In this document: piece after piece, positions 1 through 64,000 of the stretch
Layout: each line of letters starts with the position of its first letter
How positions within the stretch are numbered: position 1 is the first letter of the stretch
Made by a program: the position numbers and the translations under genes
Origin: a virus
Lineage: Duplodnaviria > Caudoviricetes
DNA: 64,000 nucleotides
Reading direction: 5' to 3' (one strand)
IMG/VR virus record: IMGVR_UViG_3300021960_000065
Coordinates: 2,565 to 66,564 of that record
Notes under the pieces: model-generated
Database searches by the model: none
Told to the model about the DNA's origin: nothing
What the model saw: the letters and a program-made list of their open reading frames with translations, nothing else

Positions 1-441
1 GTAATTTGCCCGCCCCGACATTGACTGATATTTGGCTCGCAAATATCGCCCTCGTGAATGCGACCCCGTTTGATTCACACGAGATGAATTGATAGCGGAT
101 GCGATCATCATCGCCGCCTCCTTTGAACCCAAATCATAGGTTAGTGACGATGAGGCAGCACTCGCTGCCTCGCTCGCACGCTTCAAATCAATGACATAGA
201 AATTGTCACTGTTGCTATATGTGCCAACAGAATCGTTTGCCAAATTGGTTCGCACCAAAAAGTGCATACCGAGAGCGTTGCCACCACCCGCCCAAGTGAA
301 AGTGGTCGCATCTGTGTATTCGGTGTCAGGATAGGTGAAATGGAGGCTGAAATAGCCACTTGGGGGTCGTGCATCATCACTCCCCATAGTGCGTGTGTCG
401 GCAGGGTAATCCTGTCGCTTGAACGCGCTCACCTCAGCCAT
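1..441 (-). CDS. Tail/virion structural protein, runs off window edge (not in ORF track)
   Basis: ATG at 441, directly after the stop of the 1944-aa gene; frame MAEVSAFKRQDYPAD...EAAMMIASAINS... is open to position 1 (translated by hand). Confidence 0.75.
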   Translation of the reverse strand, partial: MAEVSAFKRQDYPADTRTMGSDDARPPSGYFSLHFTYPDTEYTDATTFTWAGGGNALGMHFLVRTNLANDSVGTYSNSDNFYVIDLKRASEAASAASSSLTYDLGSKEAAMMIASAINSSRVNQTGSHSRGRYLRAKYQSMSGRANY

Positions 442-442
442 G

Positions 443-3400
443 TCAATCCCACACCGTTAGAGCATTATACAATTCCGTCACTTCGTCAGCGGTAAAAGCC
501 TTTTTCCATAGAGCAATATCGGCAAGACCGCCCTTGAAATAAATTGGGTCTGTGTTGTTTGAAGCCCCACTGTGGTGTCGCCCGTAAAAATATGTCCCCG
601 ATACGCTGTAAGTGTGCAAAGCAGTGCCAATAGTGAGCATATTGGTATTCCTTCCATAGAACCCGCTTGAAAGGGCAACGCCCTTCTGCAAATCGTCATT
701 ATTGCTCAAAGCAACGATGTTTTTTGTCGTGAATGTGATAGCGGTTGCCGTCAAAGAGGCAACAACCCCAACCACATTCCCACTTGGGTCAAACACTGTA
801 TCACCGATGCTAAATTGTGTTGTGGCATCAACCGTATCAACAGCAATTGTGACATTTTCGCCCGCTGTATAACCACCCGTTTTGTTCACAAGAACCCCTG
901 ATGCTGTCACATGGGGAACACCAATGGCGGTGGGCAAATGTGGACTGTTTGCCGCTGTTCCGTTGCGGTATGAAGATGAATCAATGTTCCCTAATTGTGT
1001 CACGCTTGATGATGAAGCACTCAATTCTTGAACGCCATTTACAAACACAGAAGCGGATGGGTATGTTCCTGTTCTCGCCACTACAACATGATGCCATGCG
1101 TCTTTGGGCAAGGGTGCGAGAAGGGTGATTCTGTAATCGGATTGTGTCCCCAAAGACTGTGCCGTTCTCACCAAAATGATGACATCCATCATGTTTGGCA
1201 TCATCGCATTTTCTTTGGTTTCAATGCCCACGCCAAATGTCCCGTTGTTTGTGTCAATACCCTGAATGACAGGGCCATTCCCATAGGCTTCGCTTGTCCA
1301 TGAGCCTGTGTTGGGTTTAGCCGAGAACAAAAATGACACCGACCAATCGTCATTGACGGCATCAATGATGGGAACACGCAATTGTGGGTCTTGACCCATC
1401 CCTGCGGATTGTTTGTGAAGGGATATGGCGGCGTTGTTTGCTGTTGCTAAATCAAGTCCCTTTGATTCAGGATCAACGGTGATAGGTGCATCCGAAGCAT
1501 CAATAGCCGATGCTGAAAAATTGCCGTAGGCGAGCAATTTGCGACCAAAGAGGGTTTCAAGAACCAATTCTTTCCCATCTGTTCCGTGATTCGTGCTAAA
1601 TAGCCCACTTTCATTCAAGCGTGCATAGAACAAGCAATCGTTGTCCATCGTGTGTGCTAAATTGTCAGCAACGCCCGATGAAACGAGGGTGTATTTACCA
1701 TGCAATCCACGATATGTGTTTTCTTTGACGGTATCGCTATTCTTCAATTTAGTGAAATCCAACACCGCAGCGGATGTTTGAACCTCTTGGAGATTTTGAA
1801 AGCCACTATACCCCGTTGGGCCTTGCGAATAGTGGTGAGTGTAAAAATCGGAATAGTCGTTGTCCGTTCCATCGCTGATGTCAAAGACCGTTCCCGTGTG
1901 TCCACCACCAAAGAAGAGAATACCGTGTGCATCAGGCAAAGGATAAACGATTTTGATGACCGCCTCTTTGCTATTGCCATCACGATCCACAAACAATTCA
2001 GTCCACTTCTTTGTCAAGTCGTCATCAAGAGGTTTTACCGTTCCCAAGAAACAACACGCACCGACTCCATTTACACGACACTGTGTTGCCCCAATGTTCG
2101 CCACGATATTTTCAAAAGTCCCTATCAAAGCATCATCAACAACAATATAACCCGGATTTGAAGATGAGGTGTTTTGTGATAAACGGTTGATAGCATCCAA
2201 TGCCTTTCTTTCAACGGCAATATGCGGGAATGAATTTGTGTCATAAACAGGCCAAAAGTCACCATTCTTTTGACGAGCATTTTTGACCGATTTGATGATG
2301 AATTCGCTTCCGATTCCGTTGTAGGTTCGCAAATTACCGCCACCATCCTCCACCCGCCCGTGAACACCGCCCTGAAATGTGGTGATCGGAATGTGTGTTT
2401 CACCATCCATGCCCAACGGCAAAGGGGCAGCAAAGGATGAAGCCTGATATGACCGACTGTTTGTAGCCAACAGTCCACCGTGTCCTATTGCTTGAATAGG
2501 GCGATATGGATAAGGGCTATTGTTGTGAAGCCATAGGGCGAAATTGCGACCTGTTGCGCCCGGAACAGTGCTGTGTATAACAATAGATATGCCCGCTTCT
2601 CCATCACGGCTCTCCACTTCTTGTCCGATAAATGCACGCACATACCCCATGTGTGTTCCTGTGTCAAGACTTGACACTGTTTCTGTCCCATTGGTTTCGG
2701 TGAATAATTGTGGTGGATTAAAGCCACTTCCACCGTTGGTGTTCTTTGCATTGGGATGACCTGCTTGATTGATGAGTCGGATGATTTCATTGACACCTTC
2801 TTTGAAATTGCTGACATTTTTTGAATTGGCAACCGTTCCAAGGTTTATATGGAGTGGGCGAACATGGTCTAAAACATCATCATTACGCTTGCCTTTTAGT
2901 GCAAAATGACCTGTTCGGCATTCAACGGGCGGTTGAAGCGGGAAGTCGTCATCACCAAACAAATGGTTGCTCGGATCAAAAGAGAAGCCTTCCATCGTTG
3001 GCCCTTTGTTGATGAACAATCGTGAATCGTCTGTTGGGTCAATGCAAATTGCTGTTTTTGATAGTGTAGGATTGGCTGATGTTGAACGCCCCAAACACAA
3101 CGCATAGCGCATTGGGTCAATGAACGCTTGAGCCATCGTGCTATTGCTTGTTCCAACCGTAGCGGAGAAGCCCGTGAGTGCCTTGACTGTGCCGTTGTAA
3201 TGAAAATCATCATCCGATAGCCAACAGCCCATGACAACGGGCAAACCAATAATAAATTGGTCTTGCACTTCACTCAATGTTGCATTTTTGTCAGCCCAAT
3301 CGTGCCACGAATCAAAATATAAGCGGTGATTCAATCCTTCAATTGACACTTTATACACACGAACACGAATTCCGCCTGTGTCGTTTATCACGCCTTCTCC

Positions 3401-6277
3401 AACCGTGACAGCGAATCCGTTGTTATCGTTTGGTGTTGCACCCGCTGACCCAAACGACCAATACGGTGAACCCAACGGTGTATTATTCACCAATGCTTCG
3501 GGTATGCCTGTTTTGAGCGTAATGTTTGTTGTTGCCACGCTCGCCACAACGCCAAGAAGTGAACCTGTGTTGTGGTTATACACTTCGTCACCGGGTTTGA
3601 ATTTGATGGTGGCATCAACCGTATCAACCGTAAGGCTCGTTTGACCGATGGGATAGCCAACGAGAGCATTGATTAACACACCTGTGCTTGTGGTGTTAAA
3701 AGACGGAACAACAATACCGCTTTCTTGGATAAACGGTTGAACATCATCAACCTCAATGTAGGCATCCGTGTAGGCAGAACCTCCTGTGGCGGTGGTTTCT
3801 CCGCCTGAATATGTTCCCAATTTCAAATACGATGCTGCGTTTTCCCGCATGAAACGGATGATTGTTCGCCCCGCAACCATGTTGTAATTGTGGACTTTGA
3901 AGGATGAAACCTCCCCTCGCAACCCCCAATCAATTGCCCACCGATTCTCATAATTTTGCATCTGTGGGCGATTGACAGCCGACATGGTGCAATCAACAAC
4001 GATTTCCATTGACTTGTCACTTGGTAATGGACTCCTTCGGTATTCGCTCTCAGGCAAAATTTGCTCAATGTCATAGAACATTGAGGGAAACAACGGCAAT
4101 TCAACCAATGCCCTCGTTGATGCGTAATAGGTGGAGGTTTGCCTGTCGTTTCGCACTGATGGATTGTTTGTCCCAATCACCTTATCCTTCCACACAGGCA
4201 ATTTGCTGTGTTCTGTTCGCACAGGGGCGACATCAATACCGCCTTGACCCAAACCACCAAGCGTGATGCTCACGGTTGGCGATCCCAAATCACCGATTTC
4301 TTTGATTGGGAAACCTTCATTCAGATCAAAATCCCTTTCGCTGATTTTGTCGGTTATGTCAATCAATTGTGAACGACCACGAAGGGCTACACCCCCACTT
4401 GACATATCGCCACTCACAGGATTGATTTCCTCAACACGCCCTCGCATTAAGGTCATTTCAATTGTGCAATTGTGATATGAATTGACTCCGTTTTGCTGAG
4501 TGTAAATGGTGTTGAGGGTCTTTGTTCTGTTCCTGTTTGACGGATGGATTAACAACAAATGACGGTCAGCCTCAAGGATGTTATCAATGATGTCAAATTG
4601 TTCATAATTGACAGGTTGCATGAATGGGTTGTCATTGTCGGTGATTATGTCTTTGTTTTTGTTTGATGATTGAATGGTGACGGTGTGATAAATGCTGTCG
4701 TTTTTGTCAGTGATTGAGCGTGTATTGCTGATAGCAATTGGAGAACCATAACCATCGTCACGGATGCGGTTGCCCGCAATCGTTTCTTGGATAATAGTGT
4801 GAGCGCAATTTTCAACATTGACAAATGGCGAAATTGCCAAATCTCCTGTGGGATTTGCTCGCAACGAGTGGTTGGTTAAACCCGATTGAAAATCCTTTGA
4901 GGGTATAGTGATGAGTCCACCCGGTGCGTGCAGGGTGAGAGCATCCCATGTGGGTGGTGAACCGAATTGGTTGGCTGTGTAGGGTCGCCTAATCCAATCC
5001 AAAATAGACCGATACACAGGATAGCCATTGGAGTTATCAACAAACACCGTGTTGGTGTCGGGCATGGTTTTTTCAACAACCAACCAACCTTTCTTTGACA
5101 TGGTGTTAATGCCGTCAATGTCGTTTCGGTATGTTTGAGCATGGGATGCGGGGGTGAACCACGAATTGTTGCCTTTCCAACCTGCAACCAATTCACCCGT
5201 TGGATCAATGGCGTTGTAATAGATGAGGATTTGCGGTGGCCCTCCTGCATCACGCAGGGCTTGAGGGGTTTCCAATACAGCGATTCGGCTCTCCTTCTCA
5301 GGAGTGACATGGCGAACATAATTTTCGTTGGTTGGCTTGGTTGGGTCAATCATGTCAAACAAAGCATCCTCATCGGTGTCCAAGCCTTTCAATGAGAACG
5401 GGCGAATGTCCTCCACAGCGATAGCCACCATCGTGTCCTGTGACGATGACACTACATTCCCATAGGTCGTGTCAATGAAAGAATTGCCACCTTGAGCGAC
5501 AATAGCGTGCTTAACGATGCTCGTGCTGACTGTTGTATATGTGCTGACTCGTGATGAGGTTTGCACATTCAGTGCTTCGCCAACAAACACACGCTCGGTC
5601 ACTTTGATTTTTTCATTTTGAGTCACCAATGTTTTCGCATACGGATCTTCATATTGGCTTTCAAATTGGTCGGCTAACCCTTGAACAGTGCGCTTGACGG
5701 ACTCAATTTTCGGTTGAGGCAATTGCTTCAAGAAGAAGTGACCCTCCACACGATTGTAGGTTGTCAAACCACACATACCCGCAATATCCGCCGTTGGCTC
5801 AATCACATTACCCGATACCGATGCAAATTCATCACCCGTTGCAGGTGGGTTGCCACTTCCGAGAATTGTGATGGATGGCACACCGTTGAACGCATCGGTA
5901 ATATCGCCCGATGAAAGAATGGTTGAGCCACCATTTGCATTGAGAATGAAATAATCATCCAAATCGCTGACTGTGTGCGATGGTGGTTGGGGTGGGGCGA
6001 GAATGTTAGAACCGAAATTCGCCAACATAGAGGCTTGTAATGCTGCACCTGTCGCTAACCCCTTTGTCACAAGCCAACGGATTGTGTGATAAGCCGAAAT
6101 CGCTGCATCATTTTGAAAAATTTCAATTGGTGGGCCTGAATAGCCGGGAAGAATCGGCACGAGCGTAATCGGCCCACCCTGAGCCAAATTGTTCACGGCA
6201 TTCGTCAATTCCGTAGTCGCTGTTGCCGAATCGGTGGCGATGGCTGTGAGGATGAGTGGTTCTGTCAATTCAGTCAT
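443..6277 (-). CDS. Large tail-tip/adhesin protein (1944 aa) with C-terminal LamG/concanavalin-like domain
   Basis: C-terminal WHHVVVAR...VFVNG...FKGGLADIALWKKAFTADEVTELYN is LamG-like; hub-like LMRGRVEEI..VALRGRS segment; lies downstream of the tape measure gene. Confidence 0.7.
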   Translation of the reverse strand: MTELTEPLILTAIATDSATATTELTNAVNNLAQGGPITLVPILPGYSGPPIEIFQNDAAISAYHTIRWLVTKGLATGAALQASMLANFGSNILAPPQPPSHTVSDLDDYFILNANGGSTILSSGDITDAFNGVPSITILGSGNPPATGDEFASVSGNVIEPTADIAGMCGLTTYNRVEGHFFLKQLPQPKIESVKRTVQGLADQFESQYEDPYAKTLVTQNEKIKVTERVFVGEALNVQTSSRVSTYTTVSTSIVKHAIVAQGGNSFIDTTYGNVVSSSQDTMVAIAVEDIRPFSLKGLDTDEDALFDMIDPTKPTNENYVRHVTPEKESRIAVLETPQALRDAGGPPQILIYYNAIDPTGELVAGWKGNNSWFTPASHAQTYRNDIDGINTMSKKGWLVVEKTMPDTNTVFVDNSNGYPVYRSILDWIRRPYTANQFGSPPTWDALTLHAPGGLITIPSKDFQSGLTNHSLRANPTGDLAISPFVNVENCAHTIIQETIAGNRIRDDGYGSPIAISNTRSITDKNDSIYHTVTIQSSNKNKDIITDNDNPFMQPVNYEQFDIIDNILEADRHLLLIHPSNRNRTKTLNTIYTQQNGVNSYHNCTIEMTLMRGRVEEINPVSGDMSSGGVALRGRSQLIDITDKISERDFDLNEGFPIKEIGDLGSPTVSITLGGLGQGGIDVAPVRTEHSKLPVWKDKVIGTNNPSVRNDRQTSTYYASTRALVELPLFPSMFYDIEQILPESEYRRSPLPSDKSMEIVVDCTMSAVNRPQMQNYENRWAIDWGLRGEVSSFKVHNYNMVAGRTIIRFMRENAASYLKLGTYSGGETTATGGSAYTDAYIEVDDVQPFIQESGIVVPSFNTTSTGVLINALVGYPIGQTSLTVDTVDATIKFKPGDEVYNHNTGSLLGVVASVATTNITLKTGIPEALVNNTPLGSPYWSFGSAGATPNDNNGFAVTVGEGVINDTGGIRVRVYKVSIEGLNHRLYFDSWHDWADKNATLSEVQDQFIIGLPVVMGCWLSDDDFHYNGTVKALTGFSATVGTSNSTMAQAFIDPMRYALCLGRSTSANPTLSKTAICIDPTDDSRLFINKGPTMEGFSFDPSNHLFGDDDFPLQPPVECRTGHFALKGKRNDDVLDHVRPLHINLGTVANSKNVSNFKEGVNEIIRLINQAGHPNAKNTNGGSGFNPPQLFTETNGTETVSSLDTGTHMGYVRAFIGQEVESRDGEAGISIVIHSTVPGATGRNFALWLHNNSPYPYRPIQAIGHGGLLATNSRSYQASSFAAPLPLGMDGETHIPITTFQGGVHGRVEDGGGNLRTYNGIGSEFIIKSVKNARQKNGDFWPVYDTNSFPHIAVERKALDAINRLSQNTSSSNPGYIVVDDALIGTFENIVANIGATQCRVNGVGACCFLGTVKPLDDDLTKKWTELFVDRDGNSKEAVIKIVYPLPDAHGILFFGGGHTGTVFDISDGTDNDYSDFYTHHYSQGPTGYSGFQNLQEVQTSAAVLDFTKLKNSDTVKENTYRGLHGKYTLVSSGVADNLAHTMDNDCLFYARLNESGLFSTNHGTDGKELVLETLFGRKLLAYGNFSASAIDASDAPITVDPESKGLDLATANNAAISLHKQSAGMGQDPQLRVPIIDAVNDDWSVSFLFSAKPNTGSWTSEAYGNGPVIQGIDTNNGTFGVGIETKENAMMPNMMDVIILVRTAQSLGTQSDYRITLLAPLPKDAWHHVVVARTGTYPSASVFVNGVQELSASSSSVTQLGNIDSSSYRNGTAANSPHLPTAIGVPHVTASGVLVNKTGGYTAGENVTIAVDTVDATTQFSIGDTVFDPSGNVVGVVASLTATAITFTTKNIVALSNNDDLQKGVALSSGFYGRNTNMLTIGTALHTYSVSGTYFYGRHHSGASNNTDPIYFKGGLADIALWKKAFTADEVTELYNALTVWD

Positions 6278-6280
6278 TCA

Positions 6281-8929
6281 TCACACCCCATACCTGTCCT
6301 CAAACCACTGCACAACATCGTCATGCTCGGAGGTGCTTAGGTGCTTTGGATAAATAAGCACTTCATGGACAATGAAGCCGTTTTGAGCCATGTTGTTGAT
6401 GGCGTTTGTCCCCGCACCGCTTGAAGTCATTTCACCAAACAATTCAACCCCACCCGTTTGGGCGGCGGTGTCATCAAAAATGATAGCGGGTGTCGGATTC
6501 CAATACGCATTGGATGTGTCACTTGAAGCACCACGATCTGACCGCACAAGCATATCAATTGTCAATGATGCCGATTGCTTTGTCCTAACGGCAACCAAAA
6601 CAGGCGTTCCTGCGGTTGGTGACGAACCGTGAGTGACGAGTGATGCGGTGTCACTGTCAGCGGTCATTTGTGATGAACCATTGTTCAAACGGATAACGAG
6701 TCCGTCATTTGACTCGGAGTGAATCAAGCCCAATGGGTCACTCCCGTATGCTGATGGTGTCACCACGAAATAGAATGAGTGGTCGCCATTAGTCATGCTT
6801 GGCCCTCCCGAATAGAGAACACTTGGATGATCAGCACCAATTGCCTTTGAAGTGATTGATGCGTGATGGTTGATTCTTGAAGTCCCTGTGTTTCCAAAGC
6901 CGTTCACCCACGACGACCCCTTGTAATATGTCACGCCTGTTGGATAGTCGGGGATAATGACACCCGATTGAATGGTTGGCGTGCCACCCGGCCACATATA
7001 CGGGCCACTTGGGTTTTGAACGACTTCGCTGATGCTCACAGCAACCAAGCCTGAACGGTTATTCGCACTCCCGCAATTCTCTTTCCAACGCCACCCGTTG
7101 CCCCACGAATAAAAGTGATAATTCGTTCCTGCACTCGTGGTTGGGCCACCTCGTGCTTTGTTTTTCCACCAAAATACAAATTCATCGTTGGTGACAACAG
7201 CCGTTGCGTCATCACGCAACAATTGGCTTTTGTCATTGGCATCAAGCCAAACCAACAAATCGTTGCCGTGAGGCGGTTCAATGTCAGCCTGTGTCCCCGA
7301 AACCGTGTGCAATTTGTTTTTCATTTCATCAGTCAAACGAGCCTTGCGTGAAATCCAATAGGCATCGTTGCCCAAACCTGTGCGGTCTGTGAAGCGTTGA
7401 TTTTGACTGAATCGCGCACGAGTCATTTGTCCTTTTGGTCGGCTTCCCTGTTTGCCGGGGTCAATCACCAAATCACCGTTGCCGAGTGTGAACCAAACAG
7501 GCGTATTGTCCGAATGCTCAAACAAAAATCCCTGTGTGGTTGGTTCAGCCGTATCACCCGACAGCATGGTGGATTGCACTACAACACAAGGGGGTCGGCC
7601 CAACGAATTGTTGCCCTGAAAGTCAATAGCAACAATACGCATACGCTCAATTGGGTTTGCCATTGGGTCAAGGTTAATTCCGCCTTCGGGTGAATAGGGG
7701 GCGGTATCGCTCTCACGATAATACGAGAATGGCGAAACACTCCCACCCGTCACAGGATTAGTGCCTGACGCATTGACGATGGCGTTGAGGTTTGATACGG
7801 GGATGCCATCGGAGTGATAGGTGGCGTTGGTGATGGTTGATGAAATGTCCAACAGCCCACTATCCCACCATGATTGAAACGGCAATTCATTGATTGGGAC
7901 AGAAAGAATGTGCGATGCGAGCATTTCCAAAGCCGTAGCCCTGTCCTCAACGCCCGCAATAACGCTGTCAGGGAAGTCACGGATGCGAAAATATCCGTAT
8001 TTGTAGCCACTCGCCAAGTTAAGCGGATGTCCACTCGCTGTGGTGACAGCACCACCCGGATCAATGTTTGTAAAATCGTAGCCAATGCACACCATCGGTA
8101 TGGGCATCAAGCCGTCTGTGTGTTTGCCCACACCGTCTTTACCTTGATGCGGATGGGCGGGGTTCTTGTTGTTGAAGAAATACAATTGTGGTATGTCATC
8201 CTCATCCTCAAAATCCCAAAGCCCCACCGTGTCGGGCGTTGCTGTCAAGGGCTTCACGATTGGGTCAATTGCACCCCTGCTTATTCGCACGCTTTCAATA
8301 ACCCCCCGATATTCCCCTCCTTCACCACCAATGAACAAGTCGGATGAACCTGCTTTGATGAGCCGTTCATCACCACCAAAGTCCTGTTCGGCGGCGAGGT
8401 TGCCGTTGATGAAAATTGACATTTTCTTGGAGGTGAATTGAGCATTGACATAAACCAATTCACGAGAGGACAGTGCTAAATCGTGAGGCTTTGATTGTCC
8501 ATCGGTATATGTCCCCCACGATACCTGTTCCGTTGGGACATTGAAATCGGTGCTAAGTCTTTCACTCGTTGTCCGTGTTTCAACATCAAACACCACAGGT
8601 GCGGGTTGAAATGGCTCGCCCACTTTGAGTGTGAATGCGTTTGGTTTGCGAACAATAACGCCACCGTGATCGGGAATGACAAACGCCTCAATGGTGAATG
8701 CACCGATGAGGTTGTTGAGTCCGTTGTTTTCCATTGGGAAATGCCGTCTGCCTATTTTCGGCTCATCGCTCTCATAGACCGACACTTTGTTGGTTGCCCC
8801 TGTCTTTTCACTGTGGCTGTTTGGGAATAAATCAACACCGCTTTCACGGAACGCACCCGTAGGCACAACCATCCCATCGGTATAGCCATTTAGCCTCACG
8901 GCTTTTGAATAGACCTTGCGGAGAGGCAT
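6281..8929 (-). CDS. Tail protein with two LamG-like domains; probable start MPLRKV at 8929
   Basis: FTIEAFV...LFIGG..EYRGVIESVRIS..TVGLWDF and LLVWLDAND...VHEVLIYPKHLS..V.QWF..RYG; upstream extension overlaps the previous gene. Confidence 0.7.
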   Translation of the reverse strand: MPLRKVYSKAVRLNGYTDGMVVPTGAFRESGVDLFPNSHSEKTGATNKVSVYESDEPKIGRRHFPMENNGLNNLIGAFTIEAFVIPDHGGVIVRKPNAFTLKVGEPFQPAPVVFDVETRTTSERLSTDFNVPTEQVSWGTYTDGQSKPHDLALSSRELVYVNAQFTSKKMSIFINGNLAAEQDFGGDERLIKAGSSDLFIGGEGGEYRGVIESVRISRGAIDPIVKPLTATPDTVGLWDFEDEDDIPQLYFFNNKNPAHPHQGKDGVGKHTDGLMPIPMVCIGYDFTNIDPGGAVTTASGHPLNLASGYKYGYFRIRDFPDSVIAGVEDRATALEMLASHILSVPINELPFQSWWDSGLLDISSTITNATYHSDGIPVSNLNAIVNASGTNPVTGGSVSPFSYYRESDTAPYSPEGGINLDPMANPIERMRIVAIDFQGNNSLGRPPCVVVQSTMLSGDTAEPTTQGFLFEHSDNTPVWFTLGNGDLVIDPGKQGSRPKGQMTRARFSQNQRFTDRTGLGNDAYWISRKARLTDEMKNKLHTVSGTQADIEPPHGNDLLVWLDANDKSQLLRDDATAVVTNDEFVFWWKNKARGGPTTSAGTNYHFYSWGNGWRWKENCGSANNRSGLVAVSISEVVQNPSGPYMWPGGTPTIQSGVIIPDYPTGVTYYKGSSWVNGFGNTGTSRINHHASITSKAIGADHPSVLYSGGPSMTNGDHSFYFVVTPSAYGSDPLGLIHSESNDGLVIRLNNGSSQMTADSDTASLVTHGSSPTAGTPVLVAVRTKQSASLTIDMLVRSDRGASSDTSNAYWNPTPAIIFDDTAAQTGGVELFGEMTSSGAGTNAINNMAQNGFIVHEVLIYPKHLSTSEHDDVVQWFEDRYGV

Positions 8930-8930
8930 A

Positions 8931-10193
8931 TCAAATCCCCAACAATTGTTCCGCTGCCGCAAATTCCAAGTCGTAATTCCAAACAGAATCGCCCGCTTCG
9001 TAGGTTGCCGTGAATTTTTGAACGACACCGCTGATGGCGACACCTTGACGAAGATACGGGTTGGGGCGAACAATTTCCCCTGAAATGTTATCAACGGGGT
9101 CAAATGCACCCGTGTTTTTGACAGCCGAGAAGTCTGTTCCCGGCCCTGTCGGAATGACGAATTGACGCAATTCTCGCATATCCACATTGGATGAAATCAG
9201 CGATTCGTATGGGATTCGCAACCCAACGATATATTTCTTCACGGACTCCGCTTGATCAATGCGAAGCAATTTGCCCACATCAAACGAAGCGAGCGAATCA
9301 GGCATTTCAATCAAATCGCCTGTGAATGACTGTGGGTTGATAAGACCACCACCCGCTGATGCGTTCACGGTCATGTTGAGCAAATCCTGCACCTTGTCAC
9401 CCCGTGTCATGCGAACACCCGACACCCCATTAACAAACGAGGCGGATGAGAAGAAAGAATGCGACCAATCAGCGTTCCCACTAACGACCAAATCACCCTG
9501 TTTCGTCAATGGTGTATTGCCGTCAGCACTCTTGATAATGTTGGTGAGTGTCACCCTTTCCCCTGTCAAAGTGCCGACCCCTTGATGTGAACCACTGTTC
9601 ACCTTATCGCCCGCACTTTGTGATATGGTGAAAATATCCGTGATGGCGGTTGTGGCCGCATTGACTTTGACTGATGCACCGTTTAGTGCTGTGACAATTG
9701 CATCAGCGATTTCTTCTGTGTTGGCGAGGCTCGCAGGAACATAAACCGGGATGATGCTTTTCGTGGCAACCGTAGCCGAAGGCACACCCGTTTGATAAAA
9801 CCGCAGGGTAATGTTCTCTCCCAAATCAGCCGTCACTTGACCTGACGATTTAAAAACGAATTCTTTGCCATGCAACGCATCTGTGATGGCGTTCATTGTG
9901 TTTCTTCCTTGAGCCTGTTGTTGCTTGAACCAAGAGTCGTAAAGCCCTGTGGCTCGTGATAAATCAAGGACAGCCGTAGCACCAACCGCACTTGATGCCA
10001 CATTATCATCGGTGAGAATGCCTTTGATGCCAATGCTGAATCGGTTGTCATTCATGTCAAACGCTGCACGCACACCTGCAATCGGAATGGGCCACACTTG
10101 AACACCACGAAGCACATCAAAGGCAACGGAGGTTGCTTCCAATTCAATGATTTTACCGTCACGCCTAATCAATTGAATCATTGGCATAATCAA
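8931..10193 (-). CDS. Distal tail/baseplate protein (Dit-like position)
   Basis: Directly after the tape measure gene; beta-rich termini (ISGVVQKFTATYEAG..WNYDLEF). Confidence 0.55.
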   Translation of the reverse strand: MIMPMIQLIRRDGKIIELEATSVAFDVLRGVQVWPIPIAGVRAAFDMNDNRFSIGIKGILTDDNVASSAVGATAVLDLSRATGLYDSWFKQQQAQGRNTMNAITDALHGKEFVFKSSGQVTADLGENITLRFYQTGVPSATVATKSIIPVYVPASLANTEEIADAIVTALNGASVKVNAATTAITDIFTISQSAGDKVNSGSHQGVGTLTGERVTLTNIIKSADGNTPLTKQGDLVVSGNADWSHSFFSSASFVNGVSGVRMTRGDKVQDLLNMTVNASAGGGLINPQSFTGDLIEMPDSLASFDVGKLLRIDQAESVKKYIVGLRIPYESLISSNVDMRELRQFVIPTGPGTDFSAVKNTGAFDPVDNISGEIVRPNPYLRQGVAISGVVQKFTATYEAGDSVWNYDLEFAAAEQLLGI

Positions 10194-11767
10194 ACACCCC
10201 TGCTAAATCCACCACTACGGCTTCGGCTTCTAAACGCCTTTGACACCTCATCACTTATGGCTCTCGCCAATTTTTGAGGATCGCCACTCGCACCATTGAG
10301 GGTGATATTGACATTATTCGTGCCTCCACCACCACTCATGCCTTCAATGGTGACAGGGATTGAACGCCCGTCAGGGAGAGGCACAACGGCTTCTGTTCCG
10401 TGTAGGGCTACGGGATAGCCTGAAGTCGGCCCTTTGGCAACACCGCCATCGGAGAAGCCAAGCAAACCGCCAACAGCACCACCGATACCACCCGCAACAC
10501 TGCTGATGCCACCGACCACCATATCAATGGCATCAATGATTGGTTGAAGATAGTCCATAATGGCATCAACAATTTTTGCGAAATGACCTTTGATTCCTTC
10601 CCAAACGCCTTTCCATGTGTCACCTATGGACTTGAAAATTTTCGCTGCGCCATCCAAATCCCCTCGCAAAAGAGCCAATGCAGCACGAATAACCTTGATG
10701 ACGGTGTTCACCACACCCATAACAACAGCAAGAATGATACCCCACCATGAAACCACCATTTTTGCATACGGTGCGATGAAGGGCCATAGCACTTGGATAA
10801 TTTTCATCACTACGGCAATAATCACGCCCGTCACAACAATGATGGTTGAAACAATTTCAAACACAAGTGCGATGATGTTTCCTATGAATTCAAAAATCCC
10901 CGAATTCTGCAACCAATCCACCAAGAATTGCCACAAATCACGGATGCTTTGAAAGAAATCGCTGATTGCCGAATCCCCAAATAGTGCGGTGATAAAACCC
11001 CATAGCGTTCCAAGTGCCGTGAAAATAGATGAAATGCCATCAATGACCGTTTGAATTGCCCCTGATTCAGCCAAAGCCGTGTAAAGTGAAGTCACGAGCG
11101 TCACGCTTGTCAATACACCTTCGGATATGATTGTGAACAGGATGCCCAATGTTGTCATTATCCCGCCAAAAATTTCCTCAGCATTGAAGGGCATAGAAAC
11201 GCTCGTAGTCAGCGTTTCCCATAGAGCCAACAATTCGTCAATGATTTTTTGTCCGTTTTCAAACACGGGTGCAAACAAGCCACCGCCACCTTCACCACTT
11301 AACACGCCTTTCAAGACATCAACAGCGGTTTGGACAGCACCAAATACGGTGCTGATGATCGGCATTTCCTCCAACCAAGCGCGAAGTGAACCGCCTCCTT
11401 GATCCAACGCAGCGGTAAAGAGCATCATCACCCCAAGAATCGCCATCACCATGCCGACGATGGGAAAAATCGCCATCGTCAAGCCCTTGAACAAACCAAG
11501 AACCAATGTCAGCGGAATAGCCAAACCCTTGAGGGCTTTAGTGAGAACGCCCCCCGTTTTCGTTTGTCGCTTAAACGAACCTGTCACGCTATCCGTCGCC
11601 ATTTGGACTTTGGTGTAGGTTTTGTAAATCGGCCCTAAAGTCTTGAGAAGCATTTGGTGTTGATTGGGCAAACGGATGATTTGGTCTTGGTATTTGTTGA
11701 GGGTTTGAATGACATCAAGAAGGGCGGCATCCATGCCCATGATTTGCTTGTTTCCCCCCGCCATCAC
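10190..11767 (-). CDS. Tape measure protein
   Basis: Long amphipathic/hydrophobic helices with periodic W/F; C-terminal FSDGGV..GYPVALHGTEAVVPL typical of TMPs; follows the chaperone pair. Confidence 0.85.
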   Translation of the reverse strand: MMAGGNKQIMGMDAALLDVIQTLNKYQDQIIRLPNQHQMLLKTLGPIYKTYTKVQMATDSVTGSFKRQTKTGGVLTKALKGLAIPLTLVLGLFKGLTMAIFPIVGMVMAILGVMMLFTAALDQGGGSLRAWLEEMPIISTVFGAVQTAVDVLKGVLSGEGGGGLFAPVFENGQKIIDELLALWETLTTSVSMPFNAEEIFGGIMTTLGILFTIISEGVLTSVTLVTSLYTALAESGAIQTVIDGISSIFTALGTLWGFITALFGDSAISDFFQSIRDLWQFLVDWLQNSGIFEFIGNIIALVFEIVSTIIVVTGVIIAVVMKIIQVLWPFIAPYAKMVVSWWGIILAVVMGVVNTVIKVIRAALALLRGDLDGAAKIFKSIGDTWKGVWEGIKGHFAKIVDAIMDYLQPIIDAIDMVVGGISSVAGGIGGAVGGLLGFSDGGVAKGPTSGYPVALHGTEAVVPLPDGRSIPVTIEGMSGGGGTNNVNITLNGASGDPQKLARAISDEVSKAFRSRSRSGGFSRGV

Positions 11768-12099
11768 TTCATCCCCGCATTCATCCGTTCAAAGAAGTCT
11801 ATGTCGCTTGTGGTCTTGACAGACCTCCCCTTCGTTTGACCCACAGCGTTCTCACGCTTCAATTTGTCCATTTCTTTTGCCTCTATTTCCTTGAATGCGA
11901 CCATCGTGTAATAGTCCAAAATCACACGCTCAGGAGGCAACCCATCCCATTGATGAGGCGAGCAATTGAAGAAGCGACCCAAAAAGAAAACGGGCATTTG
12001 GTTAATCAACACAGGCAATTTGTGCTGAGATACAGGGATTTCACCCTCTCCGTTCCATGTTGTAAAGGCACGAACATCGTCAAGGGTTATTCCAAAGGG
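11764..12099 (-). CDS. Tail assembly chaperone C-terminal extension (gpT-like), reached by -1 frameshift
   Basis: The -1 frame is open from the slippery site C CCT TTG (12099-12093) to the stop at 11764; no strong start of its own. Confidence 0.75.
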   Translation of the reverse strand, partial: PFGITLDDVRAFTTWNGEGEIPVSQHKLPVLINQMPVFFLGRFFNCSPHQWDGLPPERVILDYYTMVAFKEIEAKEMDKLKRENAVGQTKGRSVKTTSDIDFFERMNAGMK

Positions 12100-12449
12100 C
12101 CTGATGGGTTGCTCATGCTTTCGGTGAGCGAATCAAACGAGGGCAGGATTTTCGCCAATTCTTGACCGACTTCAGGTCGGATGTTGAGCAATTGGCTCTT
12201 TGACAATTCGGGTTCAGTCCTCTCAATGCAATTCACGAGCAAGAATTTCCAAAAGCCACCGAAATCAATGCTTGGCTGAGGTGTGCCATCCTCACCCTGC
12301 TTCAATGAAACGAATTTAGTGAGGGCGTTTTGCCTGTCAATCCACGACAGATCCTTAACCCATACGGTCATTTCACCGAATGGGGTGTCAATCGTGTGTT
12401 CTGTTGCGTCTGTTGATGCGACCAAATCATTGGGGTTGGCTTTCTTCAT
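12087..12449 (-). CDS. Tail assembly chaperone (gpG-like), probable start MKKANP
   Basis: Lies between tail tube and TMP; slippery heptamer just before the stop. Confidence 0.75.
   Translation of the reverse strand: MKKANPNDLVASTDATEHTIDTPFGEMTVWVKDLSWIDRQNALTKFVSLKQGEDGTPQPSIDFGGFWKFLLVNCIERTEPELSKSQLLNIRPEVGQELAKILPSFDSLTESMSNPSGPLE
12093..12099 (-). promoter_or_regulatory. -1 programmed ribosomal frameshift site C CCT TTG
   Basis: X XXY YYZ heptamer in the correct phase (GGC CCT TTG GAA TAA), with the -1 frame open. Confidence 0.75.
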
Positions 12450-12792
12450 CTGTTTCACCTTCACTGACGGCTTCGGCTTCACCGCTATCGTCAGCCTCAA
12501 GGCGAGCGATTAACTCAGCCTTCGTGCCTGTGGTTGAAAGCCCACGCTGACTACAAAGTGTCATCAATTCAGTCTTGTTCATTGACTCATAGTCGGTGGG
12601 TGTTTCTTCAACAGGTGCGGGCGTGGATAGTGGTTCAGGGACAGGTGGTGCGGGAGGGGTGATATTCACCGTTGCCTCCACATTTAACGGGGACAAATTC
12701 CCTGCGCTGACAATCACACCATCAGGCATGACAGTCCAATCAAGAGAAGTCTTTCGCCCGTCAATAATCACATACCCTGTTAGCCTTACCAT
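12427..12792 (-). CDS. SAP-domain protein
   Basis: YESMNKTELMTLCSQRGLSTTGTKAELIARLE matches the SAP consensus. Confidence 0.8.
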   Translation of the reverse strand: MVRLTGYVIIDGRKTSLDWTVMPDGVIVSAGNLSPLNVEATVNITPPAPPVPEPLSTPAPVEETPTDYESMNKTELMTLCSQRGLSTTGTKAELIARLEADDSGEAEAVSEGETDEESQPQ

Positions 12793-12829
12793 CTGTATCA
12801 ACCCTCACATTTGTCGCATATAATCCTTT

Positions 12830-15031
12830 TCACAGAATTGGATATGGATTTGTTTCTTCCACTTTAAGATGTCGCACCGCCAACTCCACATTTGCTGTGA
12901 CCGGGCCTTTGTCATCAGGGATGGGCATTTCAGCCTTCAATACCGTGTAGTCCTCAATCGTAATGGTCGCTTTTTGACGGTTGCTTGCCGAACCCGGTTT
13001 GCTCAACACAATCGTAATGTCGTTGGTGTTCAAGAAGTGCTTTCGCTGTCGCAATTGCTCAAAGAAGCGGTTGTCCTCCACCAATGCGTTGAATTTGAAG
13101 GTGTATTCTCGCTGTGCTTCGGTGATTTCAGTGGCGTAATTGACCGCCGCCTCCGACACTTGATCGGTGGATGCGTATGTGCCGTCTGTTCCACGAATGT
13201 AATAGCGAGCCGTGTTGGTGTTGTTCACGCTGAATTCCAATTGCGTAGCACGAACCACAGGTGCGCCAAAGGCACTGAAAATGATGTGTTGAAACAAATA
13301 GGGTTTTTCACCGTTCACGGCAATACCCGACACCCTTCGCTTGATATTGGTGTTGGCGGTGTTCTCAAACAGTCGGTGAGGCGTGACAAAGCGTGACTCC
13401 GTGTCGGTGAACATACGGGTGGCTTCGTATTCGCCATTCAATTTGACTTCACCTTCGGTGTCAGCCGAACAGGTCACGCTGTTCACCTTGCACCCTGAGA
13501 ACACACGCAATAGGTGTTCCGAGCCGGGTGTAGCATCGCTCTTTCGGAATGATTGTTCAATAGCGAAGGTTGGGACACTGCTGTTTCCATAGAAGGTGTG
13601 AGTGATGCCATATCGCAATTCGTTGGTGGTGGCGAGGATAGCGGGGCTTCCTCTTCGTGTTGCGCCTTGTGTTGAATCGTAGGTGAAAATGATGCGGTCA
13701 ATGCCGCAGGATGTAGCGGTGTGAGTGAGGCAAAATGGTTCTTCAACATACACATACGCACCGTCAATAGCGATGACCCTGCGGATTTCATGTTTGTTGA
13801 TGGTAGGCAATTCATCATCAGCACCGGGAATTTGGATGGTGTCTTTGTCCACGATTTGAATGTATTCGCCCACGCTAAAACGCCCTGCAATCGTTGATCC
13901 GACATCCACACGAATGTCACCGTGTGCGATGTCGGCTTCCAATTTAGCGAGAATATAAACCACAGCATTGGTTTGGTTTGCTCTCGTCACAGCGTCAGCG
14001 GTGCTAATCGTAGCACAGCCCGACAGGGTGGTTGTTGATGCACTCGTATAAGACCCGTAAAGCATTGAAAGACCATCCGATGAAAGCGTTTTGAAAACAC
14101 CTCCCGTTGCCCCTGCATTTTCGTGAGTTTGAGCATATGTTGAAGATGTTAGGTTAATTGTTGAACCCGTTCCTGTTCCCGCACTTCTTGCACCAAGCAA
14201 AGCATCAGCATTTAGATCAATGTTTGAACCTATGCCCACCGCCCCTGTGCCTGAGTCCACACCTGTCACAGCATCGGTGTTCGCACTTCCGTATTGCTGT
14301 GCTTGAAACGAAGCCGAAGCACCGTAATTGATGTTTAAGGGCAATTCGGTCAAAACGGTATCAGCCGCCGTGACATTTGACAATTCACCCCAACCAAGAG
14401 CCGTGTGTCCACCAAGCCCGTAGCGTAGCCAACGCAGACTGTGGGCGTTTGTGTCAAACGACCCACCTTGAAGCATTTCACGACCACTCGTGAGAATGTT
14501 CACATCACGACCCATGCCGACAATGTGTTGCTTTCGCACATCCACTTCGGGTTCAGGGAGAGCGAATGAATTGAGCAAACCCAAGAATTGATCTGCTTTG
14601 ATTCTGTCATCAGGCGTAGCGTAGGTCATTTCAGCATCCATTGTCGGAATGCGTGCCGAATCAATGATGAAATAATCACCCGTGTTTGCCGTGATAGCAC
14701 CCGTAGTGGCGAGGCGTGGTGAAATGGTGATGGTGGTGTCGGTGTTTGCTGTGATGTAATACGACCTGCGGGTTGAAGCAAAATCATCAGCAGTTAAGGC
14801 GTTTGAACCACCCGATGAATAAATGCGAAGGGTTGCACCCACAAGCATATTCTTGGGGACTTCTTGATACCAATAGACATTTGACCCAATCGTAATGACA
14901 CTTGAATTGTCGGTTGAGCCGTTTGCGGTAGCCCATCCCGTTGAAGCATTGTCGCCTTGTCCAAAGAAACCCGTTTCCTTAGCCATTGACACCTCAACCA
15001 AATCACCCTTATACACTTGATTTACTGCCAT
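12830..15031 (-). CDS. Major tail tube protein with large inserted beta domains
   Basis: Tube-type segments FLGLLNSFALPEP...GGSF and PTFAIEQ...RVFSGCKVNSVTCSAD; sits between terminator and chaperone. Confidence 0.75.
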   Translation of the reverse strand: MAVNQVYKGDLVEVSMAKETGFFGQGDNASTGWATANGSTDNSSVITIGSNVYWYQEVPKNMLVGATLRIYSSGGSNALTADDFASTRRSYYITANTDTTITISPRLATTGAITANTGDYFIIDSARIPTMDAEMTYATPDDRIKADQFLGLLNSFALPEPEVDVRKQHIVGMGRDVNILTSGREMLQGGSFDTNAHSLRWLRYGLGGHTALGWGELSNVTAADTVLTELPLNINYGASASFQAQQYGSANTDAVTGVDSGTGAVGIGSNIDLNADALLGARSAGTGTGSTINLTSSTYAQTHENAGATGGVFKTLSSDGLSMLYGSYTSASTTTLSGCATISTADAVTRANQTNAVVYILAKLEADIAHGDIRVDVGSTIAGRFSVGEYIQIVDKDTIQIPGADDELPTINKHEIRRVIAIDGAYVYVEEPFCLTHTATSCGIDRIIFTYDSTQGATRRGSPAILATTNELRYGITHTFYGNSSVPTFAIEQSFRKSDATPGSEHLLRVFSGCKVNSVTCSADTEGEVKLNGEYEATRMFTDTESRFVTPHRLFENTANTNIKRRVSGIAVNGEKPYLFQHIIFSAFGAPVVRATQLEFSVNNTNTARYYIRGTDGTYASTDQVSEAAVNYATEITEAQREYTFKFNALVEDNRFFEQLRQRKHFLNTNDITIVLSKPGSASNRQKATITIEDYTVLKAEMPIPDDKGPVTANVELAVRHLKVEETNPYPIL

Positions 15032-15037
15032 TTTTCA

Positions 15038-15472
15038 TCACGCTACTGTCGGTAAGGCTTGGGCGAAGGTGACGACCTCCGCTTGCATTGTGTAGCGAAA
15101 CATTCGTTTGCTACGATCTGACAAGTCTGTTCTTGTCTTGAAAATGAGTCGGTCAAAATTAACCCCATCGCCTTTGCGATTTGAGTGAAGAATCCTCCGC
15201 ACTTCGTCACGAAGGGCTGACAAACGCTCACGGCTTTTCACGGTGCGAATGTCAATGGTGAGGTTAATGTGTTCATTGACAAAATCAAAGAACAATTCAG
15301 GTTGGGCTTCGTTGTGAGCCGTTTCAAAAATACGGATAATGTCGTGGTCTTGAAGGCGTGTCCTTTTGCCTTCGCCAACATCCACATTGGCAATATCCAA
15401 AATGGATGGCTTAGGCGACACATTCCAATTGCGGTCAAGCAACGAAACCACCGTAGCAATTGCGTCACTCAC
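15038..15472 (-). CDS. Tail terminator/completion protein
   Basis: 144 aa; LTIDIRT...LRDEVRRIL pattern; directly upstream of the tube gene. Confidence 0.6.
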   Translation of the reverse strand: MSDAIATVVSLLDRNWNVSPKPSILDIANVDVGEGKRTRLQDHDIIRIFETAHNEAQPELFFDFVNEHINLTIDIRTVKSRERLSALRDEVRRILHSNRKGDGVNFDRLIFKTRTDLSDRSKRMFRYTMQAEVVTFAQALPTVA

Positions 15473-15737
15473 CCCTCATCGCCTCCGTGAATCGTGCTAA
15501 AGCACTCGCCCTATTTGAAGCGAATGGGTTGGACTCCTTATGCGTTTGCATGATTTTAGCCAAATCCTCATCGGATAACTCAATCCCATCCTCTTGGTAT
15601 GTTCTTTTTTCATATTCAGCCATGCGTTCAAGGTGTGCTTCGCCATTCTCCGCTTCATCCATCAATGCACGCTGCAATTCCTTGCTTGCTTCGTGCATTC
15701 GCTGAAACATTTTGATGACTCCTTCCAAGCACCTCAC
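15465..15737 (-). CDS. Hypothetical acidic helical protein
   Basis: Coupled ORF in the neck region. Confidence 0.55.
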   Translation of the reverse strand: MRCLEGVIKMFQRMHEASKELQRALMDEAENGEAHLERMAEYEKRTYQEDGIELSDEDLAKIMQTHKESNPFASNRASALARFTEAMRGE

Positions 15738-15910
15738 TCCTTCATCGCATCCATTCCTGCATCCGTTGCCTTCGCTTTGACATTACAAGTGCCACACAGG
15801 TCACGGCCCGATGTGTTGCTTTCAATCCTGCCGTATTTGCCGCAATCAGCACAATGATCAATGATTCTTCCTTTTGGTGTCACTTGTCGTTGTGGTGCTT
15901 TTTCAATCAT
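15734..15910 (-). CDS. Small zinc-ribbon protein (58 aa, below ORF-track cutoff)
   Basis: MIEKAPQRQ...HCADCGKY...LCGTC...; fills the gap exactly. Confidence 0.6.
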   Translation of the reverse strand: MIEKAPQRQVTPKGRIIDHCADCGKYGRIESNTSGRDLCGTCNVKAKATDAGMDAMKE

Positions 15911-15914
15911 GTTA

Positions 15915-17531
15915 TCAGCCTCCCATTCCCGCTACAATGATGCTTTCTTGAAACGGCACGAGCAATTTGGACACTTCCGCTTCTAATTTTTGATGCTTCT
16001 GTGAAATATCAATGTTTTGCGTGCCTTCGGGGAACATAACGCTGTAATCATCACTCATCAAAATATCCATGACGACCAATTTGGTGCAAGCCTCTTGAAT
16101 GGATTTATCCACATACCTGTTGCCGTAAATGTAGGCACAGCGTAGGGAATGGTTCTCAAAGAACGGGTATTCGTTGTTGAAGGCAACCATACCGTTTTCC
16201 TCAACAGACCACCATGATTTTTGGCGTTCTTCGTCTGTAATGTCACATTTGAATGACACTTGATGGATAACATCATCCTCAGCGATATTGCCGTCAAAGT
16301 CGTTTTGTTGGTCGCTGACAATGGTGAAAGTCGTGCCTGAAAGGGTGCAAAGAGCGATACGGTTGGTTGTTCCGCTTTTGATGAACACCAACGCATGACT
16401 CTTGACGAAACCGCCCGCACTATCCACCGTGAACGAAGTGGCAGGTGAACCCGTCACGCTCGTCACCGTAGCGGTATGCTCGTTGTATTTGTTGCTGTCA
16501 TAGGTGAGGGCTGTGTTGTGAGTCACGGCAATTGTAGCGTTTGCACCACCTTCGGTGCTACGCATGGATGAAATTTCCACTACACCGTCACCGTTGTCGC
16601 TATTGGCAATAGCCAAGAATTCGTCATGGACATTCAACGCCGCGCTCGCACTCTCCCTATTCTCAGCCGTTAGTGAGCCAATTTGAATTGCCGATTTCTT
16701 GAATTCGGGGTCTTTGTTCACAAGCGCACCAATGTTCTCGGCAGCGGATTTGTGATCAAAATCCCCCCTCCATTTCGTCTGTGCATCCGAACCTTCGGTT
16801 AGCGTAGCCACACCGTTAGCACCGGGACACAGGACGATGGATTCGCCTGACACGAGGGTGTGGTCGCTGACCTGCAACCCAATTCGTGCCGCCGCCATTT
16901 CACGATAATAGTCGCCCTGCCACGCACCCATTTTGAGAATGCGTTGAATGTTGCCGTTTTGTAGGAAAATAGCACCCACATAATCCGTGTAATATCGCCT
17001 TCGGTATGGCTTGAATGTAGTGAAATTTTGATATTCCTCAGCCACCAAGCGTGGTCGCCATGCGTTTCGTGTCACTTTGTCAATGTAGTCTTGACGGGTG
17101 CGAATCAATTCTTCAACATGGCTCTTTTTGATGCCTCGCTCTTTACTGTTTGTGATAGCCGACTGATGTTGAATGTAGGCGTTGTTGGCTGTGGTGAATG
17201 ACTCAGCCCCCTCAGCCGTAGCGATGACATACACTTTGCCACCACTCCCCACCGAAGCGATTGAAGTCACGGTGTAGGTTTTGCCGAGAGCGTCAGCATC
17301 ATCATAGACCAACACCGTGTCATTAGCGGAATAACCCCACCTGCGATAATCCACACCGCTGATAGGGAATTTGATGTTTGCACCGTCAATTACCGAATCA
17401 TCGCTAAGTGCGGTTGGATCGGGCAACGGCAATTGAAGAAAGTCAGCGACATGGGCTACATCGGTATAGACCAAATCATCAGGATAAAGAGGGGCATCGG
17501 GGCGATGGCCGGGTGAAAATGTGCGTGGCAT
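15915..17531 (-). CDS. Head-tail adaptor (gp6/gp15-like) with inserted domains
   Basis: N-terminal YTDVAHVADFL, QDYIDKVT, C-terminal YIYG...IQEACTKLV pattern; follows the capsid genes. Confidence 0.65.
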   Translation of the reverse strand: MPRTFSPGHRPDAPLYPDDLVYTDVAHVADFLQLPLPDPTALSDDSVIDGANIKFPISGVDYRRWGYSANDTVLVYDDADALGKTYTVTSIASVGSGGKVYVIATAEGAESFTTANNAYIQHQSAITNSKERGIKKSHVEELIRTRQDYIDKVTRNAWRPRLVAEEYQNFTTFKPYRRRYYTDYVGAIFLQNGNIQRILKMGAWQGDYYREMAAARIGLQVSDHTLVSGESIVLCPGANGVATLTEGSDAQTKWRGDFDHKSAAENIGALVNKDPEFKKSAIQIGSLTAENRESASAALNVHDEFLAIANSDNGDGVVEISSMRSTEGGANATIAVTHNTALTYDSNKYNEHTATVTSVTGSPATSFTVDSAGGFVKSHALVFIKSGTTNRIALCTLSGTTFTIVSDQQNDFDGNIAEDDVIHQVSFKCDITDEERQKSWWSVEENGMVAFNNEYPFFENHSLRCAYIYGNRYVDKSIQEACTKLVVMDILMSDDYSVMFPEGTQNIDISQKHQKLEAEVSKLLVPFQESIIVAGMGG

Positions 17532-17541
17532 TGACTCTCAC

Positions 17542-17865
17542 CTAACCCATGATGTGACTACCCATGTTAAAGTGCATCGCATCCCCGCACACACCGCATT
17601 TGGGTGTCCAACAGAAATAAAGTGTTCCGCACCCACGACACCGTGTGCCTGAACCTATGTTTTGAATGTTTTTACGCTCGTTGCGTTTAATTTCCACCTT
17701 TTTGTTGGTGGAGAATTTCTCCATGTTTTTCTTGGAGAATAGGGATTCGCTTTCATCAAATGACGAACCCGAAGCATTGGCGATTTCAGCCATACGCAAT
17801 TTGCGCCTTCGCTGAATATCAATTGAAGTGTCAAGGTCAATTTCTTGGACTTTCATTCGTGCCAT
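17542..17865 (-). CDS. Zinc-ribbon protein
   Basis: CRGCG...CGVCG. Confidence 0.7.
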   Translation of the reverse strand: MARMKVQEIDLDTSIDIQRRRKLRMAEIANASGSSFDESESLFSKKNMEKFSTNKKVEIKRNERKNIQNIGSGTRCRGCGTLYFCWTPKCGVCGDAMHFNMGSHIMG

Positions 17866-17891
17866 TTTGGTTCACCCCCGTTGGGCGAACC

Positions 17892-18227
17892 TCATGCACG
17901 AGTGCCTGTCACCGTGATATAGACTGTTTGAGCCGACAGGTTTGTTAAGTCAGGGATTGCCGACAAAGCACCCACTGCTACATTTGGGTCGGCAGGGTTG
18001 CCGTATGCGAGCAATTTTTTGTTTGCTCGGTCATATTTCCACACAAAGCCACCACTATCGGAGTCAATGGTGACGGTTTCAATGACAGGAACATATTGAG
18101 TTAGGTCAAGCGATTCGCCCGCAGCGAGCCACGAATCATCAGGAGTGATTTTGAGGGAAGCAGAAATCCTGCTTCCTGATACTTGATTGCGTCCTAATTG
18201 CACCACTGTCAAAGCCATGTCGCTCAC
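17892..18227 (-). CDS. Small beta-rich virion protein (possible decoration protein)
   Basis: GFVWKYDRANKKLLAY; follows the capsid gene. Confidence 0.55.
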   Translation of the reverse strand: MSDMALTVVQLGRNQVSGSRISASLKITPDDSWLAAGESLDLTQYVPVIETVTIDSDSGGFVWKYDRANKKLLAYGNPADPNVAVGALSAIPDLTNLSAQTVYITVTGTRA

Positions 18228-18262
18228 CCTTCCGTATTACTATGTCATATTTAACGATATTC

Positions 18263-18859
18263 TCAATTATACACGATGACAACAAAAATTGAACCCGTGT
18301 CCGAAGCCCACGCTGTTCCTGTCGTCAATTTGATTTGCACTTTACCACAAACCATGCCTGTCCAAGGTGCGACTTCATCAATCAATGTAGCCGTTCCTGC
18401 ACTACTGAGAGTCTTGGGTGCTTCGGGGGTGGATGAATGCCCACTCACACCTGCACGCACAACGAGAGCATTCGCTTGTTGCGCGGGTGCTGCCTGAATT
18501 GCCGCACCCTCAGCCGTTTGAAATTTGTAGGGGCGTGGGGAGGCGGTGGTGTAGTCAAGGTTGCTAATTTGCTCGTGATAGGATAGGGGCAAAGCCGATC
18601 CTGCACCGTCATCCAAATCAGCATAAAGCAATTGAAATGTTCCACCATGCACTTGAGTGTTGGTGTTGGTTGTCAATTTGCTACGGGTTGCGTCAAGGAT
18701 AATGTTGTTCACTTGACCGTTGAGCGAAACATCAGCCGTCACCGTAGTGTTGCCTGACAAATCGTCTTGAGTGAATTCATAGACGAGGCGATTGACACGA
18801 GTGCGACCTGCGTATCGTGCTTCACCGTCATAGAGCGTGGCTTTGTGTTCAGCCATCAC
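18263..18859 (-). CDS. Beta-rich virion protein
   Basis: Thr/Ala/Ser-rich; in the capsid operon. Confidence 0.55.
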   Translation of the reverse strand: MMAEHKATLYDGEARYAGRTRVNRLVYEFTQDDLSGNTTVTADVSLNGQVNNIILDATRSKLTTNTNTQVHGGTFQLLYADLDDGAGSALPLSYHEQISNLDYTTASPRPYKFQTAEGAAIQAAPAQQANALVVRAGVSGHSSTPEAPKTLSSAGTATLIDEVAPWTGMVCGKVQIKLTTGTAWASDTGSIFVVIVYN

Positions 18860-19281
18860 TCGTCACCCCCGCTTGATGCGGAGGCTCTAACGGTTTCAAT
18901 GATGGTGGATTTGTTTGCACGAGCGTCAATTTCAACGCCGTTTGCTTCACACCATTCAACCATTTTTGCCTTTGTCCATGTTTCATCAAAGGACTCCGAT
19001 TCTTCCGTGATTTGTGGTGCTTCTTCCACAACAGGCTCAGGGGTTGGCTCAATAGCCTCAACCATTCGCTTTGTCTTTTCAGCAACGACTTCTTCATCAA
19101 TACCTTTTACAGACCATTGAGGGAAATTGTCGCCCTTGAATCGTTCAGCCAAGTGGCGAGGGATGTCCTCACGAGTGCTTTGACGGCTGAATCCGTATGT
19201 CACTCCACCTTCGGTGAATTCCACATAGGGTCTATCGCCCACATATTGAACGGTAATCGTCAAAAGACGACCCCCAATCAA
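18856..19281 (-). CDS. Protein with C-terminal HeH/Rho-N-like helix-extended-helix motif
   Basis: WTKAKMVEWCEANGVEIDARANKSTII. Confidence 0.6.
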   Translation of the reverse strand: MIGGRLLTITVQYVGDRPYVEFTEGGVTYGFSRQSTREDIPRHLAERFKGDNFPQWSVKGIDEEVVAEKTKRMVEAIEPTPEPVVEEAPQITEESESFDETWTKAKMVEWCEANGVEIDARANKSTIIETVRASASSGGDE

Positions 19282-19679
19282 GCGTAATACAAAAGGGTCA
19301 CTCGGTGGGTGTCGCCCGCTGTTCCTGATGCGGTGGTGAAAGCAACAGTGCTTCCCGATGCACGCACAAGCGTAGGCAATTCGTTGCCACCGCTTCGGTT
19401 GGTGACACTCAGCACTTCAAGCACCGTTCCACCGTTTCCAAGACCCGTGATTGCCACAGGCGAGCCTTCATCGGAGTCAGCGTCAGCCAAATCCACAACG
19501 GTTGGTGTGGATGCTGCCGTCACAACAACATCAACCACCATCAAGTGCAAAGCACCTGCGGCGGCGTTAGAACCGATTGGGGATTGAAGCCATGCGGTTG
19601 AGGTGTTGTCCGACCCCGACCACATTCGCTGATCCATTACTACTGCGCTGCCCGTTCCTGTCAAATTCGTGTTTGCCAT
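19278..19679 (-). CDS. Putative capsid decoration/cement protein
   Basis: Directly after the MCP gene; strong GGAGG RBS; small and beta-rich. Confidence 0.55.
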   Translation of the reverse strand: MANTNLTGTGSAVVMDQRMWSGSDNTSTAWLQSPIGSNAAAGALHLMVVDVVVTAASTPTVVDLADADSDEGSPVAITGLGNGGTVLEVLSVTNRSGGNELPTLVRASGSTVAFTTASGTAGDTHRVTLLYYA

Positions 19680-19710
19680 GTGTATTCCTCCTTGTTTCTC
19701 CTATTTAACC

Positions 19711-20877
19711 TCAACTCAAGTCACGGATTTTACCGCTTGCCTTGAAGAAAGCACAAATCAATTCGCCCATCGTGTGAAACATTCCCATTTGCCCCAAGCG
19801 GTTGATACCGAATGGGTCGCCCGTTTCAATACCGCTTTCGTGGTAAAGGGTAGGCTTGGCGGTGGTGAACCACAGGTAGTCGGTGTCAAGGAAATAGAGG
19901 CGAGAAGAACCGCCCGTTTCCTTGTGAACATCTTTGGAGGGGATGATTGGGACACCGTTGTAGGTAGCGACCATGAAGCCACCCTGAATGCCCGGAACAC
20001 CCTTCACACCATTGACACCCGGCACGACACGCTTCATTTCAACGAAGCGTTGTTGAGGTTGTAGCAATTGCTGAATGGTTTCAAGAGTGTCGTAGCCCGT
20101 AAGGATGACCTTTGGCTGACCGCCCGCTTCCCACACTTGTCGGAACATTCCGTCAAGGATGTTCAGGGACAATGCACGCTCGGCACTTGATGCACCTGCA
20201 TCCACTTGAGCGTCATACCACTGAGCCGACCCTGCGGTTTGACCTGCACGAGAGAGCGAATAGATGTTGTGATCCGATTCAGCACTCACATCGGTGAAGG
20301 TGTTGAAGTCCTCCACATAGGAATTGGAGGTGATACGGTCAAGGGACTCAAAGTCGTTTCCTGCGGTGGTATCAATGTCACTCAACAGCATTTGGTTGAT
20401 GTGTTCAGTGTGGTGCTTTGCCATTTCCATTTTGATGACAGCACGAGCATCACCAAGACCGTCATCCTTGTCAGCAAGGAACATGGCGGTTTCGGTGAGG
20501 TCAAAGGTGTGAGCCACAGTCTTTGGCTTCGTGCTAACCTCAGCGAAGGTTGGCTTGGTGGTTTCAGGGAGGGTTGCGTTCTCAGGAACACCGCCACCCT
20601 TCGTGAAGTCGGGCTTGGCGGTGGTGACACGCCATCCACTCTTCTCCCAAGGCTTCTTGGGGAGAATGCTGAAAGCGTTGAATTCTTGGTTCAATTGCGA
20701 CCAAACCTTGCGACCAAAAATCGCTTGGTAAGTGCCACTCGTTGAAGAGGCGAGAGGTGAATCGGCTTTCAAGAGGTCAGTGCCACTGTAAGCCCATGCG
20801 TTCTGTCCTGCACCTGCACCGTAATACAGGCGTTCCATGTCCTCAATTGTTCGGATATATCCTTGACTTCCACTCAT
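19711..20877 (-). CDS. Major capsid protein (HK97 fold)
   Basis: 388 aa after the protease; FSILPKKPW, F+SLDR, YNGVPIIPS, YFLDTD motifs; GGTGA RBS. Confidence 0.9.
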   Translation of the reverse strand: MSGSQGYIRTIEDMERLYYGAGAGQNAWAYSGTDLLKADSPLASSTSGTYQAIFGRKVWSQLNQEFNAFSILPKKPWEKSGWRVTTAKPDFTKGGGVPENATLPETTKPTFAEVSTKPKTVAHTFDLTETAMFLADKDDGLGDARAVIKMEMAKHHTEHINQMLLSDIDTTAGNDFESLDRITSNSYVEDFNTFTDVSAESDHNIYSLSRAGQTAGSAQWYDAQVDAGASSAERALSLNILDGMFRQVWEAGGQPKVILTGYDTLETIQQLLQPQQRFVEMKRVVPGVNGVKGVPGIQGGFMVATYNGVPIIPSKDVHKETGGSSRLYFLDTDYLWFTTAKPTLYHESGIETGDPFGINRLGQMGMFHTMGELICAFFKASGKIRDLS

Positions 20878-20888
20878 TTTCAATCACC

Positions 20889-22217
20889 TCAAAGGTTTCC
20901 TCCAACCATTGAACGATGGCCCAATTCTTCCAAAGCACGCCATGCGTCAAGTCCATTTCCAAGTGCTGCGTATTCGTCATGCGTCGGCACTCGCACAGCG
21001 TTCTCGGAAGGCACAGGAACGGCTGACTTTTGGATTTCAGCGTTCTCAGTGCGGAGGGAGTCAATTTCAGCCTTCAGGAAGGCGATTTGGGAAGTGAAGT
21101 CTTTGGACTTGTGGATTTCCAATGCTCGTTGCGTTTCGGCTTCGTAGCGTTCATTCCACTCCTTCTCCACAAGGGACTTCACAGCCTCTTCGTCACGGAT
21201 TGAGGCGTAGGTTCGGTAGCCACGCTCAAGGGACTCAGGGGAGAGGTCAGCACCCTTGATGACATTTCCACCCTTTGATTGTGGGTGTTGCATCTGTGGT
21301 GCGTTCTTGATGACATACTTGTTGGCACGAGCGTTGCCGAGAGCAGGTCGTGGGGCGAGGGTTGCATCCTCACCACTGCCGTAAAGGTCGCCTTGTCCTC
21401 GGTGGTTGAAACCATGTTCACCATCAACGCCCACCATGTAGGCTTTGCCGAGTCCAAAGTGACCTCGTAGGCCATCCAAATCAACACCTTGCTCGTGTGC
21501 GAATTTTTCAAGGGTGTCAATGTAGGCGACAGCCGATTGCTCGGCTTTGCCCAAGTCATCCTTTTCGCACTCGCACTCGGCCATGTTGCATGAACCGCAC
21601 ACCTTTGCGCTCTTTTCCATTTCTAAACCCTTGCTGATTCGGGCAAGGGCATCTCTTACTTCGGTCAAAACATTCGTTTCTTCTGTCATTTCGTTCACAT
21701 CCATTTTCAATAGGGTGTAGCGGGATTCAGGATTGATTCCCTTTTTGCACAGGGTAATTTCGTGCAATTCCATGTCCGTAATTTCCCTGTGGCTTCCATG
21801 TTCGGGAGTCGTCTTGTTCACTCGGAACAAGGCTTGTCCACCAATGGAGAATGCTCGCAATTCGCCGTTGCGAATTTGCTTTTGGACTTCACGGGCTTTT
21901 TCAATGTCGTTTCGGATTTGGCAAACCACGAATAGCCCGTGATCATCCACTTCGGATTTCCAAACCCGCCCTTCACTATCAGTGTAGGAAGGAAGCACTT
22001 GACCCACTTGAATACCGCTGTGGGCCAATTGAACATTACGATAGGATGGGTTGTCCATAAAGCCCCCAAATGCCTTCTTCAATGCACTAACGGGGATTCT
22101 GTCACCCTGCTTGTCCACCATATCAACGGAGGCATACCCGGCAATAACCAAGTCCCCATTGGAGTCGGACTTCAGGATGAAGTCTTGTCCAACAGCCGAC
22201 CATGTTGCCGTGTTCAT
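20889..22217 (-). CDS. Prohead protease fused to scaffold domain
   Basis: IAGYASVDMVDKQGD, LAHS (His), AFSIGG (Ser), LHEITLC..GIN; helical C-terminal half. Confidence 0.9.
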   Translation of the reverse strand: MNTATWSAVGQDFILKSDSNGDLVIAGYASVDMVDKQGDRIPVSALKKAFGGFMDNPSYRNVQLAHSGIQVGQVLPSYTDSEGRVWKSEVDDHGLFVVCQIRNDIEKAREVQKQIRNGELRAFSIGGQALFRVNKTTPEHGSHREITDMELHEITLCKKGINPESRYTLLKMDVNEMTEETNVLTEVRDALARISKGLEMEKSAKVCGSCNMAECECEKDDLGKAEQSAVAYIDTLEKFAHEQGVDLDGLRGHFGLGKAYMVGVDGEHGFNHRGQGDLYGSGEDATLAPRPALGNARANKYVIKNAPQMQHPQSKGGNVIKGADLSPESLERGYRTYASIRDEEAVKSLVEKEWNERYEAETQRALEIHKSKDFTSQIAFLKAEIDSLRTENAEIQKSAVPVPSENAVRVPTHDEYAALGNGLDAWRALEELGHRSMVGGNL

Positions 22218-22240
22218 TGAACAAGGAAAATCGGGTTATC

Positions 22241-22249
22241 CTATATGAA
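22241..22249 (-). promoter_or_regulatory. TATA-like element TTCATATAG upstream of protease/MCP
   Basis: 24-32 nt upstream of ATG 22217; the same 9-mer occurs at 63949 on +. Confidence 0.45.
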
Positions 22250-22261
22250 GCGATTGGTTGC

Positions 22262-25200
22262 TCACATAATAGGCATTTGCTCGCCATCGCCTTCCTGTTC
22301 AACGATTACTTCTTTTTCTTCGGCCTGTTCCACATTCGTTTTGCGTGGCACTCTAAACACGGCACGACCACCTTCAATATCCAATTCGCCTTCCATTTCG
22401 TTGCCGACCTTATCCGTTCTCTTGACGGATATGTGCTTCGGCATATTCAACGGTGTTTCATCAGCCATTCCGTTGGGGTCAAACATGGGTATGCCCTCGT
22501 CATCAACCAAAGAAGTCGGCCCTCGTGGTGAAGTCATCATATCCATTTCACCACCCCATCCCCCACCTGATAGTGAACCGCTGATTCTCGCAAGCGTTGT
22601 TCCCTGTTTGGTTTCAATGGTGTCATCATCAATTGCTTCATTGACCGACCATTCGCCTTCTTCCGTTCTTTCAAGGCCATATTCAGCACCATATCGCTCA
22701 AGCATATTCTCAGTCAAGCCCTTGATTTTGTCAATAAGGCTCTCCGCTGAGAACGCTTTGTCAGCACTGATGATGTGTGATCGTGCATGGCTCAATATGC
22801 TCGCCACCTTATCCTCTTCACCATTTGGCTCAACCAAAGTGGCTCGTGTGAATGTAAAGGTGTCCTTTGTCACGAATGGTGGTGGATAGAGGGATAACTC
22901 CCGCTGACCCATTTTTAGGAGGTGAACACCAACAGAACCCCAAACCCCAATCTGTTTTTCTGCGTGTCGTGCCAAAGGACTGTTTGGTTCAATGCTCATC
23001 ACATTGAATGCGTTGCCATCCCACTCGCCTTTCACCACCAACGGTGAACGATGACCGGGATATTCCAACAGAATGTTTTCTCCATCGTTTGACACAAACG
23101 GCAGGGTTGTGCCTTTTGTCAAACCGTCTTGACTTGGAGTGTATAGCACCCACAAATGATGAGCCTCTTTGCCCTTAGCAAAGGTGGACTGTGCGTCACG
23201 AATCCACAGGTCGCCACCAATCGCCTCACTATTTTTCAACAAACCCTCTTTGTCGGTAAATTTCGTATCAAGAGGCATAGGGAATGATATGTTGTCATTC
23301 GTGTGATACATGGTGCGAAGGATTTGGAGTCTGTCCTCCAATGGATCCATGTGAATATCCTCGCCACGATGCACCAACAAATCCATAGCACGCAGGTGCT
23401 TGCCCTTCAAGAAAGCATCAAACACAAAGTCGCCCATCTGTTCACGGACACCTTCTTTCACAATGTCAGGCAATTTGGTTTCTTTGCCCTTCTTATCCTT
23501 AGCAGTGATTTTGCTGCCCTTCTTTTCAACAAACAGACGCTTCCCTTCGGGCTTCTTTTGAACAACCCAATCCCCTGAAAAGCCACGCAATTCCTCAATG
23601 TCATCCAATTTATACACTGTGTGGGCAGGAACGAGTGGCGTTTCAAAAACACCTGTTGGTTCATAGTCATCGGCTTTGAACAAGTCACCACTAATGGCGG
23701 GAATGTGACCCATGTTGTTTGTGACATAGAGTGCAGGTGCATCCTTTTGCTTTGGTGCGATTGGGCGGTCAGCGTGAGTGGGGTCAATCATCTGCAAATG
23801 GCCTTCGTGGACTGTTTTTTGCAGGGAATCAAACGGCTTATCCTTGACATCAAAGCGGATGCCGTTTGCGTCTTTATCCCAATTCCATGCCAATGTTGCG
23901 GGCATTTTGTGACCCCAAGCATCCATGTCACCACTCAAATATACAGGCGGAGTGGTGGCTTCACTTGTTGGGTGAACAGGCCCAACATTGACTTCTTTTG
24001 GTGCTAACCCATCTCCAAGCACCATAGGGGCGAGCGTGCGGGTGTTCGGATTTGACCCACGCATCATGTAATAATTCGCTGCCTGAGCCAATTGCTGAAC
24101 ATTCCCACGACTGATGGTATTCGCCAACACATTCTCATTTGGTGCATTGGTGCTGAATACATCCGAGCCATAGCGTTGCATGACTTCTTTTGCCATTTCT
24201 TGCATGACTTGACCCAAATTGGCATCCATTTTTTCATAGTGGTCGTTGTGATAAGTGTGATATTGTTCGTCACCGGGATGACGCTCTCGTGTTGGGCCGA
24301 TGCGTGGCATACCCATGTCGCTATGGGATGAAATGATTCGCCCAAGTGGTTGTTGAGTGAGAGCCAACGAGGGAATAATCATCCGCTTGCCACTCCCTGC
24401 CACTTCGCTTGGGTGCAGGTGTTGTTGATTGGCAACGGTATTCCAAAGACCCCTTCGCCTGTTGAATGAACGCACACGGGGGTTTTCCGATCCTGCTTCC
24501 CAACCACTCCCAATTGCTGATTTATGTGGATGGTTTTGCATAACAGGGTGATTGATGGTCTGTGGGAAAAATGACGAACCACTTCCGTGAAACGAATCGT
24601 CTTGGTCGTTTAGGGGATGGGTTCGGTCTGTCAAATATCCCATTAGTGCTTCACCAAGCCAACCCTCAAACGCTGCGGGATAGGATTGAGTGAGAGCCGA
24701 CACCAACGAATTGGCATCACGACCAACACCGCCCCAAAATTGATACGGACTCCAATGATGATGGGTATGTGATGGCTCAATCCCACCTTCGTCATTCAAC
24801 ACAAACGGTGACTTGAAGTGATTCAAACCTTGAGGAACAGGCTCAGGACTCACAGGCCCATGATGATGTGAAGCCCGTTCCCACCATTTTGAAAGCGGAG
24901 TCATGCGCTCAAACCAATTACGCTTTGCACGATCCCATGATAGCCCCGCATCGGCTTTGAAATTGTTAGCAATACGCCTTGCTTCAGGGCTTTCTTCACC
25001 TTCTGTTTGCCCCATTTTCTTGAGCAATTCCATGAAAGCGTGCCGTTGCTCAGGGGTTTGCCATTCAGTCCCAAACAGGTATGAAAGCAAACCAAGACGG
25101 CTTGTGTTTTTCGCCATCATCCCCCCTTTCTGTTGAACATTTGCACCCCATTGGCGTGCCTTCATTTCACGATATTCTTCATCGCTCAAAAACGAATTGC

Positions 25201-25771
25201 GGTCATTACGGTCTTGTTGATACAAGTCCATCATGCTCTCGCTTGGGCGACCAAGCAAATCCTCGTATTCAAAGGGAACAATGTCACGCCTCTCCATTTC
25301 CTGCATGGCGTGAAGCATATTGTGTCCATCCTCATCCTCTTTGATCATTTCAAACAAATGCTCAATGAAATGAGGGTTGCCCCATTGTGAACCATGTAGC
25401 AAAGGCATTACACAGTTATCCCAAGACAACGGGTGGCGTTTGCCAAATGGATTTTCCTCATGCGCTTTCGGCCAATCCTCAGCGTAATTTGTGCTAAATC
25501 GCCGTTGTCCTGCAACATAATCGTCATACCCATCGGGCAAATTGAGGTTTGAAAGGATGCTTGGTTTATCCAAATCCTGCATTCGGTATGGCGGTTGTTC
25601 CGTAGCCATTGGCATCATAGCCATGAGTGCGGAATCCTCCTTCTCAATGGCTTTACCGTCAGCATAGAATTCCTCACACGCTTTGAGGTAAAGCGTGGAG
25701 TCAAAATTAGGGTTGGTGTGAAAAGAAACCAAAGCATCGGTTCGGATGCGAATGAATTCTTCACGGTTCAC
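22262..25771 (-). CDS. Large head-region protein with degenerate ATP-dependent ligase adenylation domain
   Basis: WVVQKKPEGKRL (KxDG-like), FVFDAFL, AMDLL..RGED....PLEDRLQILR, LWIRDAQS. Confidence 0.65.
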   Translation of the reverse strand: MNREEFIRIRTDALVSFHTNPNFDSTLYLKACEEFYADGKAIEKEDSALMAMMPMATEQPPYRMQDLDKPSILSNLNLPDGYDDYVAGQRRFSTNYAEDWPKAHEENPFGKRHPLSWDNCVMPLLHGSQWGNPHFIEHLFEMIKEDEDGHNMLHAMQEMERRDIVPFEYEDLLGRPSESMMDLYQQDRNDRNSFLSDEEYREMKARQWGANVQQKGGMMAKNTSRLGLLSYLFGTEWQTPEQRHAFMELLKKMGQTEGEESPEARRIANNFKADAGLSWDRAKRNWFERMTPLSKWWERASHHHGPVSPEPVPQGLNHFKSPFVLNDEGGIEPSHTHHHWSPYQFWGGVGRDANSLVSALTQSYPAAFEGWLGEALMGYLTDRTHPLNDQDDSFHGSGSSFFPQTINHPVMQNHPHKSAIGSGWEAGSENPRVRSFNRRRGLWNTVANQQHLHPSEVAGSGKRMIIPSLALTQQPLGRIISSHSDMGMPRIGPTRERHPGDEQYHTYHNDHYEKMDANLGQVMQEMAKEVMQRYGSDVFSTNAPNENVLANTISRGNVQQLAQAANYYMMRGSNPNTRTLAPMVLGDGLAPKEVNVGPVHPTSEATTPPVYLSGDMDAWGHKMPATLAWNWDKDANGIRFDVKDKPFDSLQKTVHEGHLQMIDPTHADRPIAPKQKDAPALYVTNNMGHIPAISGDLFKADDYEPTGVFETPLVPAHTVYKLDDIEELRGFSGDWVVQKKPEGKRLFVEKKGSKITAKDKKGKETKLPDIVKEGVREQMGDFVFDAFLKGKHLRAMDLLVHRGEDIHMDPLEDRLQILRTMYHTNDNISFPMPLDTKFTDKEGLLKNSEAIGGDLWIRDAQSTFAKGKEAHHLWVLYTPSQDGLTKGTTLPFVSNDGENILLEYPGHRSPLVVKGEWDGNAFNVMSIEPNSPLARHAEKQIGVWGSVGVHLLKMGQRELSLYPPPFVTKDTFTFTRATLVEPNGEEDKVASILSHARSHIISADKAFSAESLIDKIKGLTENMLERYGAEYGLERTEEGEWSVNEAIDDDTIETKQGTTLARISGSLSGGGWGGEMDMMTSPRGPTSLVDDEGIPMFDPNGMADETPLNMPKHISVKRTDKVGNEMEGELDIEGGRAVFRVPRKTNVEQAEEKEVIVEQEGDGEQMPIM

Positions 25772-25780
25772 GGTATCACC

Positions 25781-26575
25781 TCATTGGTGATTACCGATTT
25801 TCTCAATGAGGAATGCGATTTCATTGAGCAATCCTGAGTCACCACCCATCTTGTGTAGTGTGGCTAAGGAATCCTCAATGGGTGCGAGGTTTGGCTCGCC
25901 TTTCCTGTCGCCACCATCAACCAAATTCATGTGCAGGGTGCTTCCGTTTTCGTCATATCCCGTCTTAGCAAAAGCAAAAATTTTCGCTGTTTCACTGATT
26001 GGTGACGAAGCGGGGGCTTTTTCTGTGTAAAACGGAATAGTGCCGTTTGTTTGATATGGTTTTGCTTCAACAGGCGTTCCACCCGAATAGTCAATGAATT
26101 GCGGTGAAATGTTTTCAACGCCACTTTCTTGTTGATATTTGGCGATGATTTCCGAAGTCAAATCCTCTTTCTTGACCTTCTTTGAATCGGCTTCTTCCTT
26201 ATCCTTGATTTTATCCGAAATGAACGGGTTTGGTGCTGATGCACCGCCCACATTCATTTGGGTTTTCATGCTGTGGCGAGGCTTGTTCGTTCCTCCCGTT
26301 GATGACGAAACAGGGGCATCGCCTTTCTTGACTTCTTTGAATGGGATTTTCTTATCGCCACGATCAGACTTGTAGTCGCCTGTTTCTTTGCCTTTCTTGG
26401 AGGCTTCAATTTTCTTGCCAACAGCCTTTTCCCAACCCGACAATTTGCCGTCTTTGTCACGGTCAGCCAAATGGGGTTTTTCCAAAGTCGCCTTTTCCAA
26501 TTCCTTAACCAAAGCGAACAATTCTCCGTGTGGAGTCTTTGCGGGTTCGTGCCATCGTGGTTGCATTTTCATCAC
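25781..26575 (-). CDS. Lys-rich hypothetical head-region protein
   Basis: Coupled ORF; EF-hand-like ADRDKDGKLSGWE; ELEK|A motif. Confidence 0.65.
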   Translation of the reverse strand: MMKMQPRWHEPAKTPHGELFALVKELEKATLEKPHLADRDKDGKLSGWEKAVGKKIEASKKGKETGDYKSDRGDKKIPFKEVKKGDAPVSSSTGGTNKPRHSMKTQMNVGGASAPNPFISDKIKDKEEADSKKVKKEDLTSEIIAKYQQESGVENISPQFIDYSGGTPVEAKPYQTNGTIPFYTEKAPASSPISETAKIFAFAKTGYDENGSTLHMNLVDGGDRKGEPNLAPIEDSLATLHKMGGDSGLLNEIAFLIEKIGNHQ

Positions 26576-26946
26576 CTGTAATTTCTGCTTGAAGGGCTAA
26601 CTTTTGGAGGCATCGCTGCCTCCATTGATTGCCACATTCGCAATTCCTCATCGGCACTACGCTTCTCAATCATAGCACCGTCACCTGAATTAAAGGCGGA
26701 GGTGAAAGAACCTCCATCGCCCAATTCCCTGTTAAGTGGGTCATAGACTTCATCAGCCATAGGGGTGATGGCCCGTAGCCAACCTGCCTTTCGCATCATT
26801 GTAGCGGGGTCATCCATAGCCTTCGTGAGCATGGCGTTTTCGGATTTTAGTGAGGTGACTTCGGCACGAAGGCTTCTCACCTCAGCAACCAATTCCTTAA
26901 GCAAATCAGCGGTTGCTTCTCCAACGGACAATTCCTCGCTCATCAC
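26572..26946 (-). CDS. Coiled-coil head-region protein
   Basis: Heptad pattern; MLTK|A motif. Confidence 0.65.
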   Translation of the reverse strand: MMSEELSVGEATADLLKELVAEVRSLRAEVTSLKSENAMLTKAMDDPATMMRKAGWLRAITPMADEVYDPLNRELGDGGSFTSAFNSGDGAMIEKRSADEELRMWQSMEAAMPPKVSPSSRNYR

Positions 26947-27542
26947 ATACCACCCATCATTGGTCCGGGCATCGGCATACCGCCCGGTGGCATTCCCGCA
27001 GGGCCGGGTGAAGGCATATTCATCAACGAGGATAAGTCGGGCATACCCCCGCCCATTTCAGCACCCGGTGTGTGTTGAACCATAGCGGAGTCCTTCAAAC
27101 GAATAACTTCGCACATATTGCGAATGTCCTCAACACGGCTTCGCAAAGCCATCATAGAGTTAGCGTGTCCAAGAACGGTATCACCGTCAAGGTTTTCGGA
27201 ATATCGGGATTGGCCGATTGTTCCAATGTGTGCTGTAATGTCGGTGGCAAGATCGGTGAGGCGTTGCTCAAAATCGGACAGGGCTTCTTTGCTTGAGGAA
27301 TACACTTTGCCCGATTGAGTGAGGGCATCCATTTCCTTTGGCGTTGGCGCACCCATTGACTCAGGTGGAGTCGGTGCGGGTGCGGGAGGTGAAACCTGTG
27401 CGGGCATCTGTGCCTGTTGTCCTGTTGGGTCGCCATCCTGTTTTCGCAACATCATGCTCTCACGCAAAGCGACCACTCTCATGCGGTCAGCAATTGATGG
27501 TGAAGCACGATACATTTGAATCAGTCCTGTTGTGGTCGCCAA
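26943..27542 (-). CDS. Pro/Met/Gly-rich helical protein (start uncertain)
   Basis: Coupled ORF after the portal gene. Confidence 0.6.
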   Translation of the reverse strand: MATTTGLIQMYRASPSIADRMRVVALRESMMLRKQDGDPTGQQAQMPAQVSPPAPAPTPPESMGAPTPKEMDALTQSGKVYSSSKEALSDFEQRLTDLATDITAHIGTIGQSRYSENLDGDTVLGHANSMMALRSRVEDIRNMCEVIRLKDSAMVQHTPGAEMGGGMPDLSSLMNMPSPGPAGMPPGGMPMPGPMMGGM

Positions 27543-27895
27543 AAGGTTGAGGAACGGCCATATCGGGACACTCCGAGAACGGTTGCCCCCTCAGTGCCGT
27601 CATAGTCGCTGACAGTGTTGCGGTGTTGCGACACATTACCAAGAACACGCCCATCGCCTTGAACACCACTCTCATCGCTTTTGGCAATCTGTGCCGTAGC
27701 CATGAAAGACTTGTGCAAATCCAAATCACGCTCAAGAATAGCGAGAGCATTCTTTGCCTCACTGATGTGCTTGGCAACATCATCGGTATTGTTGTGTGCG
27801 ATTGCCTGTTGCATGGCTTCCATGCTCGCTAAAGCACGCCTTGCCATAGGATCCATTTTCGTAATCAGTCCAAAATCAAGAAAGCCTTCCGTCAT
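27521..27895 (-). CDS. Hypothetical helical protein
   Basis: GGAGG RBS; LITK|M and IAK|S motifs. Confidence 0.6.
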   Translation of the reverse strand: MTEGFLDFGLITKMDPMARRALASMEAMQQAIAHNNTDDVAKHISEAKNALAILERDLDLHKSFMATAQIAKSDESGVQGDGRVLGNVSQHRNTVSDYDGTEGATVLGVSRYGRSSTFWRPQQD

Positions 27896-27937
27896 CTCAA
27901 TCAACCCTCCCCACACGCTTCACACAAATGAATGTTT

Positions 27938-29731
27938 TCATAAACCTAACCTCCGATTGAGGTTATTTAATTTTTCATCAACATTGGATTCGGCAGGGCT
28001 TCTTTCGCTTCGCCTGTCTTGAACGGTTTGGCTCATGTGATGCTCTCCGTCAAAGCGATTCACACGGTCAGGGCTTTTGCCACCACTTCTCCGTGAATGC
28101 AAATTCAATTGTGATTTGCCTCGTGTTCTCAATGGTCGCAAATCCGTTCCATGAGTGGTTGTCATAGCCGAAGGTATGGGGCGAGAGCCGTGAATGTCAT
28201 CCTCAACATTCCGTTTCCAAATTTCATCCATCGTTGGTGGTAAAATGTGGGATTTAGCCATCGCACCCCCACCTTGTTGCGGTGGCGCACCTTCGGGCGG
28301 TGGCCCTGCTTGTGGTGGTGGCGGTGGTGCTTCTTTGTAATCAAAGTGAAGGTAGCCATTGTCATCACGCAATTGAGCATCATAGCCCGCTTGCTTCATT
28401 TGCATCATGTTGCGGATAGCCATTTCATCCCTTCGCATAGCCATGATTTCATCCTCTTCCTCATGTGGATTGAGAGTGATTTCCCACTCGCTAATTTGAA
28501 GGGCTTCAAGCAATAGAGGGAATAGACGATTGTTATACAGGTTTTGACTTGAAGCCAAAGCCCGATTGGTGACGACAATTTGCATTCCTTCGTTGTTCAA
28601 GCCACCGCCCGACACATCATTCATAAACACATTTGACACACCGTAAAACGATGAAATGCGTTGGCGAATGTCGTCTTTGATCGGGATATATTGTAATTCT
28701 TCAAGGGTGTCCATCATACGCACATATTCAAGACCCCCACGACCCGTTTCTGTTTCAACACCAACCGTAGGAATGTATTGTGGGTCACGCTCAAGGTGTT
28801 CCTGAATGTTGCGTGCGGTTCGCTCAACGGTTTCAAGGTTGGATGATTTAATCACCATCACACCTCTCGGCATCCGCCTCTTTTGGTAAGCCGAATACAC
28901 ATAATTGTCCATCGCAATCAGCGTGTTCACTTGTCGCCATAGTGTAGCGACGGGCGAGCGACCATACAATTTTGAGGGCGACCATTTGCTCAAATGAATG
29001 ACTTCGCCTTCGGTATAGACCTGTCCTGCACCAACACCTGCGAGGTTCATGTAATGAATGGGAACAACGGGCAATCCTGTTTTCGGACATTTCTCATCCT
29101 TGTCGCTTGTGCGGAATGACCTGTCCAACAGGCTCGTGTATTGCTTGCCCCCACGCACACCACGCTTATCGGCAACGATACGCATGAAAATGGGGTCAGC
29201 ACGAGTGATTTCTTTGATGCGGTAAAATTGTGGTTGTCCTGTGTTGGGATCCACGAAATACTCCTTCGTGAGAATCAGGTATGCGTCATCAACAATGTTC
29301 AAGTCCATTTCCACTTCACGAAGGACTTCAAGGAATGATTGTGTCATTCGGTTGTCCTCGTGGAGAAGGGCGTTTGCATATTCCAATTGTCCCTTATCCG
29401 CCTCACGAACCTCGCCTCCGCACATACGGCACGAGTCCACTGCCTTGTTGTATTCTTCATCGCACTCTCGGCACTTCTTCACAAATTTTGGTTTCCATGT
29501 CCAACCTTTGCGGAATGTTTCAGTCGCCAAGTGATTGAGAATTGAACGCAACACCAAACACTCGTATGAGGCAGCGTATAGTGCGGGGATGGTAATACCC
29601 TGCAACAATGGAGGCTCTTGGACACCTGTGGTGAACAATGGCATCTGTGGCGTGGGTGTTTCATGGCGTTCCATGTCCATGCCAAGAGCCGAAAACAAAC
29701 GGTCAATGCGTTTCTTTTCACTCATGGGCAA
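27938..29731 (-). CDS. Portal protein with zinc-ribbon insertion
   Basis: DLNIVDDAYL, EVIH..KWSPSKLYGRSPV, RISSFYGVSN; position between TerL and protease. Confidence 0.88.
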   Translation of the reverse strand: MPMSEKKRIDRLFSALGMDMERHETPTPQMPLFTTGVQEPPLLQGITIPALYAASYECLVLRSILNHLATETFRKGWTWKPKFVKKCRECDEEYNKAVDSCRMCGGEVREADKGQLEYANALLHEDNRMTQSFLEVLREVEMDLNIVDDAYLILTKEYFVDPNTGQPQFYRIKEITRADPIFMRIVADKRGVRGGKQYTSLLDRSFRTSDKDEKCPKTGLPVVPIHYMNLAGVGAGQVYTEGEVIHLSKWSPSKLYGRSPVATLWRQVNTLIAMDNYVYSAYQKRRMPRGVMVIKSSNLETVERTARNIQEHLERDPQYIPTVGVETETGRGGLEYVRMMDTLEELQYIPIKDDIRQRISSFYGVSNVFMNDVSGGGLNNEGMQIVVTNRALASSQNLYNNRLFPLLLEALQISEWEITLNPHEEEDEIMAMRRDEMAIRNMMQMKQAGYDAQLRDDNGYLHFDYKEAPPPPPQAGPPPEGAPPQQGGGAMAKSHILPPTMDEIWKRNVEDDIHGSRPIPSAMTTTHGTDLRPLRTRGKSQLNLHSRRSGGKSPDRVNRFDGEHHMSQTVQDRRSERSPAESNVDEKLNNLNRRLGL

Positions 29732-30965
29732 TCACCTCAAACGCTCGCTTCAATTTGTCCTCCGACATTCCCCACGCCTTGAGCAATTCAACCTGCTCTT
29801 TCTTTGAAGCGTAGGTGTAGGTCAAAAGACGCATAGCCGTTTCATCGCCTTCATAGGATTTGAGCAAAACCGCAGCATTCCTTTTGTTTTCATTCAAATG
29901 TGGATAGGCTTTACGGATTGCCTTTTGCACTGAAAGGTCGCCTTCAATGACGAATTGGCGATCTTCCCACATAATGTTGCCCACGCCAAGACTCTCCTTT
30001 AACACAACGGTAAATTCATCACCTCTTTTGCTCGTGAACGGCAAAAACAAACGAGGCGAACCTGATGGCGTAATTTCCAAGTGTCCACCAACATCCCAAA
30101 GGTTAGCGATGAAATTGTCAGCATTTTTGAGCATAATTTTGGGGGACTGTTTGCCGTAAAGCAGTGCCTTTGAGTCATTATTCCTCGCTTTGCCAACCAC
30201 TTCAATATCAAATAAAAAGCCGTGTGATTTGATGAGCATGGCAATTTCAGCCGAAGTCGCTGTGCTATGTGATGCGAGCATTTGTGAAGTCATCCCACCA
30301 TAATCGTCTATGTTTTGTGATGCTTTGCTCAATATGTCATATTCTCGTCGGCTCAAACGACTTTCAGCGTTGAGTCGGTTAGACCATTTTTTCCATATTG
30401 CTTCTCGTGTTTCTTCGTCAGCGTTTCGTGACGAAACAACCGCTTTACGAAACAGGAATTCCAAGCGTTCACCATGCGTAGCGAGCATATTGAAATCGTT
30501 ATCACGGACATCAATGTGTCCCCAATCGCTGTCACGCCACCATGAAAATTCTTTGAGCAAAGCATCCTGTTCCTGCTTTAACAAATTGATTAGGCGAGGG
30601 ATAATGGCTTCTTCACCATTTTCCTGCATGATTTTAATTATTTGATCGCCACTCGCGCCAAAATTGTCCATGAAATAACTGCGTGTTATTCCCACCATTG
30701 GCGTTGCCGTTGTTCCCGGTTGGTCGGTTGGCATCCCTTCATTTTCGTTGCCCGAAAATCCTTGAATCTGTGAACCCGCTGTTGCTTGAGGTGGCATTTC
30801 CTGCTGTTGCTCTTGTTGAGTGCTTTTGGCTTCCTCTTGTTTTGCTTCTTCCAATTCTTTGGTTTTTTCAGCAACCTTCTCCGAAGCCATTTGCTGATTG
30901 TTTGGCAACAATTTGAGGATGGCACTATCCATCGTATTCAGCATGGGATTCCATTCAATTTTCAT
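29718..30965 (-). CDS. Protein with degenerate LAGLIDADG-like C-terminal domain
   Basis: FIANLWDVGGHLEIT..GSPRL, LKESLGVGNI, AIRKAYPHL..KRNAAVLL. Confidence 0.5.
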   Translation of the reverse strand: MKIEWNPMLNTMDSAILKLLPNNQQMASEKVAEKTKELEEAKQEEAKSTQQEQQQEMPPQATAGSQIQGFSGNENEGMPTDQPGTTATPMVGITRSYFMDNFGASGDQIIKIMQENGEEAIIPRLINLLKQEQDALLKEFSWWRDSDWGHIDVRDNDFNMLATHGERLEFLFRKAVVSSRNADEETREAIWKKWSNRLNAESRLSRREYDILSKASQNIDDYGGMTSQMLASHSTATSAEIAMLIKSHGFLFDIEVVGKARNNDSKALLYGKQSPKIMLKNADNFIANLWDVGGHLEITPSGSPRLFLPFTSKRGDEFTVVLKESLGVGNIMWEDRQFVIEGDLSVQKAIRKAYPHLNENKRNAAVLLKSYEGDETAMRLLTYTYASKKEQVELLKAWGMSEDKLKRAFEVIAHE

Positions 30966-32398
30966 GCGTCAGCCCACCCTATTCTCTTTGTCCAAGCCTC
31001 GCTGTCAAGAATCACGATGCTGTCTTTATACTCTTTCGTAGCCTGAACCGCAAGGGCGAGGGCAATAACTGTATCGTCGTGTTTTCCAAGCGACTCCATT
31101 TTACCATTCGGCAACATGGTGAACATGGACAATTCGTTTATCAAAATGTCCATCAATCTTCGTGTAGCCCCATCCTCTTTGTAGGGCAAAATCAAATGCC
31201 GTTGTTCAAAGTGCAATTGAAGAGTGTGAATGACCGCTTCTTTTTTCATACGGCTCATGGTGAATGGTTTGATGGGCAAATCGCTGATTTCTTTCAACAC
31301 TTGATGAAATGCCTGTGCGAAATTGTTGGTTTCCAATTCCACAATGACGGGATTGTAGCGAGTGTTCAATTCTATGATTTTGTCAATTTGGTCGTTGAAT
31401 GACATTCCTTTTTCACGGTGCATCCAAACCACACGCTTGTGTCGGTTTTCATCCACCGCAATCACGACCATGCAGGTGTAGTCGGCTGAACGATCAGGGC
31501 TGATTGCAGGATCCCAACCAATGTAATAATTCACATCCTCTCGGTTGGGGTCGGCATACGGGTCAAATTCAAACGCATATTCCAAGTCCTTACATGGCTC
31601 AACCATATCTTCGGGAAATAGACTCGCATCGCTCGCAATTGGGCGACACAGGTATTCACGGGTAAATGCAATTGAAGTCATTTCGCTTCTTCGCCCTTGT
31701 AGTGCCTCAAGACTCCAACGCTCAGGCCACAGCGGTTCACCCGTCTGCTCACTAATGGCGGGGTATTCACGGACTTGATACCCACTCAAACCCTTCAATT
31801 CTTGGTAAAGGTCGGTGTAGGAGAACGGAGTGCCGACAATGCACAATTGTGCTGAGTGGTGAAGCACAGGCAACAAAGCGGTGTAAAACCACGAAGCGAT
31901 GTGTGCTAATTGTGTTGATGCTTCACTTGACAGAATATCGTCAAGCACCACGATGTCAGGGTGCGCGCCACGCACAGCCTTACCGACTGACATAGCCGAT
32001 ATGGATGATTTGTTTGTCATTTTGAATTTCTGTTTCGCCCATCCTCGTGCGGGTTTCAAGTGCGAAAGCACAGGATTTGACTCAATCAATTCATTCATTT
32101 TCCCCATGTGTTCAATTGACTGATGCTGACTGTGTGAAAAGAATAGCACTTCTGTGCCGGGATTGTAGGCCATTTTCCATAGCAAATAGACTCGGTAAAA
32201 CACCGATTTGCCGTGATCACGAGAAGCGATTACACAGGTTTTGTTGTGTTCCTCCGACATGGCAAACCATTCTTCGTGAAAGTCGGCTAATTGATAGCCT
32301 TCTTCTTTGCCACAAATGTCCTCAAAAAAGAATTTGAAATCCCTTCGGCCCATTTCCCAATCCACTTTATTGGCGAGGTCAAGGACACCTGCTGACAC
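30962..32398 (-). CDS. terL: Terminase large subunit
   Basis: Walker A ASRDHGKS, Walker B VVLDD, VGTP, nuclease IGWDPA...ADYT, HDDTVIALALA. Confidence 0.95.
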   Translation of the reverse strand: MSAGVLDLANKVDWEMGRRDFKFFFEDICGKEEGYQLADFHEEWFAMSEEHNKTCVIASRDHGKSVFYRVYLLWKMAYNPGTEVLFFSHSQHQSIEHMGKMNELIESNPVLSHLKPARGWAKQKFKMTNKSSISAMSVGKAVRGAHPDIVVLDDILSSEASTQLAHIASWFYTALLPVLHHSAQLCIVGTPFSYTDLYQELKGLSGYQVREYPAISEQTGEPLWPERWSLEALQGRRSEMTSIAFTREYLCRPIASDASLFPEDMVEPCKDLEYAFEFDPYADPNREDVNYYIGWDPAISPDRSADYTCMVVIAVDENRHKRVVWMHREKGMSFNDQIDKIIELNTRYNPVIVELETNNFAQAFHQVLKEISDLPIKPFTMSRMKKEAVIHTLQLHFEQRHLILPYKEDGATRRLMDILINELSMFTMLPNGKMESLGKHDDTVIALALAVQATKEYKDSIVILDSEAWTKRIGWADA

Positions 32399-32408
32399 GA
32401 GGCATCAC

Positions 32409-34400
32409 CTAAACCCAACCATTCGGCAAAAGTGAATAATTGACATCCGCATTGTTGTCTTTCAACAGACTGTTCCGCATACCGCTTGGCAAAAGGGATA
32501 GGTTGGTATCATGGGTCATTTTTTCGGTTGGGCCAAAAAATTCTTCCATGTCATCCAAGAATTGAGGATGCACTCTTTCAATTTCATCACCGTAATTTTT
32601 GAGGTGGCTAAGGGCTTTTTTGTTGCCCTCTCGCGCTGATGTCATCAATTCCCCAACCTCTTCGGATGACATATTGCGGATTGCTTTCATCGGCGTGGAT
32701 TCTTCCTTCGCACCACCCTTTTCGCCACCCACTTTTGTGGTCGCTTCTGTGTTTCCACGAGTCCTTTTCCTTCGCTCGCTGCGTGCTGTGGCTTCGGTTT
32801 CAGTGGCTTTGTTGTCCTCAACAGGTGCGGATTCTTCGCTGCCTCCAAACAGTGTCGTTTGTTTTGCCGTTGGCAATTTAGTGGCTTCTTCCTCAACCTG
32901 TGGTTCAAGTTGCTTTACACGCTCAGTCTGTTCCTCAACCTGTGGTGGTTCAGGCTCTTTTTTCTTTGGCGTTCTCTTTCGCTTAGGGCGTTTGAAATTA
33001 TCAATTATGTTTGTATTTGGGCGTTCCAATTTTCGCCCCGCTTTTGCTTGAGAAGTCCTTTGTGTTCCATCGCCTTCGGTCAATTGCGGCGGTGGAGAAC
33101 GACCTTCCCCTAATTGCGGGGGATTCCGAATCGGCCCTGATCCTAACTGTCTTACCGAACCATCCTGCATTGGTATTTCATCCAAAGGTTCAATTTTTTC
33201 TTCTCCCCTCGTTGAAAGTGCGGTGTTGCTTGGTTTTGGTATAGGCACAGGCAAATGATTTTGGTTAATTGGGCGTTTGTATTCCCGCGTGGTTGTTTTT
33301 TCTCGTGTCGGTTCAACCGCTTCACGCTTTTGATTTGGTTTCAATTCACCACCGACCAATTTTTGAGTGGCATCATCAAGACTCATTGGTTCTTCTTTAG
33401 GAAATTCCAAAGAAGCAAGGTCAGGCACACGGACTTCGGGAGTGCGCTCTTGAATGTCCATCCACACTTCCATCGCTTCATCTTCGGTCATTTGGCCCGA
33501 TTCAACCTGAGCCGCAATTGCATCAACATATTGCTGTCTGCGATTTACGGCTGTGTTGTATTCGTCGTATGCACCCCAACCTTCATCGCTTCCTTTCCGA
33601 TCACCAATGTTGCCTTTTGTTCTTTCACTCAATTCTTCTTGGGGCTTTGTCTTGGGGACATCAGCCGATGAAAGTGGTCGCACCTGTTCGTTTGGCTTGT
33701 TCCGACTTTTTTCCCGTTGGTTGCCCATTCGTGCCATGATTTCAGCGGGCGATTGGCGTTCAGGGTTGAGGGTGTTAAGGGCATTATACATTCGTTGGTC
33801 GGAAGGTGCGCCCGTAATTTTTGCTCTTTGACTTGGGCTTATGCCTTCGGGTCGCATGGTTGGTGGGAGGCTTCGTGTGCGTTCTGTTTGAACAGGCGCA
33901 GGAGGTTGCTCAGTGTTGAAGTCCTCTCGCATCGGCACTTGGTTTGGTTCAAGCGGCCTTTCAGCACCGCCCTCTTGACCGAATCCACCCGGCCCTAAGT
34001 CAGCCATCATCGTTGGTGGCGAGCCACTTGCTCTTTGTGTTGCAGTGGCATTAACATTACCTGTTGCTTGTCCGAATGGGTCTTGAAATTCTCCTTGATT
34101 TCTTGGGGGCAAAGGAATGCTTTGCGCTTCTTGCTGCCCACCCATTTGTTGTGGGTTATTTGACACGCTTTGCTGAGGTGGGTTTCTGTTTGTTGTGAAT
34201 GAATTTTTCATTCGTTGCATAAAGCCGGGTCGTTGTTGGCGTGCTTGCATGGCTCGCATTTGATCTTCAAAGCCCTTCGTCAAATCCCAAGCCATTGAAA
34301 ATGCTGTGTCCTTTGTGATGACTTGACGGGGCTGACTCTTCCCCAACATTTCGGCACGAGCCTTAATGAGCAAATCGTCAAACCTATCCATGTCAATCAC
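32409..34400 (-). CDS. Low-complexity Q/P/E-rich protein carrying the AFxxAW tag
   Basis: LLIK|A and TAFSMAWDLTK|G near the N-terminus; mostly disordered composition. Confidence 0.7.
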   Translation of the reverse strand: MIDMDRFDDLLIKARAEMLGKSQPRQVITKDTAFSMAWDLTKGFEDQMRAMQARQQRPGFMQRMKNSFTTNRNPPQQSVSNNPQQMGGQQEAQSIPLPPRNQGEFQDPFGQATGNVNATATQRASGSPPTMMADLGPGGFGQEGGAERPLEPNQVPMREDFNTEQPPAPVQTERTRSLPPTMRPEGISPSQRAKITGAPSDQRMYNALNTLNPERQSPAEIMARMGNQREKSRNKPNEQVRPLSSADVPKTKPQEELSERTKGNIGDRKGSDEGWGAYDEYNTAVNRRQQYVDAIAAQVESGQMTEDEAMEVWMDIQERTPEVRVPDLASLEFPKEEPMSLDDATQKLVGGELKPNQKREAVEPTREKTTTREYKRPINQNHLPVPIPKPSNTALSTRGEEKIEPLDEIPMQDGSVRQLGSGPIRNPPQLGEGRSPPPQLTEGDGTQRTSQAKAGRKLERPNTNIIDNFKRPKRKRTPKKKEPEPPQVEEQTERVKQLEPQVEEEATKLPTAKQTTLFGGSEESAPVEDNKATETEATARSERRKRTRGNTEATTKVGGEKGGAKEESTPMKAIRNMSSEEVGELMTSAREGNKKALSHLKNYGDEIERVHPQFLDDMEEFFGPTEKMTHDTNLSLLPSGMRNSLLKDNNADVNYSLLPNGWV

Positions 34401-35230
34401 TTCCTGTATCGCAGGTAATCCATTCCTTTGTAAATGCGGTCAGCGGAGTCAAGCATACCGATGTTCCAAAATGGTCGGCTTGCTGTCACAATTGTTGGGT
34501 CGGGATTTTGAGGCACAGGGGGTTTTTCGTTTGCGGCTTCACCTGCTGCGGGCAAAGGCACACTTGGATTTGGTGCTTGACCGGGCAAAGGCACACTTGA
34601 GTTTTCAGGTGGTGCAGGTGGTGCAGGTGGTGCGCCCGCAGGTGCAGGGGCTTGTGGCTGTTGCCCTCCGCCTTGTTGTCCCATTTGTGCTAACTGACCC
34701 ATAGCCTGTTGCTGTTGCTGTTGATTTTTGCGATTTGTCCATAAATTCTTTCCCGCTTGAGCGAGTGCCGATAAACCACCTGTGGCAACCATAGTCATTG
34801 GGTTATAGCCCATGCCACCCTGTGCTTTGGGCTGACCTTGAGCCTGTTGAGCGAGCAATTGAGCGTGCTGTTGAGCGTAGGCGTTATCGCCTCCACCCTG
34901 TTGCCCTGCCGCCTGTTGCGACTGTTGTTGCCCCTGCATCAAACCACCAACCATTTGATTGGCTTGGTTTTGACTACGCAAACCCTTTCGTTGAGCCATT
35001 ACTGCGTTTTGATAGCCTTGTTTTCCTCCCGCAGCACCGGGCGACATTTGTTGGACTTGAGCATTCACCTGTCCTTGTTCAGTCGGATCCAATTTTCCAT
35101 ATTGACGACCCGCTTTGAATTTAGCATATTGGTCGCCAATCATTTGTCCAAGACCCTTTTCCAAATCCTCACGCTCACGAATCATTCTCGCTCGTGCAAT
35201 TCTGTCAATACCGATGCTTCTGTTATTCAT
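34397..35230 (-). CDS. Gln/Gly/Pro-rich protein
   Basis: DLEK|G motif; polyQ and PAP repeats. Confidence 0.7.
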   Translation of the reverse strand: MNNRSIGIDRIARARMIREREDLEKGLGQMIGDQYAKFKAGRQYGKLDPTEQGQVNAQVQQMSPGAAGGKQGYQNAVMAQRKGLRSQNQANQMVGGLMQGQQQSQQAAGQQGGGDNAYAQQHAQLLAQQAQGQPKAQGGMGYNPMTMVATGGLSALAQAGKNLWTNRKNQQQQQQAMGQLAQMGQQGGGQQPQAPAPAGAPPAPPAPPENSSVPLPGQAPNPSVPLPAAGEAANEKPPVPQNPDPTIVTASRPFWNIGMLDSADRIYKGMDYLRYRK

Positions 35231-37071
35231 TCAAATGCCACCTTTACCAATTGAAACAATTCATAGTCCACGCCCATTGATTTGGATATTTCCTCCCAAT
35301 GACCCCGACTGTTGAGAATCGTGATAACATCGGTTGGAGGGATGTTATAGCGTGATGCCATCTCTCCTATATCATTTGTGCTATGCGATGAAAATGTGTG
35401 AGTGGGCATGGATTTGACAATCACATCGTTATTGAGTGCGATTTCCCGTTGGACTTGTTCAAGAGCGTGAGCAATTTCCTCTTTGCCGATGAGGTTCATA
35501 AAGCCCGCAGCACCTCTTCCGAGTGCATCAGCAAGTCTTTCGCTCATTCCTCTCCAACCCGGCAGATACTTTGGGTTCATCTCCGCTTGTTGTTCGGGAG
35601 TCTGTGTTAGCGTATCAACATTGAGGTCAGCGGGTGGCATTTGCGGAGGAACAGCGGGCTGACGCTGTGGTGGCGGATGCTGTGGCTGTGGCGGTGGTTG
35701 GTGAATAGGGGGTGCGGGCGGTTGTTGCACAGGCACAGGTGGTGCGGGTGCTTCAACACGAACAGGAGGTGCTTGTGGTTGCACCTGCCTTTCCACCGCA
35801 GGTTGTTCGGGTGGTGCTTGTGGCACTTGTGCGCCACGCATATCAGGGCGAATCAATTGCGAAGGGTCATTGATGTGTTCAGGCACAATACCGGGATTCT
35901 GTTGGTTAATGTAGCGGATAATCCCATCAATCAACCTATCCTCACGCCTTTTCCCTTGACCCATTTGCATGGCATCGTCAAGAGTGAAGTCATCGGGCAA
36001 TTGATAATGCTCTTTGAATTTGCCGAAAATTTGCTGACCGTAATAGCCGAAATTGTTCTTCGCTTGATCAAGGAGGCTGACACCTCGTTTGCTTTGCCAA
36101 TGGTCGTCAGGGAGGTAATTGACATATTGTCCTGCATTCGCCATTTGGTTCTGTTGTTCAACCGCCGCCTGTGCTGCATCCGCTTCTTGAGGTTGATGAG
36201 GCGAGGTGTTGCGAATGTTGTAAGAGCGTGATAGTGGACTCATTTGGTGGGGCATATATTGAGCCAAAACAGGATGAGAAGCCCAAAATTGCTTCACCAT
36301 TTGAGGCGTGAGGTTATCACGATTATAGCCCTGCTTTGCCAAATTGTCCATCATGTCGTAAATGTGTTTGCTCGCCTCGTGGGTGATGAACACGCTGTTC
36401 GGCTTAACACGGTGGGATTCAATGTATTCTCGTGTTTTGCGACCACCACGCATTTGTTGAAGCCCCTCGTGATACGGGCGATTCCACGATTCAGCGAATT
36501 TGTTTTCTTGATCGCGATTGCCAATCCGCAATTTGCGTTGTCCAAATTGGTCGTATTCCCAAGGCGAGTCTTTGTTTTGTGCGCCCCAAACACCACCACT
36601 CCATTCAGCGTTTAGCACAGTCCTCCCCATATCACTCTCAAACGGTGCGGGTAATGGTTCGGGAATTTTGCTTGGGTCTTTTCCTGTTGCGAGCAATTCA
36701 GCACGCTTTGCCTCCCAAATACGATTTTGAGAATTGACGGCAGCGTTGATTGTTCCCGACCCTGCACTGATGGCTTTTTGCACAGCCTGTTGGTAAAGTC
36801 CCTCTTGGCCCGCCTGTGGCCCGGCATGAATGATTGCTGCGGTTGTTGCATCCACAGCACCTTGATAAATCGCCTCCCAAACAGCATCCGCTTCAACGCC
36901 TGATAGTGAGCCACCGCCAATGTCATCCATTGGTCGTGGGAATGCTTCAAGCCCGTTTTGTCCTGTCATCCCAACCAATTGGTCTATGAGGGCATTGAAA
37001 TCGTAATGGCCCTCGCCCTTGATAATCAAACAGGTATCAAGAATAGCCCAAGGGTTGCTTGACAGAATCAT
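35227..37071 (-). CDS. Hypothetical protein with Pro/Gln-rich linker
   Basis: LIIK|G near the N-terminus; ATGA-coupled. Confidence 0.7.
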   Translation of the reverse strand: MILSSNPWAILDTCLIIKGEGHYDFNALIDQLVGMTGQNGLEAFPRPMDDIGGGSLSGVEADAVWEAIYQGAVDATTAAIIHAGPQAGQEGLYQQAVQKAISAGSGTINAAVNSQNRIWEAKRAELLATGKDPSKIPEPLPAPFESDMGRTVLNAEWSGGVWGAQNKDSPWEYDQFGQRKLRIGNRDQENKFAESWNRPYHEGLQQMRGGRKTREYIESHRVKPNSVFITHEASKHIYDMMDNLAKQGYNRDNLTPQMVKQFWASHPVLAQYMPHQMSPLSRSYNIRNTSPHQPQEADAAQAAVEQQNQMANAGQYVNYLPDDHWQSKRGVSLLDQAKNNFGYYGQQIFGKFKEHYQLPDDFTLDDAMQMGQGKRREDRLIDGIIRYINQQNPGIVPEHINDPSQLIRPDMRGAQVPQAPPEQPAVERQVQPQAPPVRVEAPAPPVPVQQPPAPPIHQPPPQPQHPPPQRQPAVPPQMPPADLNVDTLTQTPEQQAEMNPKYLPGWRGMSERLADALGRGAAGFMNLIGKEEIAHALEQVQREIALNNDVIVKSMPTHTFSSHSTNDIGEMASRYNIPPTDVITILNSRGHWEEISKSMGVDYELFQLVKVAFE

Positions 37072-38738
37072 CGCTTCCCCACCACACCCGTCACCAAAGG
37101 AATAGAAGTGTCCTCAAAGCGATATGCCGATTTGTCCTCTTCACGCTCAAGACTCTCATCACCCGGTGCGGAGGCTCGCTCAGGACTCGCTTGACCGCCA
37201 CGCTTTGCGTTTTCATCAAATACGGGAGGGGATTTCTTCAAGCCCTCAATGATTTTCACCAATTTGTCCAATTGTCGCTTCAAGTCGCTGATTTCCAAAC
37301 GAGTCAATGATTTGGACTTCATCAATGGTTCAGCGGATAGTGGGTCGTGCATCAATGACCCTGTTGCCATAGCACCTTTAGACGGCTTGAATTGACTCAT
37401 GCTCGTTCCCTTTGGGGCTGAAACACCCATTTTCGTGCCACTTGGATTCATACCGATGGTTTGGATTTTGCCCTGCAAACCCGAAGTGTCACGGTGAACG
37501 GTAATGTCACGGGGCAACGCACCCTGTTGCCTTCGCATTTTTTCGTTAGCCAATTTTCGTTGATAGGCAATTGGATCGCGAAGGCGTAGCGGAATACCTG
37601 CTGCGCGAGGATTACCCGAAAACATCCTTCGCTCACCAAACGCCTGACGCTTGGTTTGACGGTCAATGTTCTGTTCAGCGGATGCTGCCCTTCGTGCCGT
37701 TTTACCTTTGATGTCACGGCTCGCTTCTTTTTTGCCCCGCTTCATTTGACGCTTTCGTTCACGCTTCTTTTTGCTTTTGGATTTGCGCTCATCCTCATCG
37801 GATTCTTCATCCTCATCGTATTTGCGACCCTTTTTTTTTCTTCGGGCCTTGATGATGTCGGAAGTCAATGATGGTGTGTCAGCGGATGCGTTTTTCATTT
37901 GCCACGCTGTTTGAAGCGTAGGATTGAGTGAAAATGATTCTTCTTCACTCGGTTGCTCGGTTGGCGTTGGGAAAAAATGACGAACATCGGCATCATCAAA
38001 TCCATATTCGTTTTTGAAATCTTCAATGATTTGATTGCCGACCATCGGCCCTTGTTCCAAAAAGTCCTCCGCTTGTTGAAGTGTTTGCACTTCATCGGGG
38101 GATTCAAGTCCCGCTACAAACCGCCCTGATTTGAAATGTCCCGTTGGGAATTTCTTGACACCAATTAGGCTAACGAAGGGCTTTTGGTTATGTTCAGCCA
38201 ATTGTTCAGCATCCATTTGAGTGTCAAGGGCTTCCGAATCAAAAATTTCTTCGGCTACTTCATTGGGGTTTCGTTTGATAATACTCCCCCAAACGCTTTC
38301 AAAAATATCGTTGCTACGACCAAAAAGCAAACCCGGCCCTTCACGCATGACAGGACTGATTTGCGCCCCTGTGCTTGCTGACAAACCACCGGGCAAACCC
38401 ATGTCCACGCCTGTGCGTGCCTCAGCGAGCATATCCTCGTCTTTGCTTTGAGGTGTTGATGCGAGCGTATCAGCAATTTCTTCAGGCTTGATTGAAACAT
38501 GGGGCAATTCACCCTCCATTTCCTTGAGTGCCTTTTCCCTTCGCTTCATCGGACTTAACTGATCACGAAACGACTGTGATTCTCCACCTTCACGGCTATG
38601 ATGGGACAACCCATCAGCATCGTTATTTGGGTTCACATCATAGTCACCCATCATTTCGCGCCCATTGAACCCGCCTGTGAATTCTTGAACCCGTATGGAT
38701 TCTTCATTCACATTTCTTCGGGGGTTGGCTACGGGCAT
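37068..38738 (-). CDS. Multi-segment protein with highly basic central block
   Basis: IFESVWGSIIK|R, DIIK|A, PLMK|S separate acidic and basic segments. Confidence 0.7.
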   Translation of the reverse strand: MPVANPRRNVNEESIRVQEFTGGFNGREMMGDYDVNPNNDADGLSHHSREGGESQSFRDQLSPMKRREKALKEMEGELPHVSIKPEEIADTLASTPQSKDEDMLAEARTGVDMGLPGGLSASTGAQISPVMREGPGLLFGRSNDIFESVWGSIIKRNPNEVAEEIFDSEALDTQMDAEQLAEHNQKPFVSLIGVKKFPTGHFKSGRFVAGLESPDEVQTLQQAEDFLEQGPMVGNQIIEDFKNEYGFDDADVRHFFPTPTEQPSEEESFSLNPTLQTAWQMKNASADTPSLTSDIIKARRKKKGRKYDEDEESDEDERKSKSKKKRERKRQMKRGKKEASRDIKGKTARRAASAEQNIDRQTKRQAFGERRMFSGNPRAAGIPLRLRDPIAYQRKLANEKMRRQQGALPRDITVHRDTSGLQGKIQTIGMNPSGTKMGVSAPKGTSMSQFKPSKGAMATGSLMHDPLSAEPLMKSKSLTRLEISDLKRQLDKLVKIIEGLKKSPPVFDENAKRGGQASPERASAPGDESLEREEDKSAYRFEDTSIPLVTGVVGKR

Positions 38739-38744
38739 GAAAAA

Positions 38745-39539
38745 TCACCTCCAATGTGGGTGGACTGTGTTGCGTGTTCCGCACTTAGGACAGCGTTTTT
38801 GTTCCCACTCTTGAGGGGTTTGAATGTAGCCACAACCTCGGCATTGGAGGTCGTTATCAGTCCAACCTTCATCCTCGCCTTCTTCAAGGTCATCCCAAGA
38901 CTTTTTGTTAATGGTTTTACTACAAAACGGGCAATCTCCCCTGCCTTCTGTCAATTTGTCATAATCAAGAGGCTCAATTTCAAAGTCACGCTCTTGGTAG
39001 GATTCGTCTGTGTTTGGCCCATAGCGATCAAAATCCGTATAGGTTTCCATCATTACATCGCCAATGTCTTGACCGCAAACGGGACAATCGCCACCCGAAG
39101 TGTGCAAATTTTCCATCCCTTCAATGTCCAAGTCTTTGATGCGTTCCATGTAGCCACATTCACCGCAAGCAAAATTGAGTCGCCCATTTTCTTCTTGCAT
39201 AATCAAACCTTCTCCACGACACTCAGGGCATTGGTGCGAGGATATTGCTCTTGGTTCATTCTTGACAATTCCCCAACCCACAACAAACGCCTTTGCCATC
39301 CCTTGATGGCTCGCGCAATACTGCCCCTCGCTATCAACACGAGCCATGCACATTGAATTAGCACAGGTTGGATAGGTCAAGAAGCGTTTCTTTTCAAAGG
39401 ATTTCTTCAAATCCTTGTCTTTGTAGCATGGGCATTTTGGGTCACTCTTTGAGCAATTCATTACGCCTTTTTTCATGCACGCACATGGGCTTGATTTTGT
39501 AGCCCCACAACAACATGAATCACGCTTCAACAATTCCAC
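38745..39539 (-). CDS. Cys-rich multi-zinc-ribbon protein with internal tag (probable GTG start)
   Basis: Many CxxC pairs; AFVVGWGIVK|N. Confidence 0.65.
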   Translation of the reverse strand: MELLKRDSCCCGATKSSPCACMKKGVMNCSKSDPKCPCYKDKDLKKSFEKKRFLTYPTCANSMCMARVDSEGQYCASHQGMAKAFVVGWGIVKNEPRAISSHQCPECRGEGLIMQEENGRLNFACGECGYMERIKDLDIEGMENLHTSGGDCPVCGQDIGDVMMETYTDFDRYGPNTDESYQERDFEIEPLDYDKLTEGRGDCPFCSKTINKKSWDDLEEGEDEGWTDNDLQCRGCGYIQTPQEWEQKRCPKCGTRNTVHPHWR

Positions 39540-40135
39540 CTCTTCAATGCAGCACCCTTTGGTGTCAATTTGCCACCTTTGCTCGTTGGCCCTTTTACCC
39601 CGCCCATCCGAGCGCAAAACGACTTTCGCCTCTTGGCTTTCTTTGAACCGGGTTTGAGTGTTGATGGTTTTTCAGTGACGGGGGGTTTGAGGTTTGCACC
39701 CTCTTCACGCTTGAATTTTGCACGCCCTTTTGCATTCAACCCACCTTCACGACTGTGGCGATTTGGGTTGTAGCCATGAAACGGTTTGTCGGACTTTTTG
39801 CTCAACAACGCTTTCGCCAATGTGTCACAGGTTTCGCAATTACACGCTGACTTTTTTGTGTCACTTGGCACACAATTTGGGACTTTTTTGCCCCGCTTGG
39901 TTTTCATGCCCACTTGTTCGTAGCCATCCCAACACGGATCTTCTTTGACAACCCCTCTTGGGCCTGTCCAATATCCACTTGCGATTCTTGCGAATTCGCA
40001 TTGATTACAATAGCCGGGTATTACCACCTTTCCCCGATAGCGAGGCCGTGTAGGATCTATGGGGTTTCCACAATTGTCGCATGGTTCATCCATTTTGACA
40101 ATTTGCCACACCTTATTGAAAGTGGATGACATCAT
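39527..40135 (-). CDS. Tagged protein with CWxGY module and basic RRKSFCARM domain
   Basis: TFNKVWQIVK|M; PCWDGYEQVGMK..GKKVPNCVP; GGLNAKGR...RRKSFCARM...ALKRWNC, which I recall from T4-like marine phage proteins. Confidence 0.7.
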   Translation of the reverse strand: MMSSTFNKVWQIVKMDEPCDNCGNPIDPTRPRYRGKVVIPGYCNQCEFARIASGYWTGPRGVVKEDPCWDGYEQVGMKTKRGKKVPNCVPSDTKKSACNCETCDTLAKALLSKKSDKPFHGYNPNRHSREGGLNAKGRAKFKREEGANLKPPVTEKPSTLKPGSKKAKRRKSFCARMGGVKGPTSKGGKLTPKGAALKRWNC

Positions 40136-40554
40136 CGTTGCCCCCTAAATTTGTTGTAGGTTGCCGCCACTTTCAACGGCAACGAGGAATACCACTTGGC
40201 TAATTTTGGCGTAGCCGAATAGGAACGCACCATAGGCTTGAAGGCTTCATCAATTGCTTTAAGCAATTCATCGGCTTCTTTTCGTGAAACCATCGGCAAA
40301 GGTTGTGCTAAATCGCTGAAAGCCATACGAATAACAACAATTGCCCCGTATGCTTCCTCCGCATATTTCGTGTGCGTTTCCATCCCAAAAGCATCCAAAC
40401 CCTTCGCCCACAGTCGCACCGTTTCCTCCAATGCGTCACAAAGCGTGGAGGTTTGTTCTATGGACAAGATGTTGCTTGGGGTTTCCAAAAGCGACCCATA
40501 TTCCGTGTTTTTCAACATGAGTGCGGGAATGGTTTGGTAGTCTTTGTCACTCAT
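40132..40554 (-). CDS. Hypothetical helical protein
   Basis: Coupled ORF with GGTGA RBS. Confidence 0.6.
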   Translation of the reverse strand: MSDKDYQTIPALMLKNTEYGSLLETPSNILSIEQTSTLCDALEETVRLWAKGLDAFGMETHTKYAEEAYGAIVVIRMAFSDLAQPLPMVSRKEADELLKAIDEAFKPMVRSYSATPKLAKWYSSLPLKVAATYNKFRGQR

Positions 40555-41257
40555 CACCAAGCACCCCCGCATCAGCCAAAGCCTTTCGCATCATTCGCCA
40601 TTCGTCAGGCGACTTCTCGCTAAAGTGAGCCTGTATAACGGTCAGCACATTAACCTGTTGTGAATTTTCAATGTTCTCGGCTGTGCTTAGGTGTTTTGCT
40701 AAGTCGCCAAGTGTGTCACGGACTTCACGGTGCAATTTCACCGCAGCATCCAATCCTTTGTAGTCAAGCATTCCCGTTTCTTCCCGTTCCGCTTGCATCA
40801 AATTGAGGTGATCGTTGAACAACCCATTCAAGCGTTGAAGGTTGCTATCGGTTTGACGAATGGCATCGGCTACACTCGTGATAGCCGTTGGCAACGCTTC
40901 AATTGCCGCCTGTCGCTGAATAACAGGCTGAGTGTGATTTTCCATGTGGTGTGATAAAGCACTTGAAGAAACCTCCAAATCCTCAGCCATTTGGTCTATG
41001 TCAATCAAACGCTCAAGAATGGCGACTTCAATGTTGGCTCGCTCAGGGTGTGTGCAAAGCGGGCAATCGCTATTGCTGTTGTTGTGATATTCACCCGAAT
41101 GTCGCCTCATGTGCCTGTGAGCCGTTCCTTCCGCCCAATCCTGATTACGATCCATGTCTTGAACATCAATCAGCCCAATGCGGATATTCTGTTCCATCGT
41201 GTCACGACTTGGGTGCAAACAGAAGGGGCAATTCCGCCTTGTCTGCCGACCCACCAT
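40547..41257 (-). CDS. Putative terminase small subunit (two CxxCxHP-HTH-HxxxH repeats plus coiled coil)
   Basis: CPFCLHPSR...HMRRH and CPLCTHPER...HMENH; first gene of the block leading to terL. Confidence 0.5.
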   Translation of the reverse strand: MVGRQTRRNCPFCLHPSRDTMEQNIRIGLIDVQDMDRNQDWAEGTAHRHMRRHSGEYHNNSNSDCPLCTHPERANIEVAILERLIDIDQMAEDLEVSSSALSHHMENHTQPVIQRQAAIEALPTAITSVADAIRQTDSNLQRLNGLFNDHLNLMQAEREETGMLDYKGLDAAVKLHREVRDTLGDLAKHLSTAENIENSQQVNVLTVIQAHFSEKSPDEWRMMRKALADAGVLGDE

Positions 41258-41276
41258 GTTTTATGCGAAGGCATTC

Positions 41277-41484
41277 TCATTTATTTGGTTGCCGATGATG
41301 ATAGCAATATCCATTATGGATGGCCTCTTTGCGACACGGCTCACCCGCCCTTGTCACACCTTTACAGCGACCACTATCAAGGAATTCCTTTTTGACAACG
41401 ACCTTTTCTTGTAGTGGTTGGGGTTTTAGAGGCTGTTCCACTTTTGGAGGTTGCCATTGACTCCTGTTCGCCTCAATACCGAAA
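41277..41484 (-). CDS. Small CxxxTxxGxxC...CxxH zinc-finger ORF, start unclear
   Basis: RCKGVTRAGEPCRKEAIHNGYCYHH; only a GTG at 41441 or a +1 shift from the upstream gene could start it. Confidence 0.55.
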
Positions 41485-41721
41485 GGAAGAATACTGACGC
41501 ACAGCCACCGTGAAAGTGAATAACATTCCAAAGAAAAAGCCCATGATTTGACTCGTGGACATTTCCGGGCCTTTCCACATCATAATTAAAAATCCCATAA
41601 GGATAAATGAAATGATGAAGATCATGGTTGCACTTTCAACGAGCATTTTTTGCGGGCTTAACAGATTGACACCTGCACTTGCCCAATTGATTTCAGCCTC
41701 TTTGTTTCGTTCTTCCGCCAT
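41473..41721 (-). CDS. Small membrane protein (2 TM)
   Basis: Two hydrophobic stretches; GAGGTG RBS. Confidence 0.75.
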   Translation of the reverse strand: MAEERNKEAEINWASAGVNLLSPQKMLVESATMIFIISFILMGFLIMMWKGPEMSTSQIMGFFFGMLFTFTVAVRQYSSFRY

Positions 41722-41731
41722 TTGTCACACC

Positions 41732-42391
41732 TCACAGAACCGCAGCACCGCCTAATGCAGCACCCGTTTTCATCATATTGCCCATTCCGCCTTGTTGTTG
41801 CACTTGATTACCAAGCATACCACCGAGAAGGCTTCCAAAGAAGCCGGGTTGATTTTGTTGCATCATACCCCCACCTTGCTGATGAGCCATGAGGAACATT
41901 TGCATTTGCTGTTGGTTTTGGTTGAGAATTTGTTGTGCTTGGGATTGAACCCTTTGGAGTGTCAAGGCCAAATTTTCACTTGAAAGGGTCTGCAATTGAG
42001 AAGGCATCGTGGCTGTGTCCAATTTGATAGCATCGCCTTCTTGTTTGAAATTAACACCTGAAAAGAAGTCTTTCATGCACATGAGCATGATTTCACCCAT
42101 CAATTCCATAATCATCGGCAAATTTTGCGACACAATGAACATGGACATTGGGTCATACATTTGAAGCATTTTGGAGGTTGCCACCACAGGGTCGTTTGCC
42201 GCCTGTTGCATCATTGGATTTTGGGATTGCATCATCATCATAGTTGGATCCATGCCATAGCCACCCATGCCCATGCCCATACCCATGTTGCCCATGCCCA
42301 TGTTGCCCATGCCCATCATGTTGGGTTGTCCCATTTGCCCACCACCAAAAGTGGTTGTGCTGTCCGTTTTATTTCCTCCAAACAATCCCAT
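41732..42391 (-). CDS. Met/Gly/Gln-rich protein with glycine-zipper-like C-terminus
   Basis: MGLFGG start, GNMGM repeats, GFFGSLLGGMLG...GAALGGAAVL. Confidence 0.75.
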   Translation of the reverse strand: MGLFGGNKTDSTTTFGGGQMGQPNMMGMGNMGMGNMGMGMGMGGYGMDPTMMMMQSQNPMMQQAANDPVVATSKMLQMYDPMSMFIVSQNLPMIMELMGEIMLMCMKDFFSGVNFKQEGDAIKLDTATMPSQLQTLSSENLALTLQRVQSQAQQILNQNQQQMQMFLMAHQQGGGMMQQNQPGFFGSLLGGMLGNQVQQQGGMGNMMKTGAALGGAAVL

Positions 42392-42399
42392 GTTATCAC

Positions 42400-43305
42400 C
42401 TATTGCGCGGCCATTTGTTCCTGCATCATCGTGGTATTCACTTGTTGTGGTGCGATGCCCACCATTTGCTGTTGTTGAGCCATTTGTTCCATTTGTAAGG
42501 CTCGCAAATCAAAAGTCACCGTCACCAAATCCGCTACACCTGAAACGGGGTTAGGGTGTTGGGTTAAAGTCACTCCCTTTGAATGCTGTGCGTCCTGTTG
42601 AATCATGTTGAAAAATTCAGCGTATTTCAACAACGACTCAGGGGTTGAACGGTTTTGTGCCTTAGACGAACCCGAAAAACCCGGCACACGCATGAAGCGT
42701 GTTCCCTTTGATACCTTTGAGAATCCTTCTTGTTCAAGGGTGTGTTCTTCAATCATGCACCGAAGGGTGTGATAAATGTGCAAATGTGCAGGGCAAAGTG
42801 TGCTTGACATTTCATCCCCGTGATCGCCATGCGTGCGTGCGTGAGGCTTTCGTGCCTGTTGAGTTTCCTCATCAAACCAATAAATGTCAGCCAACGATAA
42901 TCCTGTTCGCTCATCGCTAATGTGGTGATAGGCGTTATCGCCCTCAAGGAAACGCCTTACATCCACACCACAACAGGCACACTCGTGTGCTGCATTGTAG
43001 CGATACACCTTGAACAAACCCAAATTGTAATTTGGTGGTCGGAGAGCCTTGCGAAGCATTTTGATGTTTTTCTTTCGTGCCTTTACGGGGTTCTTGGGGT
43101 TGGTAATCAATTTGATTTCAACCGTAGGGATGACAATTTCTTGATCCATACCTGCGCCCTGTGACCCTGACGAAGCCATTTCAGCCCGTTGCTGTGCCTT
43201 GAGGAATTCAAAAGCGATACCCGTTTGGGATGAAAGGGTTCTCAAATCGGCATCCGATAACCCGTTAAGCGACATTCCGCCACGAGCGAATGGGTTCATA
43301 CGCAT
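42400..43305 (-). CDS. Putative zinc-binding protein (probable start MRMNPF)
   Basis: ECACCG...LCPAH; GGAGG RBS before 43305. Confidence 0.65.
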   Translation of the reverse strand: MRMNPFARGGMSLNGLSDADLRTLSSQTGIAFEFLKAQQRAEMASSGSQGAGMDQEIVIPTVEIKLITNPKNPVKARKKNIKMLRKALRPPNYNLGLFKVYRYNAAHECACCGVDVRRFLEGDNAYHHISDERTGLSLADIYWFDEETQQARKPHARTHGDHGDEMSSTLCPAHLHIYHTLRCMIEEHTLEQEGFSKVSKGTRFMRVPGFSGSSKAQNRSTPESLLKYAEFFNMIQQDAQHSKGVTLTQHPNPVSGVADLVTVTFDLRALQMEQMAQQQQMVGIAPQQVNTTMMQEQMAAQ

Positions 43306-43322
43306 AGACTCCCTCCGAACCA

Positions 43323-43336
43323 TGTGAGTCCTAACA
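43323..43336. promoter_or_regulatory. Palindromic operator-like site TGTGAG-TC-CTAACA
   Basis: Same consensus at 62223 and 63055. Confidence 0.45.
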
Positions 43337-43358
43337 TATTCAAAATGGTTTCCCCCCC

Positions 43359-44087
43359 TCACAACATTTGAACCGTGTCATAAATGGCACGCTCAACATT
43401 CAATCCATATTGGGCTGACATAGCCTCAACATTCGTGGCAATTCCCGCTTTACGCAAACGCCTCATTTCCTCTTGAAAAGGCAACACCAAAGGGTGTTGT
43501 CGCTTCATGCCTTCATCCCACATCCTTTGAGAATCAACATCCCACCACAAATCCATTTTGTTCACCAACAAACACACGACCTTTGGTTTGAAAATTTTCG
43601 CCTTTTTCTTCAAATAACGATTGAAAGACTTTGGGTATTTCGTGTTCGTCATAATGTCCACGAGGTATTTCAATCCTCCAACGGCTTCGCCCAACAGGTA
43701 TTGGGATTGCAGGATTCGGTGATCAACAACATAGAAAACAATGCTGATATTTCGCCCAACCATGTCCTCAGCCCACATATTCCAATAACGAGCCTGTCCT
43801 CCGAAGTCAGCGGTGGATATGGGGATTTTTTCACCATTCCATCGCACCTGTTTCTTTGTTGTGTGAGGCATGGTGAATTGTCCATGCTTCATGGCATGTG
43901 TTGTGCGGAGTGCTAACGGTATTGGCTCAATGTCACCCGGCACAGTCAGGTATTGGTCTAAGGTTGTTTTACCCGACATAGACGGGCCATAAACACCGAA
44001 TTTGTGCGGTTTGAGGATTCTGTAAATGTATGACCCCAATTGTGCTGAACCAAGCAACAAATGCCCAACAAACATCCATGACGACAT
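43359..44087 (-). CDS. Ras-superfamily small GTPase, Arf/Sar1-like
   Basis: G1 GPSMSGKT, G2 T in LRTTH, G3 DFGGQ..YW..W, G4 NKMD, G5 SAQ; hydrophobic N-terminal helix. Confidence 0.85.
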   Translation of the reverse strand: MSSWMFVGHLLLGSAQLGSYIYRILKPHKFGVYGPSMSGKTTLDQYLTVPGDIEPIPLALRTTHAMKHGQFTMPHTTKKQVRWNGEKIPISTADFGGQARYWNMWAEDMVGRNISIVFYVVDHRILQSQYLLGEAVGGLKYLVDIMTNTKYPKSFNRYLKKKAKIFKPKVVCLLVNKMDLWWDVDSQRMWDEGMKRQHPLVLPFQEEMRRLRKAGIATNVEAMSAQYGLNVERAIYDTVQML

Positions 44088-44092
44088 TTAAA

Positions 44093-44317
44093 TCACGCAC
44101 CAAACATCCATTCCCATACGGATGTTGGTGTGATTTGCCAAAACGCATCAAGTCCGACCATTACAAGAAACGAAAGCGAAGCACCAACCAAGAAGGCGAG
44201 AATTGCTTTGATTGTCCAAGTCATGCGCTCAAGCCTTCGCTCATAGGCGTTTTCAGCGAGAATACTCGCCATCGCTTCCGCCTGTCTTTCTTGTTGTGTG
44301 TTGAACGGCCAAGCCAT
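44093..44317 (-). CDS. Small membrane protein (1 TM)
   Basis: Hydrophobic segment AILAFLVGASLSFLVMVGL. Confidence 0.7.
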   Translation of the reverse strand: MAWPFNTQQERQAEAMASILAENAYERRLERMTWTIKAILAFLVGASLSFLVMVGLDAFWQITPTSVWEWMFGA

Positions 44318-44330
44318 GATAATGCCTCAG

Positions 44331-44777
44331 TTATTGCTGTTCAGGTTCTTTTTTGGACTCTTCGGTTTGAACGGGAACGGTAAATGTGGTTGATTGTTGT
44401 TGTTGTCCGTAATTGCCGTTGTAAAATTCTTGGTTGCTTGAATACTTTCGCATTCTTCGTGCTTGAAGGCGAGCCTGTTGCGTTTGCCACTTGTCATAAC
44501 GGGATTCTTGAGCGAATTCCGCACGCATAGCGAGGCTATCACGAAGCCCACCCACATGAAACAGCACCATTGACAAACATAGGAAACCGAAAGAAATCAA
44601 ACCGAATTGAAGGCCCAATTCACCCGCACTCGCATCAGGCAAATACCACCCCAAGTGTGATACTCCAACAGCAGTGCCGACCAACAATGATTGCCACAGC
44701 AACATGGCGATCAAGTTAATGTCAATTCGGTTTTCATCCATCGCCCAAGGCGGAACAGGCGGTTTCATTTCTTGCAT
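44331..44777 (-). CDS. Membrane protein (2 TM) with polar C-terminal tail
   Basis: Two hydrophobic segments; GGAGG RBS. Confidence 0.75.
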   Translation of the reverse strand: MQEMKPPVPPWAMDENRIDINLIAMLLWQSLLVGTAVGVSHLGWYLPDASAGELGLQFGLISFGFLCLSMVLFHVGGLRDSLAMRAEFAQESRYDKWQTQQARLQARRMRKYSSNQEFYNGNYGQQQQSTTFTVPVQTEESKKEPEQQ

Positions 44778-44779
44778 CG

Positions 44780-44920
44780 TTAATCATCCTCCTTCTTTTG
44801 TTTGTTGAAATACTCGCTAATGATGTGATTGATGAACGAGGATTTTGACTCACGCCCCCTCGCAGCCTCCATTTTAGCAAATAAATCATCGCTCATCACG
44901 ACTGACACATGACGGCTCAT
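44780..44920 (-). CDS. Ribbon-helix-helix (CopG/Arc-like) regulator, 46 aa (below ORF-track cutoff)
   Basis: MSRHVSVVMSDDLFAKMEAARGRESKSSFINHIISEYF. Confidence 0.75.
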   Translation of the reverse strand: MSRHVSVVMSDDLFAKMEAARGRESKSSFINHIISEYFNKQKKEDD

Positions 44921-44927
44921 GTGTGCT

Positions 44928-44952
44928 TGTCAAGAATGTCAAGCATATCAAG
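44928..44952. promoter_or_regulatory. Three direct repeats T(G/A)TCAAG at 9-bp period; candidate RHH operator overlapping the promoter
   Basis: TGTCAAG-AA-TGTCAAG-CA-TATCAAG immediately upstream of the RHH ATG. Confidence 0.55.
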
Positions 44953-44965
44953 GTTGTGATTATTG

Positions 44966-46039
44966 TCAGCATTTTAGCACAGCCCACCCATGCTCAAAAG
45001 GTGTTTCTGTTTCCTGCGATAAAGTGAAGTCAAATATGTCCGTTTGTTTTTTGTTGTTAGGCACAAAGCGCGAGTGTCCAAATCGTGATAATGTTTCCAA
45101 TGGGTCAAAGCCCTCAATGTTGGTGGCAACCATTTCGGGCATATCACCACGACTTTCAGCCTTTGCGCCCGATTTGTCGGGGCGAATCATTATTTGAGTG
45201 TTTAAGCCCAAGTCAGCATATTTTGACGCAGCATCAGCGGAGTCAAAGGCAACAATTGGCTGACCCTCATTGATGCGTTCATTCAAGGCTGAAAGGTATC
45301 GTTGTATATCGTAATTTTCGGAATATGAAGAAGGTTGATTTTCATAGGGCGGGTCAGAAGCGAGCAAATTGCTTAGGTTAATGTCCCATTCGTTGAGTGC
45401 ATCCGCAGCATCACCTTGACGCAATTCCACATTTTCAAAAATAGGTTGATATTCAAGAAAATTGACATCCTCGCCTCTTTTGAAAGGTGTCAAAGTCCCC
45501 GAAGGTATGTTGTTGTAGCCCGTTGGCATCCGCACCATTCCTTGAAACCCTGTTTTTTTGTTCATGTAATACATTTGAGCCATTTCATATTCTTCTATGG
45601 GTGTCAAAGGAATTCCTTGTTTGATTTTATGCAGGTAATAATTCAAAGAACCCTTTTTGGGCAAATTGCCTTGTTGAATGGCACGCAGGGTTGCACCACG
45701 AACATCCTCACGCCATTTGGCAGGTGTCATGTCACTATCGTATTGGCTAAAAGGAATTGTCAAACCACCTTCGGTATTTTTCAAATGGCGCAGCATATTG
45801 ACGAGTCCTGCGTCATATTCGTTCATTCGCACTTGACCCGTTGGCATCAAACCCTGAACAAATCCACCGGGGCCACTCGCAGGATCGTCTAACCCTGTTG
45901 TTCCTGCCCTTTGTTCAGCCACACGCATGAGAGTGTTGTAGTGTGGTTGGTTTTTATTGCCGGGATGTTTGATGAATGAGGATATGCCTTTTCCTCGCAA
46001 CCAATTCGGATCTCTCCGAAATGCGTTGATGTCCACCAT
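44966..46039 (-). CDS. Dam-like (D12 class) DNA adenine methyltransferase, divergent, with C-terminal tag
   Basis: IKHPGNK, DPASGPGG, MNEYDAGLVN, YMNKKTGFQG, ASDPPY; ends in PFEHGWAVLKC. Confidence 0.7.
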   Translation of the reverse strand: MVDINAFRRDPNWLRGKGISSFIKHPGNKNQPHYNTLMRVAEQRAGTTGLDDPASGPGGFVQGLMPTGQVRMNEYDAGLVNMLRHLKNTEGGLTIPFSQYDSDMTPAKWREDVRGATLRAIQQGNLPKKGSLNYYLHKIKQGIPLTPIEEYEMAQMYYMNKKTGFQGMVRMPTGYNNIPSGTLTPFKRGEDVNFLEYQPIFENVELRQGDAADALNEWDINLSNLLASDPPYENQPSSYSENYDIQRYLSALNERINEGQPIVAFDSADAASKYADLGLNTQIMIRPDKSGAKAESRGDMPEMVATNIEGFDPLETLSRFGHSRFVPNNKKQTDIFDFTLSQETETPFEHGWAVLKC

Positions 46040-48207
46040 CAGTCCTCACCCCTCGCTTCCCGTTCACGCCTTATGCGCTCATCGTTTTCTTTGCGCTTTC
46101 GGTCTTTGATTTCATTGAGTCGGTCTTGAGCCACTTTGCCCAACAACCAATTCAACGGGACTCGCTCTTGTCCCCTATTGAGCCATTCTTCAAAGGTGTT
46201 TGGATTTCGGTCTGTAGTGTTAATGTAGTCTTGTCCTAATTTGTAAAAACCCTTTTTTCCATATTCACTGCCGACTTCTCCGCTGAACAAATCCCCGCCC
46301 CACTTTTTGCCTTTTGGTGCAGGGTCTTGCTTGGGGGTTGTTTGTAATCCCGGCTTCCGCCCTTGCGGTGAAAAATTTGATCTTCCTTGAACATTCAATT
46401 CTTGTTGCATGAAGGCATCAGCAATTGCTCTTGTCACAGGGTCATAGAACGCTTTGTTTTTGGGGACTCTTTTATTCGGAACGGTTTGTTTAGCCGTTTT
46501 TTGCTTGACATAATTCTCGCCCTCGTTGTAATGAAGGCCAATGCCATTTCTTTCAGCCCATCGTTGATATGCGGAGTGTAATTCGGCGGGTATTTCAATT
46601 GCACTCTCCACAGGATATTCACTGTAAGCGTATTTGTTTTCCTTGAATGGCCCTGTGGTTGTGAATGGCGCAAATTCGCCCGTAGCCATCAATTCTTCAA
46701 TTTTTTCATCATACAAAGCCTCTTTTTTTGCTTCAAAATTTTCAAATGCTTCAATATCTTCTGCATCGTAATACGCGCCACCCCTTGCATATCTTGGTTG
46801 TTCACCACCAAAATCCCGATCAACCATTTCGTGAATTTTGGGGGTCATTTCGCTCTCAAGTCTTTCCCTATCCCACATCCTTTTGGGGGTCAAAAAGTCC
46901 TCATCCCGAACCAAGTCGTTTTGTTGAGCGACCATGTTTGCCAAGTGTTGCCTTAATTGCATCCGACCCAATTCCATTCGCACATCTTCGGGCAAATCCA
47001 TTAGGCGTTTGCCTTTTTTGGAGGTTTGAGGCAGTGTGCCGTCATTTGTTTTGAAATGACGCTTAATCGCATCAATTAGGGGTTTGGCGAATTGCGTAGC
47101 CATTTTTACCCTCTCGCCGTGTTGTTCTTCGCGAGCCGTTATTGGATTTAGGTTGAAATCACCCGCTTGCGCCAAAATGTTGTAGGCTTGGCCGATTGCA
47201 GCGTTTATCATGTTCTGTTGAATGCGTGCTTTTGGAGGCATCAAGAGGCGTTTGCTTTCGGGTGCTTCATCGTTTTGTGGTGGCTCACCCATCAATTCAC
47301 GCAACGCCTTCGTTCTTCGCCCCCAACCCAATTTGGGCGACAATTGATTGGCTATTTGCTTACCGCTAATCGGTTCAGGAACACCCGCCTTTTTCTGTTC
47401 TCGCTCAACCATTTGTAGGTATTTGCGTTTAGCCGATTGGGGAACATCAGGGTGATGTAGCCATCTGCCCGCTACATAGCCGGGATGAAAGGGGTATTCT
47501 GTCGTATATGCCGCCATTTCATGCCCGGCACTCCTAATGTCACGACTTCGGCTTGGATTTTGAAAAGCCATCAAATTTGGCAGTGAACCTTCTTTCAACC
47601 ATGAACGGAGTGCATTAGGGTTGTCCAAAAGGAAACCTGCTTGTGATTCATACGGAAAATTTACCTGCATCCACCTTTCATCTTCGGGAAGGTTTTCTCT
47701 TACACGCCTTTCTTGTCGGCTTTGTAGCCGAGAGGGATAAAGTGGGTCATTCGTAGTGTCGTGTCCCCATTCGTATGTGTTTGTAAATTGGTTGTGCGAC
47801 AAATCCGAAAGGTCATATAAACCCTCTATTTCACTGTGTGTGGCTTCATGTCCTGATTCGTGTTTATCGGTGTCAATGATGTCTTGAGCCATGACATCAT
47901 CCCGCTTCGCATCAAGTGCGGGTATGCGCCGTCCTTTTGCATCCAAAACAGGAAAACCAAATTTCGCCTCTGTGCCTTCTCGTGGTGGTTCTCTCTCCCA
48001 CTTTGAACCACTTACGGGTTTGGGTAAAGTGCGCCATCCTTGCCCCCTTCCAAATGGTGCAAGGAATGTTGTTGCGGTGTTTTTGGAGGGGTGATATAAA
48101 CCCAAATAATCCCCTTCGCGATCTTCACTGTTGGGGTGCATTTGAAAATCACTCTCTTTGATAACAGCATCCCACCCCGCTTCAAGAGCGTCAATGTCTG
48201 CCATCAC
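46039..48207 (-). CDS. Tagged protein with HExxH zincin-like motif
   Basis: ALEAGWDAVIK|E; HESGHEATH; HEMAAYTTE. Confidence 0.65.
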   Translation of the reverse strand: MMADIDALEAGWDAVIKESDFQMHPNSEDREGDYLGLYHPSKNTATTFLAPFGRGQGWRTLPKPVSGSKWEREPPREGTEAKFGFPVLDAKGRRIPALDAKRDDVMAQDIIDTDKHESGHEATHSEIEGLYDLSDLSHNQFTNTYEWGHDTTNDPLYPSRLQSRQERRVRENLPEDERWMQVNFPYESQAGFLLDNPNALRSWLKEGSLPNLMAFQNPSRSRDIRSAGHEMAAYTTEYPFHPGYVAGRWLHHPDVPQSAKRKYLQMVEREQKKAGVPEPISGKQIANQLSPKLGWGRRTKALRELMGEPPQNDEAPESKRLLMPPKARIQQNMINAAIGQAYNILAQAGDFNLNPITAREEQHGERVKMATQFAKPLIDAIKRHFKTNDGTLPQTSKKGKRLMDLPEDVRMELGRMQLRQHLANMVAQQNDLVRDEDFLTPKRMWDRERLESEMTPKIHEMVDRDFGGEQPRYARGGAYYDAEDIEAFENFEAKKEALYDEKIEELMATGEFAPFTTTGPFKENKYAYSEYPVESAIEIPAELHSAYQRWAERNGIGLHYNEGENYVKQKTAKQTVPNKRVPKNKAFYDPVTRAIADAFMQQELNVQGRSNFSPQGRKPGLQTTPKQDPAPKGKKWGGDLFSGEVGSEYGKKGFYKLGQDYINTTDRNPNTFEEWLNRGQERVPLNWLLGKVAQDRLNEIKDRKRKENDERIRREREARGED

Positions 48208-49718
48208 AAGCCCTCCAATTCAAAGTCCTCATCAAAAATGCGTGGTTGAATGAAGGGTTGTCCTCTCAAATTAGGGGGCATAATCCTGTCCCGAATTTGA
48301 CGGGCATTGATTGCACCCTTTGCCCGTTCCACCAATTCACGCATTTGACCCATGTTGAATTGTTCTATTCCATCGTCAGCCATTTCTTGCGTCATGGTGA
48401 CAGGTCTTGCTCGGTTTGGCATCACGGGATTGATTTGTGTTCCTTTGGGAACGGACATTGACATTTGACCCCTCACAGGATAACGAGCATCATGTGAATG
48501 ATGCCACTGTTGCGCCCTTTGTTGCTCATTTGGCATGAAATTGTCCACAGCGATATTGGTCTTGGGGTCAATTCCCATTTCACGCAGCCCACGATCCAAC
48601 GCACGCATAGAAGCCAATCCCGCAGGTGAGGCGAGTGCTTCTTCTATTCGCCCGGTGTTTTCCAAAAGCGAACCCATTGTGTTCAAACCAAGCCCCATGC
48701 CCCTGAAAAGTGGGTTCACATCAACCATTGGGGCTTGGCCCAATGCACTTATTTTGCCCGAAGTCACGGGCATAGTGTTTTGCCCCTTTTCTCGCAATTC
48801 GTCAGCATATTCCAAATAATTAGGAACACCGCCGCCGTATTGAACCATTTGCGGGTAATAGAACGAATAATTCTCTAATCGGTTTCGCAATTCATTGGGT
48901 AAAGGCATACGCCCCGCATGTTGTTTGGCGTTATTGAGCAACCTTTGCACTGCATAAAGAGGAATTTCGTTGTGTTCAAGAAATTCTTCGGGTGAAGAGG
49001 ATATGCCTTGTTCCGCCAACGCCTCCCACCATTCATCGTCATCGTCATAATCATCTCTTCGCAACCCCACACTCTCAGGTGTTTCATACCCCAAGCGTGT
49101 AGCGAATTCTGTTGGGTCTTGTTCCAATTGCTCTAAATGTTGTATTGCGGATGTAATAGGGATTCTCCCCAATGTTTCAATGCCCAATTCGGGTGGTATT
49201 TCACGCTGAAATGGCCCTGCATCAGCCATGAGGTGCGGTTGATACCACATATTGTAAGTGAAATCATCCCGCCCTATTTGCTTTTGAATGGCGTTCCACC
49301 CTGCCTCAAAAGCATCCTCCGATGCGGTGAACATACCACCAAACGATTCGGATGAACAGGCATCCCATTCATTTTGAAGTCGTTTCAAATCTTCAACCAA
49401 AGTGAATCCGTCTGCTGACCTTGTTCTATCCGCAACCCAAGGTTGAGCGATCCACTCTTCCAATTCTTTTTGTAATTCCTCGCATGGTTGTTCAATGATG
49501 ATTTCAATATCATCCCATGAGGCTTTTCCAAAATGCTTCCTCAACACCTCACGAAATTTCATTCGTGCTTCTTCACAACATTTGTCGCCACCCATATCGG
49601 CTTGAACGGCATCCTCAGCCTCAACGGTGATTTCAGGGTCATACATTGACGGCTCATTCACATTAGCGGGGTGTGTGAAAATACGGGGTTGCCCCTGTGG
49701 TCTTTCAAGCCCAACCAT
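48204..49718 (-). CDS. Protein with internal tag and GNAT-like C-terminal domain
   Basis: AFEAGWNAIQK|Q; VDVNPLFRGMGLG (acetyl-CoA motif A). Confidence 0.6.
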   Translation of the reverse strand: MVGLERPQGQPRIFTHPANVNEPSMYDPEITVEAEDAVQADMGGDKCCEEARMKFREVLRKHFGKASWDDIEIIIEQPCEELQKELEEWIAQPWVADRTRSADGFTLVEDLKRLQNEWDACSSESFGGMFTASEDAFEAGWNAIQKQIGRDDFTYNMWYQPHLMADAGPFQREIPPELGIETLGRIPITSAIQHLEQLEQDPTEFATRLGYETPESVGLRRDDYDDDDEWWEALAEQGISSSPEEFLEHNEIPLYAVQRLLNNAKQHAGRMPLPNELRNRLENYSFYYPQMVQYGGGVPNYLEYADELREKGQNTMPVTSGKISALGQAPMVDVNPLFRGMGLGLNTMGSLLENTGRIEEALASPAGLASMRALDRGLREMGIDPKTNIAVDNFMPNEQQRAQQWHHSHDARYPVRGQMSMSVPKGTQINPVMPNRARPVTMTQEMADDGIEQFNMGQMRELVERAKGAINARQIRDRIMPPNLRGQPFIQPRIFDEDFELEGL

Positions 49719-49720
49719 GT

Positions 49721-50782
49721 TTATTGCCCCCTATTCAACAATTGCCAAATGATTTCCATTTCCTCGTTTGATATGCTTGGGTTGTCGTGATCCAAATAGG
49801 TGATGTTTGACCCTCGCCTAAAGCAATTGCGACACTTTAGGCTGTTGGTGAGTGGGTCAATGACCTTATCACATTTGGCGGGGTTGCCGGGCAAAGAAGC
49901 AGGGCAAACAGAAGCACCCTCCACCACATTGTCATAATTGGTGAAATCAATTGCGGGGTGTTTGCCCAATTCTCTCAAGGGTCGTGACAAATTGTTGAAG
50001 TCCGACTTACCGGGTAATGATACCTTGACCGCCAAATTTTCAGGGAAGGCATCATCCTCCCAACCCCTCGCATCCAAAAATTGCTGAATAAAGGGTATTT
50101 GGCGTGTTGAAAGCCACCCATTGACTGATGGGTTTTCTTCCATGACATTGGATATGAGAGCCAATTCACCCGCCCCCATTAAGTCGCCCGCTGCCTTGAA
50201 ACGCACTACGGGTTGGTCTTTTCTTGAACCTCTTTCAAGCATAGCCGATGGAGTCAAATTGTGAGCAACACCACTTCCAAACGCTTCAGGGTTGTTCAAC
50301 AATTTGTCCAAATTGTTCCAAATTCGTGCTTGGGGACTGTTCAAAGCATATGTTCCTTGGCACGCATAACAATGTCCACAAGCAGTGTTGGGGTCATTGG
50401 GTGTTGAATAAACACAGGCTCTTGGCGGAGTGTCAAAGAATGAAGGGCCGGGCATTTTTCGTGTTTTGCTATACGGGGCGAATTCTCTTGGCTTGAGTCC
50501 CGCATCCGCCCCCGTCAAAGAATCCTGCACTTCATCCCATTCGGGTATTGGGACATTGGCTTCAAGTGGGTAATCCACCACTCTTGGTTGCCCGTTGCTA
50601 CGCAAATAGGCATCAACGATTTGTGGGTTGTTGATTATCCATTCGGTAATGTCCATAGACCTATTCGCTTTTGGGTCAGGCAATTTGCCTCCATAGCGTT
50701 TTTCCCACCAAAACATATCGTCGGGATCGCCTAACGCTTTGATGAGCAGATGGCCCAACGACATGGTTAAGGCATCCGCCAT
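49721..50782 (-). CDS. Gp88-like Cys-cluster (radical-SAM-related) protein, probable start MADAL
   Basis: AC....ACGHCYA, VRFKAAGDL, WLSTR, CP...C...CRNCF. Confidence 0.65.
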   Translation of the reverse strand: MADALTMSLGHLLIKALGDPDDMFWWEKRYGGKLPDPKANRSMDITEWIINNPQIVDAYLRSNGQPRVVDYPLEANVPIPEWDEVQDSLTGADAGLKPREFAPYSKTRKMPGPSFFDTPPRACVYSTPNDPNTACGHCYACQGTYALNSPQARIWNNLDKLLNNPEAFGSGVAHNLTPSAMLERGSRKDQPVVRFKAAGDLMGAGELALISNVMEENPSVNGWLSTRQIPFIQQFLDARGWEDDAFPENLAVKVSLPGKSDFNNLSRPLRELGKHPAIDFTNYDNVVEGASVCPASLPGNPAKCDKVIDPLTNSLKCRNCFRRGSNITYLDHDNPSISNEEMEIIWQLLNRGQ

Positions 50783-50843
50783 GTGTTTTGCACGCCTCTT
50801 CAATTGAAAATCCTTTTTGTTAAGGTTGTCAACCATCACAGGG

Positions 50844-50851
50844 TTAATATG
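50844..50851 (+). promoter_or_regulatory. TATA-like element TTAATATG upstream of the thermosome gene
   Basis: About 25-30 nt before ATG 50874 in a divergent intergenic region. Confidence 0.45.
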
Positions 50852-50873
50852 CTTGGTTTGTGTGGCGGTGAAC

Positions 50874-52445
50874 ATGATGCCCAACGGTCAAGCACCCGTA
50901 TTCATTTTGCGTGAAGGAACAGAAAGAAGTCATGGTCGTGTAGCCCAATCCAACAATATCGCTGCGGCACGAGCCGTTGCCGATGCTGTGCGTTCAACGC
51001 TTGGGCCGAAGGGCATGGACAAAATGCTCGTTGATGAGGGCGGTGATGTCATCATCACAAACGATGGGGCTACAATCCTTCGTGAAATGGACATTGAACA
51101 CCCCGCAGCGAAGATGATTATTGAAGTGTCAAAGACTCAAGAGCAGGAGTGTTATGACGGCACTACAACGGCAGTTATCCTCTCAGGTGAATTGTTGAAG
51201 AAGTCGGAGGAATTGATTTCACAAAACATCCACCCAACCACCATTTGCGACACATTCCGTAAAGTCGGAACGGAATTGAATGCGATGATTGACGACTTGG
51301 CGTTTGACGGTGATGCTGATGCTCTTTTGAGCGTGGCTCAAACCTCGCTCACGGGCAAATCCGCAGGTTCAATCAAGGAATTCTTGGGTCGCATTTGCGT
51401 TGATGCTGTCGCACGCCTCTCAGCGAGTGGTCGTGTGGACTTGAATGAAATCATGGTCGTCAAGGCTGTCGGTGGCGAGGCTATTGACAGTCGCTTGGTT
51501 TCATCAGTGGTTCTTGACAAAGAACGCTGTCACCCCAATATGCCCATTTCAGTCACCTCACCGAAGGTTTTGCTTTACAACAATTCCCTGATGGTGCAAA
51601 CCACTGAAATGGATGCCAACATCCAAATCACCGACCCCAATCAAATCACCGCATTCCTTGAGCAAGAAGAGGAATTCCTTCGCAACCTCGTTAATGACAT
51701 TGTGTCAAGCGGTGCAAAGGTGGTCGTTTGCCAAAAGGAAATTGATGATTTGGCAAAGCATTACCTTGCCAAAGCGGGTGTTCTCGCTGTTGAAAAAGTC
51801 CCCAAGTCCGACATTGAGGCTTTGTCACGAACCACAGGGGCTTCAATCCTGAATAACCTTGAGGATGTGCGGGCAGGAGAGGATGTTTTGGGCGAATGTG
51901 GCTTGGTTGAGGAAAAGAAAATCGGTGAATTGCCGATGGTTTTCTTTGAAGATCCTGCAAACGCTGTGCCTGTCACTCTCATCCTTCGTGGTGGGACTGT
52001 TCCTTTCGTTGAGGAAATTGAGCGTGCCTTTGACGATGCCGTTGGTGTCGTGTCCGTTGCTCACGAGGATGGCAAAGTGCTAACGGGTGGCGGGTCTGTT
52101 TTCGCTGCGCTTTCGCACAAATTGCACGACTTGGCTCAAACCCAACATGGTCGTGAGCGTATGGCGACTGAGGCGTTTGCCGAAGCGTTGCTTGTTGTTC
52201 CTCGCACGCTCGTGGAGAACGCAGGGCTTGACCCCGTTGATGAAATGATGACACTACGCACCCACCACGCATCAAACGACAACACCGCATACGGTGTTAA
52301 TGTCTTTGAGGGTGGTTTGGCGGATATGGCTGAGGCAGGAGTCTTTGAGCCAAAGCGTGTGGTTGCTCAAGCAATCAAGTCAGCGGTTGAAACCGCTATT
52401 ATGATTCTCCGCATTGACGATGTGATTTCATCAAAGAAGGCTTAG
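50874..52445 (+). CDS. ths: Thermosome subunit (group II chaperonin)
   Basis: [40 protein letters not shown]; helical protrusion present. Confidence 0.97.
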
Positions 52446-53666
52446 AACATCCTTTGGGTGCATTGGTTCAGGCGAAAAGTGCCGTTGCTCAAGCAATTGC
52501 GAAAGGTGTTCACGCGCCATAGGTTTGTCACCAAGCGTGTAGGTATCAATTGACCCTGTTCTGTGCATAGGATCGTAGCGTTGAGTCCATTCCATCAATT
52601 GTGCTTGTTTTTCAGGTGGGACATTCAAATCCCATTTTTCATAAGCATCCATCATGCCCGGTGTGTTCACGAATTGGTTTGTTTCTTGGACATTCATACC
52701 TTGTCGTGTGCTGTCACGATTGACAAACGCCCCAAGGTTCTCCATCAGTCTTTTGTGTGCTGCATCGGCAGCATCACTCCTTGCGTCTTTCAATGACCCC
52801 AAAGTGCCATAATGCTCAATTAGGGCAGGAAGAACCCGTTCACTATACAGCCCTTGACCTTGATAGCCGTCATCAATGTTCGCATGAACAATCGGAATGG
52901 GTTGGTTGGTGTAAGGTTCGGTGAATAGTGAATAGGCCGTTGTGTGAGGTTCATTTTTTTGATATGGTCTTAACTCCCCATCAGCATCCAATCGTGACTC
53001 AATGAATCTGTTAAATTGGGTTGGCAATTGTGGGCGTGGGAGGTCAATAGCGAAACGCCCCACTTCAAATGGCTTAGGGAGGCTTGTGTCAAACAACGCC
53101 CATTGGTCTTTGTTTGGGAGTTTTGCACTCAAAGGACTCCCAACGAGCGAATAACCTGACTCATCGTATTTTTCAATGCCGTCATCCTCATCCTGTGATT
53201 CCATGTGTTGTTGATTCATTTGTCGTATTTGTTCCATCATTTGAGCATAATTCTCGTCAAACATTGGGTTTTCATAAGTCAAAACACCGGGACTACGCTC
53301 GTTTTCCACAGCGTCGGGCCAAATGTCCTGTGGCGGTATGGGTTCGCTTGACACAAATGATGCCTGTTCGCCCACTTGGTTAGGATCGTAGCCTAACATA
53401 GCGAGCATCATAGGACTGTGATCAGCACCGGGTGTCATTCGTGGGTCGCCCTCATCACGCCAAAACGGAATGACGGACACATGGGGGCTTTGCCTGTTGG
53501 TGAATGAAATCCACCTGCGTGCAATTTCAGGGTCAAGGGAGGCATAAACCTCGCCAAAATTGCTACGAATACCTTCACGCAGGATAGGGTCAAGGTTCTC
53601 CGAGGGTGTTGCGTGGTAATACATGGGCATTTTCACAATAGCCCAAGCGGAGTCAAATGCACTCAT
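52431..53666 (-). CDS. Tagged ADP-ribosyltransferase-like (Tpt1/KptA-type) plus GNAT-like two-domain protein
   Basis: AFDSAWAIVK|MP; YYHAT..NL..IL.EGI, VYAS, IPP; linker GIEK|Y; YQGQGLY. Confidence 0.65.
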   Translation of the reverse strand: MSAFDSAWAIVKMPMYYHATPSENLDPILREGIRSNFGEVYASLDPEIARRWISFTNRQSPHVSVIPFWRDEGDPRMTPGADHSPMMLAMLGYDPNQVGEQASFVSSEPIPPQDIWPDAVENERSPGVLTYENPMFDENYAQMMEQIRQMNQQHMESQDEDDGIEKYDESGYSLVGSPLSAKLPNKDQWALFDTSLPKPFEVGRFAIDLPRPQLPTQFNRFIESRLDADGELRPYQKNEPHTTAYSLFTEPYTNQPIPIVHANIDDGYQGQGLYSERVLPALIEHYGTLGSLKDARSDAADAAHKRLMENLGAFVNRDSTRQGMNVQETNQFVNTPGMMDAYEKWDLNVPPEKQAQLMEWTQRYDPMHRTGSIDTYTLGDKPMAREHLSQLLEQRHFSPEPMHPKDVLSLL

Positions 53667-54220
53667 GCTTCATCCCTCCACAAATCATCACGAATGGGCC
53701 AAGAAGGTTCATCCATCCGATTCCACACCGACTGTGGATTTTCACCCAATGCGTTAGTCCAAAGCCCCCTTGACGCATCACTTAGTGAATTGGATGGTGT
53801 GAGGGGTCGTTTCATGTATTCGTTGAGAATCGCCGCCGCCATGTCATACATCGCTGTTCCATATCCCCTTCTTCTAACCTGATGTGGGACAAATGAATGA
53901 TAGGGCCAAAAAGACTGACCTTGTTTTCGTTGTTCACCCGTTGTGAAGATTGACATTGGGAGGTCATTGAGTGCCAATCTCCCCAATACATATTCTTCGG
54001 GATTAGGGTGATGGATTTCAACAAGCATTCGGGTTGCATCATCAATCCTATCATCAAAATTTTCACTATTTGGTGTTGCCGTCATTCGGAATGAATCATT
54101 CGTTATGGGATCTTCAAAGTCAGCATGAAATTCATCACCTTCTCGCCTAAGCGAATTGGGAACAATGGGCATTTTCACGATAGCCCATGCTGAATCAAAC
54201 GCCTCGCAAAATGTCATCAT
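53663..54220 (-). CDS. Tagged GNAT acetyltransferase
   Basis: AFDSAWAIVK|MP; VRRRGYGTAMY. Confidence 0.75.
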   Translation of the reverse strand: MMTFCEAFDSAWAIVKMPIVPNSLRREGDEFHADFEDPITNDSFRMTATPNSENFDDRIDDATRMLVEIHHPNPEEYVLGRLALNDLPMSIFTTGEQRKQGQSFWPYHSFVPHQVRRRGYGTAMYDMAAAILNEYMKRPLTPSNSLSDASRGLWTNALGENPQSVWNRMDEPSWPIRDDLWRDEA

Positions 54221-55004
54221 ACCACCTCCTTAATTGAGAAGCCTTTTCACTAAGTCTGTTCGTGTAGGTGAAAACGGCCTGAATTTCTTCTTTGTTCGCA
54301 TTGTCCCAATCAATGCTATCCTCTAAACGGTCTATTTCAGCCCGCAATTCGTCTATTTTTCCTAACCTTTCCATTTCGCTTTTGGCATTCATTCTCGCAC
54401 GATTGCCCATAATTTGTGCTTGTTCGTAGGGGTCTTTGACTCCTTTAATAGCCGTAGCGATTTCTTTGATTTTTTGCATACGGGGTGTTTGAGGATTTTC
54501 CACATACCCTTCTTCATTGACACTTGGGTGACTATACAAAGCCCTCAATTTAGCCATGAAATTGGGGTGCTTTGTGTCAGCCTCGTGTTCAGCGGTATAT
54601 GCGGGGTATTCGTGTCCTTGTGGCTGTTGTCCGTAAAGACGCTGTAATCGTGGTTCAGCCCAATGCACTGCTTGGTGAGTGGCTTCATGGAGTCCGACAG
54701 CACCCGTGTGATACATCAAATCCTTCTCCTGTTCTTCTGTTAGTGAATCAACACCGTCAGGAAATTGCCTTCCAAAGTGAACAGCAGGGTTTAGCACCGC
54801 ATAACTTGATGGGCGGTCAAAAGGCGGTGGCCCTCCAATCGTCGGTTGTCGCAATATAGCACCTCCACTTGCGTTTTGATTGTCCTCATCAAATGTGAAG
54901 TCCATTGGGCCAAAACCACCCTCGGCATAAGGAAAACCCCTAATGTATTCTGTGTGTGAAATGCTCGCCTTCAACAGCGACCAAACGGTTTCAAACGGGT
55001 TCAT
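54195..55004 (-). CDS. Tagged HExxH zincin-like protein
   Basis: PFETVWSLLK|A; LHEATH...HEYPAYTAE. Confidence 0.65.
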   Translation of the reverse strand: MNPFETVWSLLKASISHTEYIRGFPYAEGGFGPMDFTFDEDNQNASGGAILRQPTIGGPPPFDRPSSYAVLNPAVHFGRQFPDGVDSLTEEQEKDLMYHTGAVGLHEATHQAVHWAEPRLQRLYGQQPQGHEYPAYTAEHEADTKHPNFMAKLRALYSHPSVNEEGYVENPQTPRMQKIKEIATAIKGVKDPYEQAQIMGNRARMNAKSEMERLGKIDELRAEIDRLEDSIDWDNANKEEIQAVFTYTNRLSEKASQLRRWYDDILRGV

Positions 55005-55764
55005 TTTCTTCCACCTCGTCAGTAGCGTAAGTCGCCAAGTAATTGGCGCGAAGCCAATTGTTCAATTCTTGAGGCGTGGTTCTCACCTGCCCCATACCGT
55101 GTAAAATTTTGTGCTGTCGCAACAATTCCCTTTGTTGCTCATCGGTCATGGTTTGTAAATGGCCGAAATCCCACATCATCCGATCTATCCAATCGTAGCG
55201 TTGCATAGAAGCATCACGCCAATTTTTCAAGCGAGTAGCCAATTCATTCAATTCTTCCTCCCCCAACCTTCGCATTGTGTGTGGGGGGACATCTCCTTTA
55301 GTGCGCCATTGAATCGTGTGTTCGGGATAGGCATAGTGTGTCAATTCACCTGAGTCGTATTCATCTCGTTGCCATTTGGGTTCTTTAATCCACTCAGGGG
55401 CATCGGGATGGTTTTCATCAATTTCAAAAATATCTGAACCGTAGGCACGAGCCTGATTGAAAGCACCGAGCATTCCCGCAGGTGCTTGAAGGGTTTCTCT
55501 CTCGGTTGGCCCTGCGGCGTATTTCCAAGTGTCGCCCAACATCATCCGTTCCCAATCCTCTTCGCTGTAATCACGCAAAAATCGTTCTTTGATTTGTTCA
55601 ATGGGCCAATCATAGTCCTCGTTCCTGCGACTGTCATAGACATATTCCTGTAAATCCGCCGCTTCATCGCCAACATTCAAGCCCTCACGCTCAACATCGT
55701 CACCCCAATAAGTGCCGTGATAAAGGGCTTTCATAATAACCCATGCGGAGTCAAAGGCGTTCAT
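54991..55764 (-). CDS. Tagged ADP-ribosyltransferase-like protein (probable start MNAFDSAW)
   Basis: AFDSAWVIMK|A; LYHGT..EGL, ARAYG, IFEID, VPP. Confidence 0.6.
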   Translation of the reverse strand: MNAFDSAWVIMKALYHGTYWGDDVEREGLNVGDEAADLQEYVYDSRRNEDYDWPIEQIKERFLRDYSEEDWERMMLGDTWKYAAGPTERETLQAPAGMLGAFNQARAYGSDIFEIDENHPDAPEWIKEPKWQRDEYDSGELTHYAYPEHTIQWRTKGDVPPHTMRRLGEEELNELATRLKNWRDASMQRYDWIDRMMWDFGHLQTMTDEQQRELLRQHKILHGMGQVRTTPQELNNWLRANYLATYATDEVEENEPV

Positions 55765-56696
55765 CACGCAACCCTCCAATGTAGGTTGTCTTGAAACTCG
55801 CTGAACGCCCCCGTTGGGTCGTTTGCTTCTTCCCACCGTCCGTCAAATTGACGCAATTCTGTCATGGGAATGTCCTGTGCGCTCAAACCTTTCGGCAAAT
55901 CGGGGATAAGACGACCCATGCCGGGAACCAATTCACGCCCAAAGAAAAACGAGGGAGGCACAGCATCACGCCTTCGCCCAAAGGATGCAGGAATACCATA
56001 CCCACCTGTCGCTTTGCGGTGTTCTTCATTCATGTTGTAATCAAAGGATTCGGGGTATTCCTCCGCTAAATGGGGCAATTGAGCATATCTGTTGGAGGTT
56101 AAGCCCATCAAACGCCTCATGTCCTCTCCGTATATCATGTCCTCATCATAATTGAATTGGGGTTTTCGCAATTTGCGATCATAACCACTTGACACCATGT
56201 AAGCGGGAATGTAGGGTGCGCCCATCGTCCTTAACGCTTCAACACGGTGGTTGCCCTCTCCAATGCCCCATCCCGATGGGGTGAAGTGCAATTGGGGGAT
56301 GGCTACATTACCAACAGCATCCAACCCTGCCGCCGCTTTGTCGTAGCGTTTTCTGCCTTCTTCTATTACATCAAGTCCCTTTTCTTCATCAGAACGGCGT
56401 TTCCACCATTCCGAATCACGACCTAACATTCCATGTTCCATTATGCTCTCCATCAATTCTTCAATGCGCTGTTTGCCGTAATCTCCCCCGTAAGTGCTTG
56501 AAGGCAAAACCTCCTGCCAATGCCTCGTGGGGGGCAACATTTCAGTCGGCACAAAATCCAACGGGGATGAAGAACCCGCATACCTGCGTTTGTTCTTACC
56601 TCGTCCACCTAACACTTCATAGAGAGGGGCATAGATTTCCTCCCACATCCCCTCATCAATTTTGATGATTGCCCATGCGGTGTCAAAAGCGGTCAT
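55764..56696 (-). CDS. Tagged ParB/Srx-like protein
   Basis: AFDTAWAIIK|I; IEELMESIMEHG, IGEGNHRVEAL...IPA. Confidence 0.7.
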   Translation of the reverse strand: MTAFDTAWAIIKIDEGMWEEIYAPLYEVLGGRGKNKRRYAGSSSPLDFVPTEMLPPTRHWQEVLPSSTYGGDYGKQRIEELMESIMEHGMLGRDSEWWKRRSDEEKGLDVIEEGRKRYDKAAAGLDAVGNVAIPQLHFTPSGWGIGEGNHRVEALRTMGAPYIPAYMVSSGYDRKLRKPQFNYDEDMIYGEDMRRLMGLTSNRYAQLPHLAEEYPESFDYNMNEEHRKATGGYGIPASFGRRRDAVPPSFFFGRELVPGMGRLIPDLPKGLSAQDIPMTELRQFDGRWEEANDPTGAFSEFQDNLHWRVA

Positions 56697-57412
56697 GCAA
56701 TCACCTCTCCACCAATTTCGCTCATCAGTGTTTCCATATTTGTGTTGGGAAACGCTGCCCCATACGGTGTAATAACGGATAATTCGCCCACGACACGAGA
56801 ATCATCAGGAATGAGCATACGCACACCATGTGACGGATGGTCGTTTTTATCCTGTTGTTGTGTCAAAACGAAGCCACCAAATTTGTTGGGTATTCGCTTA
56901 CCGTCTTTGTCGTAATCGTAGGGCCAATAGGAAGCCAACGGTGCGGGCTGTCCTTCTTGATTAAGCACCACAGGATTGCCACGCTTATCGTATTCAATAT
57001 CGTAATCCATCAAATCCTGTGGATTTGCTTGATTAAAGAGCATTTGATCAATAATCTCACGGCTTGTCATACCCTGCACGAACCCGTGTTTGTTGCGACG
57101 ACCCTCATTCCAAGCCCTCGCTTGATCGTTTCTTTTGATGTTAAATTCAGCAAAGGCATCCATTGGGATGGTGGATGAAGTGGCGAGAGTGGTGTAGTCA
57201 CGCATTTTGCCGTCAGGCTTTCGCAATTTCGCTTGAAGGGACATCATGGGGCGTTCTTTCCAATAATTACGCAGGTTTCGGAATGAACGGATAGGTTGCT
57301 CGCCCTCAAGCAAGGTGTGTTGCTTTTCACCCAACCACCTCTCCCCTTCAGGAGTCATAGTGGGTGCTTCGTAGCCTTTTACCACCAACCACCCGGTGTC
57401 AAACGGGGTCAT
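56693..57412 (-). CDS. Tagged hypothetical protein
   Basis: PFDTGWLVVK|G. Confidence 0.65.
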   Translation of the reverse strand: MTPFDTGWLVVKGYEAPTMTPEGERWLGEKQHTLLEGEQPIRSFRNLRNYWKERPMMSLQAKLRKPDGKMRDYTTLATSSTIPMDAFAEFNIKRNDQARAWNEGRRNKHGFVQGMTSREIIDQMLFNQANPQDLMDYDIEYDKRGNPVVLNQEGQPAPLASYWPYDYDKDGKRIPNKFGGFVLTQQQDKNDHPSHGVRMLIPDDSRVVGELSVITPYGAAFPNTNMETLMSEIGGEVIA

Positions 57413-57518
57413 TTTTCTTTACCCCCGTCACCATGCACTTCTTGGTCTTAGCCTCACGCTCATCCAAACGCTTGCTGTGATAGTCAAACCACTCATCAAG
57501 CAATTTACAGCGCGTCAT
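57399..57518 (-). CDS. Small hypothetical ORF (39 aa)
   Basis: ATGA overlap with the lyase stop; MTRCKLLDEWFDYH...; fills the gap. Confidence 0.4.
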   Translation of the reverse strand: MTRCKLLDEWFDYHSKRLDEREAKTKKCMVTGVKKNDPV

Positions 57519-58402
57519 AGCCTCACCACCGACCTGATACGCCCTGTGGCTTCTTGCATTTTACCTTTAATGACGGAGGTAAGAGTGGGGTAGCGAATCT
57601 GTTTGGCGAATTCCGCCGCCTCTCGCACCGCTTTATCGTTCAAGGGGCAGCGAATGCCCTTGTCCCTGCACCACTTGAGCAGATCCTCAGTCGCCAAATT
57701 CGCACCTGAGTCCTTGACAAAGGGGCAACCCCCCAAACCACCGATGCTTGTGTCAAATTCAAACACACCGTTGAGGTATGCGGTTTCCACATTGGGCATG
57801 AGGTTTTTGCCGTGATGCAAATGCACAGCGAGGTTTTCTGTGTAATCGTTGGCTACATCAATACCCAAAGCGATGTCAAAGGGTTTTGCTGTTCCCGAAG
57901 TGTCGCATAACACGATTTTTTCACCATAGGTGAGTCCTTTTTGCACGACTTCGGCTAATTGTTCAACGCAACCGCCAAATGCCTTTGAAATATACACACG
58001 CACATTTTCACGAGGCACACCCGTCAGCATTTTGTCATAAATTGCTGTGATTGCCTCAAGGTCTTTACCGAAATTTTTCTTGTTGAAATCATCATTAGGG
58101 GACAGCACAATGTTGAATTTGGTCGCCCCAACCGCCTTTGCACGCTCTAAACCCCTGTCATTCATCACCAATACCGAATATGAAACACCGTTGTTCCTGC
58201 GGAGAACCCCCTGCACCACCTCTTCGCCATCAGCCATGTTCGGAACAAGGCGCGGATTGACAAACGAAGCCACTTCAATGTGCTTCACATTTGTCTTTTC
58301 AATGAGGCTGATTAGGTGCAATTTGTCCTCCGTAGCCACGAAATGCGACAGGTTTTGAAGGCCGTCGCGGGGTGCTACCTCAAAAATGGTAATACCCGCC
58401 AT
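57515..58402 (-). CDS. hmgL: Hydroxymethylglutaryl-CoA lyase (DRE-TIM metallolyase)
   Basis: EVAPRDGLQN, IEVASFVNPRLVPNMAD, LCDTSG, VHLH, GGLGGCPF, GANLATEDL. Confidence 0.92.
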   Translation of the reverse strand: MAGITIFEVAPRDGLQNLSHFVATEDKLHLISLIEKTNVKHIEVASFVNPRLVPNMADGEEVVQGVLRRNNGVSYSVLVMNDRGLERAKAVGATKFNIVLSPNDDFNKKNFGKDLEAITAIYDKMLTGVPRENVRVYISKAFGGCVEQLAEVVQKGLTYGEKIVLCDTSGTAKPFDIALGIDVANDYTENLAVHLHHGKNLMPNVETAYLNGVFEFDTSIGGLGGCPFVKDSGANLATEDLLKWCRDKGIRCPLNDKAVREAAEFAKQIRYPTLTSVIKGKMQEATGRIRSVVRL

Positions 58403-58443
58403 GTGCGCTGTGAGGGCGTGACGGCTGAAAAAGTTAGCGGGGG

Positions 58444-58467
58444 TCAGGCGGTGTCAAAGGCGGTCAA
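58444..58467 (-). pseudogene. Orphan tag remnant TTG ACC GCC TTT GAC ACC GCC TGA
   Basis: Nearly identical to the ATGACCGCCTTTGACACCGC leaders at 59587 and 60297, but with TTG start and TGA in place of TGG. Confidence 0.75.
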
Positions 58468-59069
58468 TATATCCCCTCCCTTAGCACAAACGGTGGATGG
58501 CGTTTCATACCTAAAGACATATAGCGTTTGAACCAATCGGAGTCTTTCAATTGATTTTGTAGGCGTTGATCGTAATTTGCGACCATTGAAAGGTGTCGTC
58601 GCCTCATCATATCGGGATCTTCATCGCCTGTGTAAAGTGAATCAACATCGGGATATTTTTCGTTCCCTGTGAAAATCACCCTAAGCATTTCGGGCGGTAT
58701 CGCTTCGGTCACAGAAAAATCGTGATATGTTGGATTGAAATTAAATCCTTCTAAACCTTCTGCTTCATCTGCGATTTCAATTACAACAGGGCTTGAATCG
58801 GGTGTCTGTGAGCCAATGTCCATGTGTGGTTCAAGGTTTCCTATGGCGTAGGCTAAGGCTCTCAATGGCTCTTGAGCCATGAATGCTCGGCTTTCGCCTT
58901 CATAGGGTGTTTCATCCTCTTCCATGTATTCAAAGTCATCCGCGTAATTGCCCTCATCGTGAGCGTGTGGGTTAAGGCCGTGTTGTAGGATTGAAGAGAG
59001 GTTTTTTGACGAAGTGCCGTGATAATACGGCATTTTCAACAAAGCCCAAGCGGTATCAAAGGCGGTCAT
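58464..59069 (-). CDS. Tagged ADP-ribosyltransferase-like protein (Tpt1/KptA-type)
   Basis: AFDTAWALLK|MP; YYHGTSSKNLSSILQHGL, ALAYA, PVVIEI, AIPPE. Confidence 0.75.
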   Translation of the reverse strand: MTAFDTAWALLKMPYYHGTSSKNLSSILQHGLNPHAHDEGNYADDFEYMEEDETPYEGESRAFMAQEPLRALAYAIGNLEPHMDIGSQTPDSSPVVIEIADEAEGLEGFNFNPTYHDFSVTEAIPPEMLRVIFTGNEKYPDVDSLYTGDEDPDMMRRRHLSMVANYDQRLQNQLKDSDWFKRYMSLGMKRHPPFVLREGIY

Positions 59070-59587
59070 GGCACGAAATCCCCCTTATCCTCTTCATCGG
59101 GCCATTCCATGCCAATAGCACGAGCAAAATCGGCTACACTTGGCGATTGTTGATGAGTCCTACGCATAAATTGGCCTTTTCCGCTTTCCATTGGGACATA
59201 ACGACCTCCTGCGTTGAAGATTTCTTCTATCATGTCCTCAAGCCATTTTTCATCCGAAGGCTTAACGCTTCTATGCCTTGACAAAGGCGAACCCACAATT
59301 GCGTTCACTAAAGAGGCTCTTTCCAATTCTCCGAAAACTTCCTCAATGCCAACATCTGTCCCATCTCCCCGTGAAAACCCCCCTCTTGCGATCCACTCTC
59401 CATCTCGCCCATCCCGCATGGCTTCTGCAAAGTCCCCTGTGCGATAATCGGGAAGATATTCACGATGAGGCGCAATTTTTGACCCAACAACCGCTAATTC
59501 AGCATTGGGTGAAAACCAAGAAGGGCGTTTTTGAGGCAGGTTGAAATCCACTTTCAACAAATCCCAAGCGGTGTCAAAGGCGGTCAT
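59066..59587 (-). CDS. Tagged hypothetical protein
   Basis: AFDTAWDLLK|V. Confidence 0.65.
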   Translation of the reverse strand: MTAFDTAWDLLKVDFNLPQKRPSWFSPNAELAVVGSKIAPHREYLPDYRTGDFAEAMRDGRDGEWIARGGFSRGDGTDVGIEEVFGELERASLVNAIVGSPLSRHRSVKPSDEKWLEDMIEEIFNAGGRYVPMESGKGQFMRRTHQQSPSVADFARAIGMEWPDEEDKGDFVP

Positions 59588-60297
59588 GGACTATCCCTCA
59601 CTCTTTCAGCCATCCATTCCTTGATTTTGCGCTGACTGTTGCCATACATCGGCAACACATCCTCCGGGTCAATCGCTCTTGGTGTTATCAATTCGTGCAT
59701 CATTTCGGGAACATCGGCAGGTATTTCAAAGGGTATTTCGGTCATATCAGGTGCGTCAATAGCGAACATTTGGGTATAAGGATCGCGTGTGGGAATGAAT
59801 TGCTCTCCCCCAATAACCCCCCTGTCCCATTGTGCCAAAGGCATATTGAATGCTTCGTATTTTCTTTGGATGTTTTCCTTCAATTCATCCATAAATTGTT
59901 GGTCGTATGGTGTGTCAAAATCAACATTGGCTTCTTCTAAGGCTTGATAAAAATTGCCCATAGCATCCGCTGCAAGCATATTCCCTGCAATCGTTTCATC
60001 ACGGTAAGGTTGGGTGTCAATGATGTAATGCTCTTTGCCGCCCTGAACCCGATTGCGAAATTGATTTAGCAATTGACTCACTGACAATTTGCTATTGGAC
60101 TCAGCACCGATTGGGATTGAAAAAACACCGTGTGGCCTGTTTAGGATTTCGTTGTGCGGAAGGGTGCTTATTGCGGCGTGGTTGTGATTGCCACCCATGC
60201 TTGGATCTATCGGTTCACCAATTGGCACATGACCCCCGTGATATGCGAAACGAGGGACATTTTTCACAATATCCCATGCGGTGTCAAAGGCGGTCAT
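59584..60297 (-). CDS. Tagged protein, possibly ART-like
   Basis: AFDTAWDIVK|N; AYHGG, GVFS, YIID, ELITPRAIDPE. Confidence 0.5.
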   Translation of the reverse strand: MTAFDTAWDIVKNVPRFAYHGGHVPIGEPIDPSMGGNHNHAAISTLPHNEILNRPHGVFSIPIGAESNSKLSVSQLLNQFRNRVQGGKEHYIIDTQPYRDETIAGNMLAADAMGNFYQALEEANVDFDTPYDQQFMDELKENIQRKYEAFNMPLAQWDRGVIGGEQFIPTRDPYTQMFAIDAPDMTEIPFEIPADVPEMMHELITPRAIDPEDVLPMYGNSQRKIKEWMAERVRDSP

Positions 60298-60836
60298 AGG
60301 TCATCCCTCACAAGCCAAGAAGAAGGCCCATATTTCTTCGTTTTGCTTCTCCACAAATTCTTAGCGTCTTGTGTTTGAAAGTCGGAAGGTTCAAGGGTTT
60401 CACCACGCCGATCCAAAATAGAAGCCACCATATCATAAATTGCGGTCATATATCCCCTTCTTCGGTAATCCGAGTCTGTTCCAACCATTGTCGGCTCAAA
60501 AAAGGATTCATTGGTTGGTTTCCGAAAAGCGGCATCTGCCCGATTGTATTTAAGCGGGCGGTTTTCTTCTAAAATCAAGGCGTTTATCTGTTCATTGTCT
60601 TGTCGCCCCCGATCCACAGGTTGAACAATCGCTTCCATAGGCAAACGCTCTCCCGTTTTTGGATCGTCAAAAAGTGCTGAATAATGCGTAAAATCAAATA
60701 AATTTTCAAGAGGAATAGCATTATGTTTAGCCCATTGTTTGTAGCGTTGTTGCCATTCATCCCCTTCACTTTCAATAAGAGAATGGGGAACAATGGGCAT
60801 TTTCACCAAATCCCAAGCGGATTCAAATGCGGTCAT
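60294..60836 (-). CDS. Tagged GNAT acetyltransferase
   Basis: AFESAWDLVK|MP; YRRRGYMTAIY; paralog of 53663..54220. Confidence 0.75.
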   Translation of the reverse strand: MTAFESAWDLVKMPIVPHSLIESEGDEWQQRYKQWAKHNAIPLENLFDFTHYSALFDDPKTGERLPMEAIVQPVDRGRQDNEQINALILEENRPLKYNRADAAFRKPTNESFFEPTMVGTDSDYRRRGYMTAIYDMVASILDRRGETLEPSDFQTQDAKNLWRSKTKKYGPSSWLVRDDL

Positions 60837-61348
60837 GGATTCGGCCTCCCCACCCTGTCGTCACCTGCGTGCTTCTCACGCAACCTCCGCATGAAACCCA
60901 AACCCTGTTCACTCATCATATGAGGTGGCGGTTGATACATTCGCCTGTTTTGATTTTCAGCCAAACGCAAAATCAATTGAATCAAGGCTTCTTGATACCC
61001 GCGCCCCTCATAGCCGGGTTCGGTTTTGATTGAATAGGGATAAATGCCTCTTGGGTCGTCAATGTTGTCACGGTCAATGGAGAGTGAGGTGGGGTGGATA
61101 TAATGTTCAGCCCTCCACATACGATGGCCCATATCATTGGGTTCGTTGTCCGAAATGTGAGCCACACCCAAACCATCAGGACTTAAACGAGCAACAGCAG
61201 GTAAGCGTTCATTTGTTTCGGGGTCTATGAAATCGCCTTCAAATTGATGAAAGGGGAATTGCCCCTGCATGACTGTCCCGACATCACGAATTGAATCCAT
61301 GTCAAGAGGTGCTTTCAACAAAGCCCACGCTTGCCCAAACGCCCCCAT
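60833..61348 (-). CDS. Tagged GNAT acetyltransferase (probable start MGAFGQAW)
   Basis: AFGQAWALLK|A; YEGRGYQEAL. Confidence 0.7.
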   Translation of the reverse strand: MGAFGQAWALLKAPLDMDSIRDVGTVMQGQFPFHQFEGDFIDPETNERLPAVARLSPDGLGVAHISDNEPNDMGHRMWRAEHYIHPTSLSIDRDNIDDPRGIYPYSIKTEPGYEGRGYQEALIQLILRLAENQNRRMYQPPPHMMSEQGLGFMRRLREKHAGDDRVGRPNP

Positions 61349-61387
61349 GCTGTGCGTCAAGGCACATCATGTCAAAAATGTAGCGGA

Positions 61388-62212
61388 TTAGAACAGAACG
61401 CTCGCCTTTTGTTTCTTCTCCCATGACTCCCACGCCGTGATGTCCTCGTCATCAATGGGATTTCCCAATTCTTCAAGCCAATGGTTGTTGAAGCATTTTC
61501 GGCACGAACCACACGAACCCGAAATGTCACCCGTGTTTGTTCGGTTGAGGTTCAATGGACACAAGAAACGAAGGAAATTTTTCTCGTAAATGGGGTCTGT
61601 GAGGTAATAATTATCAAAGAAAAAGAGTGACACTCCGTGATTTTGCGTCAAATCAACAATGTCAGGCTTCTCGCCTTTTTTGCACTGATAGGAAAAGAAA
61701 ATTGGCCGTTGCACCTGAGCCAACGCTTCATCACGCCTCTCCAACGAATGAGCATCAAGACTGAAATGCAAATGGACATTGGGGTGATCCTCAACGAGTG
61801 CGGCCATATCCGCCTTTCGTGTCACGACCCAAAGCACAACATTGGGGTGATTTCGCCCAATGTAATTCACCGCATCAACGGATTCTTCAAATAAATCCCC
61901 GCCACCGTTCCAACGAAGGTAGTCAAGGCCTTGTTTGTGATATTCCTTGACAATATCCTCAGCAAATTGGGATGGACTCTCACGGCAATAATTCATCAGC
62001 CACAATTGTTTGCGGAGGCTGTTATTCCAAGCCGTTCCGCCCGTAGCATAATAGCAGGTTTCAATGCACACCTTTGATGGTCGGCAGGTGTTCGCAATAG
62101 GGAAATTGACAGAAAACCCCGTCACCTTGTTGCCTGATAGCAAAGAGGATGGTCGCTTGTCCGACTCAACCAATTCATTCGTTTTCTTGATGACTTTGGA
62201 CACCCGCTTCAT
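61388..62212 (-). CDS. Gp88-like Cys-cluster protein, untagged
   Basis: TCRPSKVCIETCYYA, LRWNGGGDL, WVVTRK, FSLD, CP...CGSCRKCF. Confidence 0.7.
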   Translation of the reverse strand: MKRVSKVIKKTNELVESDKRPSSLLSGNKVTGFSVNFPIANTCRPSKVCIETCYYATGGTAWNNSLRKQLWLMNYCRESPSQFAEDIVKEYHKQGLDYLRWNGGGDLFEESVDAVNYIGRNHPNVVLWVVTRKADMAALVEDHPNVHLHFSLDAHSLERRDEALAQVQRPIFFSYQCKKGEKPDIVDLTQNHGVSLFFFDNYYLTDPIYEKNFLRFLCPLNLNRTNTGDISGSCGSCRKCFNNHWLEELGNPIDDEDITAWESWEKKQKASVLF

Positions 62213-62222
62213 GTGTTATCCC

Positions 62223-62236
62223 TGTCAGTCCTAACA
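62223..62236. promoter_or_regulatory. Palindromic operator-like site TGTCAG-TC-CTAACA
   Basis: Between a T-rich TATA-like element and ATG 62212; flanked by CC/GG. Confidence 0.45.
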
Positions 62237-62253
62237 GGATGATCCATAAAAGG

Positions 62254-62979
62254 TTAGCGGGATTTTACAACATCCCATGCCGAAGTGAATGCGTCATCGC
62301 TTTTCCATTCGTCACTAAAACCTCGTGGGAAACCGTATTCCTTTCCTTCCCTTTCAGGGGGCGGGACAAGTGATGGTGGTCGCCCCCTTCTTTGAAGTTG
62401 CCTATTCAAAGCCCCTTCCATTTGTGCTGTGATATTGGTGCGTTGTTCGGTGTCGCCTCGGAACGACCTGCGAGCCGCCTCTTCCACCAATTGTCCGTGA
62501 AGTGGATCGTATTCGCCCGTTCCCATGTTTTGTTGAAATTCACTAATGCGAGCCGCCAATTCTTCATCGCTCATGTCAGCCAATGGATTGGGAGGGCGGG
62601 GTGGCATTGGCATCTGTGGTGAAGGGAATGGCTCAAATTCCCCCTCATCCTCTTCCTCAACGATGGGCTTGCCATCGCTATCCAAAGCCCCGTCAATCAA
62701 CATATCCGACACGCACTGCACGCAATACGCACCGCCATTAAATTCGGGGTGATTCTCAATGGGATGTGGACTGTCAATTTCTCCACGATAGCCGGGAGTG
62801 TCATACCCGCCCTGCTCTCCCATGCACGATTCGCACACATCCTGACCGCACTGTTCACAGCCGTATTGTTTGCCATCGGGTATTGGCTCATTACAATACG
62901 AGCATTCAGGGTCGTCGTCATATTTGAGGATTTTACCTTTCATGGCACTATCCCAAGCGATGCGAAATGCCGTAGGCAT
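62254..62979 (-). CDS. Zinc-finger protein with the tag at both ends
   Basis: AFRIAWDSAMK|G ... CSYC, CEQC, CESC, CVQC ... AFTSAWDVVK|SR. Confidence 0.7.
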   Translation of the reverse strand: MPTAFRIAWDSAMKGKILKYDDDPECSYCNEPIPDGKQYGCEQCGQDVCESCMGEQGGYDTPGYRGEIDSPHPIENHPEFNGGAYCVQCVSDMLIDGALDSDGKPIVEEEDEGEFEPFPSPQMPMPPRPPNPLADMSDEELAARISEFQQNMGTGEYDPLHGQLVEEAARRSFRGDTEQRTNITAQMEGALNRQLQRRGRPPSLVPPPEREGKEYGFPRGFSDEWKSDDAFTSAWDVVKSR

Positions 62980-63120
62980 GGTGTGTGGGAGAACATTCTC
63001 CTAAAAAAAAATTTGGCGGAAATTTTGCGATGAACGACTGAGAAGTGTTAGGGATGTGAGGACTGACAAAAAAAATCCTCAAATTTTTTCCGTGTAGCAT
63101 ATGTGGTTAGGGAGGCACGC

Positions 63121-63182
63121 CCAAAAAAAAAAAAAATATGCTCATCGGCAAGCCGATGGCATTGTTTTTTTCTTTTTTTTGG
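63121..63182. repeat. Inverted repeat: A-tract, CATCGGC-AA-GCCGATG, T-tract
   Basis: Perfect 7-bp stem at 63143-63158, extended imperfectly by A14 and a T-rich arm. Confidence 0.7.
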
Positions 63183-63359
63183 CTCGCAGTGGCCCGCCCA
63201 CCCGTCAGGGTGGGCGAGGCGGGGGTGGCTCGGCCCGGCTGAGTGGGGTCGGGTGGCTCGCAGTGAGCCGATTGGGTGGGGGTCGGTGGGTGGTTGGTGG
63301 TGGCTCGCCCACCCCCTCGCCCGCCCTAATCAACGCACTGCGAGCCTGTCGCCCGCCCA

Positions 63360-63578
63360 TCACCGCACTAAATGGCTCGCCCGCCCCTCCCGGTTGCTCA
63401 TCGGTGGGCGAATCGGGGCGTTTGGGGGCGGTTTGTGAGCCGTTCTCGCCCCTCGCCCACCCATCACCGCACTAATCGCCCGCCTCGCCCATCCTGCCCC
63501 CTCTAACGCATCAAAATCGGTGGGTCGGTCAATCACCGCACTAATGTGGCCTCGCCCGCCCCCTCGTCACCGCACTAA
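63360..63578 (+). repeat. Four direct repeats of TCACCGCACTAA (iteron-like)
   Basis: Exact copies at 63360, 63464, 63533 and 63567; variant at 63330. Confidence 0.8.
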
Positions 63579-63731
63579 ATTCTCAGCAAAATCGCACCGT
63601 GAACGAGCCACCGCGCAGGTGTATCGGTGGTGGCATTTTCGGTTGCTGACCCGCCAAAACCCGCAGGGGATCCGAACCGCCCCATGACCCATGCAACATG
63701 GGCATGGCCCATGCGTTCATGTCATGTTCAT

Positions 63732-63883
63732 GTGATGAGGTTTCATCACTTTCATCATGTATCACCACCAATCAATCCCCTATTTTCCCCCTTTCCCCCA
63801 TGTGTATTTAGTGAAGTGATGAGTGATGAAAGTGATGAAAGTGATGAGGGTTCGGAGGGGTGGATTTGGGGGTGTCCGAACCC
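63732..63883. repeat. GTGATGA repeats and inverted repeats
   Basis: 17-bp perfect IR at 63741-63757/63824-63840; GGGTTCGGA/TCCGAACCC at 63848/63875. Confidence 0.75.
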
Positions 63884-64000
63884 CCTGAAATCCGCCCAAA
63901 AGCACCCCCTCCAAAACGCCCCACAGCCCACCGATTTACCGCATAGGGTTCATATAGACCGCAGGGACTCGGTGAGGCACAGCGGAGATGAAAACCATGC

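Follow-up and report, generated by a model that had tools for sequence, protein, structure and literature searches.

A short tag on unrelated proteins of marine archaeal tailed viruses as a possible head-loading signal

In bacteriophage T4, an N-terminal peptide of about 10 residues is described as the sole feature common to diverse internal proteins; this capsid targeting sequence (CTS) sends proteins to the prohead scaffolding core and is removed by the prohead protease, after which the proteins are injected, and T4 Alt is an ADP-ribosyltransferase (PMC3012670, PMC9958956). We found no published description of such a signal for archaeal viruses, and the tag presented here would, as far as we found, be the first for an archaeal virus. 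Magroviruses are abundant in the surface ocean and uncultured, and most of their accessory genes are unannotated. In the window (the whole 64-kb stretch of viral DNA analysed here), the original prediction had pointed to a peptide shared by 20 sites in otherwise unrelated proteins, which it compared with the T4 signal.

Tag sites, codon use and helix geometry

The tag has 12 residues with the consensus M-[TS]-A-F-D-x-A-W-x-h-h-K (h, hydrophobic). All 20 named sites were found at the named genes, and 20 of 20 lie on the minus strand:

62938..62970, minus: weak N-terminal variant with one extra residue, 241-aa CxxC-rich gene 62254-62979
62263..62292, minus: C-terminal tag, same CxxC-rich gene 62254-62979
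61313..61342, minus: N-terminal tag, residues 3-12, 171-aa gene 60833-61348
60801..60830, minus: N-terminal tag, 180-aa gene 60294-60836, paralogue of 53663-54220, weak GNAT match below the Pfam cutoff
60262..60291, minus: N-terminal tag, 237-aa gene 59584-60297
59552..59581, minus: N-terminal tag, 173-aa gene 59066-59587
59034..59063, minus: N-terminal tag, 201-aa ART-fold (Tpt1/KptA/DarT-like) gene 58464-59069
57377..57406, minus: N-terminal tag in the P-F-D-T-G-W form, 239-aa gene 56693-57412
56661..56690, minus: N-terminal tag, 310-aa gene 55764-56696
55729..55758, minus: N-terminal tag, 257-aa gene 54991-55764, ART-like paralogue
54969..54998, minus: N-terminal tag, V replacing A before W, 269-aa gene 54195-55004 with HExxH motif
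54173..54202, minus: tag at residues 7-16, 185-aa gene 53663-54220
53631..53660, minus: N-terminal tag, 411-aa gene 52431-53666, ART-like paralogue
49281..49313, minus: divergent internal variant, residues 136-146, 504-aa gene 48204-49718
48157..48189, minus: divergent N-terminal variant, one residue longer and with L for F, 722-aa gene 46039-48207
44972..45001, minus: C-terminal tag, 357-aa candidate Dam-like (D12-class, DPPY) methyltransferase 44966-46039
40094..40123, minus: N-terminal tag variant, 202-aa gene 39527-40135, DUF6321 cargo domain
39261..39290, minus: internal tag, residues 110-119, after a Cys-rich domain, ORF 38745-39617
38274..38306, minus: divergent internal variant, 556-aa gene 37068-38738
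34275..34304, minus: tag at residues 33-42, 663-aa gene 32409-34400

The 10-residue form x-F-x-x-x-W-x-h-h-K is matched by 16 of these sites, that is by 12 of the 14 predicted N-terminal tags, both C-terminal copies and two of the four internal ones (34275-34304 and 39261-39290). The other four are looser variants that are one residue longer: two are N-terminal, in the genes starting at 62979 and 48207, and two are the divergent internal sites 49281-49313 and 38274-38306, the last of which aligns with a canonical internal tag of the homologue in the related genome G010. The strict pattern [AP]F[DE]x[AG]Wx-h-h-K had 10 matches in a six-frame translation of the window and none on the plus strand. 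A position matrix, trained partly on the same window sites that it then scored, gave 15 matches that reach 10 bits, every one of them minus-strand and within an ORF; 20 mononucleotide shuffles gave 3 in all, and the reversed sequence gave none.

As had been stated, three genes of the region lack the tag:

61388-62212: GP88-like gene
57515-58402, minus: HMG-CoA-lyase-like gene, within the tag cluster
50817-52445, plus: thermosome subunit, convergent with the tag operon

The HMG-CoA-lyase-like gene is likewise untagged in four related records (G003, G004/L140, the Poseidoniales contig L143 and G010).

The tag is nearly always found at the extreme N-terminus. Among 271 tag matches in related IMG/VR contigs, F is residue 4 in 202, with the nearest start codon two residues ahead of the residue before F, and the start codon lies within six residues in 250; a profile was also searched against 1.84 billion proteins, and in 144 of the 150 matches listed the tag lies in the first ~6 residues. 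A G-rich, Shine-Dalgarno-like block is located 8-12 nt 5' of the ATG of tagged genes.

Over 181 unique N-terminal sites F, W and K are invariant while synonymous codons differ (F: TTT 105, TTC 76; K: AAA 115, AAG 64; Ala-3: GCC 75, GCA 45, GCT 24, GCG 17), and 68 of the 240 codon pairs that encode a shared residue within the window are unlike. Conservation confined to the DNA level had been named beforehand as an outcome contrary to the prediction, and the opposite was seen; the synonymous variation therefore indicates selection at the protein level. This bears on the idea that the conserved gene start serves above all as a recombination junction for cassette swaps between viruses, the peptide itself being near-idle. 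Tandem genes with common 5' ends would fit such a junction, as would ORFs that chain several tagged modules in frame and the Met that directly follows the tag in 14 of 93 families, as if tags had been prefixed to older start codons; a similar shuffling role has been discussed for T-even internal-protein loci. Since synonymous sites vary freely but F, W and K never change, and since C-terminal and internal tags exist, we regard this as extremely improbable as the main explanation, although a recombination role and a peptide role could coexist.

The predicted amphipathic helix agrees with the hydrophobic moment of the tag (0.53, compared with 0.26 in shuffles, 1% of which are as high). F, W and the second hydrophobic residue, at i, i+4 and i+7, would occupy one helix face flanked by small Ala, and N-terminal, C-terminal and internal copies all occur, so that the helix is usable at either end of its cargo.

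A Sec signal has a hydrophobic core of ~7-15 residues and a Tat signal a twin-arginine motif; the tag consensus has no twin Arg and a longest hydrophobic run of 2-3 residues, and so fits neither kind of signal peptide.

Cargo proteins

Once the tag is removed, 215 distinct tagged proteins from related IMG/VR contigs fall into 93 BLAST families, and only 6 Pfam families were matched among 95 tagged family representatives. The statement that the attached domains are unrelated held in an all-against-all BLAST of 31 region proteins, where similarity outside the tag was limited to two small paralogue groups. The domains that had been proposed fared unequally. The ART-like assignment was supported: the largest tagged family is an ART-fold enzyme whose profile (24 members) matched PDB structures of RNA 2'-phosphotransferase (E 1.2e-4) and, over profile positions 15-133, of DarT1 (E 4.9e-4), the similarity taking in the H-G-T strand with the invariant H17 and T19. 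These profile matches support an ART fold of the Tpt1/KptA/DarT branch for 58464-59069 and its paralogues, with catalysis only predicted.

For the product of 44966-46039, which has a DPPY motif at residue 229, no Pfam match was obtained at E 0.05 and the match to the DpnII methyltransferase in the PDB was weak (E 0.07), while 27 of 30 feature matches in the ESM Atlas were PF02086 clusters (score 0.95); the gene is thus a lead, a candidate for a Dam-like D12-class N6-adenine DNA methyltransferase. The remaining labels have a weak basis, namely one sub-threshold Pfam match for GNAT, a bare motif for HExxH (54195-55004) and CxxC motifs with sub-threshold matches for the zinc fingers, and a ParB-like domain was not found for any window protein.

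One and the same domain can occur with and without the tag, as the untagged 49721-50884 is matched by a tagged protein of another contig (L010). For 39527-40135, 362 phage records match the DUF6321 domain, and these matches are confined to residues 52/64-202; the domain is untagged in marine phages, and an untagged pelagiphage homologue is among the matches.

The ART domain begins 2-3 residues past the tag, and the residue after the invariant Lys is Ala in 23 and Met in 14 of 93 families (background 6% and 4%). Together with the extreme N-terminal placement, this preference and the abutting first ART strand would suit a control peptide, i.e., a degron or inhibitory pro-peptide through which one protease (the prohead protease or the host proteasome/Lon) switches toxic enzymes jointly and no packaging takes place. 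However, C-terminal and internal copies occur, the amphipathic F/W/L face with its fixed Ala spacing has the look of a binding surface and not of a degron, and a tagged portal tail (see below) would be left unaccounted for; we consider a control function quite improbable. Very improbable in our view is a membrane-targeting helix like those of MinD, FtsA and SepF. Such helices are short, amphipathic and terminal and might sit at either the N- or C-terminus, as the tag does, but those known to us are cationic, whereas the tag has a single Lys against one conserved Asp and, in many cases, a further acidic residue (net charge 0 to -1), and among its cargo are ART folds of the nucleic-acid type and a candidate DNA methyltransferase.

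Distribution and head-module genes

The tag bearers are thermosome-encoding magroviruses, viruses of Poseidoniales, and the loose pattern has 7-16 matches in each near-complete genome or viral contig. Tags had been expected in accessory and late genes and to be absent from replication and host genes, and this was borne out with one chance-like host exception. Replication arms carry none (0 of 29 genes in G003, 0 of 35 in G010). A scan of 185,579 species, one genome each, with the strict DNA pattern matched four stretches. Two belong to a permease-like gene of Glaciecola and are a match by chance; the other two share a 106-kb contig in a single-cell genome of Poseidoniales, and this contig encodes a capsid protein 82% identical to that of the window. 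In this cell, 16 of 17 loose-pattern matches are on the viral contig, and the single match elsewhere is chance-like. The tag is virus-specific and virtually absent from host DNA. Taken together, the data support a portable signal that acts at the protein level, is attached to unrelated cargo and is limited to accessory and virion-side genes.

The window encodes the following head proteins, of which the prohead protease-scaffold fusion and the HK97-type capsid protein are a point in favour of head loading:

27938..29731, minus: portal protein, whose last ~95 residues (about 27941-28225) form a linker-attached tail
20889..22217, minus: S78 prohead protease, a fusion whose C-terminal half is scaffold-like; a candidate both for the processing enzyme and for the receptor
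19711..20883, minus: major capsid protein, HK97-type by Pfam, candidate receptor

Homologues of the portal C-terminal tail comprise 31 distinct ORFs, 23 of them being the ends of full-length portals and 8 separate short ORFs. Of the eight separate tails, six start with a canonical tag (25-33 bits); the tag of a seventh is degenerate, and the eighth is untagged. The crown of a portal is its C-terminal part. Portal stem, wing and crown are described as located inside the capsid (PMC9958956). Tagged genes were also found between the portal and protease genes (2-3 in each of L132, L116 and L114), in the head-tail connector region (one in G006) and after a 1523-aa fibre-like gene (four in G004); in the window, the 663-aa tagged gene 32409-34400 is directly upstream of the large terminase. 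As far as gene sequences can tell, the tag on detached portal tails and its occurrence between portal and protease genes link it to the head interior. Alternatively, the split portal could have arisen from a tag-bearing cassette inserted into the portal linker. A 1169-aa protein is encoded between the portal and protease genes, the position that a 1313-aa 'zeta toxin' protein has in HVTV-1.

On these grounds the chances seem to us evenly balanced that the tag is a portable head-loading signal resembling the T4 capsid targeting sequence. It might act as a portable docking helix that marks fast-changing accessory proteins for incorporation into the virus head: the helix would bind one common prohead receptor (the scaffold domain, the capsid protein or the portal), the tagged proteins would thereby be enclosed during assembly and they would exit with the DNA at infection. 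That the tag is the general virion-loading address of the commonest ocean-surface archaeal tailed viruses, its bearers being enclosed in the prohead and delivered with the DNA, is a tentative reading to which we give somewhat less than an even chance. Removal of the tag after Lys by the S78 prohead protease is doubtful.

Several observations count against head loading. The main tag cluster is an operon of its own at the promoter-proximal end of its arm, beside a divergent control region bordering the replication arm, and this placement would also suit early host-takeover genes. The tag abuts the ART domain without a linker, unlike typical encapsulin or microcompartment peptides, and with a median pI of 4.95 the tagged proteins are acidic, in contrast to the internal proteins of T4, which associate with DNA. 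G010, although 95% complete, has only about three N-terminal tags, its contig ending where the tag cluster would be; one detached portal tail of eight is untagged; and the tag is absent from the cultured viruses whose capsid proteins are most closely related (HVTV-1, 31% identity).

Some of the evidence would also suit a tag that docks proteins to a common hub outside the virion, for example the viral thermosome (client recruitment) or a conserved host machine, and so concentrates or folds takeover enzymes in the cell. The helix geometry fits any hydrophobic groove, the cluster position is compatible with early genes, a thermosome gene lies within or adjoining the tagged region in the window, G003 and G010, and the tag is near-invariant across viruses with structural proteins of 40-63% identity, as might be expected for a very conserved receptor. 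On the other hand, among the structural proteins conservation is highest in the capsid protein (60-63% identity in the most distant records with a tag), neither the tagged detached portal tails (6 of 8) nor the tagged genes embedded in head and tail modules are explained by such a hub, no motif-bearing host protein was found in the 185,579-species scan or in the Poseidoniales single-cell genome, and one host target for at least 15 unrelated enzymes per genome is hard to justify. We therefore consider docking outside the virion unlikely, though not negligible.

Significance and comparison with known systems

If head loading is true, the more than 90 tagged families, nearly all without a function by annotation, would constitute the injected first-strike proteome of uncultured viruses, and the 12-residue code could be movable onto foreign cargo, of which the tagged portal tail and the tagged domains that occur untagged elsewhere would be natural counterparts. 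A sequence-defined address would pick out, by sequence alone, proteins that are probably carried into the cell, making the tagged proteins candidate host-takeover and anti-defence factors. With it, the principle of the T4 internal proteins would reach viruses with an HK97-type protease in another domain of life. The tag offers a simple, testable handle on a system without culture, and in the split portal tail nature has provided an experiment that could point the way to a receptor.

The closest parallel is the T-even CTS of IPI-III and Alt, likewise a short N-terminal peptide common to unrelated proteins of one virus, here to 93 families. An ART-fold cargo, here the largest family, and an encoded prohead protease are further likenesses. 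Unlike T4, the host is archaeal, the protease is of the S78, HK97 type and not gp21, the repertoire is far larger (at least 93 families), and the motif is sharply defined. Encapsulin and microcompartment peptides are also short terminal peptides (N or C) that dock unrelated enzymes inside a protein shell, and encapsulin shells have the HK97 fold, as does the window capsid protein by its Pfam type. Those peptides, however, are usually on flexible linkers and have other sequences, whereas here the tag abuts the domain and the shell would be a DNA-filled virus head. In MuF-toxin fusions, polyvalent proteins and the Dar proteins of phage P1, all of them packaged, effector domains reach the head joined to one of its components. 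The 1169-aa protein and the unsplit portal, whose tail is attached by a linker, resemble this kind of loading, whereas the tag would replace covalent fusion by a 12-residue address.

Identity of the virus and tag sites in the window

The window, which comprises 64 kb of the 66.5-kb virus record, encodes on its minus strand the morphogenesis module of a tailed virus, and about 30 accessory genes lie upstream of this module in the same orientation. The landmark genes are:

19711-20883, minus strand, major capsid protein, HK97-type
20889-22217, minus strand, S78 prohead protease fused to a scaffold-like half
27938-29731, minus strand, portal
30962-32398, minus strand, large terminase
50817-52445, plus strand, thermosome gene

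IMG/VR contains 256 relatives of the capsid protein. Among cultured viruses, the haloarchaeal viruses HVTV-1 and HCTV-1/5 come closest (31-32% identity). A capsid protein 82% identical to that of the window is encoded on a contig of 106 kb that belongs to a single-cell genome with the label 'uncultured Candidatus Poseidoniales archaeon'. Because of this capsid match and the thermosome gene, we infer that the window virus fits a group-A-type magrovirus as PMC5434244 describes it. The 106-kb contig is itself magrovirus-like and carries at least 15 tags (L143 and L145; contig C2 of the single-cell genome G015), and, lying in a Poseidoniales single-cell genome, it links this virus family directly to a host. 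A search for tRNA genes found none, and scans of positions 50000-64000 for bacterial promoters (17 versus 16.2 expected) and bacterial terminators (17 versus 15.4 expected) remained at chance level. The replication arm of the complete relative G003 is headed by a 3528-aa ORF with a signal-peptide-like N-terminus (L134; G003 27284-37870, plus strand), which is absent from the window.

The tag is a 12-residue peptide of the form M-[TS]-A-F-D-x-A-W-x-h-h-K, located mostly at the extreme N-terminus of accessory proteins. All 20 sites listed in the original prediction were found on the minus strand inside ORFs, 16 in the 10-residue form x-F-x-x-x-W-x-h-h-K and four as variants that are one residue longer. 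The strict pattern gave 10 matches in the window, none of them on the plus strand, and a position matrix gave 15 matches at >=10 bits; 20 shuffles together produced three such matches, and the reversed sequence produced none. The tagged proteins had been described as unrelated; indeed, an all-against-all BLAST of 31 regional proteins detected similarity beyond the tag only in two small paralogue groups, an ADP-ribosyltransferase (ART)-like trio (58464-59069, 52431-53666 and 54991-55764) and a second trio (60294-60836, 53663-54220 and 60833-61348). Moreover, annotation and the matrix scan bear out the statement that the thermosome, HMG-CoA-lyase-like and GP88-like genes lack the tag. The observation itself is confirmed and has been greatly extended.

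Spread of the tag and selection on the peptide

A degenerate DNA pattern of the tag identified 52 loci in IMG/VR, and seven of their contigs were also among the best 80 of the 256 capsid-protein relatives. Across these loci and the window, a loose peptide pattern gave 271 matches, of which 202 have the phenylalanine as residue 4 from the nearest start codon and 250 lie at most six residues from a start codon; a few are chance matches in unrelated phages, for example at internal sites of very long proteins (L002 and L027). After removal of the tag, 215 distinct N-tagged proteins formed 93 single-linkage BLAST clusters, the largest with 25, 20 and 14 members and 56 consisting of a single protein. 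Four near-complete genomes contain 7-14 loose matches each, on a single strand and grouped in one or two regions, and the reversed pattern gave no match in these genomes. A profile built from the first 36 residues matched 161 of 1.84 billion representative proteins at E <= 0.001, a number that is a lower bound since this threshold recovers only 65 of the 215 known tagged proteins; at least one of the 161, the repeat protein P0099, is a false positive. The tag lies within the first ~6 residues in 144 of the best 150 of these 161 matches.

The invariance of F, W and K in 181 unique N-terminal sites is built in, because the search pattern required these residues; Ala-3 (89%), Asp-5 (80%, with Glu in 14%) and Ala-7 (90%) are near-fixed though free to vary. 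The original prediction had named conservation at the DNA level, with no synonymous variation, as an outcome that would refute it. This objection is removed, since synonymous codons vary both at the 181 sites (GCC/GCA/GCT/GCG, 75/45/24/17; TTT/TTC, 105/76; GAC/GAT, 92/52; AAA/AAG, 115/64) and within the window, where the codons differ in 68 of 240 same-residue pairs. Judged by these codons, selection acts on the protein level. A G-rich block 8-12 nt 5' of the ATG supports the assigned start codons.

The tag was also expected to be absent from replication and host genes, and, with a single chance-like exception in host DNA, this holds in the genomes compared. None of the 29 genes in the replication arm of G003 (100% complete) and none of the 35 in that of the near-complete relative G010 (95% complete) carries it. 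Three fragments (65-73% complete) gave no tag match; judging from the position of their capsid gene, they mainly cover the tail side and the replication genes. In one genome per species of 185,579 prokaryote species, the strict pattern occurs in four stretches only. Two of them reflect one chance match, at the beginning of a permease-like gene in Glaciecola; the other two lie on the Poseidoniales viral contig. In the Poseidoniales single-cell genome, the 106-kb viral contig holds 16 of the 17 loose matches, leaving one in the other ~1.1 Mb. A scan of HVTV-1 with the tag matrix found no tag. We regard it as established that the tag is a portable, virus-specific, protein-level address.

In G010 (L148-L153), whose capsid protein is 87% identical, only ~3 proteins are tagged at the N-terminus and a large tag cluster is missing; the contig stops next to the thermosome gene, which is where the cluster sits in the window. 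In the profile matches P0135, P0041, P0068 and P0160, two to six tagged modules follow one another in frame, without a stop codon in between. Each tag in these chains is preceded by G-E-P-M, which is also present at the L039 and L052 sites and whose codons (GGN GAR CCN ATG) would hold a Shine-Dalgarno-like GGNGA; the chained modules may be fusions, polyproteins or internal-initiation sites. Another N-terminal peptide that recurs, of the D-L-I-L-K-A-R type, is carried by a small number of proteins close to the terminase and within the connector region:

Window 34364-34400, N-terminus of 32409-34400
L133 (G003), genes 637-1749 and 0-659
L137 (G003 89111-89674)

This peptide is rare, with 7 N-terminal instances in 1.66 Mb. 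In the related genome G006, a gene with the main tag occupies the connector position that elsewhere holds a D-L-I-L-K-A-R-type gene.

Cargo proteins and candidate maturation sites

Searches with 95 family representatives matched only six families in Pfam, with one member each, and 16 in PHROGs, ten of these from a single window protein; PHROGs gave no match for 19 of the 20 window proteins tested. The largest cargo family has the ART fold, with PDB profile matches to RNA 2'-phosphotransferase (E 1.2e-4) and DarT1 (E 4.9e-4). Its domain starts 2-3 residues past the tag, which is present in all 17 database homologues of 58464-59069. The gene 44966-46039, which has a C-terminal tag, is from its sequence a candidate Dam-like methyltransferase. 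The same domain can occur with and without the tag, as a tagged GP88-type protein (L010) is homologous to the untagged 49721-50884. The DUF6321 part of 39527-40135 has matches in 362 marine phage records, confined to residues 52/64-202. Among them is an untagged pelagiphage protein of 72 aa whose gene lies between those for scaffold and capsid, which hints that this domain might be head-associated in other marine phages. This homologue is gp33 of the T7-like pelagiphage Pelagibacter phage HTVC304P (L155:1483-1701). Tagged proteins are acidic (median pI 4.95) and have a median length of 181 aa. The product of 37068-38738, with an internal tag variant, contains a long Lys/Arg/Glu-rich stretch that is conserved in G003 and G010, and may be a nucleic-acid-binding internal protein. 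An HMG-CoA-lyase-like gene lies within or beside the tag cluster in five records (window 57515-58402; L134, L140, L143 and, in G010, L152 90338-91162) and is never tagged, which fits an enzyme acting in the infected cell and not in the virion.

Two invariant peptides resemble the end of the tag and are possible maturation sites, namely D-L-L-K-A in the N-arm of the capsid protein (about residues 35-40; window 20767-20781) and L-L-K-M-D where the protease domain ends and meets the scaffold (about 21699-21713). We rejected them as evidence for h-h-K as a protease site, because such tripeptides are common; the N-terminal F-I-L-K of the window protease is presumably part of the protease fold. At the position after the lysine of the tag, Ala and Met are enriched (23 and 14 of 93 families, respectively), which agrees equally well with a cleavage site, with former start codons or with a helix cap. 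The C-terminus of the protease-scaffold protein (20892-20990) contains a strongly conserved helix, G-L-D-G/A-W-R-A-x-E-E-L, which is a candidate for the capsid-binding end of the scaffold; an A/G-W core is common to this helix and the tag, although the register differs.

Tagged genes in virion modules and comparison with known systems

The portal of the window, G003 and G010 has at its end a conserved tail of ~85-95 residues, joined on by a low-complexity linker rich in Pro, Gly, Ala and Gln; in other lineages the portal ORF stops within this linker and a short ORF of its own encodes the tail. The portal tail is located at:

Window 27941-28225
L132:2941-3213
L116:2754-3251
L114:2886-3236

Tail homology was found in 31 distinct ORFs, 23 of them full-length portals and eight separate ORFs. 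A canonical tag (25-33 bits) opens six of the eight separate ORFs, a seventh has a degenerate version and the last is untagged; among the 23 full-length portals, none of the eight listed with scores has an N-terminal tag. The tag appears on the portal tail where the covalent link to the portal is lost. The crown is the C-terminal part of the portal. Since stem, wing and crown are located inside the capsid (passages of PMC9958956), the C-terminal tail would be a capsid-internal element. The simplest reading is that the tag would restore the place of the detached tail in the head. The loci L132, L116 and L114 all have one more tagged gene between portal core and tail, and L132 and L114 have an additional one downstream, between two head genes. 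In G006, a tagged 109-aa gene lies in the head-tail connector region, and in the related genome G004 four small tagged genes follow a 1523-aa fibre-like gene. These module-embedded genes are positioned for expression with the virion genes.

Because of the split portal tail and the tagged genes in virion modules, head loading is the best-supported function of the tag, with about an even chance of being correct. The placement of the main cluster counts against it: in G003 the cluster is an operon of its own, promoter-proximal in its arm and adjoining the divergent region that borders the replication arm, and in the window the cluster and the thermosome gene point towards each other, a placement that would also suit early genes. 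The ART domain abutting the tag, the acidic cargo and the few tags of G010 were likewise counted against head loading. The proposal of a capsid-targeting signal for virion-delivered effectors is, as a whole, partly supported; cleavage after the lysine and injection of the cargo are hypotheses.

No description of the tag was found in literature searches on magroviruses, archaeal viruses, capsid targeting, prohead proteases and DUF6321. A term look-up in PMC5434244, PMC11706807 and PMC10160649, whose supplementary tables may list these genes, returned neither 'N-terminal' nor a relevant 'motif'. The closest known system is the capsid targeting sequence of T-even phages, a peptide of ~10 residues that is removed by gp21, and Alt is a packaged ADP-ribosyltransferase of these phages (both from passages of PMC9958956). 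The two would be alike in logic and even in the kind of cargo, whereas host domain, protease family, motif and scale differ. Targeting peptides of encapsulins and microcompartments have the docking principle in common with the tag. Effector fusions to head proteins represent the covalent alternative, of which the unsplit portal tail may be an example.

What the first reader, a model, noticed from the sequence alone, without database searches (positions are those of the whole stretch)
41277..44952. Compact RHH-led membrane module around the GTPase: candidate novel egress/lysis or membrane-remodelling system
Seen: RHH, 2TM, 1TM, GTPase, Zn protein, Met/Gly/Gln-rich glycine-zipper protein, 2TM and Zn finger are tightly packed. 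None carries the AFxxAW tag, and the block sits just upstream of the putative small terminase. No recognisable holin or endolysin is in this window. Established: lysis cassettes often precede terminase genes in lambdoid phages, and glycine zippers occur in pore-forming proteins. Inference: a GTPase-timed membrane disruption system, or a superinfection-exclusion system.
Basis: inference. Interest (0 to 1): 0.75.

Follow-up and report, generated by a model that had tools for sequence, protein, structure and literature searches.

The report
Magrovirus Arf-like GTPase membrane cassette
A tailed virus of the abundant ocean archaea Marine Group II carries its own very divergent Arf-type GTP switch in a fixed gene block with three small membrane proteins and two proteins of no known family, an untested candidate for how such viruses act on, or break out through, the host membrane.

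Summary
On the minus strand, 44920 to 41277, lie eight tightly packed genes: an RHH-like gene, a 2-TM protein, a 1-TM protein, a small GTPase with all five G motifs, a Cys/His protein, a Met/Gly/Gln-rich protein, a 2-TM protein and a DUF5763 zinc finger.

The block is conserved. It is complete and in the same order in 15 of 15 first-group loci (GTPase 43-99% identical). Its core recurs in a second group (31 loci, about 30-37% identity) and in a third (12 loci). In 21 of 21 loci found through the large terminase instead, its downstream end is in place.

One relative sits on a 106-kb contig of a Poseidoniales single-cell genome, which links these viruses to that host.

The GTPase is nearest to Arf-type GTPases (Asgard ArfR, PDB 8OUN) but passes no Pfam threshold. 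It is not ArvA, and its partners are not ArvB or ArvC. The Cys/His protein folds confidently (pLDDT 80.6) with no significant PDB match.

ArvB and ArvC were found in 0 of 151 genomes of the host order.

Function is untested. My best guess, at about one in three, is late membrane remodelling or rupture for egress. Superinfection exclusion is unlikely.

This scan has reported the same cassette many times on other DNA. No paper I could search describes it.

The parts
44921..44968 (-). Promoter/operator-like leader of the cassette. Five pentamers (TGACA, TCACA, TGATA, TGACA, TGACA) start every 9 nt. The third lies in a TATA-like TTGATA about 25 nt before the ATG.
   Evidence: Sequence read. The same 9-nt register with variant pentamers is seen upstream of the first gene in relatives, whatever gene lies upstream. 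The 17-nt core is unique in the window. The first gene has no Shine-Dalgarno-like motif while the internal genes do. Function is inferred.
44780..44920 (-). 46-aa RHH-like (CopG/Arc-type pattern) putative DNA-binding regulator, the first gene of the unit.
   Evidence: ORF. Found in 15 of 15 first-group loci and 0 of 31 second-group loci, which carry a MazE/AbrB-type gene instead. No Pfam or PDB support; assigned by pattern only.
44331..44777 (-). 148-aa membrane protein: two TM helices, then a basic helical region and a variable tail.
   Evidence: Hydropathy. Present in 15 of 15 first-group loci and 27 of 31 second-group loci by HMM (3 of the 4 misses are cut by a contig end). Third-group counterparts align. 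No PDB match (best E 0.013).
44093..44317 (-). 74-aa single-pass membrane protein with a conserved N-terminal helix and a Trp-rich C-terminal tail.
   Evidence: Hydropathy. First- and second-group versions align, with F5, E14, N23 and E30 invariant. It ends 5 nt before the GTPase start.
43359..44087 (-). 242-aa divergent Arf-like small GTPase with a hydrophobic/amphipathic N-terminal helix.
   Evidence: G1-G5 motifs. Best PDB match is Asgard ArfR 8oun_A (E 3.4e-6). The Pfam Arf model is hit by 15 of 21 members, all below threshold. Hydrophobic moment is 0.45 for residues 9-26.
42400..43305 (-). 301-aa Cys/His protein of no known family, probably with a C-C-H-H metal site; the most conserved protein of the block.
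   Evidence: Alignments (C109, H174 and H179 nearly invariant, C171 invariant). AlphaFold2 pLDDT 80.6 with 32 sequences. No PDB fold match at E <= 0.001. One unnamed viral match in BFVD. Only 65 representatives among 1.84 billion proteins.
41732..42391 (-). 219-aa Met/Gly/Gln-rich protein: a low-complexity N-terminus, a conserved helical core and a Gly-rich C-terminal segment.
   Evidence: Composition. The core is conserved in the first and second groups. No Pfam, PHROG, PDB or Atlas match.
41473..41721 (-). 82-aa membrane protein with two TM helices.
   Evidence: Present in 15 of 15 first-group loci and 30 of 31 second-group loci by HMM.
41277..41531 (-). Small DUF5763 zinc-finger protein; its start codon is uncertain and it overlaps the end of the previous gene.
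   Evidence: Pfam E 1.4e-9. A CxxxTxxGxxC...CxxH ORF lies in the same gap in all 9 first-group loci inspected.
40547..41257 (-). 236-aa protein with two CxxC...HxxxH modules and a helical C-terminal half. It always follows the cassette in the first and second groups.
   Evidence: Alignment. Present in 15 of 15 first-group and 31 of 31 second-group loci, and in 21 of 21 TerL-anchored loci. No family or PDB match. Not detected in 12 third-group loci.

Best explanation
The block is a conserved core cassette of magroviruses, the roughly 100-kb tailed viruses of Marine Group II / Poseidoniales archaea. It is transcribed as one unit from a promoter in front of the small RHH-like gene and runs on into the packaging and head genes.

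It encodes a GTP switch of the Arf kind. It also encodes three small integral membrane proteins whose conserved helices face the cytoplasm, and two soluble proteins without relatives: a Cys/His metal protein and a Met/Gln/Gly-rich protein with a Gly-rich end.

Inferred mechanism: in its GTP form the switch puts its N-terminal helix into the host cytoplasmic membrane. There it assembles with the three membrane proteins and the two soluble partners into a complex that bends or breaches the membrane. The nucleotide state sets the timing.

The most likely purpose is release of progeny at the end of infection, in hosts that have no murein wall and appear to lack the cellular ArvABC vesiculation genes.

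Shown: the genes, their motifs, their membrane segments, their strict co-occurrence and the host link. Inferred: the complex, the membrane action, the timing and the role in egress.
For: Cassette complete and collinear in 13 of 13 IMG/VR loci found with the GTPase (45-99% identity), and in 2 of 2 genome-collection loci.

The same order (2-TM, 1-TM, GTPase, Cys/His, Met/Gln-rich, 2-TM, p236) holds in 31 second-group loci found with a 30%-identical Cys/His protein. By HMM: GTPase 30/31, Cys/His 31/31, Met/Gln 31/31, 2-TM 30/31, p236 31/31.

The core also holds in 12 third-group loci: GTPase 12/12 and Cys/His 12/12.

An independent anchor agrees. In 21 of 21 TerL-anchored loci with a full 10-kb upstream flank, p236 lies 7.7-9.9 kb upstream of TerL, and 12 of those contigs are new.

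G1-G5 motifs are intact in both groups. The nearest solved relative is an Asgard Arf-family GTPase.

The N-terminal helix resembles that of Arf/Sar1/ArvA (ArvA description in PMC10927574, passages read).

The first gene lacks a Shine-Dalgarno-like motif and is preceded by a conserved TATA-like leader. Internal genes have GGAGG/GAGG/GGTG motifs and gaps of 2-13 nt. There is no T6 run between 38 and 50 kb.

By my hydropathy scan, the small membrane proteins among the window's minus-strand ORFs are those of the cassette (the 74-aa one was dropped by that script's overlap filter and is shown). The scan also flagged a 525-aa ORF and, weakly, a 133-aa ORF.

Host link: a 106-kb contig of a Poseidoniales single-cell genome carries the cassette.

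The host order shows no homologue of the viral GTPase (1 of 151 genomes, and that one is the viral contig). It also shows no OapC or OapB (0 of 151 each), while OapC is in 58 of 121 genomes of the phylum.

A review states that the players of egress of head-tailed archaeal viruses are 'still completely uncharacterized' (PMC10791045, passages).
Against: Nothing shows lysis or any membrane effect.

No cassette protein matches a holin, lysin, spanin or pore-former family. The XhlA hit of the 1-TM protein is seen in only 1 of 16 members.

The membrane proteins are well conserved (58-69% identity where the GTPase is 45-69%). Holins, by contrast, are notoriously variable.

The cassette sits at the head of the late genes, not the end, so timing would have to be set after translation.

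tblastn with the GTPase, the Cys/His protein and p236 found nothing in 50,697 phage records. If that collection holds the cultured haloarchaeal tailed viruses (not verified), this is not a general egress system of archaeal tailed viruses.

Evidence of transcription is weak: 8 short contigs of one metatranscriptome library over 40915-45877, and that library may also hold DNA.
Confidence: 0.35

Rival explanations
1. Membrane-anchored platform for capsid assembly or genome packaging. The membrane proteins and the GTPase would tether and position the assembly or packaging site at the membrane, working with the DNA-binding-looking p236 that always follows.
For: p236 is glued to the cassette in 15/15 first-group and 31/31 second-group loci, and in 21/21 TerL-anchored loci. 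It has two CxxC...HxxxH modules and a helical half. The unit precedes the packaging and head genes in both groups. Core-gene-like conservation fits an assembly role.
Against: p236 was not detected next to the cassette in 12 third-group loci. p236 has no match to any terminase or DNA-binding family above threshold. I know of no tailed virus that needs a membrane platform for head assembly (from memory).
Confidence: 0.2
2. A virus-supplied vesiculation or membrane-shaping system that works like ArvABC or Arf/Sar1. It would bud or reshape host membrane, for example to make vesicles or to change the cell surface, without being the lysis device.
For: ArvA, an Arf-like GTPase with an N-terminal amphipathic helix, drives vesicle formation in Haloferax together with ArvB and the Zn-ribbon protein ArvC (PMC10927574, passages). 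The viral GTPase shares with ArvA the helix, the GIYGPxxxGKTTL P-loop context and an IPxExR switch I (hhalign probability 95%, E 2e-8, 43 columns). The host order lacks detectable OapB and OapC (0/151 each).
Against: The similarity to ArvA stops after switch I. ArvA sequences score 13-19 bits with the viral profile, against 29.8 bits for Asgard ArfR at the same database size. ArvA has DTPG/NKID/SAL where the virus has DxGGQ/NKMD/SAQ. The Cys/His protein is unrelated to ArvC (probability 0.8%) and ArvB (0.1%). Tailed virions have no envelope, so the benefit of vesicles is unclear.
Confidence: 0.15
3. Superinfection exclusion or another accessory defence or counter-defence function at the membrane.
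For: Small membrane proteins led by a small regulator are typical of exclusion genes (general knowledge).
Against: The cassette is strictly conserved in order and content over three divergent groups, whereas the genes just upstream vary from locus to locus. There are no PADLOC hits for the eight cassette proteins.
Confidence: 0.06
4. A membrane-protein targeting or insertion aid. An SR-beta-like anchored GTPase plus a Met-rich client-binding protein would help insert viral membrane proteins.
For: Met-rich segments bind hydrophobic helices in SRP54 and Sgt2, and SR-beta is an Arf-like GTPase with an N-terminal anchor (both recalled). The protein has 38 Met in 219 residues. The Pfam SRPRB model is hit weakly by 3 of 21 GTPases.
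Against: Second-group homologues are much less Met-rich. There is no SRP-like domain. The only obvious clients would be the cassette's own three small proteins.
Confidence: 0.05

Closest known systems
Arf-family small GTPases, including Asgard archaeal ArfR (PDB 8OUN/8OUM; bioRxiv 10.1101/2024.02.28.582541, seen only as search listing and start of abstract)
   Same: Single-domain Ras-superfamily GTPase with all G motifs. It has a membrane-seeking N-terminal helix and a switch II of the type DxGGQxxx(R/W)N(L/M)W. It is the best PDB sequence match (E 3.4e-6), and Arf is the Pfam model hit by most members (15 of 21).
   Different: No member reaches Pfam's Arf threshold (best E 7e-4). The P-loop context is GPSxxGKTT, not the Arf GLDxAGKTT (recalled). 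A long conserved insert lies between G1 and switch I. It is virus-encoded, and no homologue was found in the host order.
ArvA-ArvB-ArvC (OapABC), the archaeal vesiculating GTPase operon (PMC10927574, passages read)
   Same: A small GTPase with an N-terminal amphipathic helix is followed in one operon by small partner proteins, one of them zinc-binding. There is a shared G1-to-switch-I segment. Its function is proven membrane vesiculation in a euryarchaeon.
   Different: The rest of the G domain differs. The partners are unrelated. ArvABC has no integral membrane proteins in the operons I read, whereas the viral block has three.
Sar1 with Sec12, and SR-beta with SR-alpha (recalled from general knowledge)
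   Same: An Arf-like GTPase works at a membrane together with a single-pass membrane partner encoded, or acting, beside it.
   Different: No sequence or fold relation of the viral 1-TM or 2-TM proteins to these partners was found. No interaction is shown.
Phage lysis cassettes (holin, endolysin, spanin) and the pyramid protein PVAP of Sulfolobus viruses (review PMC10791045, passages read)
   Same: Small membrane proteins are clustered in a late transcription unit of a lytic virus.
   Different: No endolysin, no family match, a GTPase and two large soluble orphans are present, and sequence conservation is much higher than is usual for holins.

Membership tests
Ras-superfamily small GTPase | G1 GxxxxGK[ST], switch-I Thr, G3 DxxG, G4 NKxD, G5 SA-type motif in a domain of about 200 aa | tested here: met
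   All are present and conserved in 21 and 19 aligned sequences. In second-group sequences G5 is A-T instead of S-A, and a few first-group sequences have D in place of the switch-II Q.
Arf family (Pfam PF00025) | Score above Pfam's gathering threshold for Arf | tested here: not met
   15 of 21 members hit Arf, best E 7e-4, none listed above threshold. The window protein itself hits only Gtr1_RagA (21 bits against cut-off 22), Ras and Roc.
Arf family (Pfam PF00025) | N-terminal amphipathic helix and Arf-type switch II / interswitch signature | tested here: inconclusive
   Hydrophobic moment 0.45 for residues 9-26. DxGGQxxx[RW]N[LM]W is present. The PDB best hit is Asgard ArfR over two short stretches only.
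ArvABC (OapABC) vesiculation operon | ArvA-type GTPase over its whole length | tested here: not met
   hhalign aligns only 43 columns. HMM scores are 13-19 bits. The G3, G4 and G5 motifs differ.
ArvABC (OapABC) vesiculation operon | OapB (PF09846) and OapC (PF09845) partners next to the GTPase | tested here: not met
   No Pfam hit of any cassette protein at E <= 0.1. Cys/His protein against ArvC gives probability 0.8%, and against ArvB 0.1%.
ArfGAP (for the Cys/His protein) | C4 zinc finger with arginine finger; ArfGap fold | tested here: not met
   No Pfam hit. Only C109, C171, H174 and H179 are conserved. Foldseek against PDB gave no match at E <= 0.001.
Holin / phage lysis cassette | Match to a holin, endolysin or spanin family, or a neighbouring endolysin | tested here: not met
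   No such hits in Pfam, PHROGs or NCBIfam for the cassette. XhlA at E 0.066 in 1 of 16 members.
RHH (CopG/Arc/MetJ) regulators | Match to an RHH family model or solved RHH protein | tested here: inconclusive
   No Pfam hit at E <= 0.1. PDB profile best E 0.82. Only the strand-helix-helix pattern, recalled, fits a 46-aa protein.
DUF5763 zinc finger (PF19067) | Score above the gathering threshold | tested here: met
   37.7 bits against cut-off 26.3, E 1.4e-9. Also GvpO_arch_Nterm at E 1.3e-6, below its cut-off.
Terminase small subunit (for 40547-41257) | Match to a terS family or structure; adjacency to terL | tested here: not met
   No Pfam, PHROG or PDB match. TerL lies about 8 kb downstream.
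Magroviruses (tailed viruses of Marine Group II archaea) | HK97-type head module, genome of about 100 kb with own family-B polymerase and a chaperonin, link to Poseidoniales | tested here: met
   MCP, protease, portal and TerL. PolB in 3 of 5 related records, including the one 91% complete. Cpn60/TCP-1 gene at 50817-52445, as described for magroviruses (PMC5434244, passages). Cassette on a 106-kb contig of a Poseidoniales single-cell genome. No phylogeny was made.

The most novel reading that the evidence does not exclude
The cassette is the long-sought egress machine of a large group of archaeal tailed viruses. It would be a lysis or release device of a categorically new kind, in which a virus-encoded Arf-like GTPase times and drives the assembly of small membrane proteins and two orphan partners into a membrane-breaching structure. 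The virus would supply the small-GTPase membrane machinery that its host lineage appears to lack.
Probability: 0.25. Interest if true: 0.85.

Novelty: new variant of a known kind. Interest (0 to 1): 0.66.

Why it matters
Magroviruses are among the most abundant viruses of the surface ocean, and their hosts cannot be cultured. How any head-tailed archaeal virus leaves its cell is unknown (PMC10791045, passages).

I know of no small GTPase encoded by a tailed prokaryotic virus in the literature. The searches were: 'magrovirus' + 'GTPase', 0 papers; 'Poseidoniales' + 'GTPase' + 'virus', 3 unrelated papers; 'virus-encoded' + 'small GTPase' + 'archaea' + 'tailed', 3 unrelated papers; 'archaeal virus' + 'small GTPase' + 'Arf', 4 papers judged from titles and abstract starts only, none on this cassette; and no occurrence of 'GTPase' in the main texts of four magrovirus or archaeal-virus papers.

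The cassette gives a compact, defined set of six to eight genes that can be synthesised and tested in Haloferax or E. coli, so the egress question becomes testable without the host.

It also bears on the evolution of Arf-like membrane GTPases outside eukaryotes and Asgard archaea.

Tried and rejected
Complex prediction (collected) was run with the 1-TM protein (residues 1-36), the Cys/His protein, the GTPase as partner, and GTP. It gave 'no answer': ipSAE 0.02 and 0.00 against a mark of 0.32, and the controls were not run. This is no evidence either way.

The first AlphaFold2 run of the Cys/His protein, with 11 close sequences, failed (pLDDT 42.5). The second, with 32 sequences, worked.

ESM Atlas gave no usable hit for the Cys/His protein or for the core of the Met/Gln-rich protein.

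PDB profile searches of the Met/Gln-rich protein (0 hits), the 2-TM protein (best E 0.013, a coiled-coil-like stretch), p236 (best E 0.026) and the RHH-like protein (best E 0.82) led nowhere.

PADLOC gave nothing for the eight cassette proteins. The weak LmuB and PDC-S06 hits of p236 look like coiled-coil matches.

XhlA for the 1-TM protein is rejected: 1 of 16 members.

I dropped the idea of FG-repeat or hydrogel behaviour (motifs such as GLFG and GFFG). These motifs are not kept in second-group homologues.

A programmed frameshift fusing the 82-aa protein to the Zn finger is rejected. The relative frame differs in L013.

The TGACA-N4-TGACA pattern occurs 26 times in the window with up to 1 mismatch, against 8 expected. 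However, 22 of the 26 are on the coding strand and inside genes, so I take the excess as codon-related. Only the array before the first gene is positionally conserved.

The sequencing-run search and the laying of reads showed only short contigs. One RNA library holds 8 pieces. The parts without cover say nothing.

The second wide protein search with the GTPase alignment listed only the viral family: 583 clusters, of which the best 120 were shown. It did not reach cellular relatives.

The TM census of the 96-kb relative G001 was too noisy without a gene caller, and I make no claim from it.

P0177 alone found no viral locus. An alignment of four such proteins did.

Full report
**What the window is.** The window is 64 kb of a 66.5-kb IMG/VR virus record, estimated 63% complete. 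Nearly all genes lie on the minus strand.

PHROGs and Pfam identify a major capsid protein (19711-20883), a prohead protease (20889-22217), a portal (27938-29731) and a large terminase (30962-32398). A Cpn60/TCP-1 chaperonin lies on the plus strand at 50817-52445.

Related records are 86-108 kb. Three of five tested encode a family-B DNA polymerase.

A profile of the GTPase found the cassette on a 106,262-base contig of a single-cell genome titled as an uncultured Poseidoniales archaeon.

Together with the description of magroviruses (about 100 kb, halovirus-like head module, own replication genes, a chaperonin; PMC5434244, passages read), this makes the virus a magrovirus. I made no tree.

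**The observation.** They are packed with gaps of 2-13 nt, apart from 53 nt before the Cys/His gene once its start is set at the ATG used by relatives.

Hydropathy supports two, one and two membrane helices in the 148-, 74- and 82-aa proteins.

The GTPase has all G motifs.

The Cys/His protein keeps C109, C171, H174 and H179 (numbered from the ATG at 43305) across 32 sequences that go down to 24% identity.

The Met/Gly/Gln-rich protein has 38 M, 34 G and 30 Q among 219 residues, and a GxxxGxxxG stretch.

The last small protein is a DUF5763 zinc finger.

The 'RHH' label rests on pattern alone. None of the eight carries the AFxxAW tag that heads many upstream genes.

**Transcription unit.** The 45 nt between the upstream DPPY methyltransferase gene and the first cassette gene hold five pentamers: TGACA, TCACA, TGATA, TGACA, TGACA. 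They start exactly every 9 nt, from 44968 to 44932. The first contains the methyltransferase stop codon, and the last ends 7 nt before the ATG.

The same register, with variant pentamers and a TTGATA/TTCATA element about 25 nt before the ATG, is kept in relatives, although the gene upstream differs among them.

The first gene has no Shine-Dalgarno-like motif. The internal genes have GGAGG, GAGG or GGTG 5-10 nt before their starts. This is the usual look of an archaeal operon with a leaderless first gene (general knowledge).

No run of six T lies between 38 and 50 kb on the coding strand, and the genes after the cassette overlap. The unit therefore probably runs on into the packaging genes. All of this is inferred from sequence.

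One metatranscriptome library holds 8 short contigs at 95-100% identity across 40915-45877. This shows presence in an RNA library and no more.

**Conservation.** Thirteen IMG/VR loci found with the GTPase (45-99% identical) all hold RHH, 2-TM, 1-TM, GTPase, Cys/His, Met/Gln-rich, 2-TM and p236 in that order. The genes upstream (methyltransferase, a 722-aa protein, a 504-aa protein) come and go. The two loci from the genome collection do the same.

Because BLAST missed it, I read the gap between the 82-aa gene and p236 by eye. All 9 first-group loci inspected have a small CxxxTxxGxxC...CxxH ORF there.

A profile of the Cys/His protein, run against 1.84 billion representatives, found only 65 proteins. 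Most are fragments, but they include full-length relatives at 25-34% identity. One of these led to 31 further viral loci.

HMMs built from the first group find the following in those 31 loci:

| Protein | Loci hit, of 31 |
|---|---|
| GTPase | 30 (the miss is cut by the contig end) |
| Cys/His protein | 31 |
| Met/Gln-rich protein | 31 |
| 82-aa type 2-TM protein | 30 |
| p236 | 31 |
| 148-aa type 2-TM protein | 27 (3 of the 4 misses are at contig ends) |

All are in the same order.

The 1-TM gene was hit by HMM in only 1 of the 31. However, an ORF of 78-99 aa with the same build lies before the GTPase in 6 of 7 loci read. It aligns with the first-group protein, with four invariant residues.

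This second group has no RHH gene. It has a MazE/AbrB-type gene between the GTPase and the Cys/His gene.

A third set of 12 loci, found with still more distant Cys/His proteins, keeps the GTPase (12/12) and the Cys/His protein (12/12). It also keeps the 1-TM protein (9/12 by HMM) and a 2-TM plus coiled-coil protein in the two loci read. p236 was not detected there.

All these loci were found through cassette genes, so I also searched with the large terminase. Of 63 loci, 21 have the full 10 kb upstream, and all 21 hold p236 7.7-9.9 kb upstream of TerL. In 20 of them the 82-aa gene is also present; in the remaining one it falls beyond the flank. Twelve of the 21 contigs are new.

The GTPase family is large in marine data: 583 clusters at 90% identity scored E <= 0.001.

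**What the proteins are.** The GTPase profile's only PDB matches are two Asgard archaeal GTP-binding proteins, 8oun_A (E 3.4e-6) and 8oum_A. They belong to the preprint 'Arf family GTPases are present in Asgard archaea' (listing only).

Scanning 21 family members one by one against Pfam gave these counts: Arf 15, Ras 11, Roc 10, MMR_HSR1 9, Gtr1_RagA 5. None was clearly above threshold. The protein is therefore a real but very divergent small GTPase, nearest to the Arf kind.

Its first 25 residues are hydrophobic to amphipathic (moment 0.45) but do not reach my TM threshold.

The Cys/His protein folds with confidence once 32 diverse sequences are supplied (pLDDT 80.6, pTM 0.54). It has no PDB fold match at E <= 0.001 (best 0.89). 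It has one match in the viral structure library, an unnamed 213-aa protein (E 5.8e-5). It is not an ArfGAP.

The Met/Gln-rich protein, the three membrane proteins and p236 match nothing.

**Comparison with ArvABC.** In Haloferax an Arf-like GTPase with an N-terminal amphipathic helix, ArvA, is needed for vesicle formation. It is encoded with ArvB (DUF2073) and the Zn-ribbon protein ArvC (DUF2072) (PMC10927574, passages).

I fetched ArvABC operons from ten genomes of the host's phylum and aligned them.

The viral GTPase and ArvA share the segment from the P-loop to switch I (hhalign probability 95%, E 2e-8, 43 columns), but not the rest. ArvA scores 13-19 bits with the viral profile, where the Asgard Arf protein scores 29.8 at the same database size. 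The G3-G5 motifs also differ.

The Cys/His protein is unrelated to ArvC and ArvB (probabilities 0.8% and 0.1%). The cassette may work like ArvABC, but it is not a member.

A new point: OapC was found in 58 of 121 sampled genomes of the phylum, but in 0 of 151 of the host order, and OapB also in 0 of 151. The viral GTPase profile hit only the single-cell genome's viral contig among 151.

In the genomes searched, the hosts therefore have neither this GTPase nor the ArvBC markers. These are samples of often incomplete genomes, so this is 'not found', not 'absent'.

**How it most likely works.** By the positive-inside rule (my reading of the sequences), four elements face the cytoplasm:
- the basic helical tail of the 148-aa protein;
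- the conserved N-terminal helix of the 74-aa protein;
- the N-terminus of the 82-aa protein;
- the GTPase with its helix.

These are the elements best conserved between groups.

I therefore propose a GTP-switched complex on the inner face of the host membrane, with the Cys/His and Met/Gln-rich proteins as effectors or regulators. This is inference; the one complex prediction I could run gave no verdict.

For the purpose I favour egress, at about one in three. The reasons:
- The cassette is a core, late-looking unit of a lytic virus.
- Among the window's ORFs, my hydropathy scan flagged as small membrane proteins those of the cassette, plus one weak 133-aa ORF.
- The hosts have no murein wall.
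- No egress genes are known for any archaeal tailed virus (PMC10791045, passages).

Against this: there is no homology to lysis proteins, the conservation is unlike that of holins, the cassette sits at the head of the late genes, and tblastn found no hit in the phage collection.

The rivals are an assembly or packaging platform together with p236, ArvA-like vesiculation, superinfection exclusion and a membrane-protein insertion aid.

**Earlier notes of this scan.** After I had reached the Arf and ArvA comparisons from the PDB search and the papers, I looked up the scan's notes. The same cassette has been reported and followed up many times on other genomes, with the same reading.

Those notes gave me two leads. 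One was a TGACA-N4-TGACA operator before the RHH gene; it is present here as part of a five-unit array. The other was a claim that the GTPase's nearest cellular kin are Heimdallarchaeial, which I could not test.

**Verdict.** Its function is open.

Noticed in passing
window 44928-44968 (minus strand): Five pentamers (TGACA, TCACA, TGATA, TGACA, TGACA) start exactly every 9 nt. They bridge the stop codon of the methyltransferase gene and the start of the RHH-like gene. The register is kept in relatives with variant pentamers. It looks like an iterated operator overlapping a promoter.
   Followed up: partly
window 50817-52445 (+): The only long plus-strand gene in this part is a Cpn60/TCP-1 chaperonin (Pfam E 7.5e-163). 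A chaperonin also lies 1.2 kb upstream of the cassette in third-group locus L134:3500-5053 (E 1.1e-134).
   Followed up: partly
L018:6776-6997, L028:5456-5653, L037:6783-7004: Second-group cassettes lack the RHH gene. They carry a 65-90 aa gene between the GTPase and the Cys/His gene, which is MazE/AbrB-type in L018 (Pfam 25.8 bits against cut-off 24.7). The small regulator has been swapped while the rest of the cassette is kept.
   Followed up: partly
window 41277-41531 and the same gap in L004-L014: The small zinc-finger ORF has no ATG in most relatives and overlaps the 3' end of the 82-aa gene, so its start is unclear. In L013 and L014 it also carries an Asp/Gly-rich DxDGDGDFD stretch that looks like a calcium-binding loop.
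   Followed up: partly
L016 (8,227-base contig) and genome G007: A cassette contig is binned in a MAG titled Parvibaculum sp. That genome holds two cassette GTPases, one of each group (E 7.6e-121 and 3.6e-66). These are most likely mis-binned viral contigs, not a bacterial host.
   Followed up: partly
window 40547-41257: p236 has two repeats of CxxC...HxxxH, each with a helix between. It then has a long helical region and a conserved C-terminal ESPExW motif. It is as conserved as the cassette and always follows it in two groups, but it has no family match.
   Followed up: partly
window 52431-62979: 9 of the 14 ORFs I listed here begin with a near-identical peptide matching AFxxAW (commonly MTAFDTAW..K), and 2 more have a close variant. 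The methyltransferase at 44966-46039 ends with a similar HGWAVLKC. The cassette proteins have none.
   Followed up: no
window 39527-40135 versus L018:3233-3628, L028:2471-2839: The DUF6321 protein lies downstream of the cassette in the first group but upstream of it in the second (about 70% identity over the C-terminal 100 residues). The cassette plus p236 therefore moves as a block relative to its neighbours.
   Followed up: no

Follow-up and report, generated by a model that had tools for sequence, protein, structure and literature searches.

A divergent small GTPase family of magroviruses with an Arf-like switch II and a fixed gene neighbourhood

A gene of a tailed archaeal virus that encodes an apparent small GTPase raises the questions of which branch of the Ras superfamily the protein belongs to, whether its archaeal hosts carry a counterpart and what it might do during infection. 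The gene resides in a stretch of 64,000 nucleotides (here called the window) that forms part of a 66.6-kb IMG/VR virus record (IMGVR_UViG_3300021960_000065, positions 2,565 to 66,564). An initial annotation, made from the letters alone, had described the product as an Arf/Sar1-like GTPase and proposed that it serves the virus as a 'membrane-remodelling switch'.

The open reading frame (ORF; 43359..44087, minus strand, labelled P0001) begins with ATG and encodes 242 amino acids. Its translation, an AlphaFold2 model with a small-GTPase fold and 102 homologous protein clusters (E values down to 1e-146) confirm that this is a real gene with intact G1 to G5 motifs. The proposed setting in a tailed archaeal virus is borne out by the window itself, which carries genes for a major head protein (19711-20883), a head protease (20889-22217), a portal (27938-29731) and a large terminase (30962-32398), all on the same strand as the GTPase gene, as well as a group II chaperonin (50817-52445). 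The large terminase gene lies about 11 kb downstream of the GTPase gene. One metatranscriptome run contained 12% of the sampled words and yielded eight short contigs, all of which fall on genes near the GTPase ORF rather than on the ORF itself, but given the very low depth and the possibility of DNA carry-over, it says nothing on expression of the GTPase.

All five motifs of a guanine-nucleotide switch are present in the translation, as originally claimed. G1, the P-loop GPSMSGKT (residues 34–41, 43965..43988), is followed by an extended switch I (residues 44–76, 43860..43958) with the near-invariant pattern LDQYLTVPGDI..PIP...RT.H, in which T62 is the likely G2 threonine. G3 and switch II, DFGGQARYWNMWAED (residues 94–108, 43764..43808), include DFGGQ at residues 94–98 within DFGGQARYWNMW (residues 94–105). 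G4 is NKMD (residues 176–179, 43551..43562) and G5 is SAQ (residues 224–226, 43410..43418). These and all GTPase features described below are on the minus strand. Conservation was counted among 110 full-length cluster representatives, in which exceptions at motif positions are mostly gaps: K40 is kept in 107, T62 in 106, D94 and G97 in 109 each, N176 in 108, K177 in 109 and D179 in 107, and G5 mostly starts with S (81) or A (24). The likeness of switch II to the Arf pattern DxGGQxxxRxxW also stands, with W105 present in 108 of 110 representatives; position 102 is mainly occupied by R (60) or W (37), such that the family pattern reads G-G-Q-x-x-F/Y-R/W-x-x-W. The least conserved motif residue is Gln98 at the catalytic position (Q 81, D 21, H 4, E 2 and A 1). 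Because 28 of 110 representatives carry another residue there, GTP hydrolysis may require a partner or vary between subgroups.

The protein belongs to the Ras superfamily by its sequence motifs and by its fold, a six-stranded sheet with five helices. The AlphaFold2 model, built from 32 sequences, has a mean pLDDT of 89.3 and a pTM of 0.86, and in Foldseek searches it retrieves 1302 chains from the PDB at E ≤ 0.001, of which the best 50 are all small GTPases. Rab, Rap, Ras, Rac and Arl3 chains are matched with E values of about 1e-8 and target TM-scores of 0.6–0.7. Four departures from standard small GTPases stand out: an uncharged hydrophobic N-terminal helix, the long switch I, a Lys-rich helix inserted before G4 and an insert after G4. 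The Lys-rich insert (residues 146–169, 43581..43652) lies between α3 and β5 and forms a helix at 157–165 in the model. The post-G4 insert (LWWD..., residues 180–201, 43485..43550) adds helices at 178–181 and 184–191 and contains W181, which is near invariant (107 of 110 representatives).

The N-terminal region (residues 1–27, 44007..44087) was expected to form a hydrophobic or amphipathic helix before G1. An evenly hydrophobic helix does precede G1, spanning residues 2–25 in the model at low confidence (pLDDT 54–71) and followed by the β1 strand (28–33), with conserved G8-H9, Y22-R23 and P27 (G8 in 88, H9 in 83 and P27 in 100 of 110 representatives). However, composition rejects an amphipathic helix: there is no charge before R23, the helix has two charged residues, both terminal, and its mean hydrophobicity is 0.8–0.9 with a moment of 0.1–0.2. 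The helices of Asgard ArfR proteins, for comparison, have hydrophobicities of 0.25–0.45, a moment of about 0.4 and 6–8 charges. The Kyte-Doolittle 19-residue maximum is 0.94 here and 0.9–1.4 in most members, which is under the usual transmembrane threshold. A rough sum on the Hessa biological hydrophobicity scale, on which we place no weight, suggests poor spontaneous insertion. A run of about 20 residues with no charge at the very start of the chain is the layout of membrane-tethered small GTPases such as SR-β and Arf. The helix of the viral protein has the properties of neither a classical membrane anchor nor an amphipathic helix, and it could instead pack against a partner protein.

Sequence profiles were used to place the protein among GTPase subfamilies. 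With the family profile, the best PDB match is the Asgard GerdArfR1 (8OUN, E 3.2e-6), followed by Arl8, Arl6 and Arl10, and the 20 matches at E ≤ 1 comprise 10 Arf or Arl chains, 3 Rab33B chains and 7 unrelated P-loop proteins. No Sar1, SR-β or MglA chain is among these matches, and no MglA chain is among the best 50 Foldseek matches in the PDB. By contrast with the Arf-type switch II and the GerdArfR1 match, Pfam Arf (PF00025) is unlisted for the window protein at E ≤ 10 and has no match anywhere in the record. The only Pfam models listed for the window protein are Gtr1_RagA (21 bits, cut-off 22; residues 76–196), Ras and Roc (13.5 bits, cut-off 27), none of which reaches its own threshold, and NCBIfam returns only TIGR00231 (18 bits, cut-off 42.5). 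Among 22 family members searched at E ≤ 0.1, all matches are weak, with Arf in 11 (best E 7e-4), Roc in 10, Ras in 9 and SRPRB in 2. Structure does not tell the subfamilies apart, because Rab, Rap, Rac and Ras chains score level with Arl3 in Foldseek. On the Arf side, the clusters that a language-model atlas gives next after its viral clusters partly carry Pfam Arf.

Two specific memberships were rejected in the course of this comparison. The protein is not a RagGtr GTPase, given the sub-threshold Gtr1_RagA match, an end directly after the G domain that leaves no C-terminal roadblock domain, and an hhalign score of 70 with Asgard Rag, among the lowest obtained. A specific affinity to Sar1 or SR-β is likewise dismissed on the PDB profile matches at E ≤ 1 and the two SRPRB matches among 22 members. 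Of the original 'Arf/Sar1-like' description, the Arf-type switch II survives, and an Arf-like helix and a specific Sar1 signal do not. Overall, the sequence signal leans to the Arf side, on weak scores.

The nearest cellular relatives are found among groups of Asgard proteins. In hhalign comparisons, which used small alignments and are uncalibrated, the viral family scores 124 with a group of Asgard Zn-ribbon Arf-like GTPases (L091, L093 and P0166), 108 with a group of Asgard proteins of about 210–230 amino acids (L089, L090, L092, L099, L107, L117 and L168) and 95.7 with a presumed ArvA-like group, followed by ArfR (79.5) and Ras (73–76.5), which lie close together. Both leading groups themselves match almost only Arf or Arl proteins in the PDB, one of them also G-α. 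The Zn-ribbon proteins are 25–28% identical to the viral family over about 130 columns, confined to the N-terminal two thirds. One member has the P-loop G-P-S-M-A-G-K-T, switch II reads DxGGQxDFWxLW, and the extended switch I is partly common to this group and, by alignment, to the ArvA-like proteins. Unlike the viral proteins, they are cellular, carry about 100 extra N-terminal residues in place of the hydrophobic helix and lack the Lys-rich insert. The group of about 210–230 amino acids, which may correspond to 'Rup3' of Vargova et al., gives the best direct profile matches in cellular genomes (up to 43.7 bits). It has the switch II Trp, the α3 motif and a Lys-rich insert before NKxD that aligns with that of the viral family, and its own PDB matches are Arl proteins in 20 of 20 cases. 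In contrast, it has no N-terminal helix, its G3 is D-N-P-G-D and the region after G4 is different.

ArfR proteins (GerdArfR1, PDB 8OUN/8OUM) share with the viral family the G-domain fold, the GGQxxF/Y-R/W-xxW switch II and a helix N-terminal to β1. The viral proteins differ in their uncharged, non-amphipathic helix, in a switch I that is about 17–30 residues longer, in the inserts before and after G4 and in the G5 motif SAQ. They also come from viruses of Thermoplasmatota, whereas ArfR is reported as nearly exclusive to Asgard archaea, with one korarchaeial branch besides (Vargova et al., bioRxiv 10.1101/2024.02.28.582541).

Phylogeny, which had been suggested as a check, gave the family no firm placement. 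The trees came from 'quick' tree searches on Asgard-only references, which were picked from Pfam hits and included no eukaryotic Arf, Sar1, SR-β or labelled MglA. In a 77-row tree, the viral family joined other long branches, among them the Asgard group of about 210–230 amino acids, which we flagged as a long-branch meeting. A reduced tree of 62 rows, from which 15 had been dropped (the 7 Asgard proteins of about 210–230 amino acids, 3 ArvA-like and 2 longin-GTPase rows, L159, P0149 and P0115), places the family beside the Asgard Zn-ribbon Arf-like group with an SH-aLRT value of 90. In both trees the viral family occupies its own long branch outside the ArfR clade. AU tests had no resolving power: a clade with ArfR (p 0.40) and a clade with Ras (p 0.38) both went unrejected. 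On these data, the GTPase appears too diverged for placement inside the Arf/ArfR clade, and the term 'Arf-like' holds only loosely.

Homologues of the GTPase are encoded on 256 viral contigs, and the family is confined to marine magrovirus-like contigs of about 100 kb. Among 1.84 billion proteins, 68 representatives were retrieved at E ≤ 0.001, the longest of at most 277 amino acids, and none is an ordinary Arf, Ras or Rab. A search of 185,579 species genomes returned six loci, of which one lies on a 106-kb contig in a Poseidoniales single-cell genome and the rest on short contigs of metagenome-assembled genomes; a large terminase encoded on the 106-kb contig shares 77% identity with that of the window. 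When 201 genomes of the order of this single-cell genome were searched with the family profile, one matched, through that same viral contig. The expectation that this is not a common host gene therefore holds, as does the absence of MglA or Roc affinity. Furthermore, Pfam Arf and Pfam Ras were each found in 0 of 101 genomes of the host order at E ≤ 1e-6, with control genomes positive, and an ArvA-like query, of little weight as it had no positive control, gave no match in 101 host-order genomes. In collections of known viruses, tblastn gave no match to the GTPase in the GenBank phage collection, and the sole PHROGs result is a P-loop match at chance level (E 0.036). The main texts of the papers on magroviruses and archaeal tailed viruses that we consulted make no mention of a GTPase, which their supplementary gene tables may list. 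The sequence searches show that the family is restricted to magroviruses, which are tailed viruses whose hosts are Marine Group II archaea (Poseidoniales).

Small GTPases are also encoded by giant eukaryotic viruses, whose Rab, Ras and Ran proteins are the only kind among the best 50 matches in a library of viral structures. Those proteins are close copies of eukaryotic host families, whereas the magrovirus family has no close cellular counterpart.

The gene neighbourhood of the GTPase is fixed across magrovirus loci. A homologue of the downstream orphan o320 (42400..43362, minus strand) follows the GTPase gene in 80 of 80 loci, across GTPase identities from 38% to 99%; in the window, o320 is listed with a GTG start that overlaps the stop of the GTPase gene, and its product combines an invariant Cys with the motif C-P-x-H-x-H-x-x-H. 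Further downstream on the minus strand are a Met/Gly/Gln-rich protein of 219 amino acids (41732..42391; after o320 in 71 of 80 loci), an 82-amino-acid protein with a hydrophobic segment (41473..41721; 48 of 80) and o236, a 236-amino-acid protein with two C-P-x-C-x-H-P motifs and only a sub-threshold DUF7367 match (40547..41257; 79 of 80). Directly upstream, also on the minus strand, is o74 (44093..44317), whose 74-amino-acid product has one hydrophobic segment with a Kyte-Doolittle 19-residue maximum of 2.45 (49 of 80 loci by tblastn), preceded by o148 (44331..44777), which encodes 148 amino acids with two hydrophobic segments (47 of 80), and by a 46-amino-acid gene at the head of the block (44780..44920; 47 of 80) with no Pfam match at E ≤ 0.01.

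This association with small membrane proteins extends beyond the window. In 72 of 75 loci, the 1.3 kb upstream of the GTPase gene contain a small ORF whose product has a hydrophobic segment, versus 11 of 79 and 13 of 60 in two control windows. Pfam and PHROGs offer nothing for o320, the Met/Gly-rich protein, o74, o148, o357, o722 or o504. A model of o320 (pLDDT 71) has no PDB fold match at E ≤ 0.001 among 62 at E ≤ 10, and a complex prediction for the GTPase with o320 (score 0.01, mark 0.32) counts neither for nor against binding.

Several explanations for this gene can be weighed against these observations. It could be an ordinary host-derived passenger, such as an MglA, a Roc protein or a common Poseidoniales GTPase, as might be read from the JGI name 'GTPase SAR1 family protein' on two clusters, which we take to be a generic COG label. 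The single match among 201 host-order genomes, on a viral contig, the zero counts for Pfam Arf and Ras in 101 genomes, the absence of MglA from the PDB profile matches (E ≤ 1) and the best 50 Foldseek matches, and the retention of the GTPase and the genes around it in viral lineages whose GTPases are as little as 38% identical make this origin very improbable. Alternatively, the protein could be a true Arf-family member derived from an Asgard-type ArfR, in which GTP would shift the interswitch, expel the helix from its pocket, insert it into the membrane and recruit effectors. Such an origin accounts for the ranking of GerdArfR1 and the Arl proteins in the PDB, the GGQxxFRxxW switch II with its near-invariant Trp, the modelled helix adjoining β1, a full-length hhalign alignment to ArfR that includes the N-terminal region, and the unrejected viral-plus-ArfR clade. 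It sits poorly with the failure of Pfam Arf to list the window protein and its modest best E value in 11 of 22 members, with a helix that has no charged face, with the position outside the ArfR clade in both trees, with an equally unrejected Ras grouping and with the fact that ArfR lacks the three large insertions, and we regard it as distinctly unlikely.

A third possibility is suggested by ArvA (OapA, HVO_3014), a small GTPase that is reported to form vesicles in Euryarchaeota and whose N-terminal helix has been proposed to touch the membrane (Mills et al., PNAS 2024, PMC10927574). A viral offshoot of ArvA could drive vesicle budding or the release of virions by budding. An NCBI group named 'Era-like GTP-binding protein' occurs in Jordarchaeia, Micrarchaeota, Altiarchaeota and Hydrothermarchaeota, a spread like that reported for ArvA (PMC10927574), and it aligns full-length with the viral family. 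The two have in common their N-terminal layout, with a helix and G-I/V-Y-G before the P-loop, as well as GKTTL and an I-P-x-E-T-R-like switch I. Yet the group compared is only presumed to be ArvA, it has an Era-type G3 region with a different insert and lacks the Lys-rich insert, and its hhalign score is below those of both Asgard Arf-like groups. Tailed viruses are also not known to bud, and we consider such an offshoot improbable. Less easily set aside, although still unlikely, is a soluble regulatory GTPase for virion assembly or genome packaging. The block lies upstream of the packaging and head genes on the same strand, the most tightly co-conserved neighbours, o320 and o236, have no hydrophobic segment, and the N-terminal helix is neither amphipathic nor above the transmembrane threshold. 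Against a soluble role are the small membrane-protein genes upstream, which far exceed their frequency in the control windows, and the uncharged N-terminus that is laid out as in membrane-tethered relatives.

We favour a different reading, to which we assign a probability of roughly 0.5: the protein represents a magrovirus family of its own within the Ras-superfamily guanine-nucleotide switches, with an Arf-like switch II and Arf-like nearest relatives, and has a membrane-linked role at a late step of infection. The membrane-linked part, like the 'membrane-remodelling switch' first proposed, we infer only from the gene neighbourhood. If this model is correct, the magrovirus GTPase would cycle between GTP and GDP states, and its N-terminal helix would tether it to the host membrane or to the small membrane proteins encoded upstream. 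In its GTP state it would engage o320 and the Met/Gly/Gln-rich protein. The step under its control would be membrane-linked and late in infection, for example the formation of an assembly or exit site. Because the sampled likely hosts have no Arf- or Ras-type GTPase, the virus would supply the whole switch.

An extended and rather unlikely form of this proposal is that magroviruses, which rank among the most abundant archaeal viruses of the sea, possess a complete membrane machine under GTP control that is missing from their hosts and that builds the site at which a tailed archaeal virus is assembled or leaves the cell. Its candidate parts would be the helix-tethered Arf-like switch, the small membrane proteins, the orphan with the Cys/His motif and the Met/Gly/Gln-rich protein.

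Surface oceans hold very large numbers of Marine Group II archaea and of the viruses that infect them, according to two earlier reports (PMC5434244, PMC10160649). A deeply conserved viral GTPase cassette, in viruses for whose hosts 101 sampled genomes show no GTPase of the Arf or Ras type, is a candidate for a membrane-linked step of infection. To our knowledge, how tailed archaeal viruses exit the cell is largely unknown. The family is also relevant to how widely Arf-like switches are distributed, as a distant relative of Asgard Arf-like groups that is found in viruses of Thermoplasmatota. If the membrane machine exists, it would represent a new mechanism of egress or remodelling, and an Arf-type membrane switch outside eukaryotes and Asgard archaea.

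The reverse-strand ORF at positions 43359–44087 (ORF listing and translation; 242 aa) is a conserved, virus-specific small GTPase gene. It is real, because it has 102 homologous protein clusters (144–257 aa), relatives on 256 viral contigs, and nucleotide-binding residues kept in 106–109 of 110 full-length representatives of the viral family, meaning this protein and its magrovirus-like relatives. Gln98 is the sole variable catalytic position among these representatives (Q 81, D 21, H 4, E 2, A 1). The G motifs listed in the initial annotation are all found in the translation, namely G1 GPSMSGKT (residues 34–41), G3/switch II DFGGQARYWNMW (residues 94–105), G4 NKMD (residues 176–179) and G5 SAQ (residues 224–226). 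Some members carry generic database names such as ‘GTPase SAR1 family protein’ or ‘putative GTPase domain-containing protein’.

An AlphaFold2 model built on 32 family members (mean pLDDT 89.3, pTM 0.86) predicts the strand and helix order of a small GTPase, with a long switch I loop, a helix at residues 157–165, helices at 178–191 and, ahead of the first strand, a low-confidence N-terminal helix (residues 2–25). Foldseek returned 1,302 PDB matches to this model at E ≤ 0.001, of which the best 50 are Rab, Rap, Ras, Ral and Rho/Rac proteins and one Arl3, all at E values of roughly 1e-8 and TM-scores of 0.6–0.7 on the target. For the predicted model, this result shows the superfamily rather than the subfamily. 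In a viral structure library, the best 50 matches come almost exclusively from giant viruses of eukaryotes and are Rab/Ras/Ran-type proteins, together with a few GTPases of the translation-factor kind.

Among 185,579 species genomes, a scan recovered six relatives of the GTPase, one of them from a 106-kb contig in a Poseidoniales (Marine Group II) single-cell genome (G001:C2, locus L082/L118). This contig also has a large terminase gene whose product is 77% identical to that of the window, and the spacing of about 10 kb between terminase and GTPase is likewise as in the window. The contig is probably the genome of a magrovirus captured within its host cell. The remaining five reside on 8–16-kb contigs in Parvibaculum, Maricaulis, ‘Promethearchaeati’ and ‘Methanobacteriota’ MAGs (loci L083, L085 and L087 from Parvibaculum and Maricaulis, plus L084 and L086) that are probably mis-binned viral DNA. 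Genes for the large terminase, portal, head maturation protease and major head protein are present in the window itself. Because of these structural genes, the terminase-bearing Poseidoniales contig and the mis-binned appearance of the other contigs, we read the window as part of a tailed virus of Marine Group II archaea that resembles magroviruses. The parent IMG/VR virus record is linear, 66.6 kb long and an estimated 63% complete. A full-length group II chaperonin gene (Cpn60_TCP1, 543 bits) at 50817–52445 lies on the forward strand, opposite to nearly all other genes of the window.

The initial annotation had proposed surveying host genomes for the gene. The viral family profile matched one of 201 genomes from the order to which the Poseidoniales single-cell genome belongs, and it did so on the viral contig already described. 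In 101 genomes of this order neither Pfam Arf nor Pfam Ras had a match at E ≤ 1e-6, and the same searches were positive in 6 and 8, respectively, of the 14 genomes used as controls. Both host sets are samples with many incomplete genomes, and the absence applies to the genomes searched.

Sequence searches place the family at a distance from ordinary small GTPases. All Pfam matches of the window protein are sub-threshold (Gtr1_RagA at 21 bits, cut-off 22; Ras; Roc), and those of 22 members are uniformly weak (Arf 11, Roc 10, Ras 9, MMR_HSR1 8, Gtr1_RagA 4, SRPRB 2). When 1.84 billion representatives were searched exhaustively with phmmer, 68 proteins reached E ≤ 0.001, comprising family members, their fragments and a 273-aa protein, P0166 (3.3e-4), with no ordinary small GTPase among them. 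The top PDB sequence match of the family profile is GerdArfR1 (8OUN; E 3.2e-6), the Asgard Arf-related protein (ArfR) of Vargova et al. (bioRxiv 10.1101/2024.02.28.582541). It is followed at 0.005–0.35 by truncated GerdArfR1, Arl10C, Arl8A, Arl10B, Arl6, a trypanosomatid ARF and Arl8B; the other matches listed are three Rab33B sequences and seven unrelated P-loop proteins.

The family profile also matched, always weakly, 33 of 151 genomes in the phylum of the ‘Promethearchaeati’ MAG, and Pfam assigns most of these cellular relatives to Arf. The top matches (up to 43.7 bits) form a group of roughly 210–230 aa with D-N-P-G-D at G3 (L089, L090, L092, L099, L107, L117 and L168, from Asgard-phylum genomes), whose PDB matches are Arl proteins in 20 of 20 cases. 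This group may correspond to Rup3, which Vargova et al. describe as a Heimdallarchaeial group with unusual insertions. Next come proteins of about 290–300 aa with an N-terminal Zn-ribbon-like (Cys-pair) domain and an Arf-like G domain (L091, L093 and P0166, of about 273–298 aa), whose PDB matches are Arl6, GerdArfR1, Arf1, Arf6 and a construct of G-alpha, as well as 298-aa Arf-type proteins and a set of about 205 aa that NCBI names Era-like GTP-binding protein. A control set scoring 136–162 bits on Pfam Arf is, by sequence, true ArfR, since 8OUN is its best PDB match (5.8e-34) and Arf1 the next.

In hhalign comparisons with the viral family, the Zn-ribbon Arf-like group scores highest (124), ahead of the ~210-aa group (108), the Era-like/ArvA-like group (91, or 96 with 40 sequences), the 298-aa Arf proteins (81.5), ArfR (79.5), Ras-type proteins (73–76.5) and Rag (70). 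In these alignments the viral family has a Lys-rich insert before NKxD in common with the ~210-aa group and an extended switch I partly in common with the Zn-ribbon and ArvA-like groups.

Phylogenetic analysis recovers the viral family as one clade (SH-aLRT 99) in a 77-row tree, with a stem 1.2 changes per column long and in an open fork with other long branches, a join that was flagged. In a 62-row tree with long-branch groups and three long rows removed, its neighbour is the Zn-ribbon Arf-like group (support 90) and the Ras clade is distant. AU tests rejected neither the viral-plus-ArfR grouping (p = 0.40) nor the viral-plus-Ras grouping (p = 0.38). The original Arf/Sar1-like assignment is upheld in part, by the Arf-type switch II and the best PDB match, GerdArfR1, but no Pfam threshold is reached and the AU tests leave both Arf and Ras groupings standing. 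Because of the motif, best matches and nearest relatives, the sequences lean to the Arf side, short of Arf-family membership, and we call the family loosely Arf-like.

The proposal of an amphipathic N-terminal helix did not hold. Across 32 family members, the N-terminal ~20 residues carry no charge and have a mean hydrophobicity of 0.8–0.9 (Fauchere–Pliska) and a helical moment of 0.1–0.2, whereas Asgard ArfR helices analysed identically have values of 0.25–0.45 and about 0.4, with 6–8 charged residues. Charges are confined to a conserved Y-R-x-L-[RK]-P leading into beta-1, and G8 and H9 are conserved in 88 and 83 of 110 representatives. The Kyte–Doolittle 19-residue maximum is mostly 0.9–1.4. 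Because of these hydrophobicity, moment, charge and Kyte–Doolittle values, the predicted helix is neither classically amphipathic nor an obvious membrane-spanning segment. It may serve as a weak anchor, or pair with neighbouring small membrane proteins or another partner.

The GTPase gene belongs to a conserved cassette. Across 80 related viral loci (GTPase identity 38% to 99%), it is followed 3′ by a homologue of the 320-aa orphan o320 (80/80), a Met/Gly/Gln-rich protein (71/80) and a homologue of o236 (79/80). o320 (42400–43362, reverse strand) returned no match in family and fold searches; it has an invariant Cys128, a C190-P-x-H-x-H-x-x-H198 motif that is probably a metal site, and Gln-rich tails. 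The 219-aa protein two genes after the GTPase (41732–42391, reverse strand) is mostly Met, Gly and Gln in MGMGNMG-type repeats; its gene shows 3- and 15-nt indels between public runs within the repeat near 42274–42296. Upstream, tblastn finds the small genes o74, o148 and o46 in 49, 47 and 47 of 80 loci, and other small hydrophobic ORFs replace them in distant loci. At 72 of 75 loci, the 1.3 kb upstream of the GTPase contain a small ORF that has a hydrophobic segment; two control windows gave 11 of 79 and 13 of 60. A 202-aa protein (39527–40135, reverse strand), whose C-terminal part has matches in 13 PHROG families without a known function (best E 3.7e-19), occupies varying positions across related loci at 68–98% identity, as a mobile or shared domain would.

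According to Vargova et al., the ArfR found are limited to Asgard archaea and a single korarchaeial branch. ArvA, a small GTPase with an N-terminal helix, is described in PMC10927574 as required for vesicle formation in Haloferax. The word ‘GTPase’ does not appear in the main texts of PMC5434244, PMC10160649, PMC11706807 and PMC8651126. The switch itself and its gene linkage are established, and the most likely mechanism is that this GTP/GDP switch would cooperate with the cassette’s own products. We infer that these would be its partners, that it would act at or near a membrane, and that it would do so late in infection. The function of this viral GTPase is open to experimental test.
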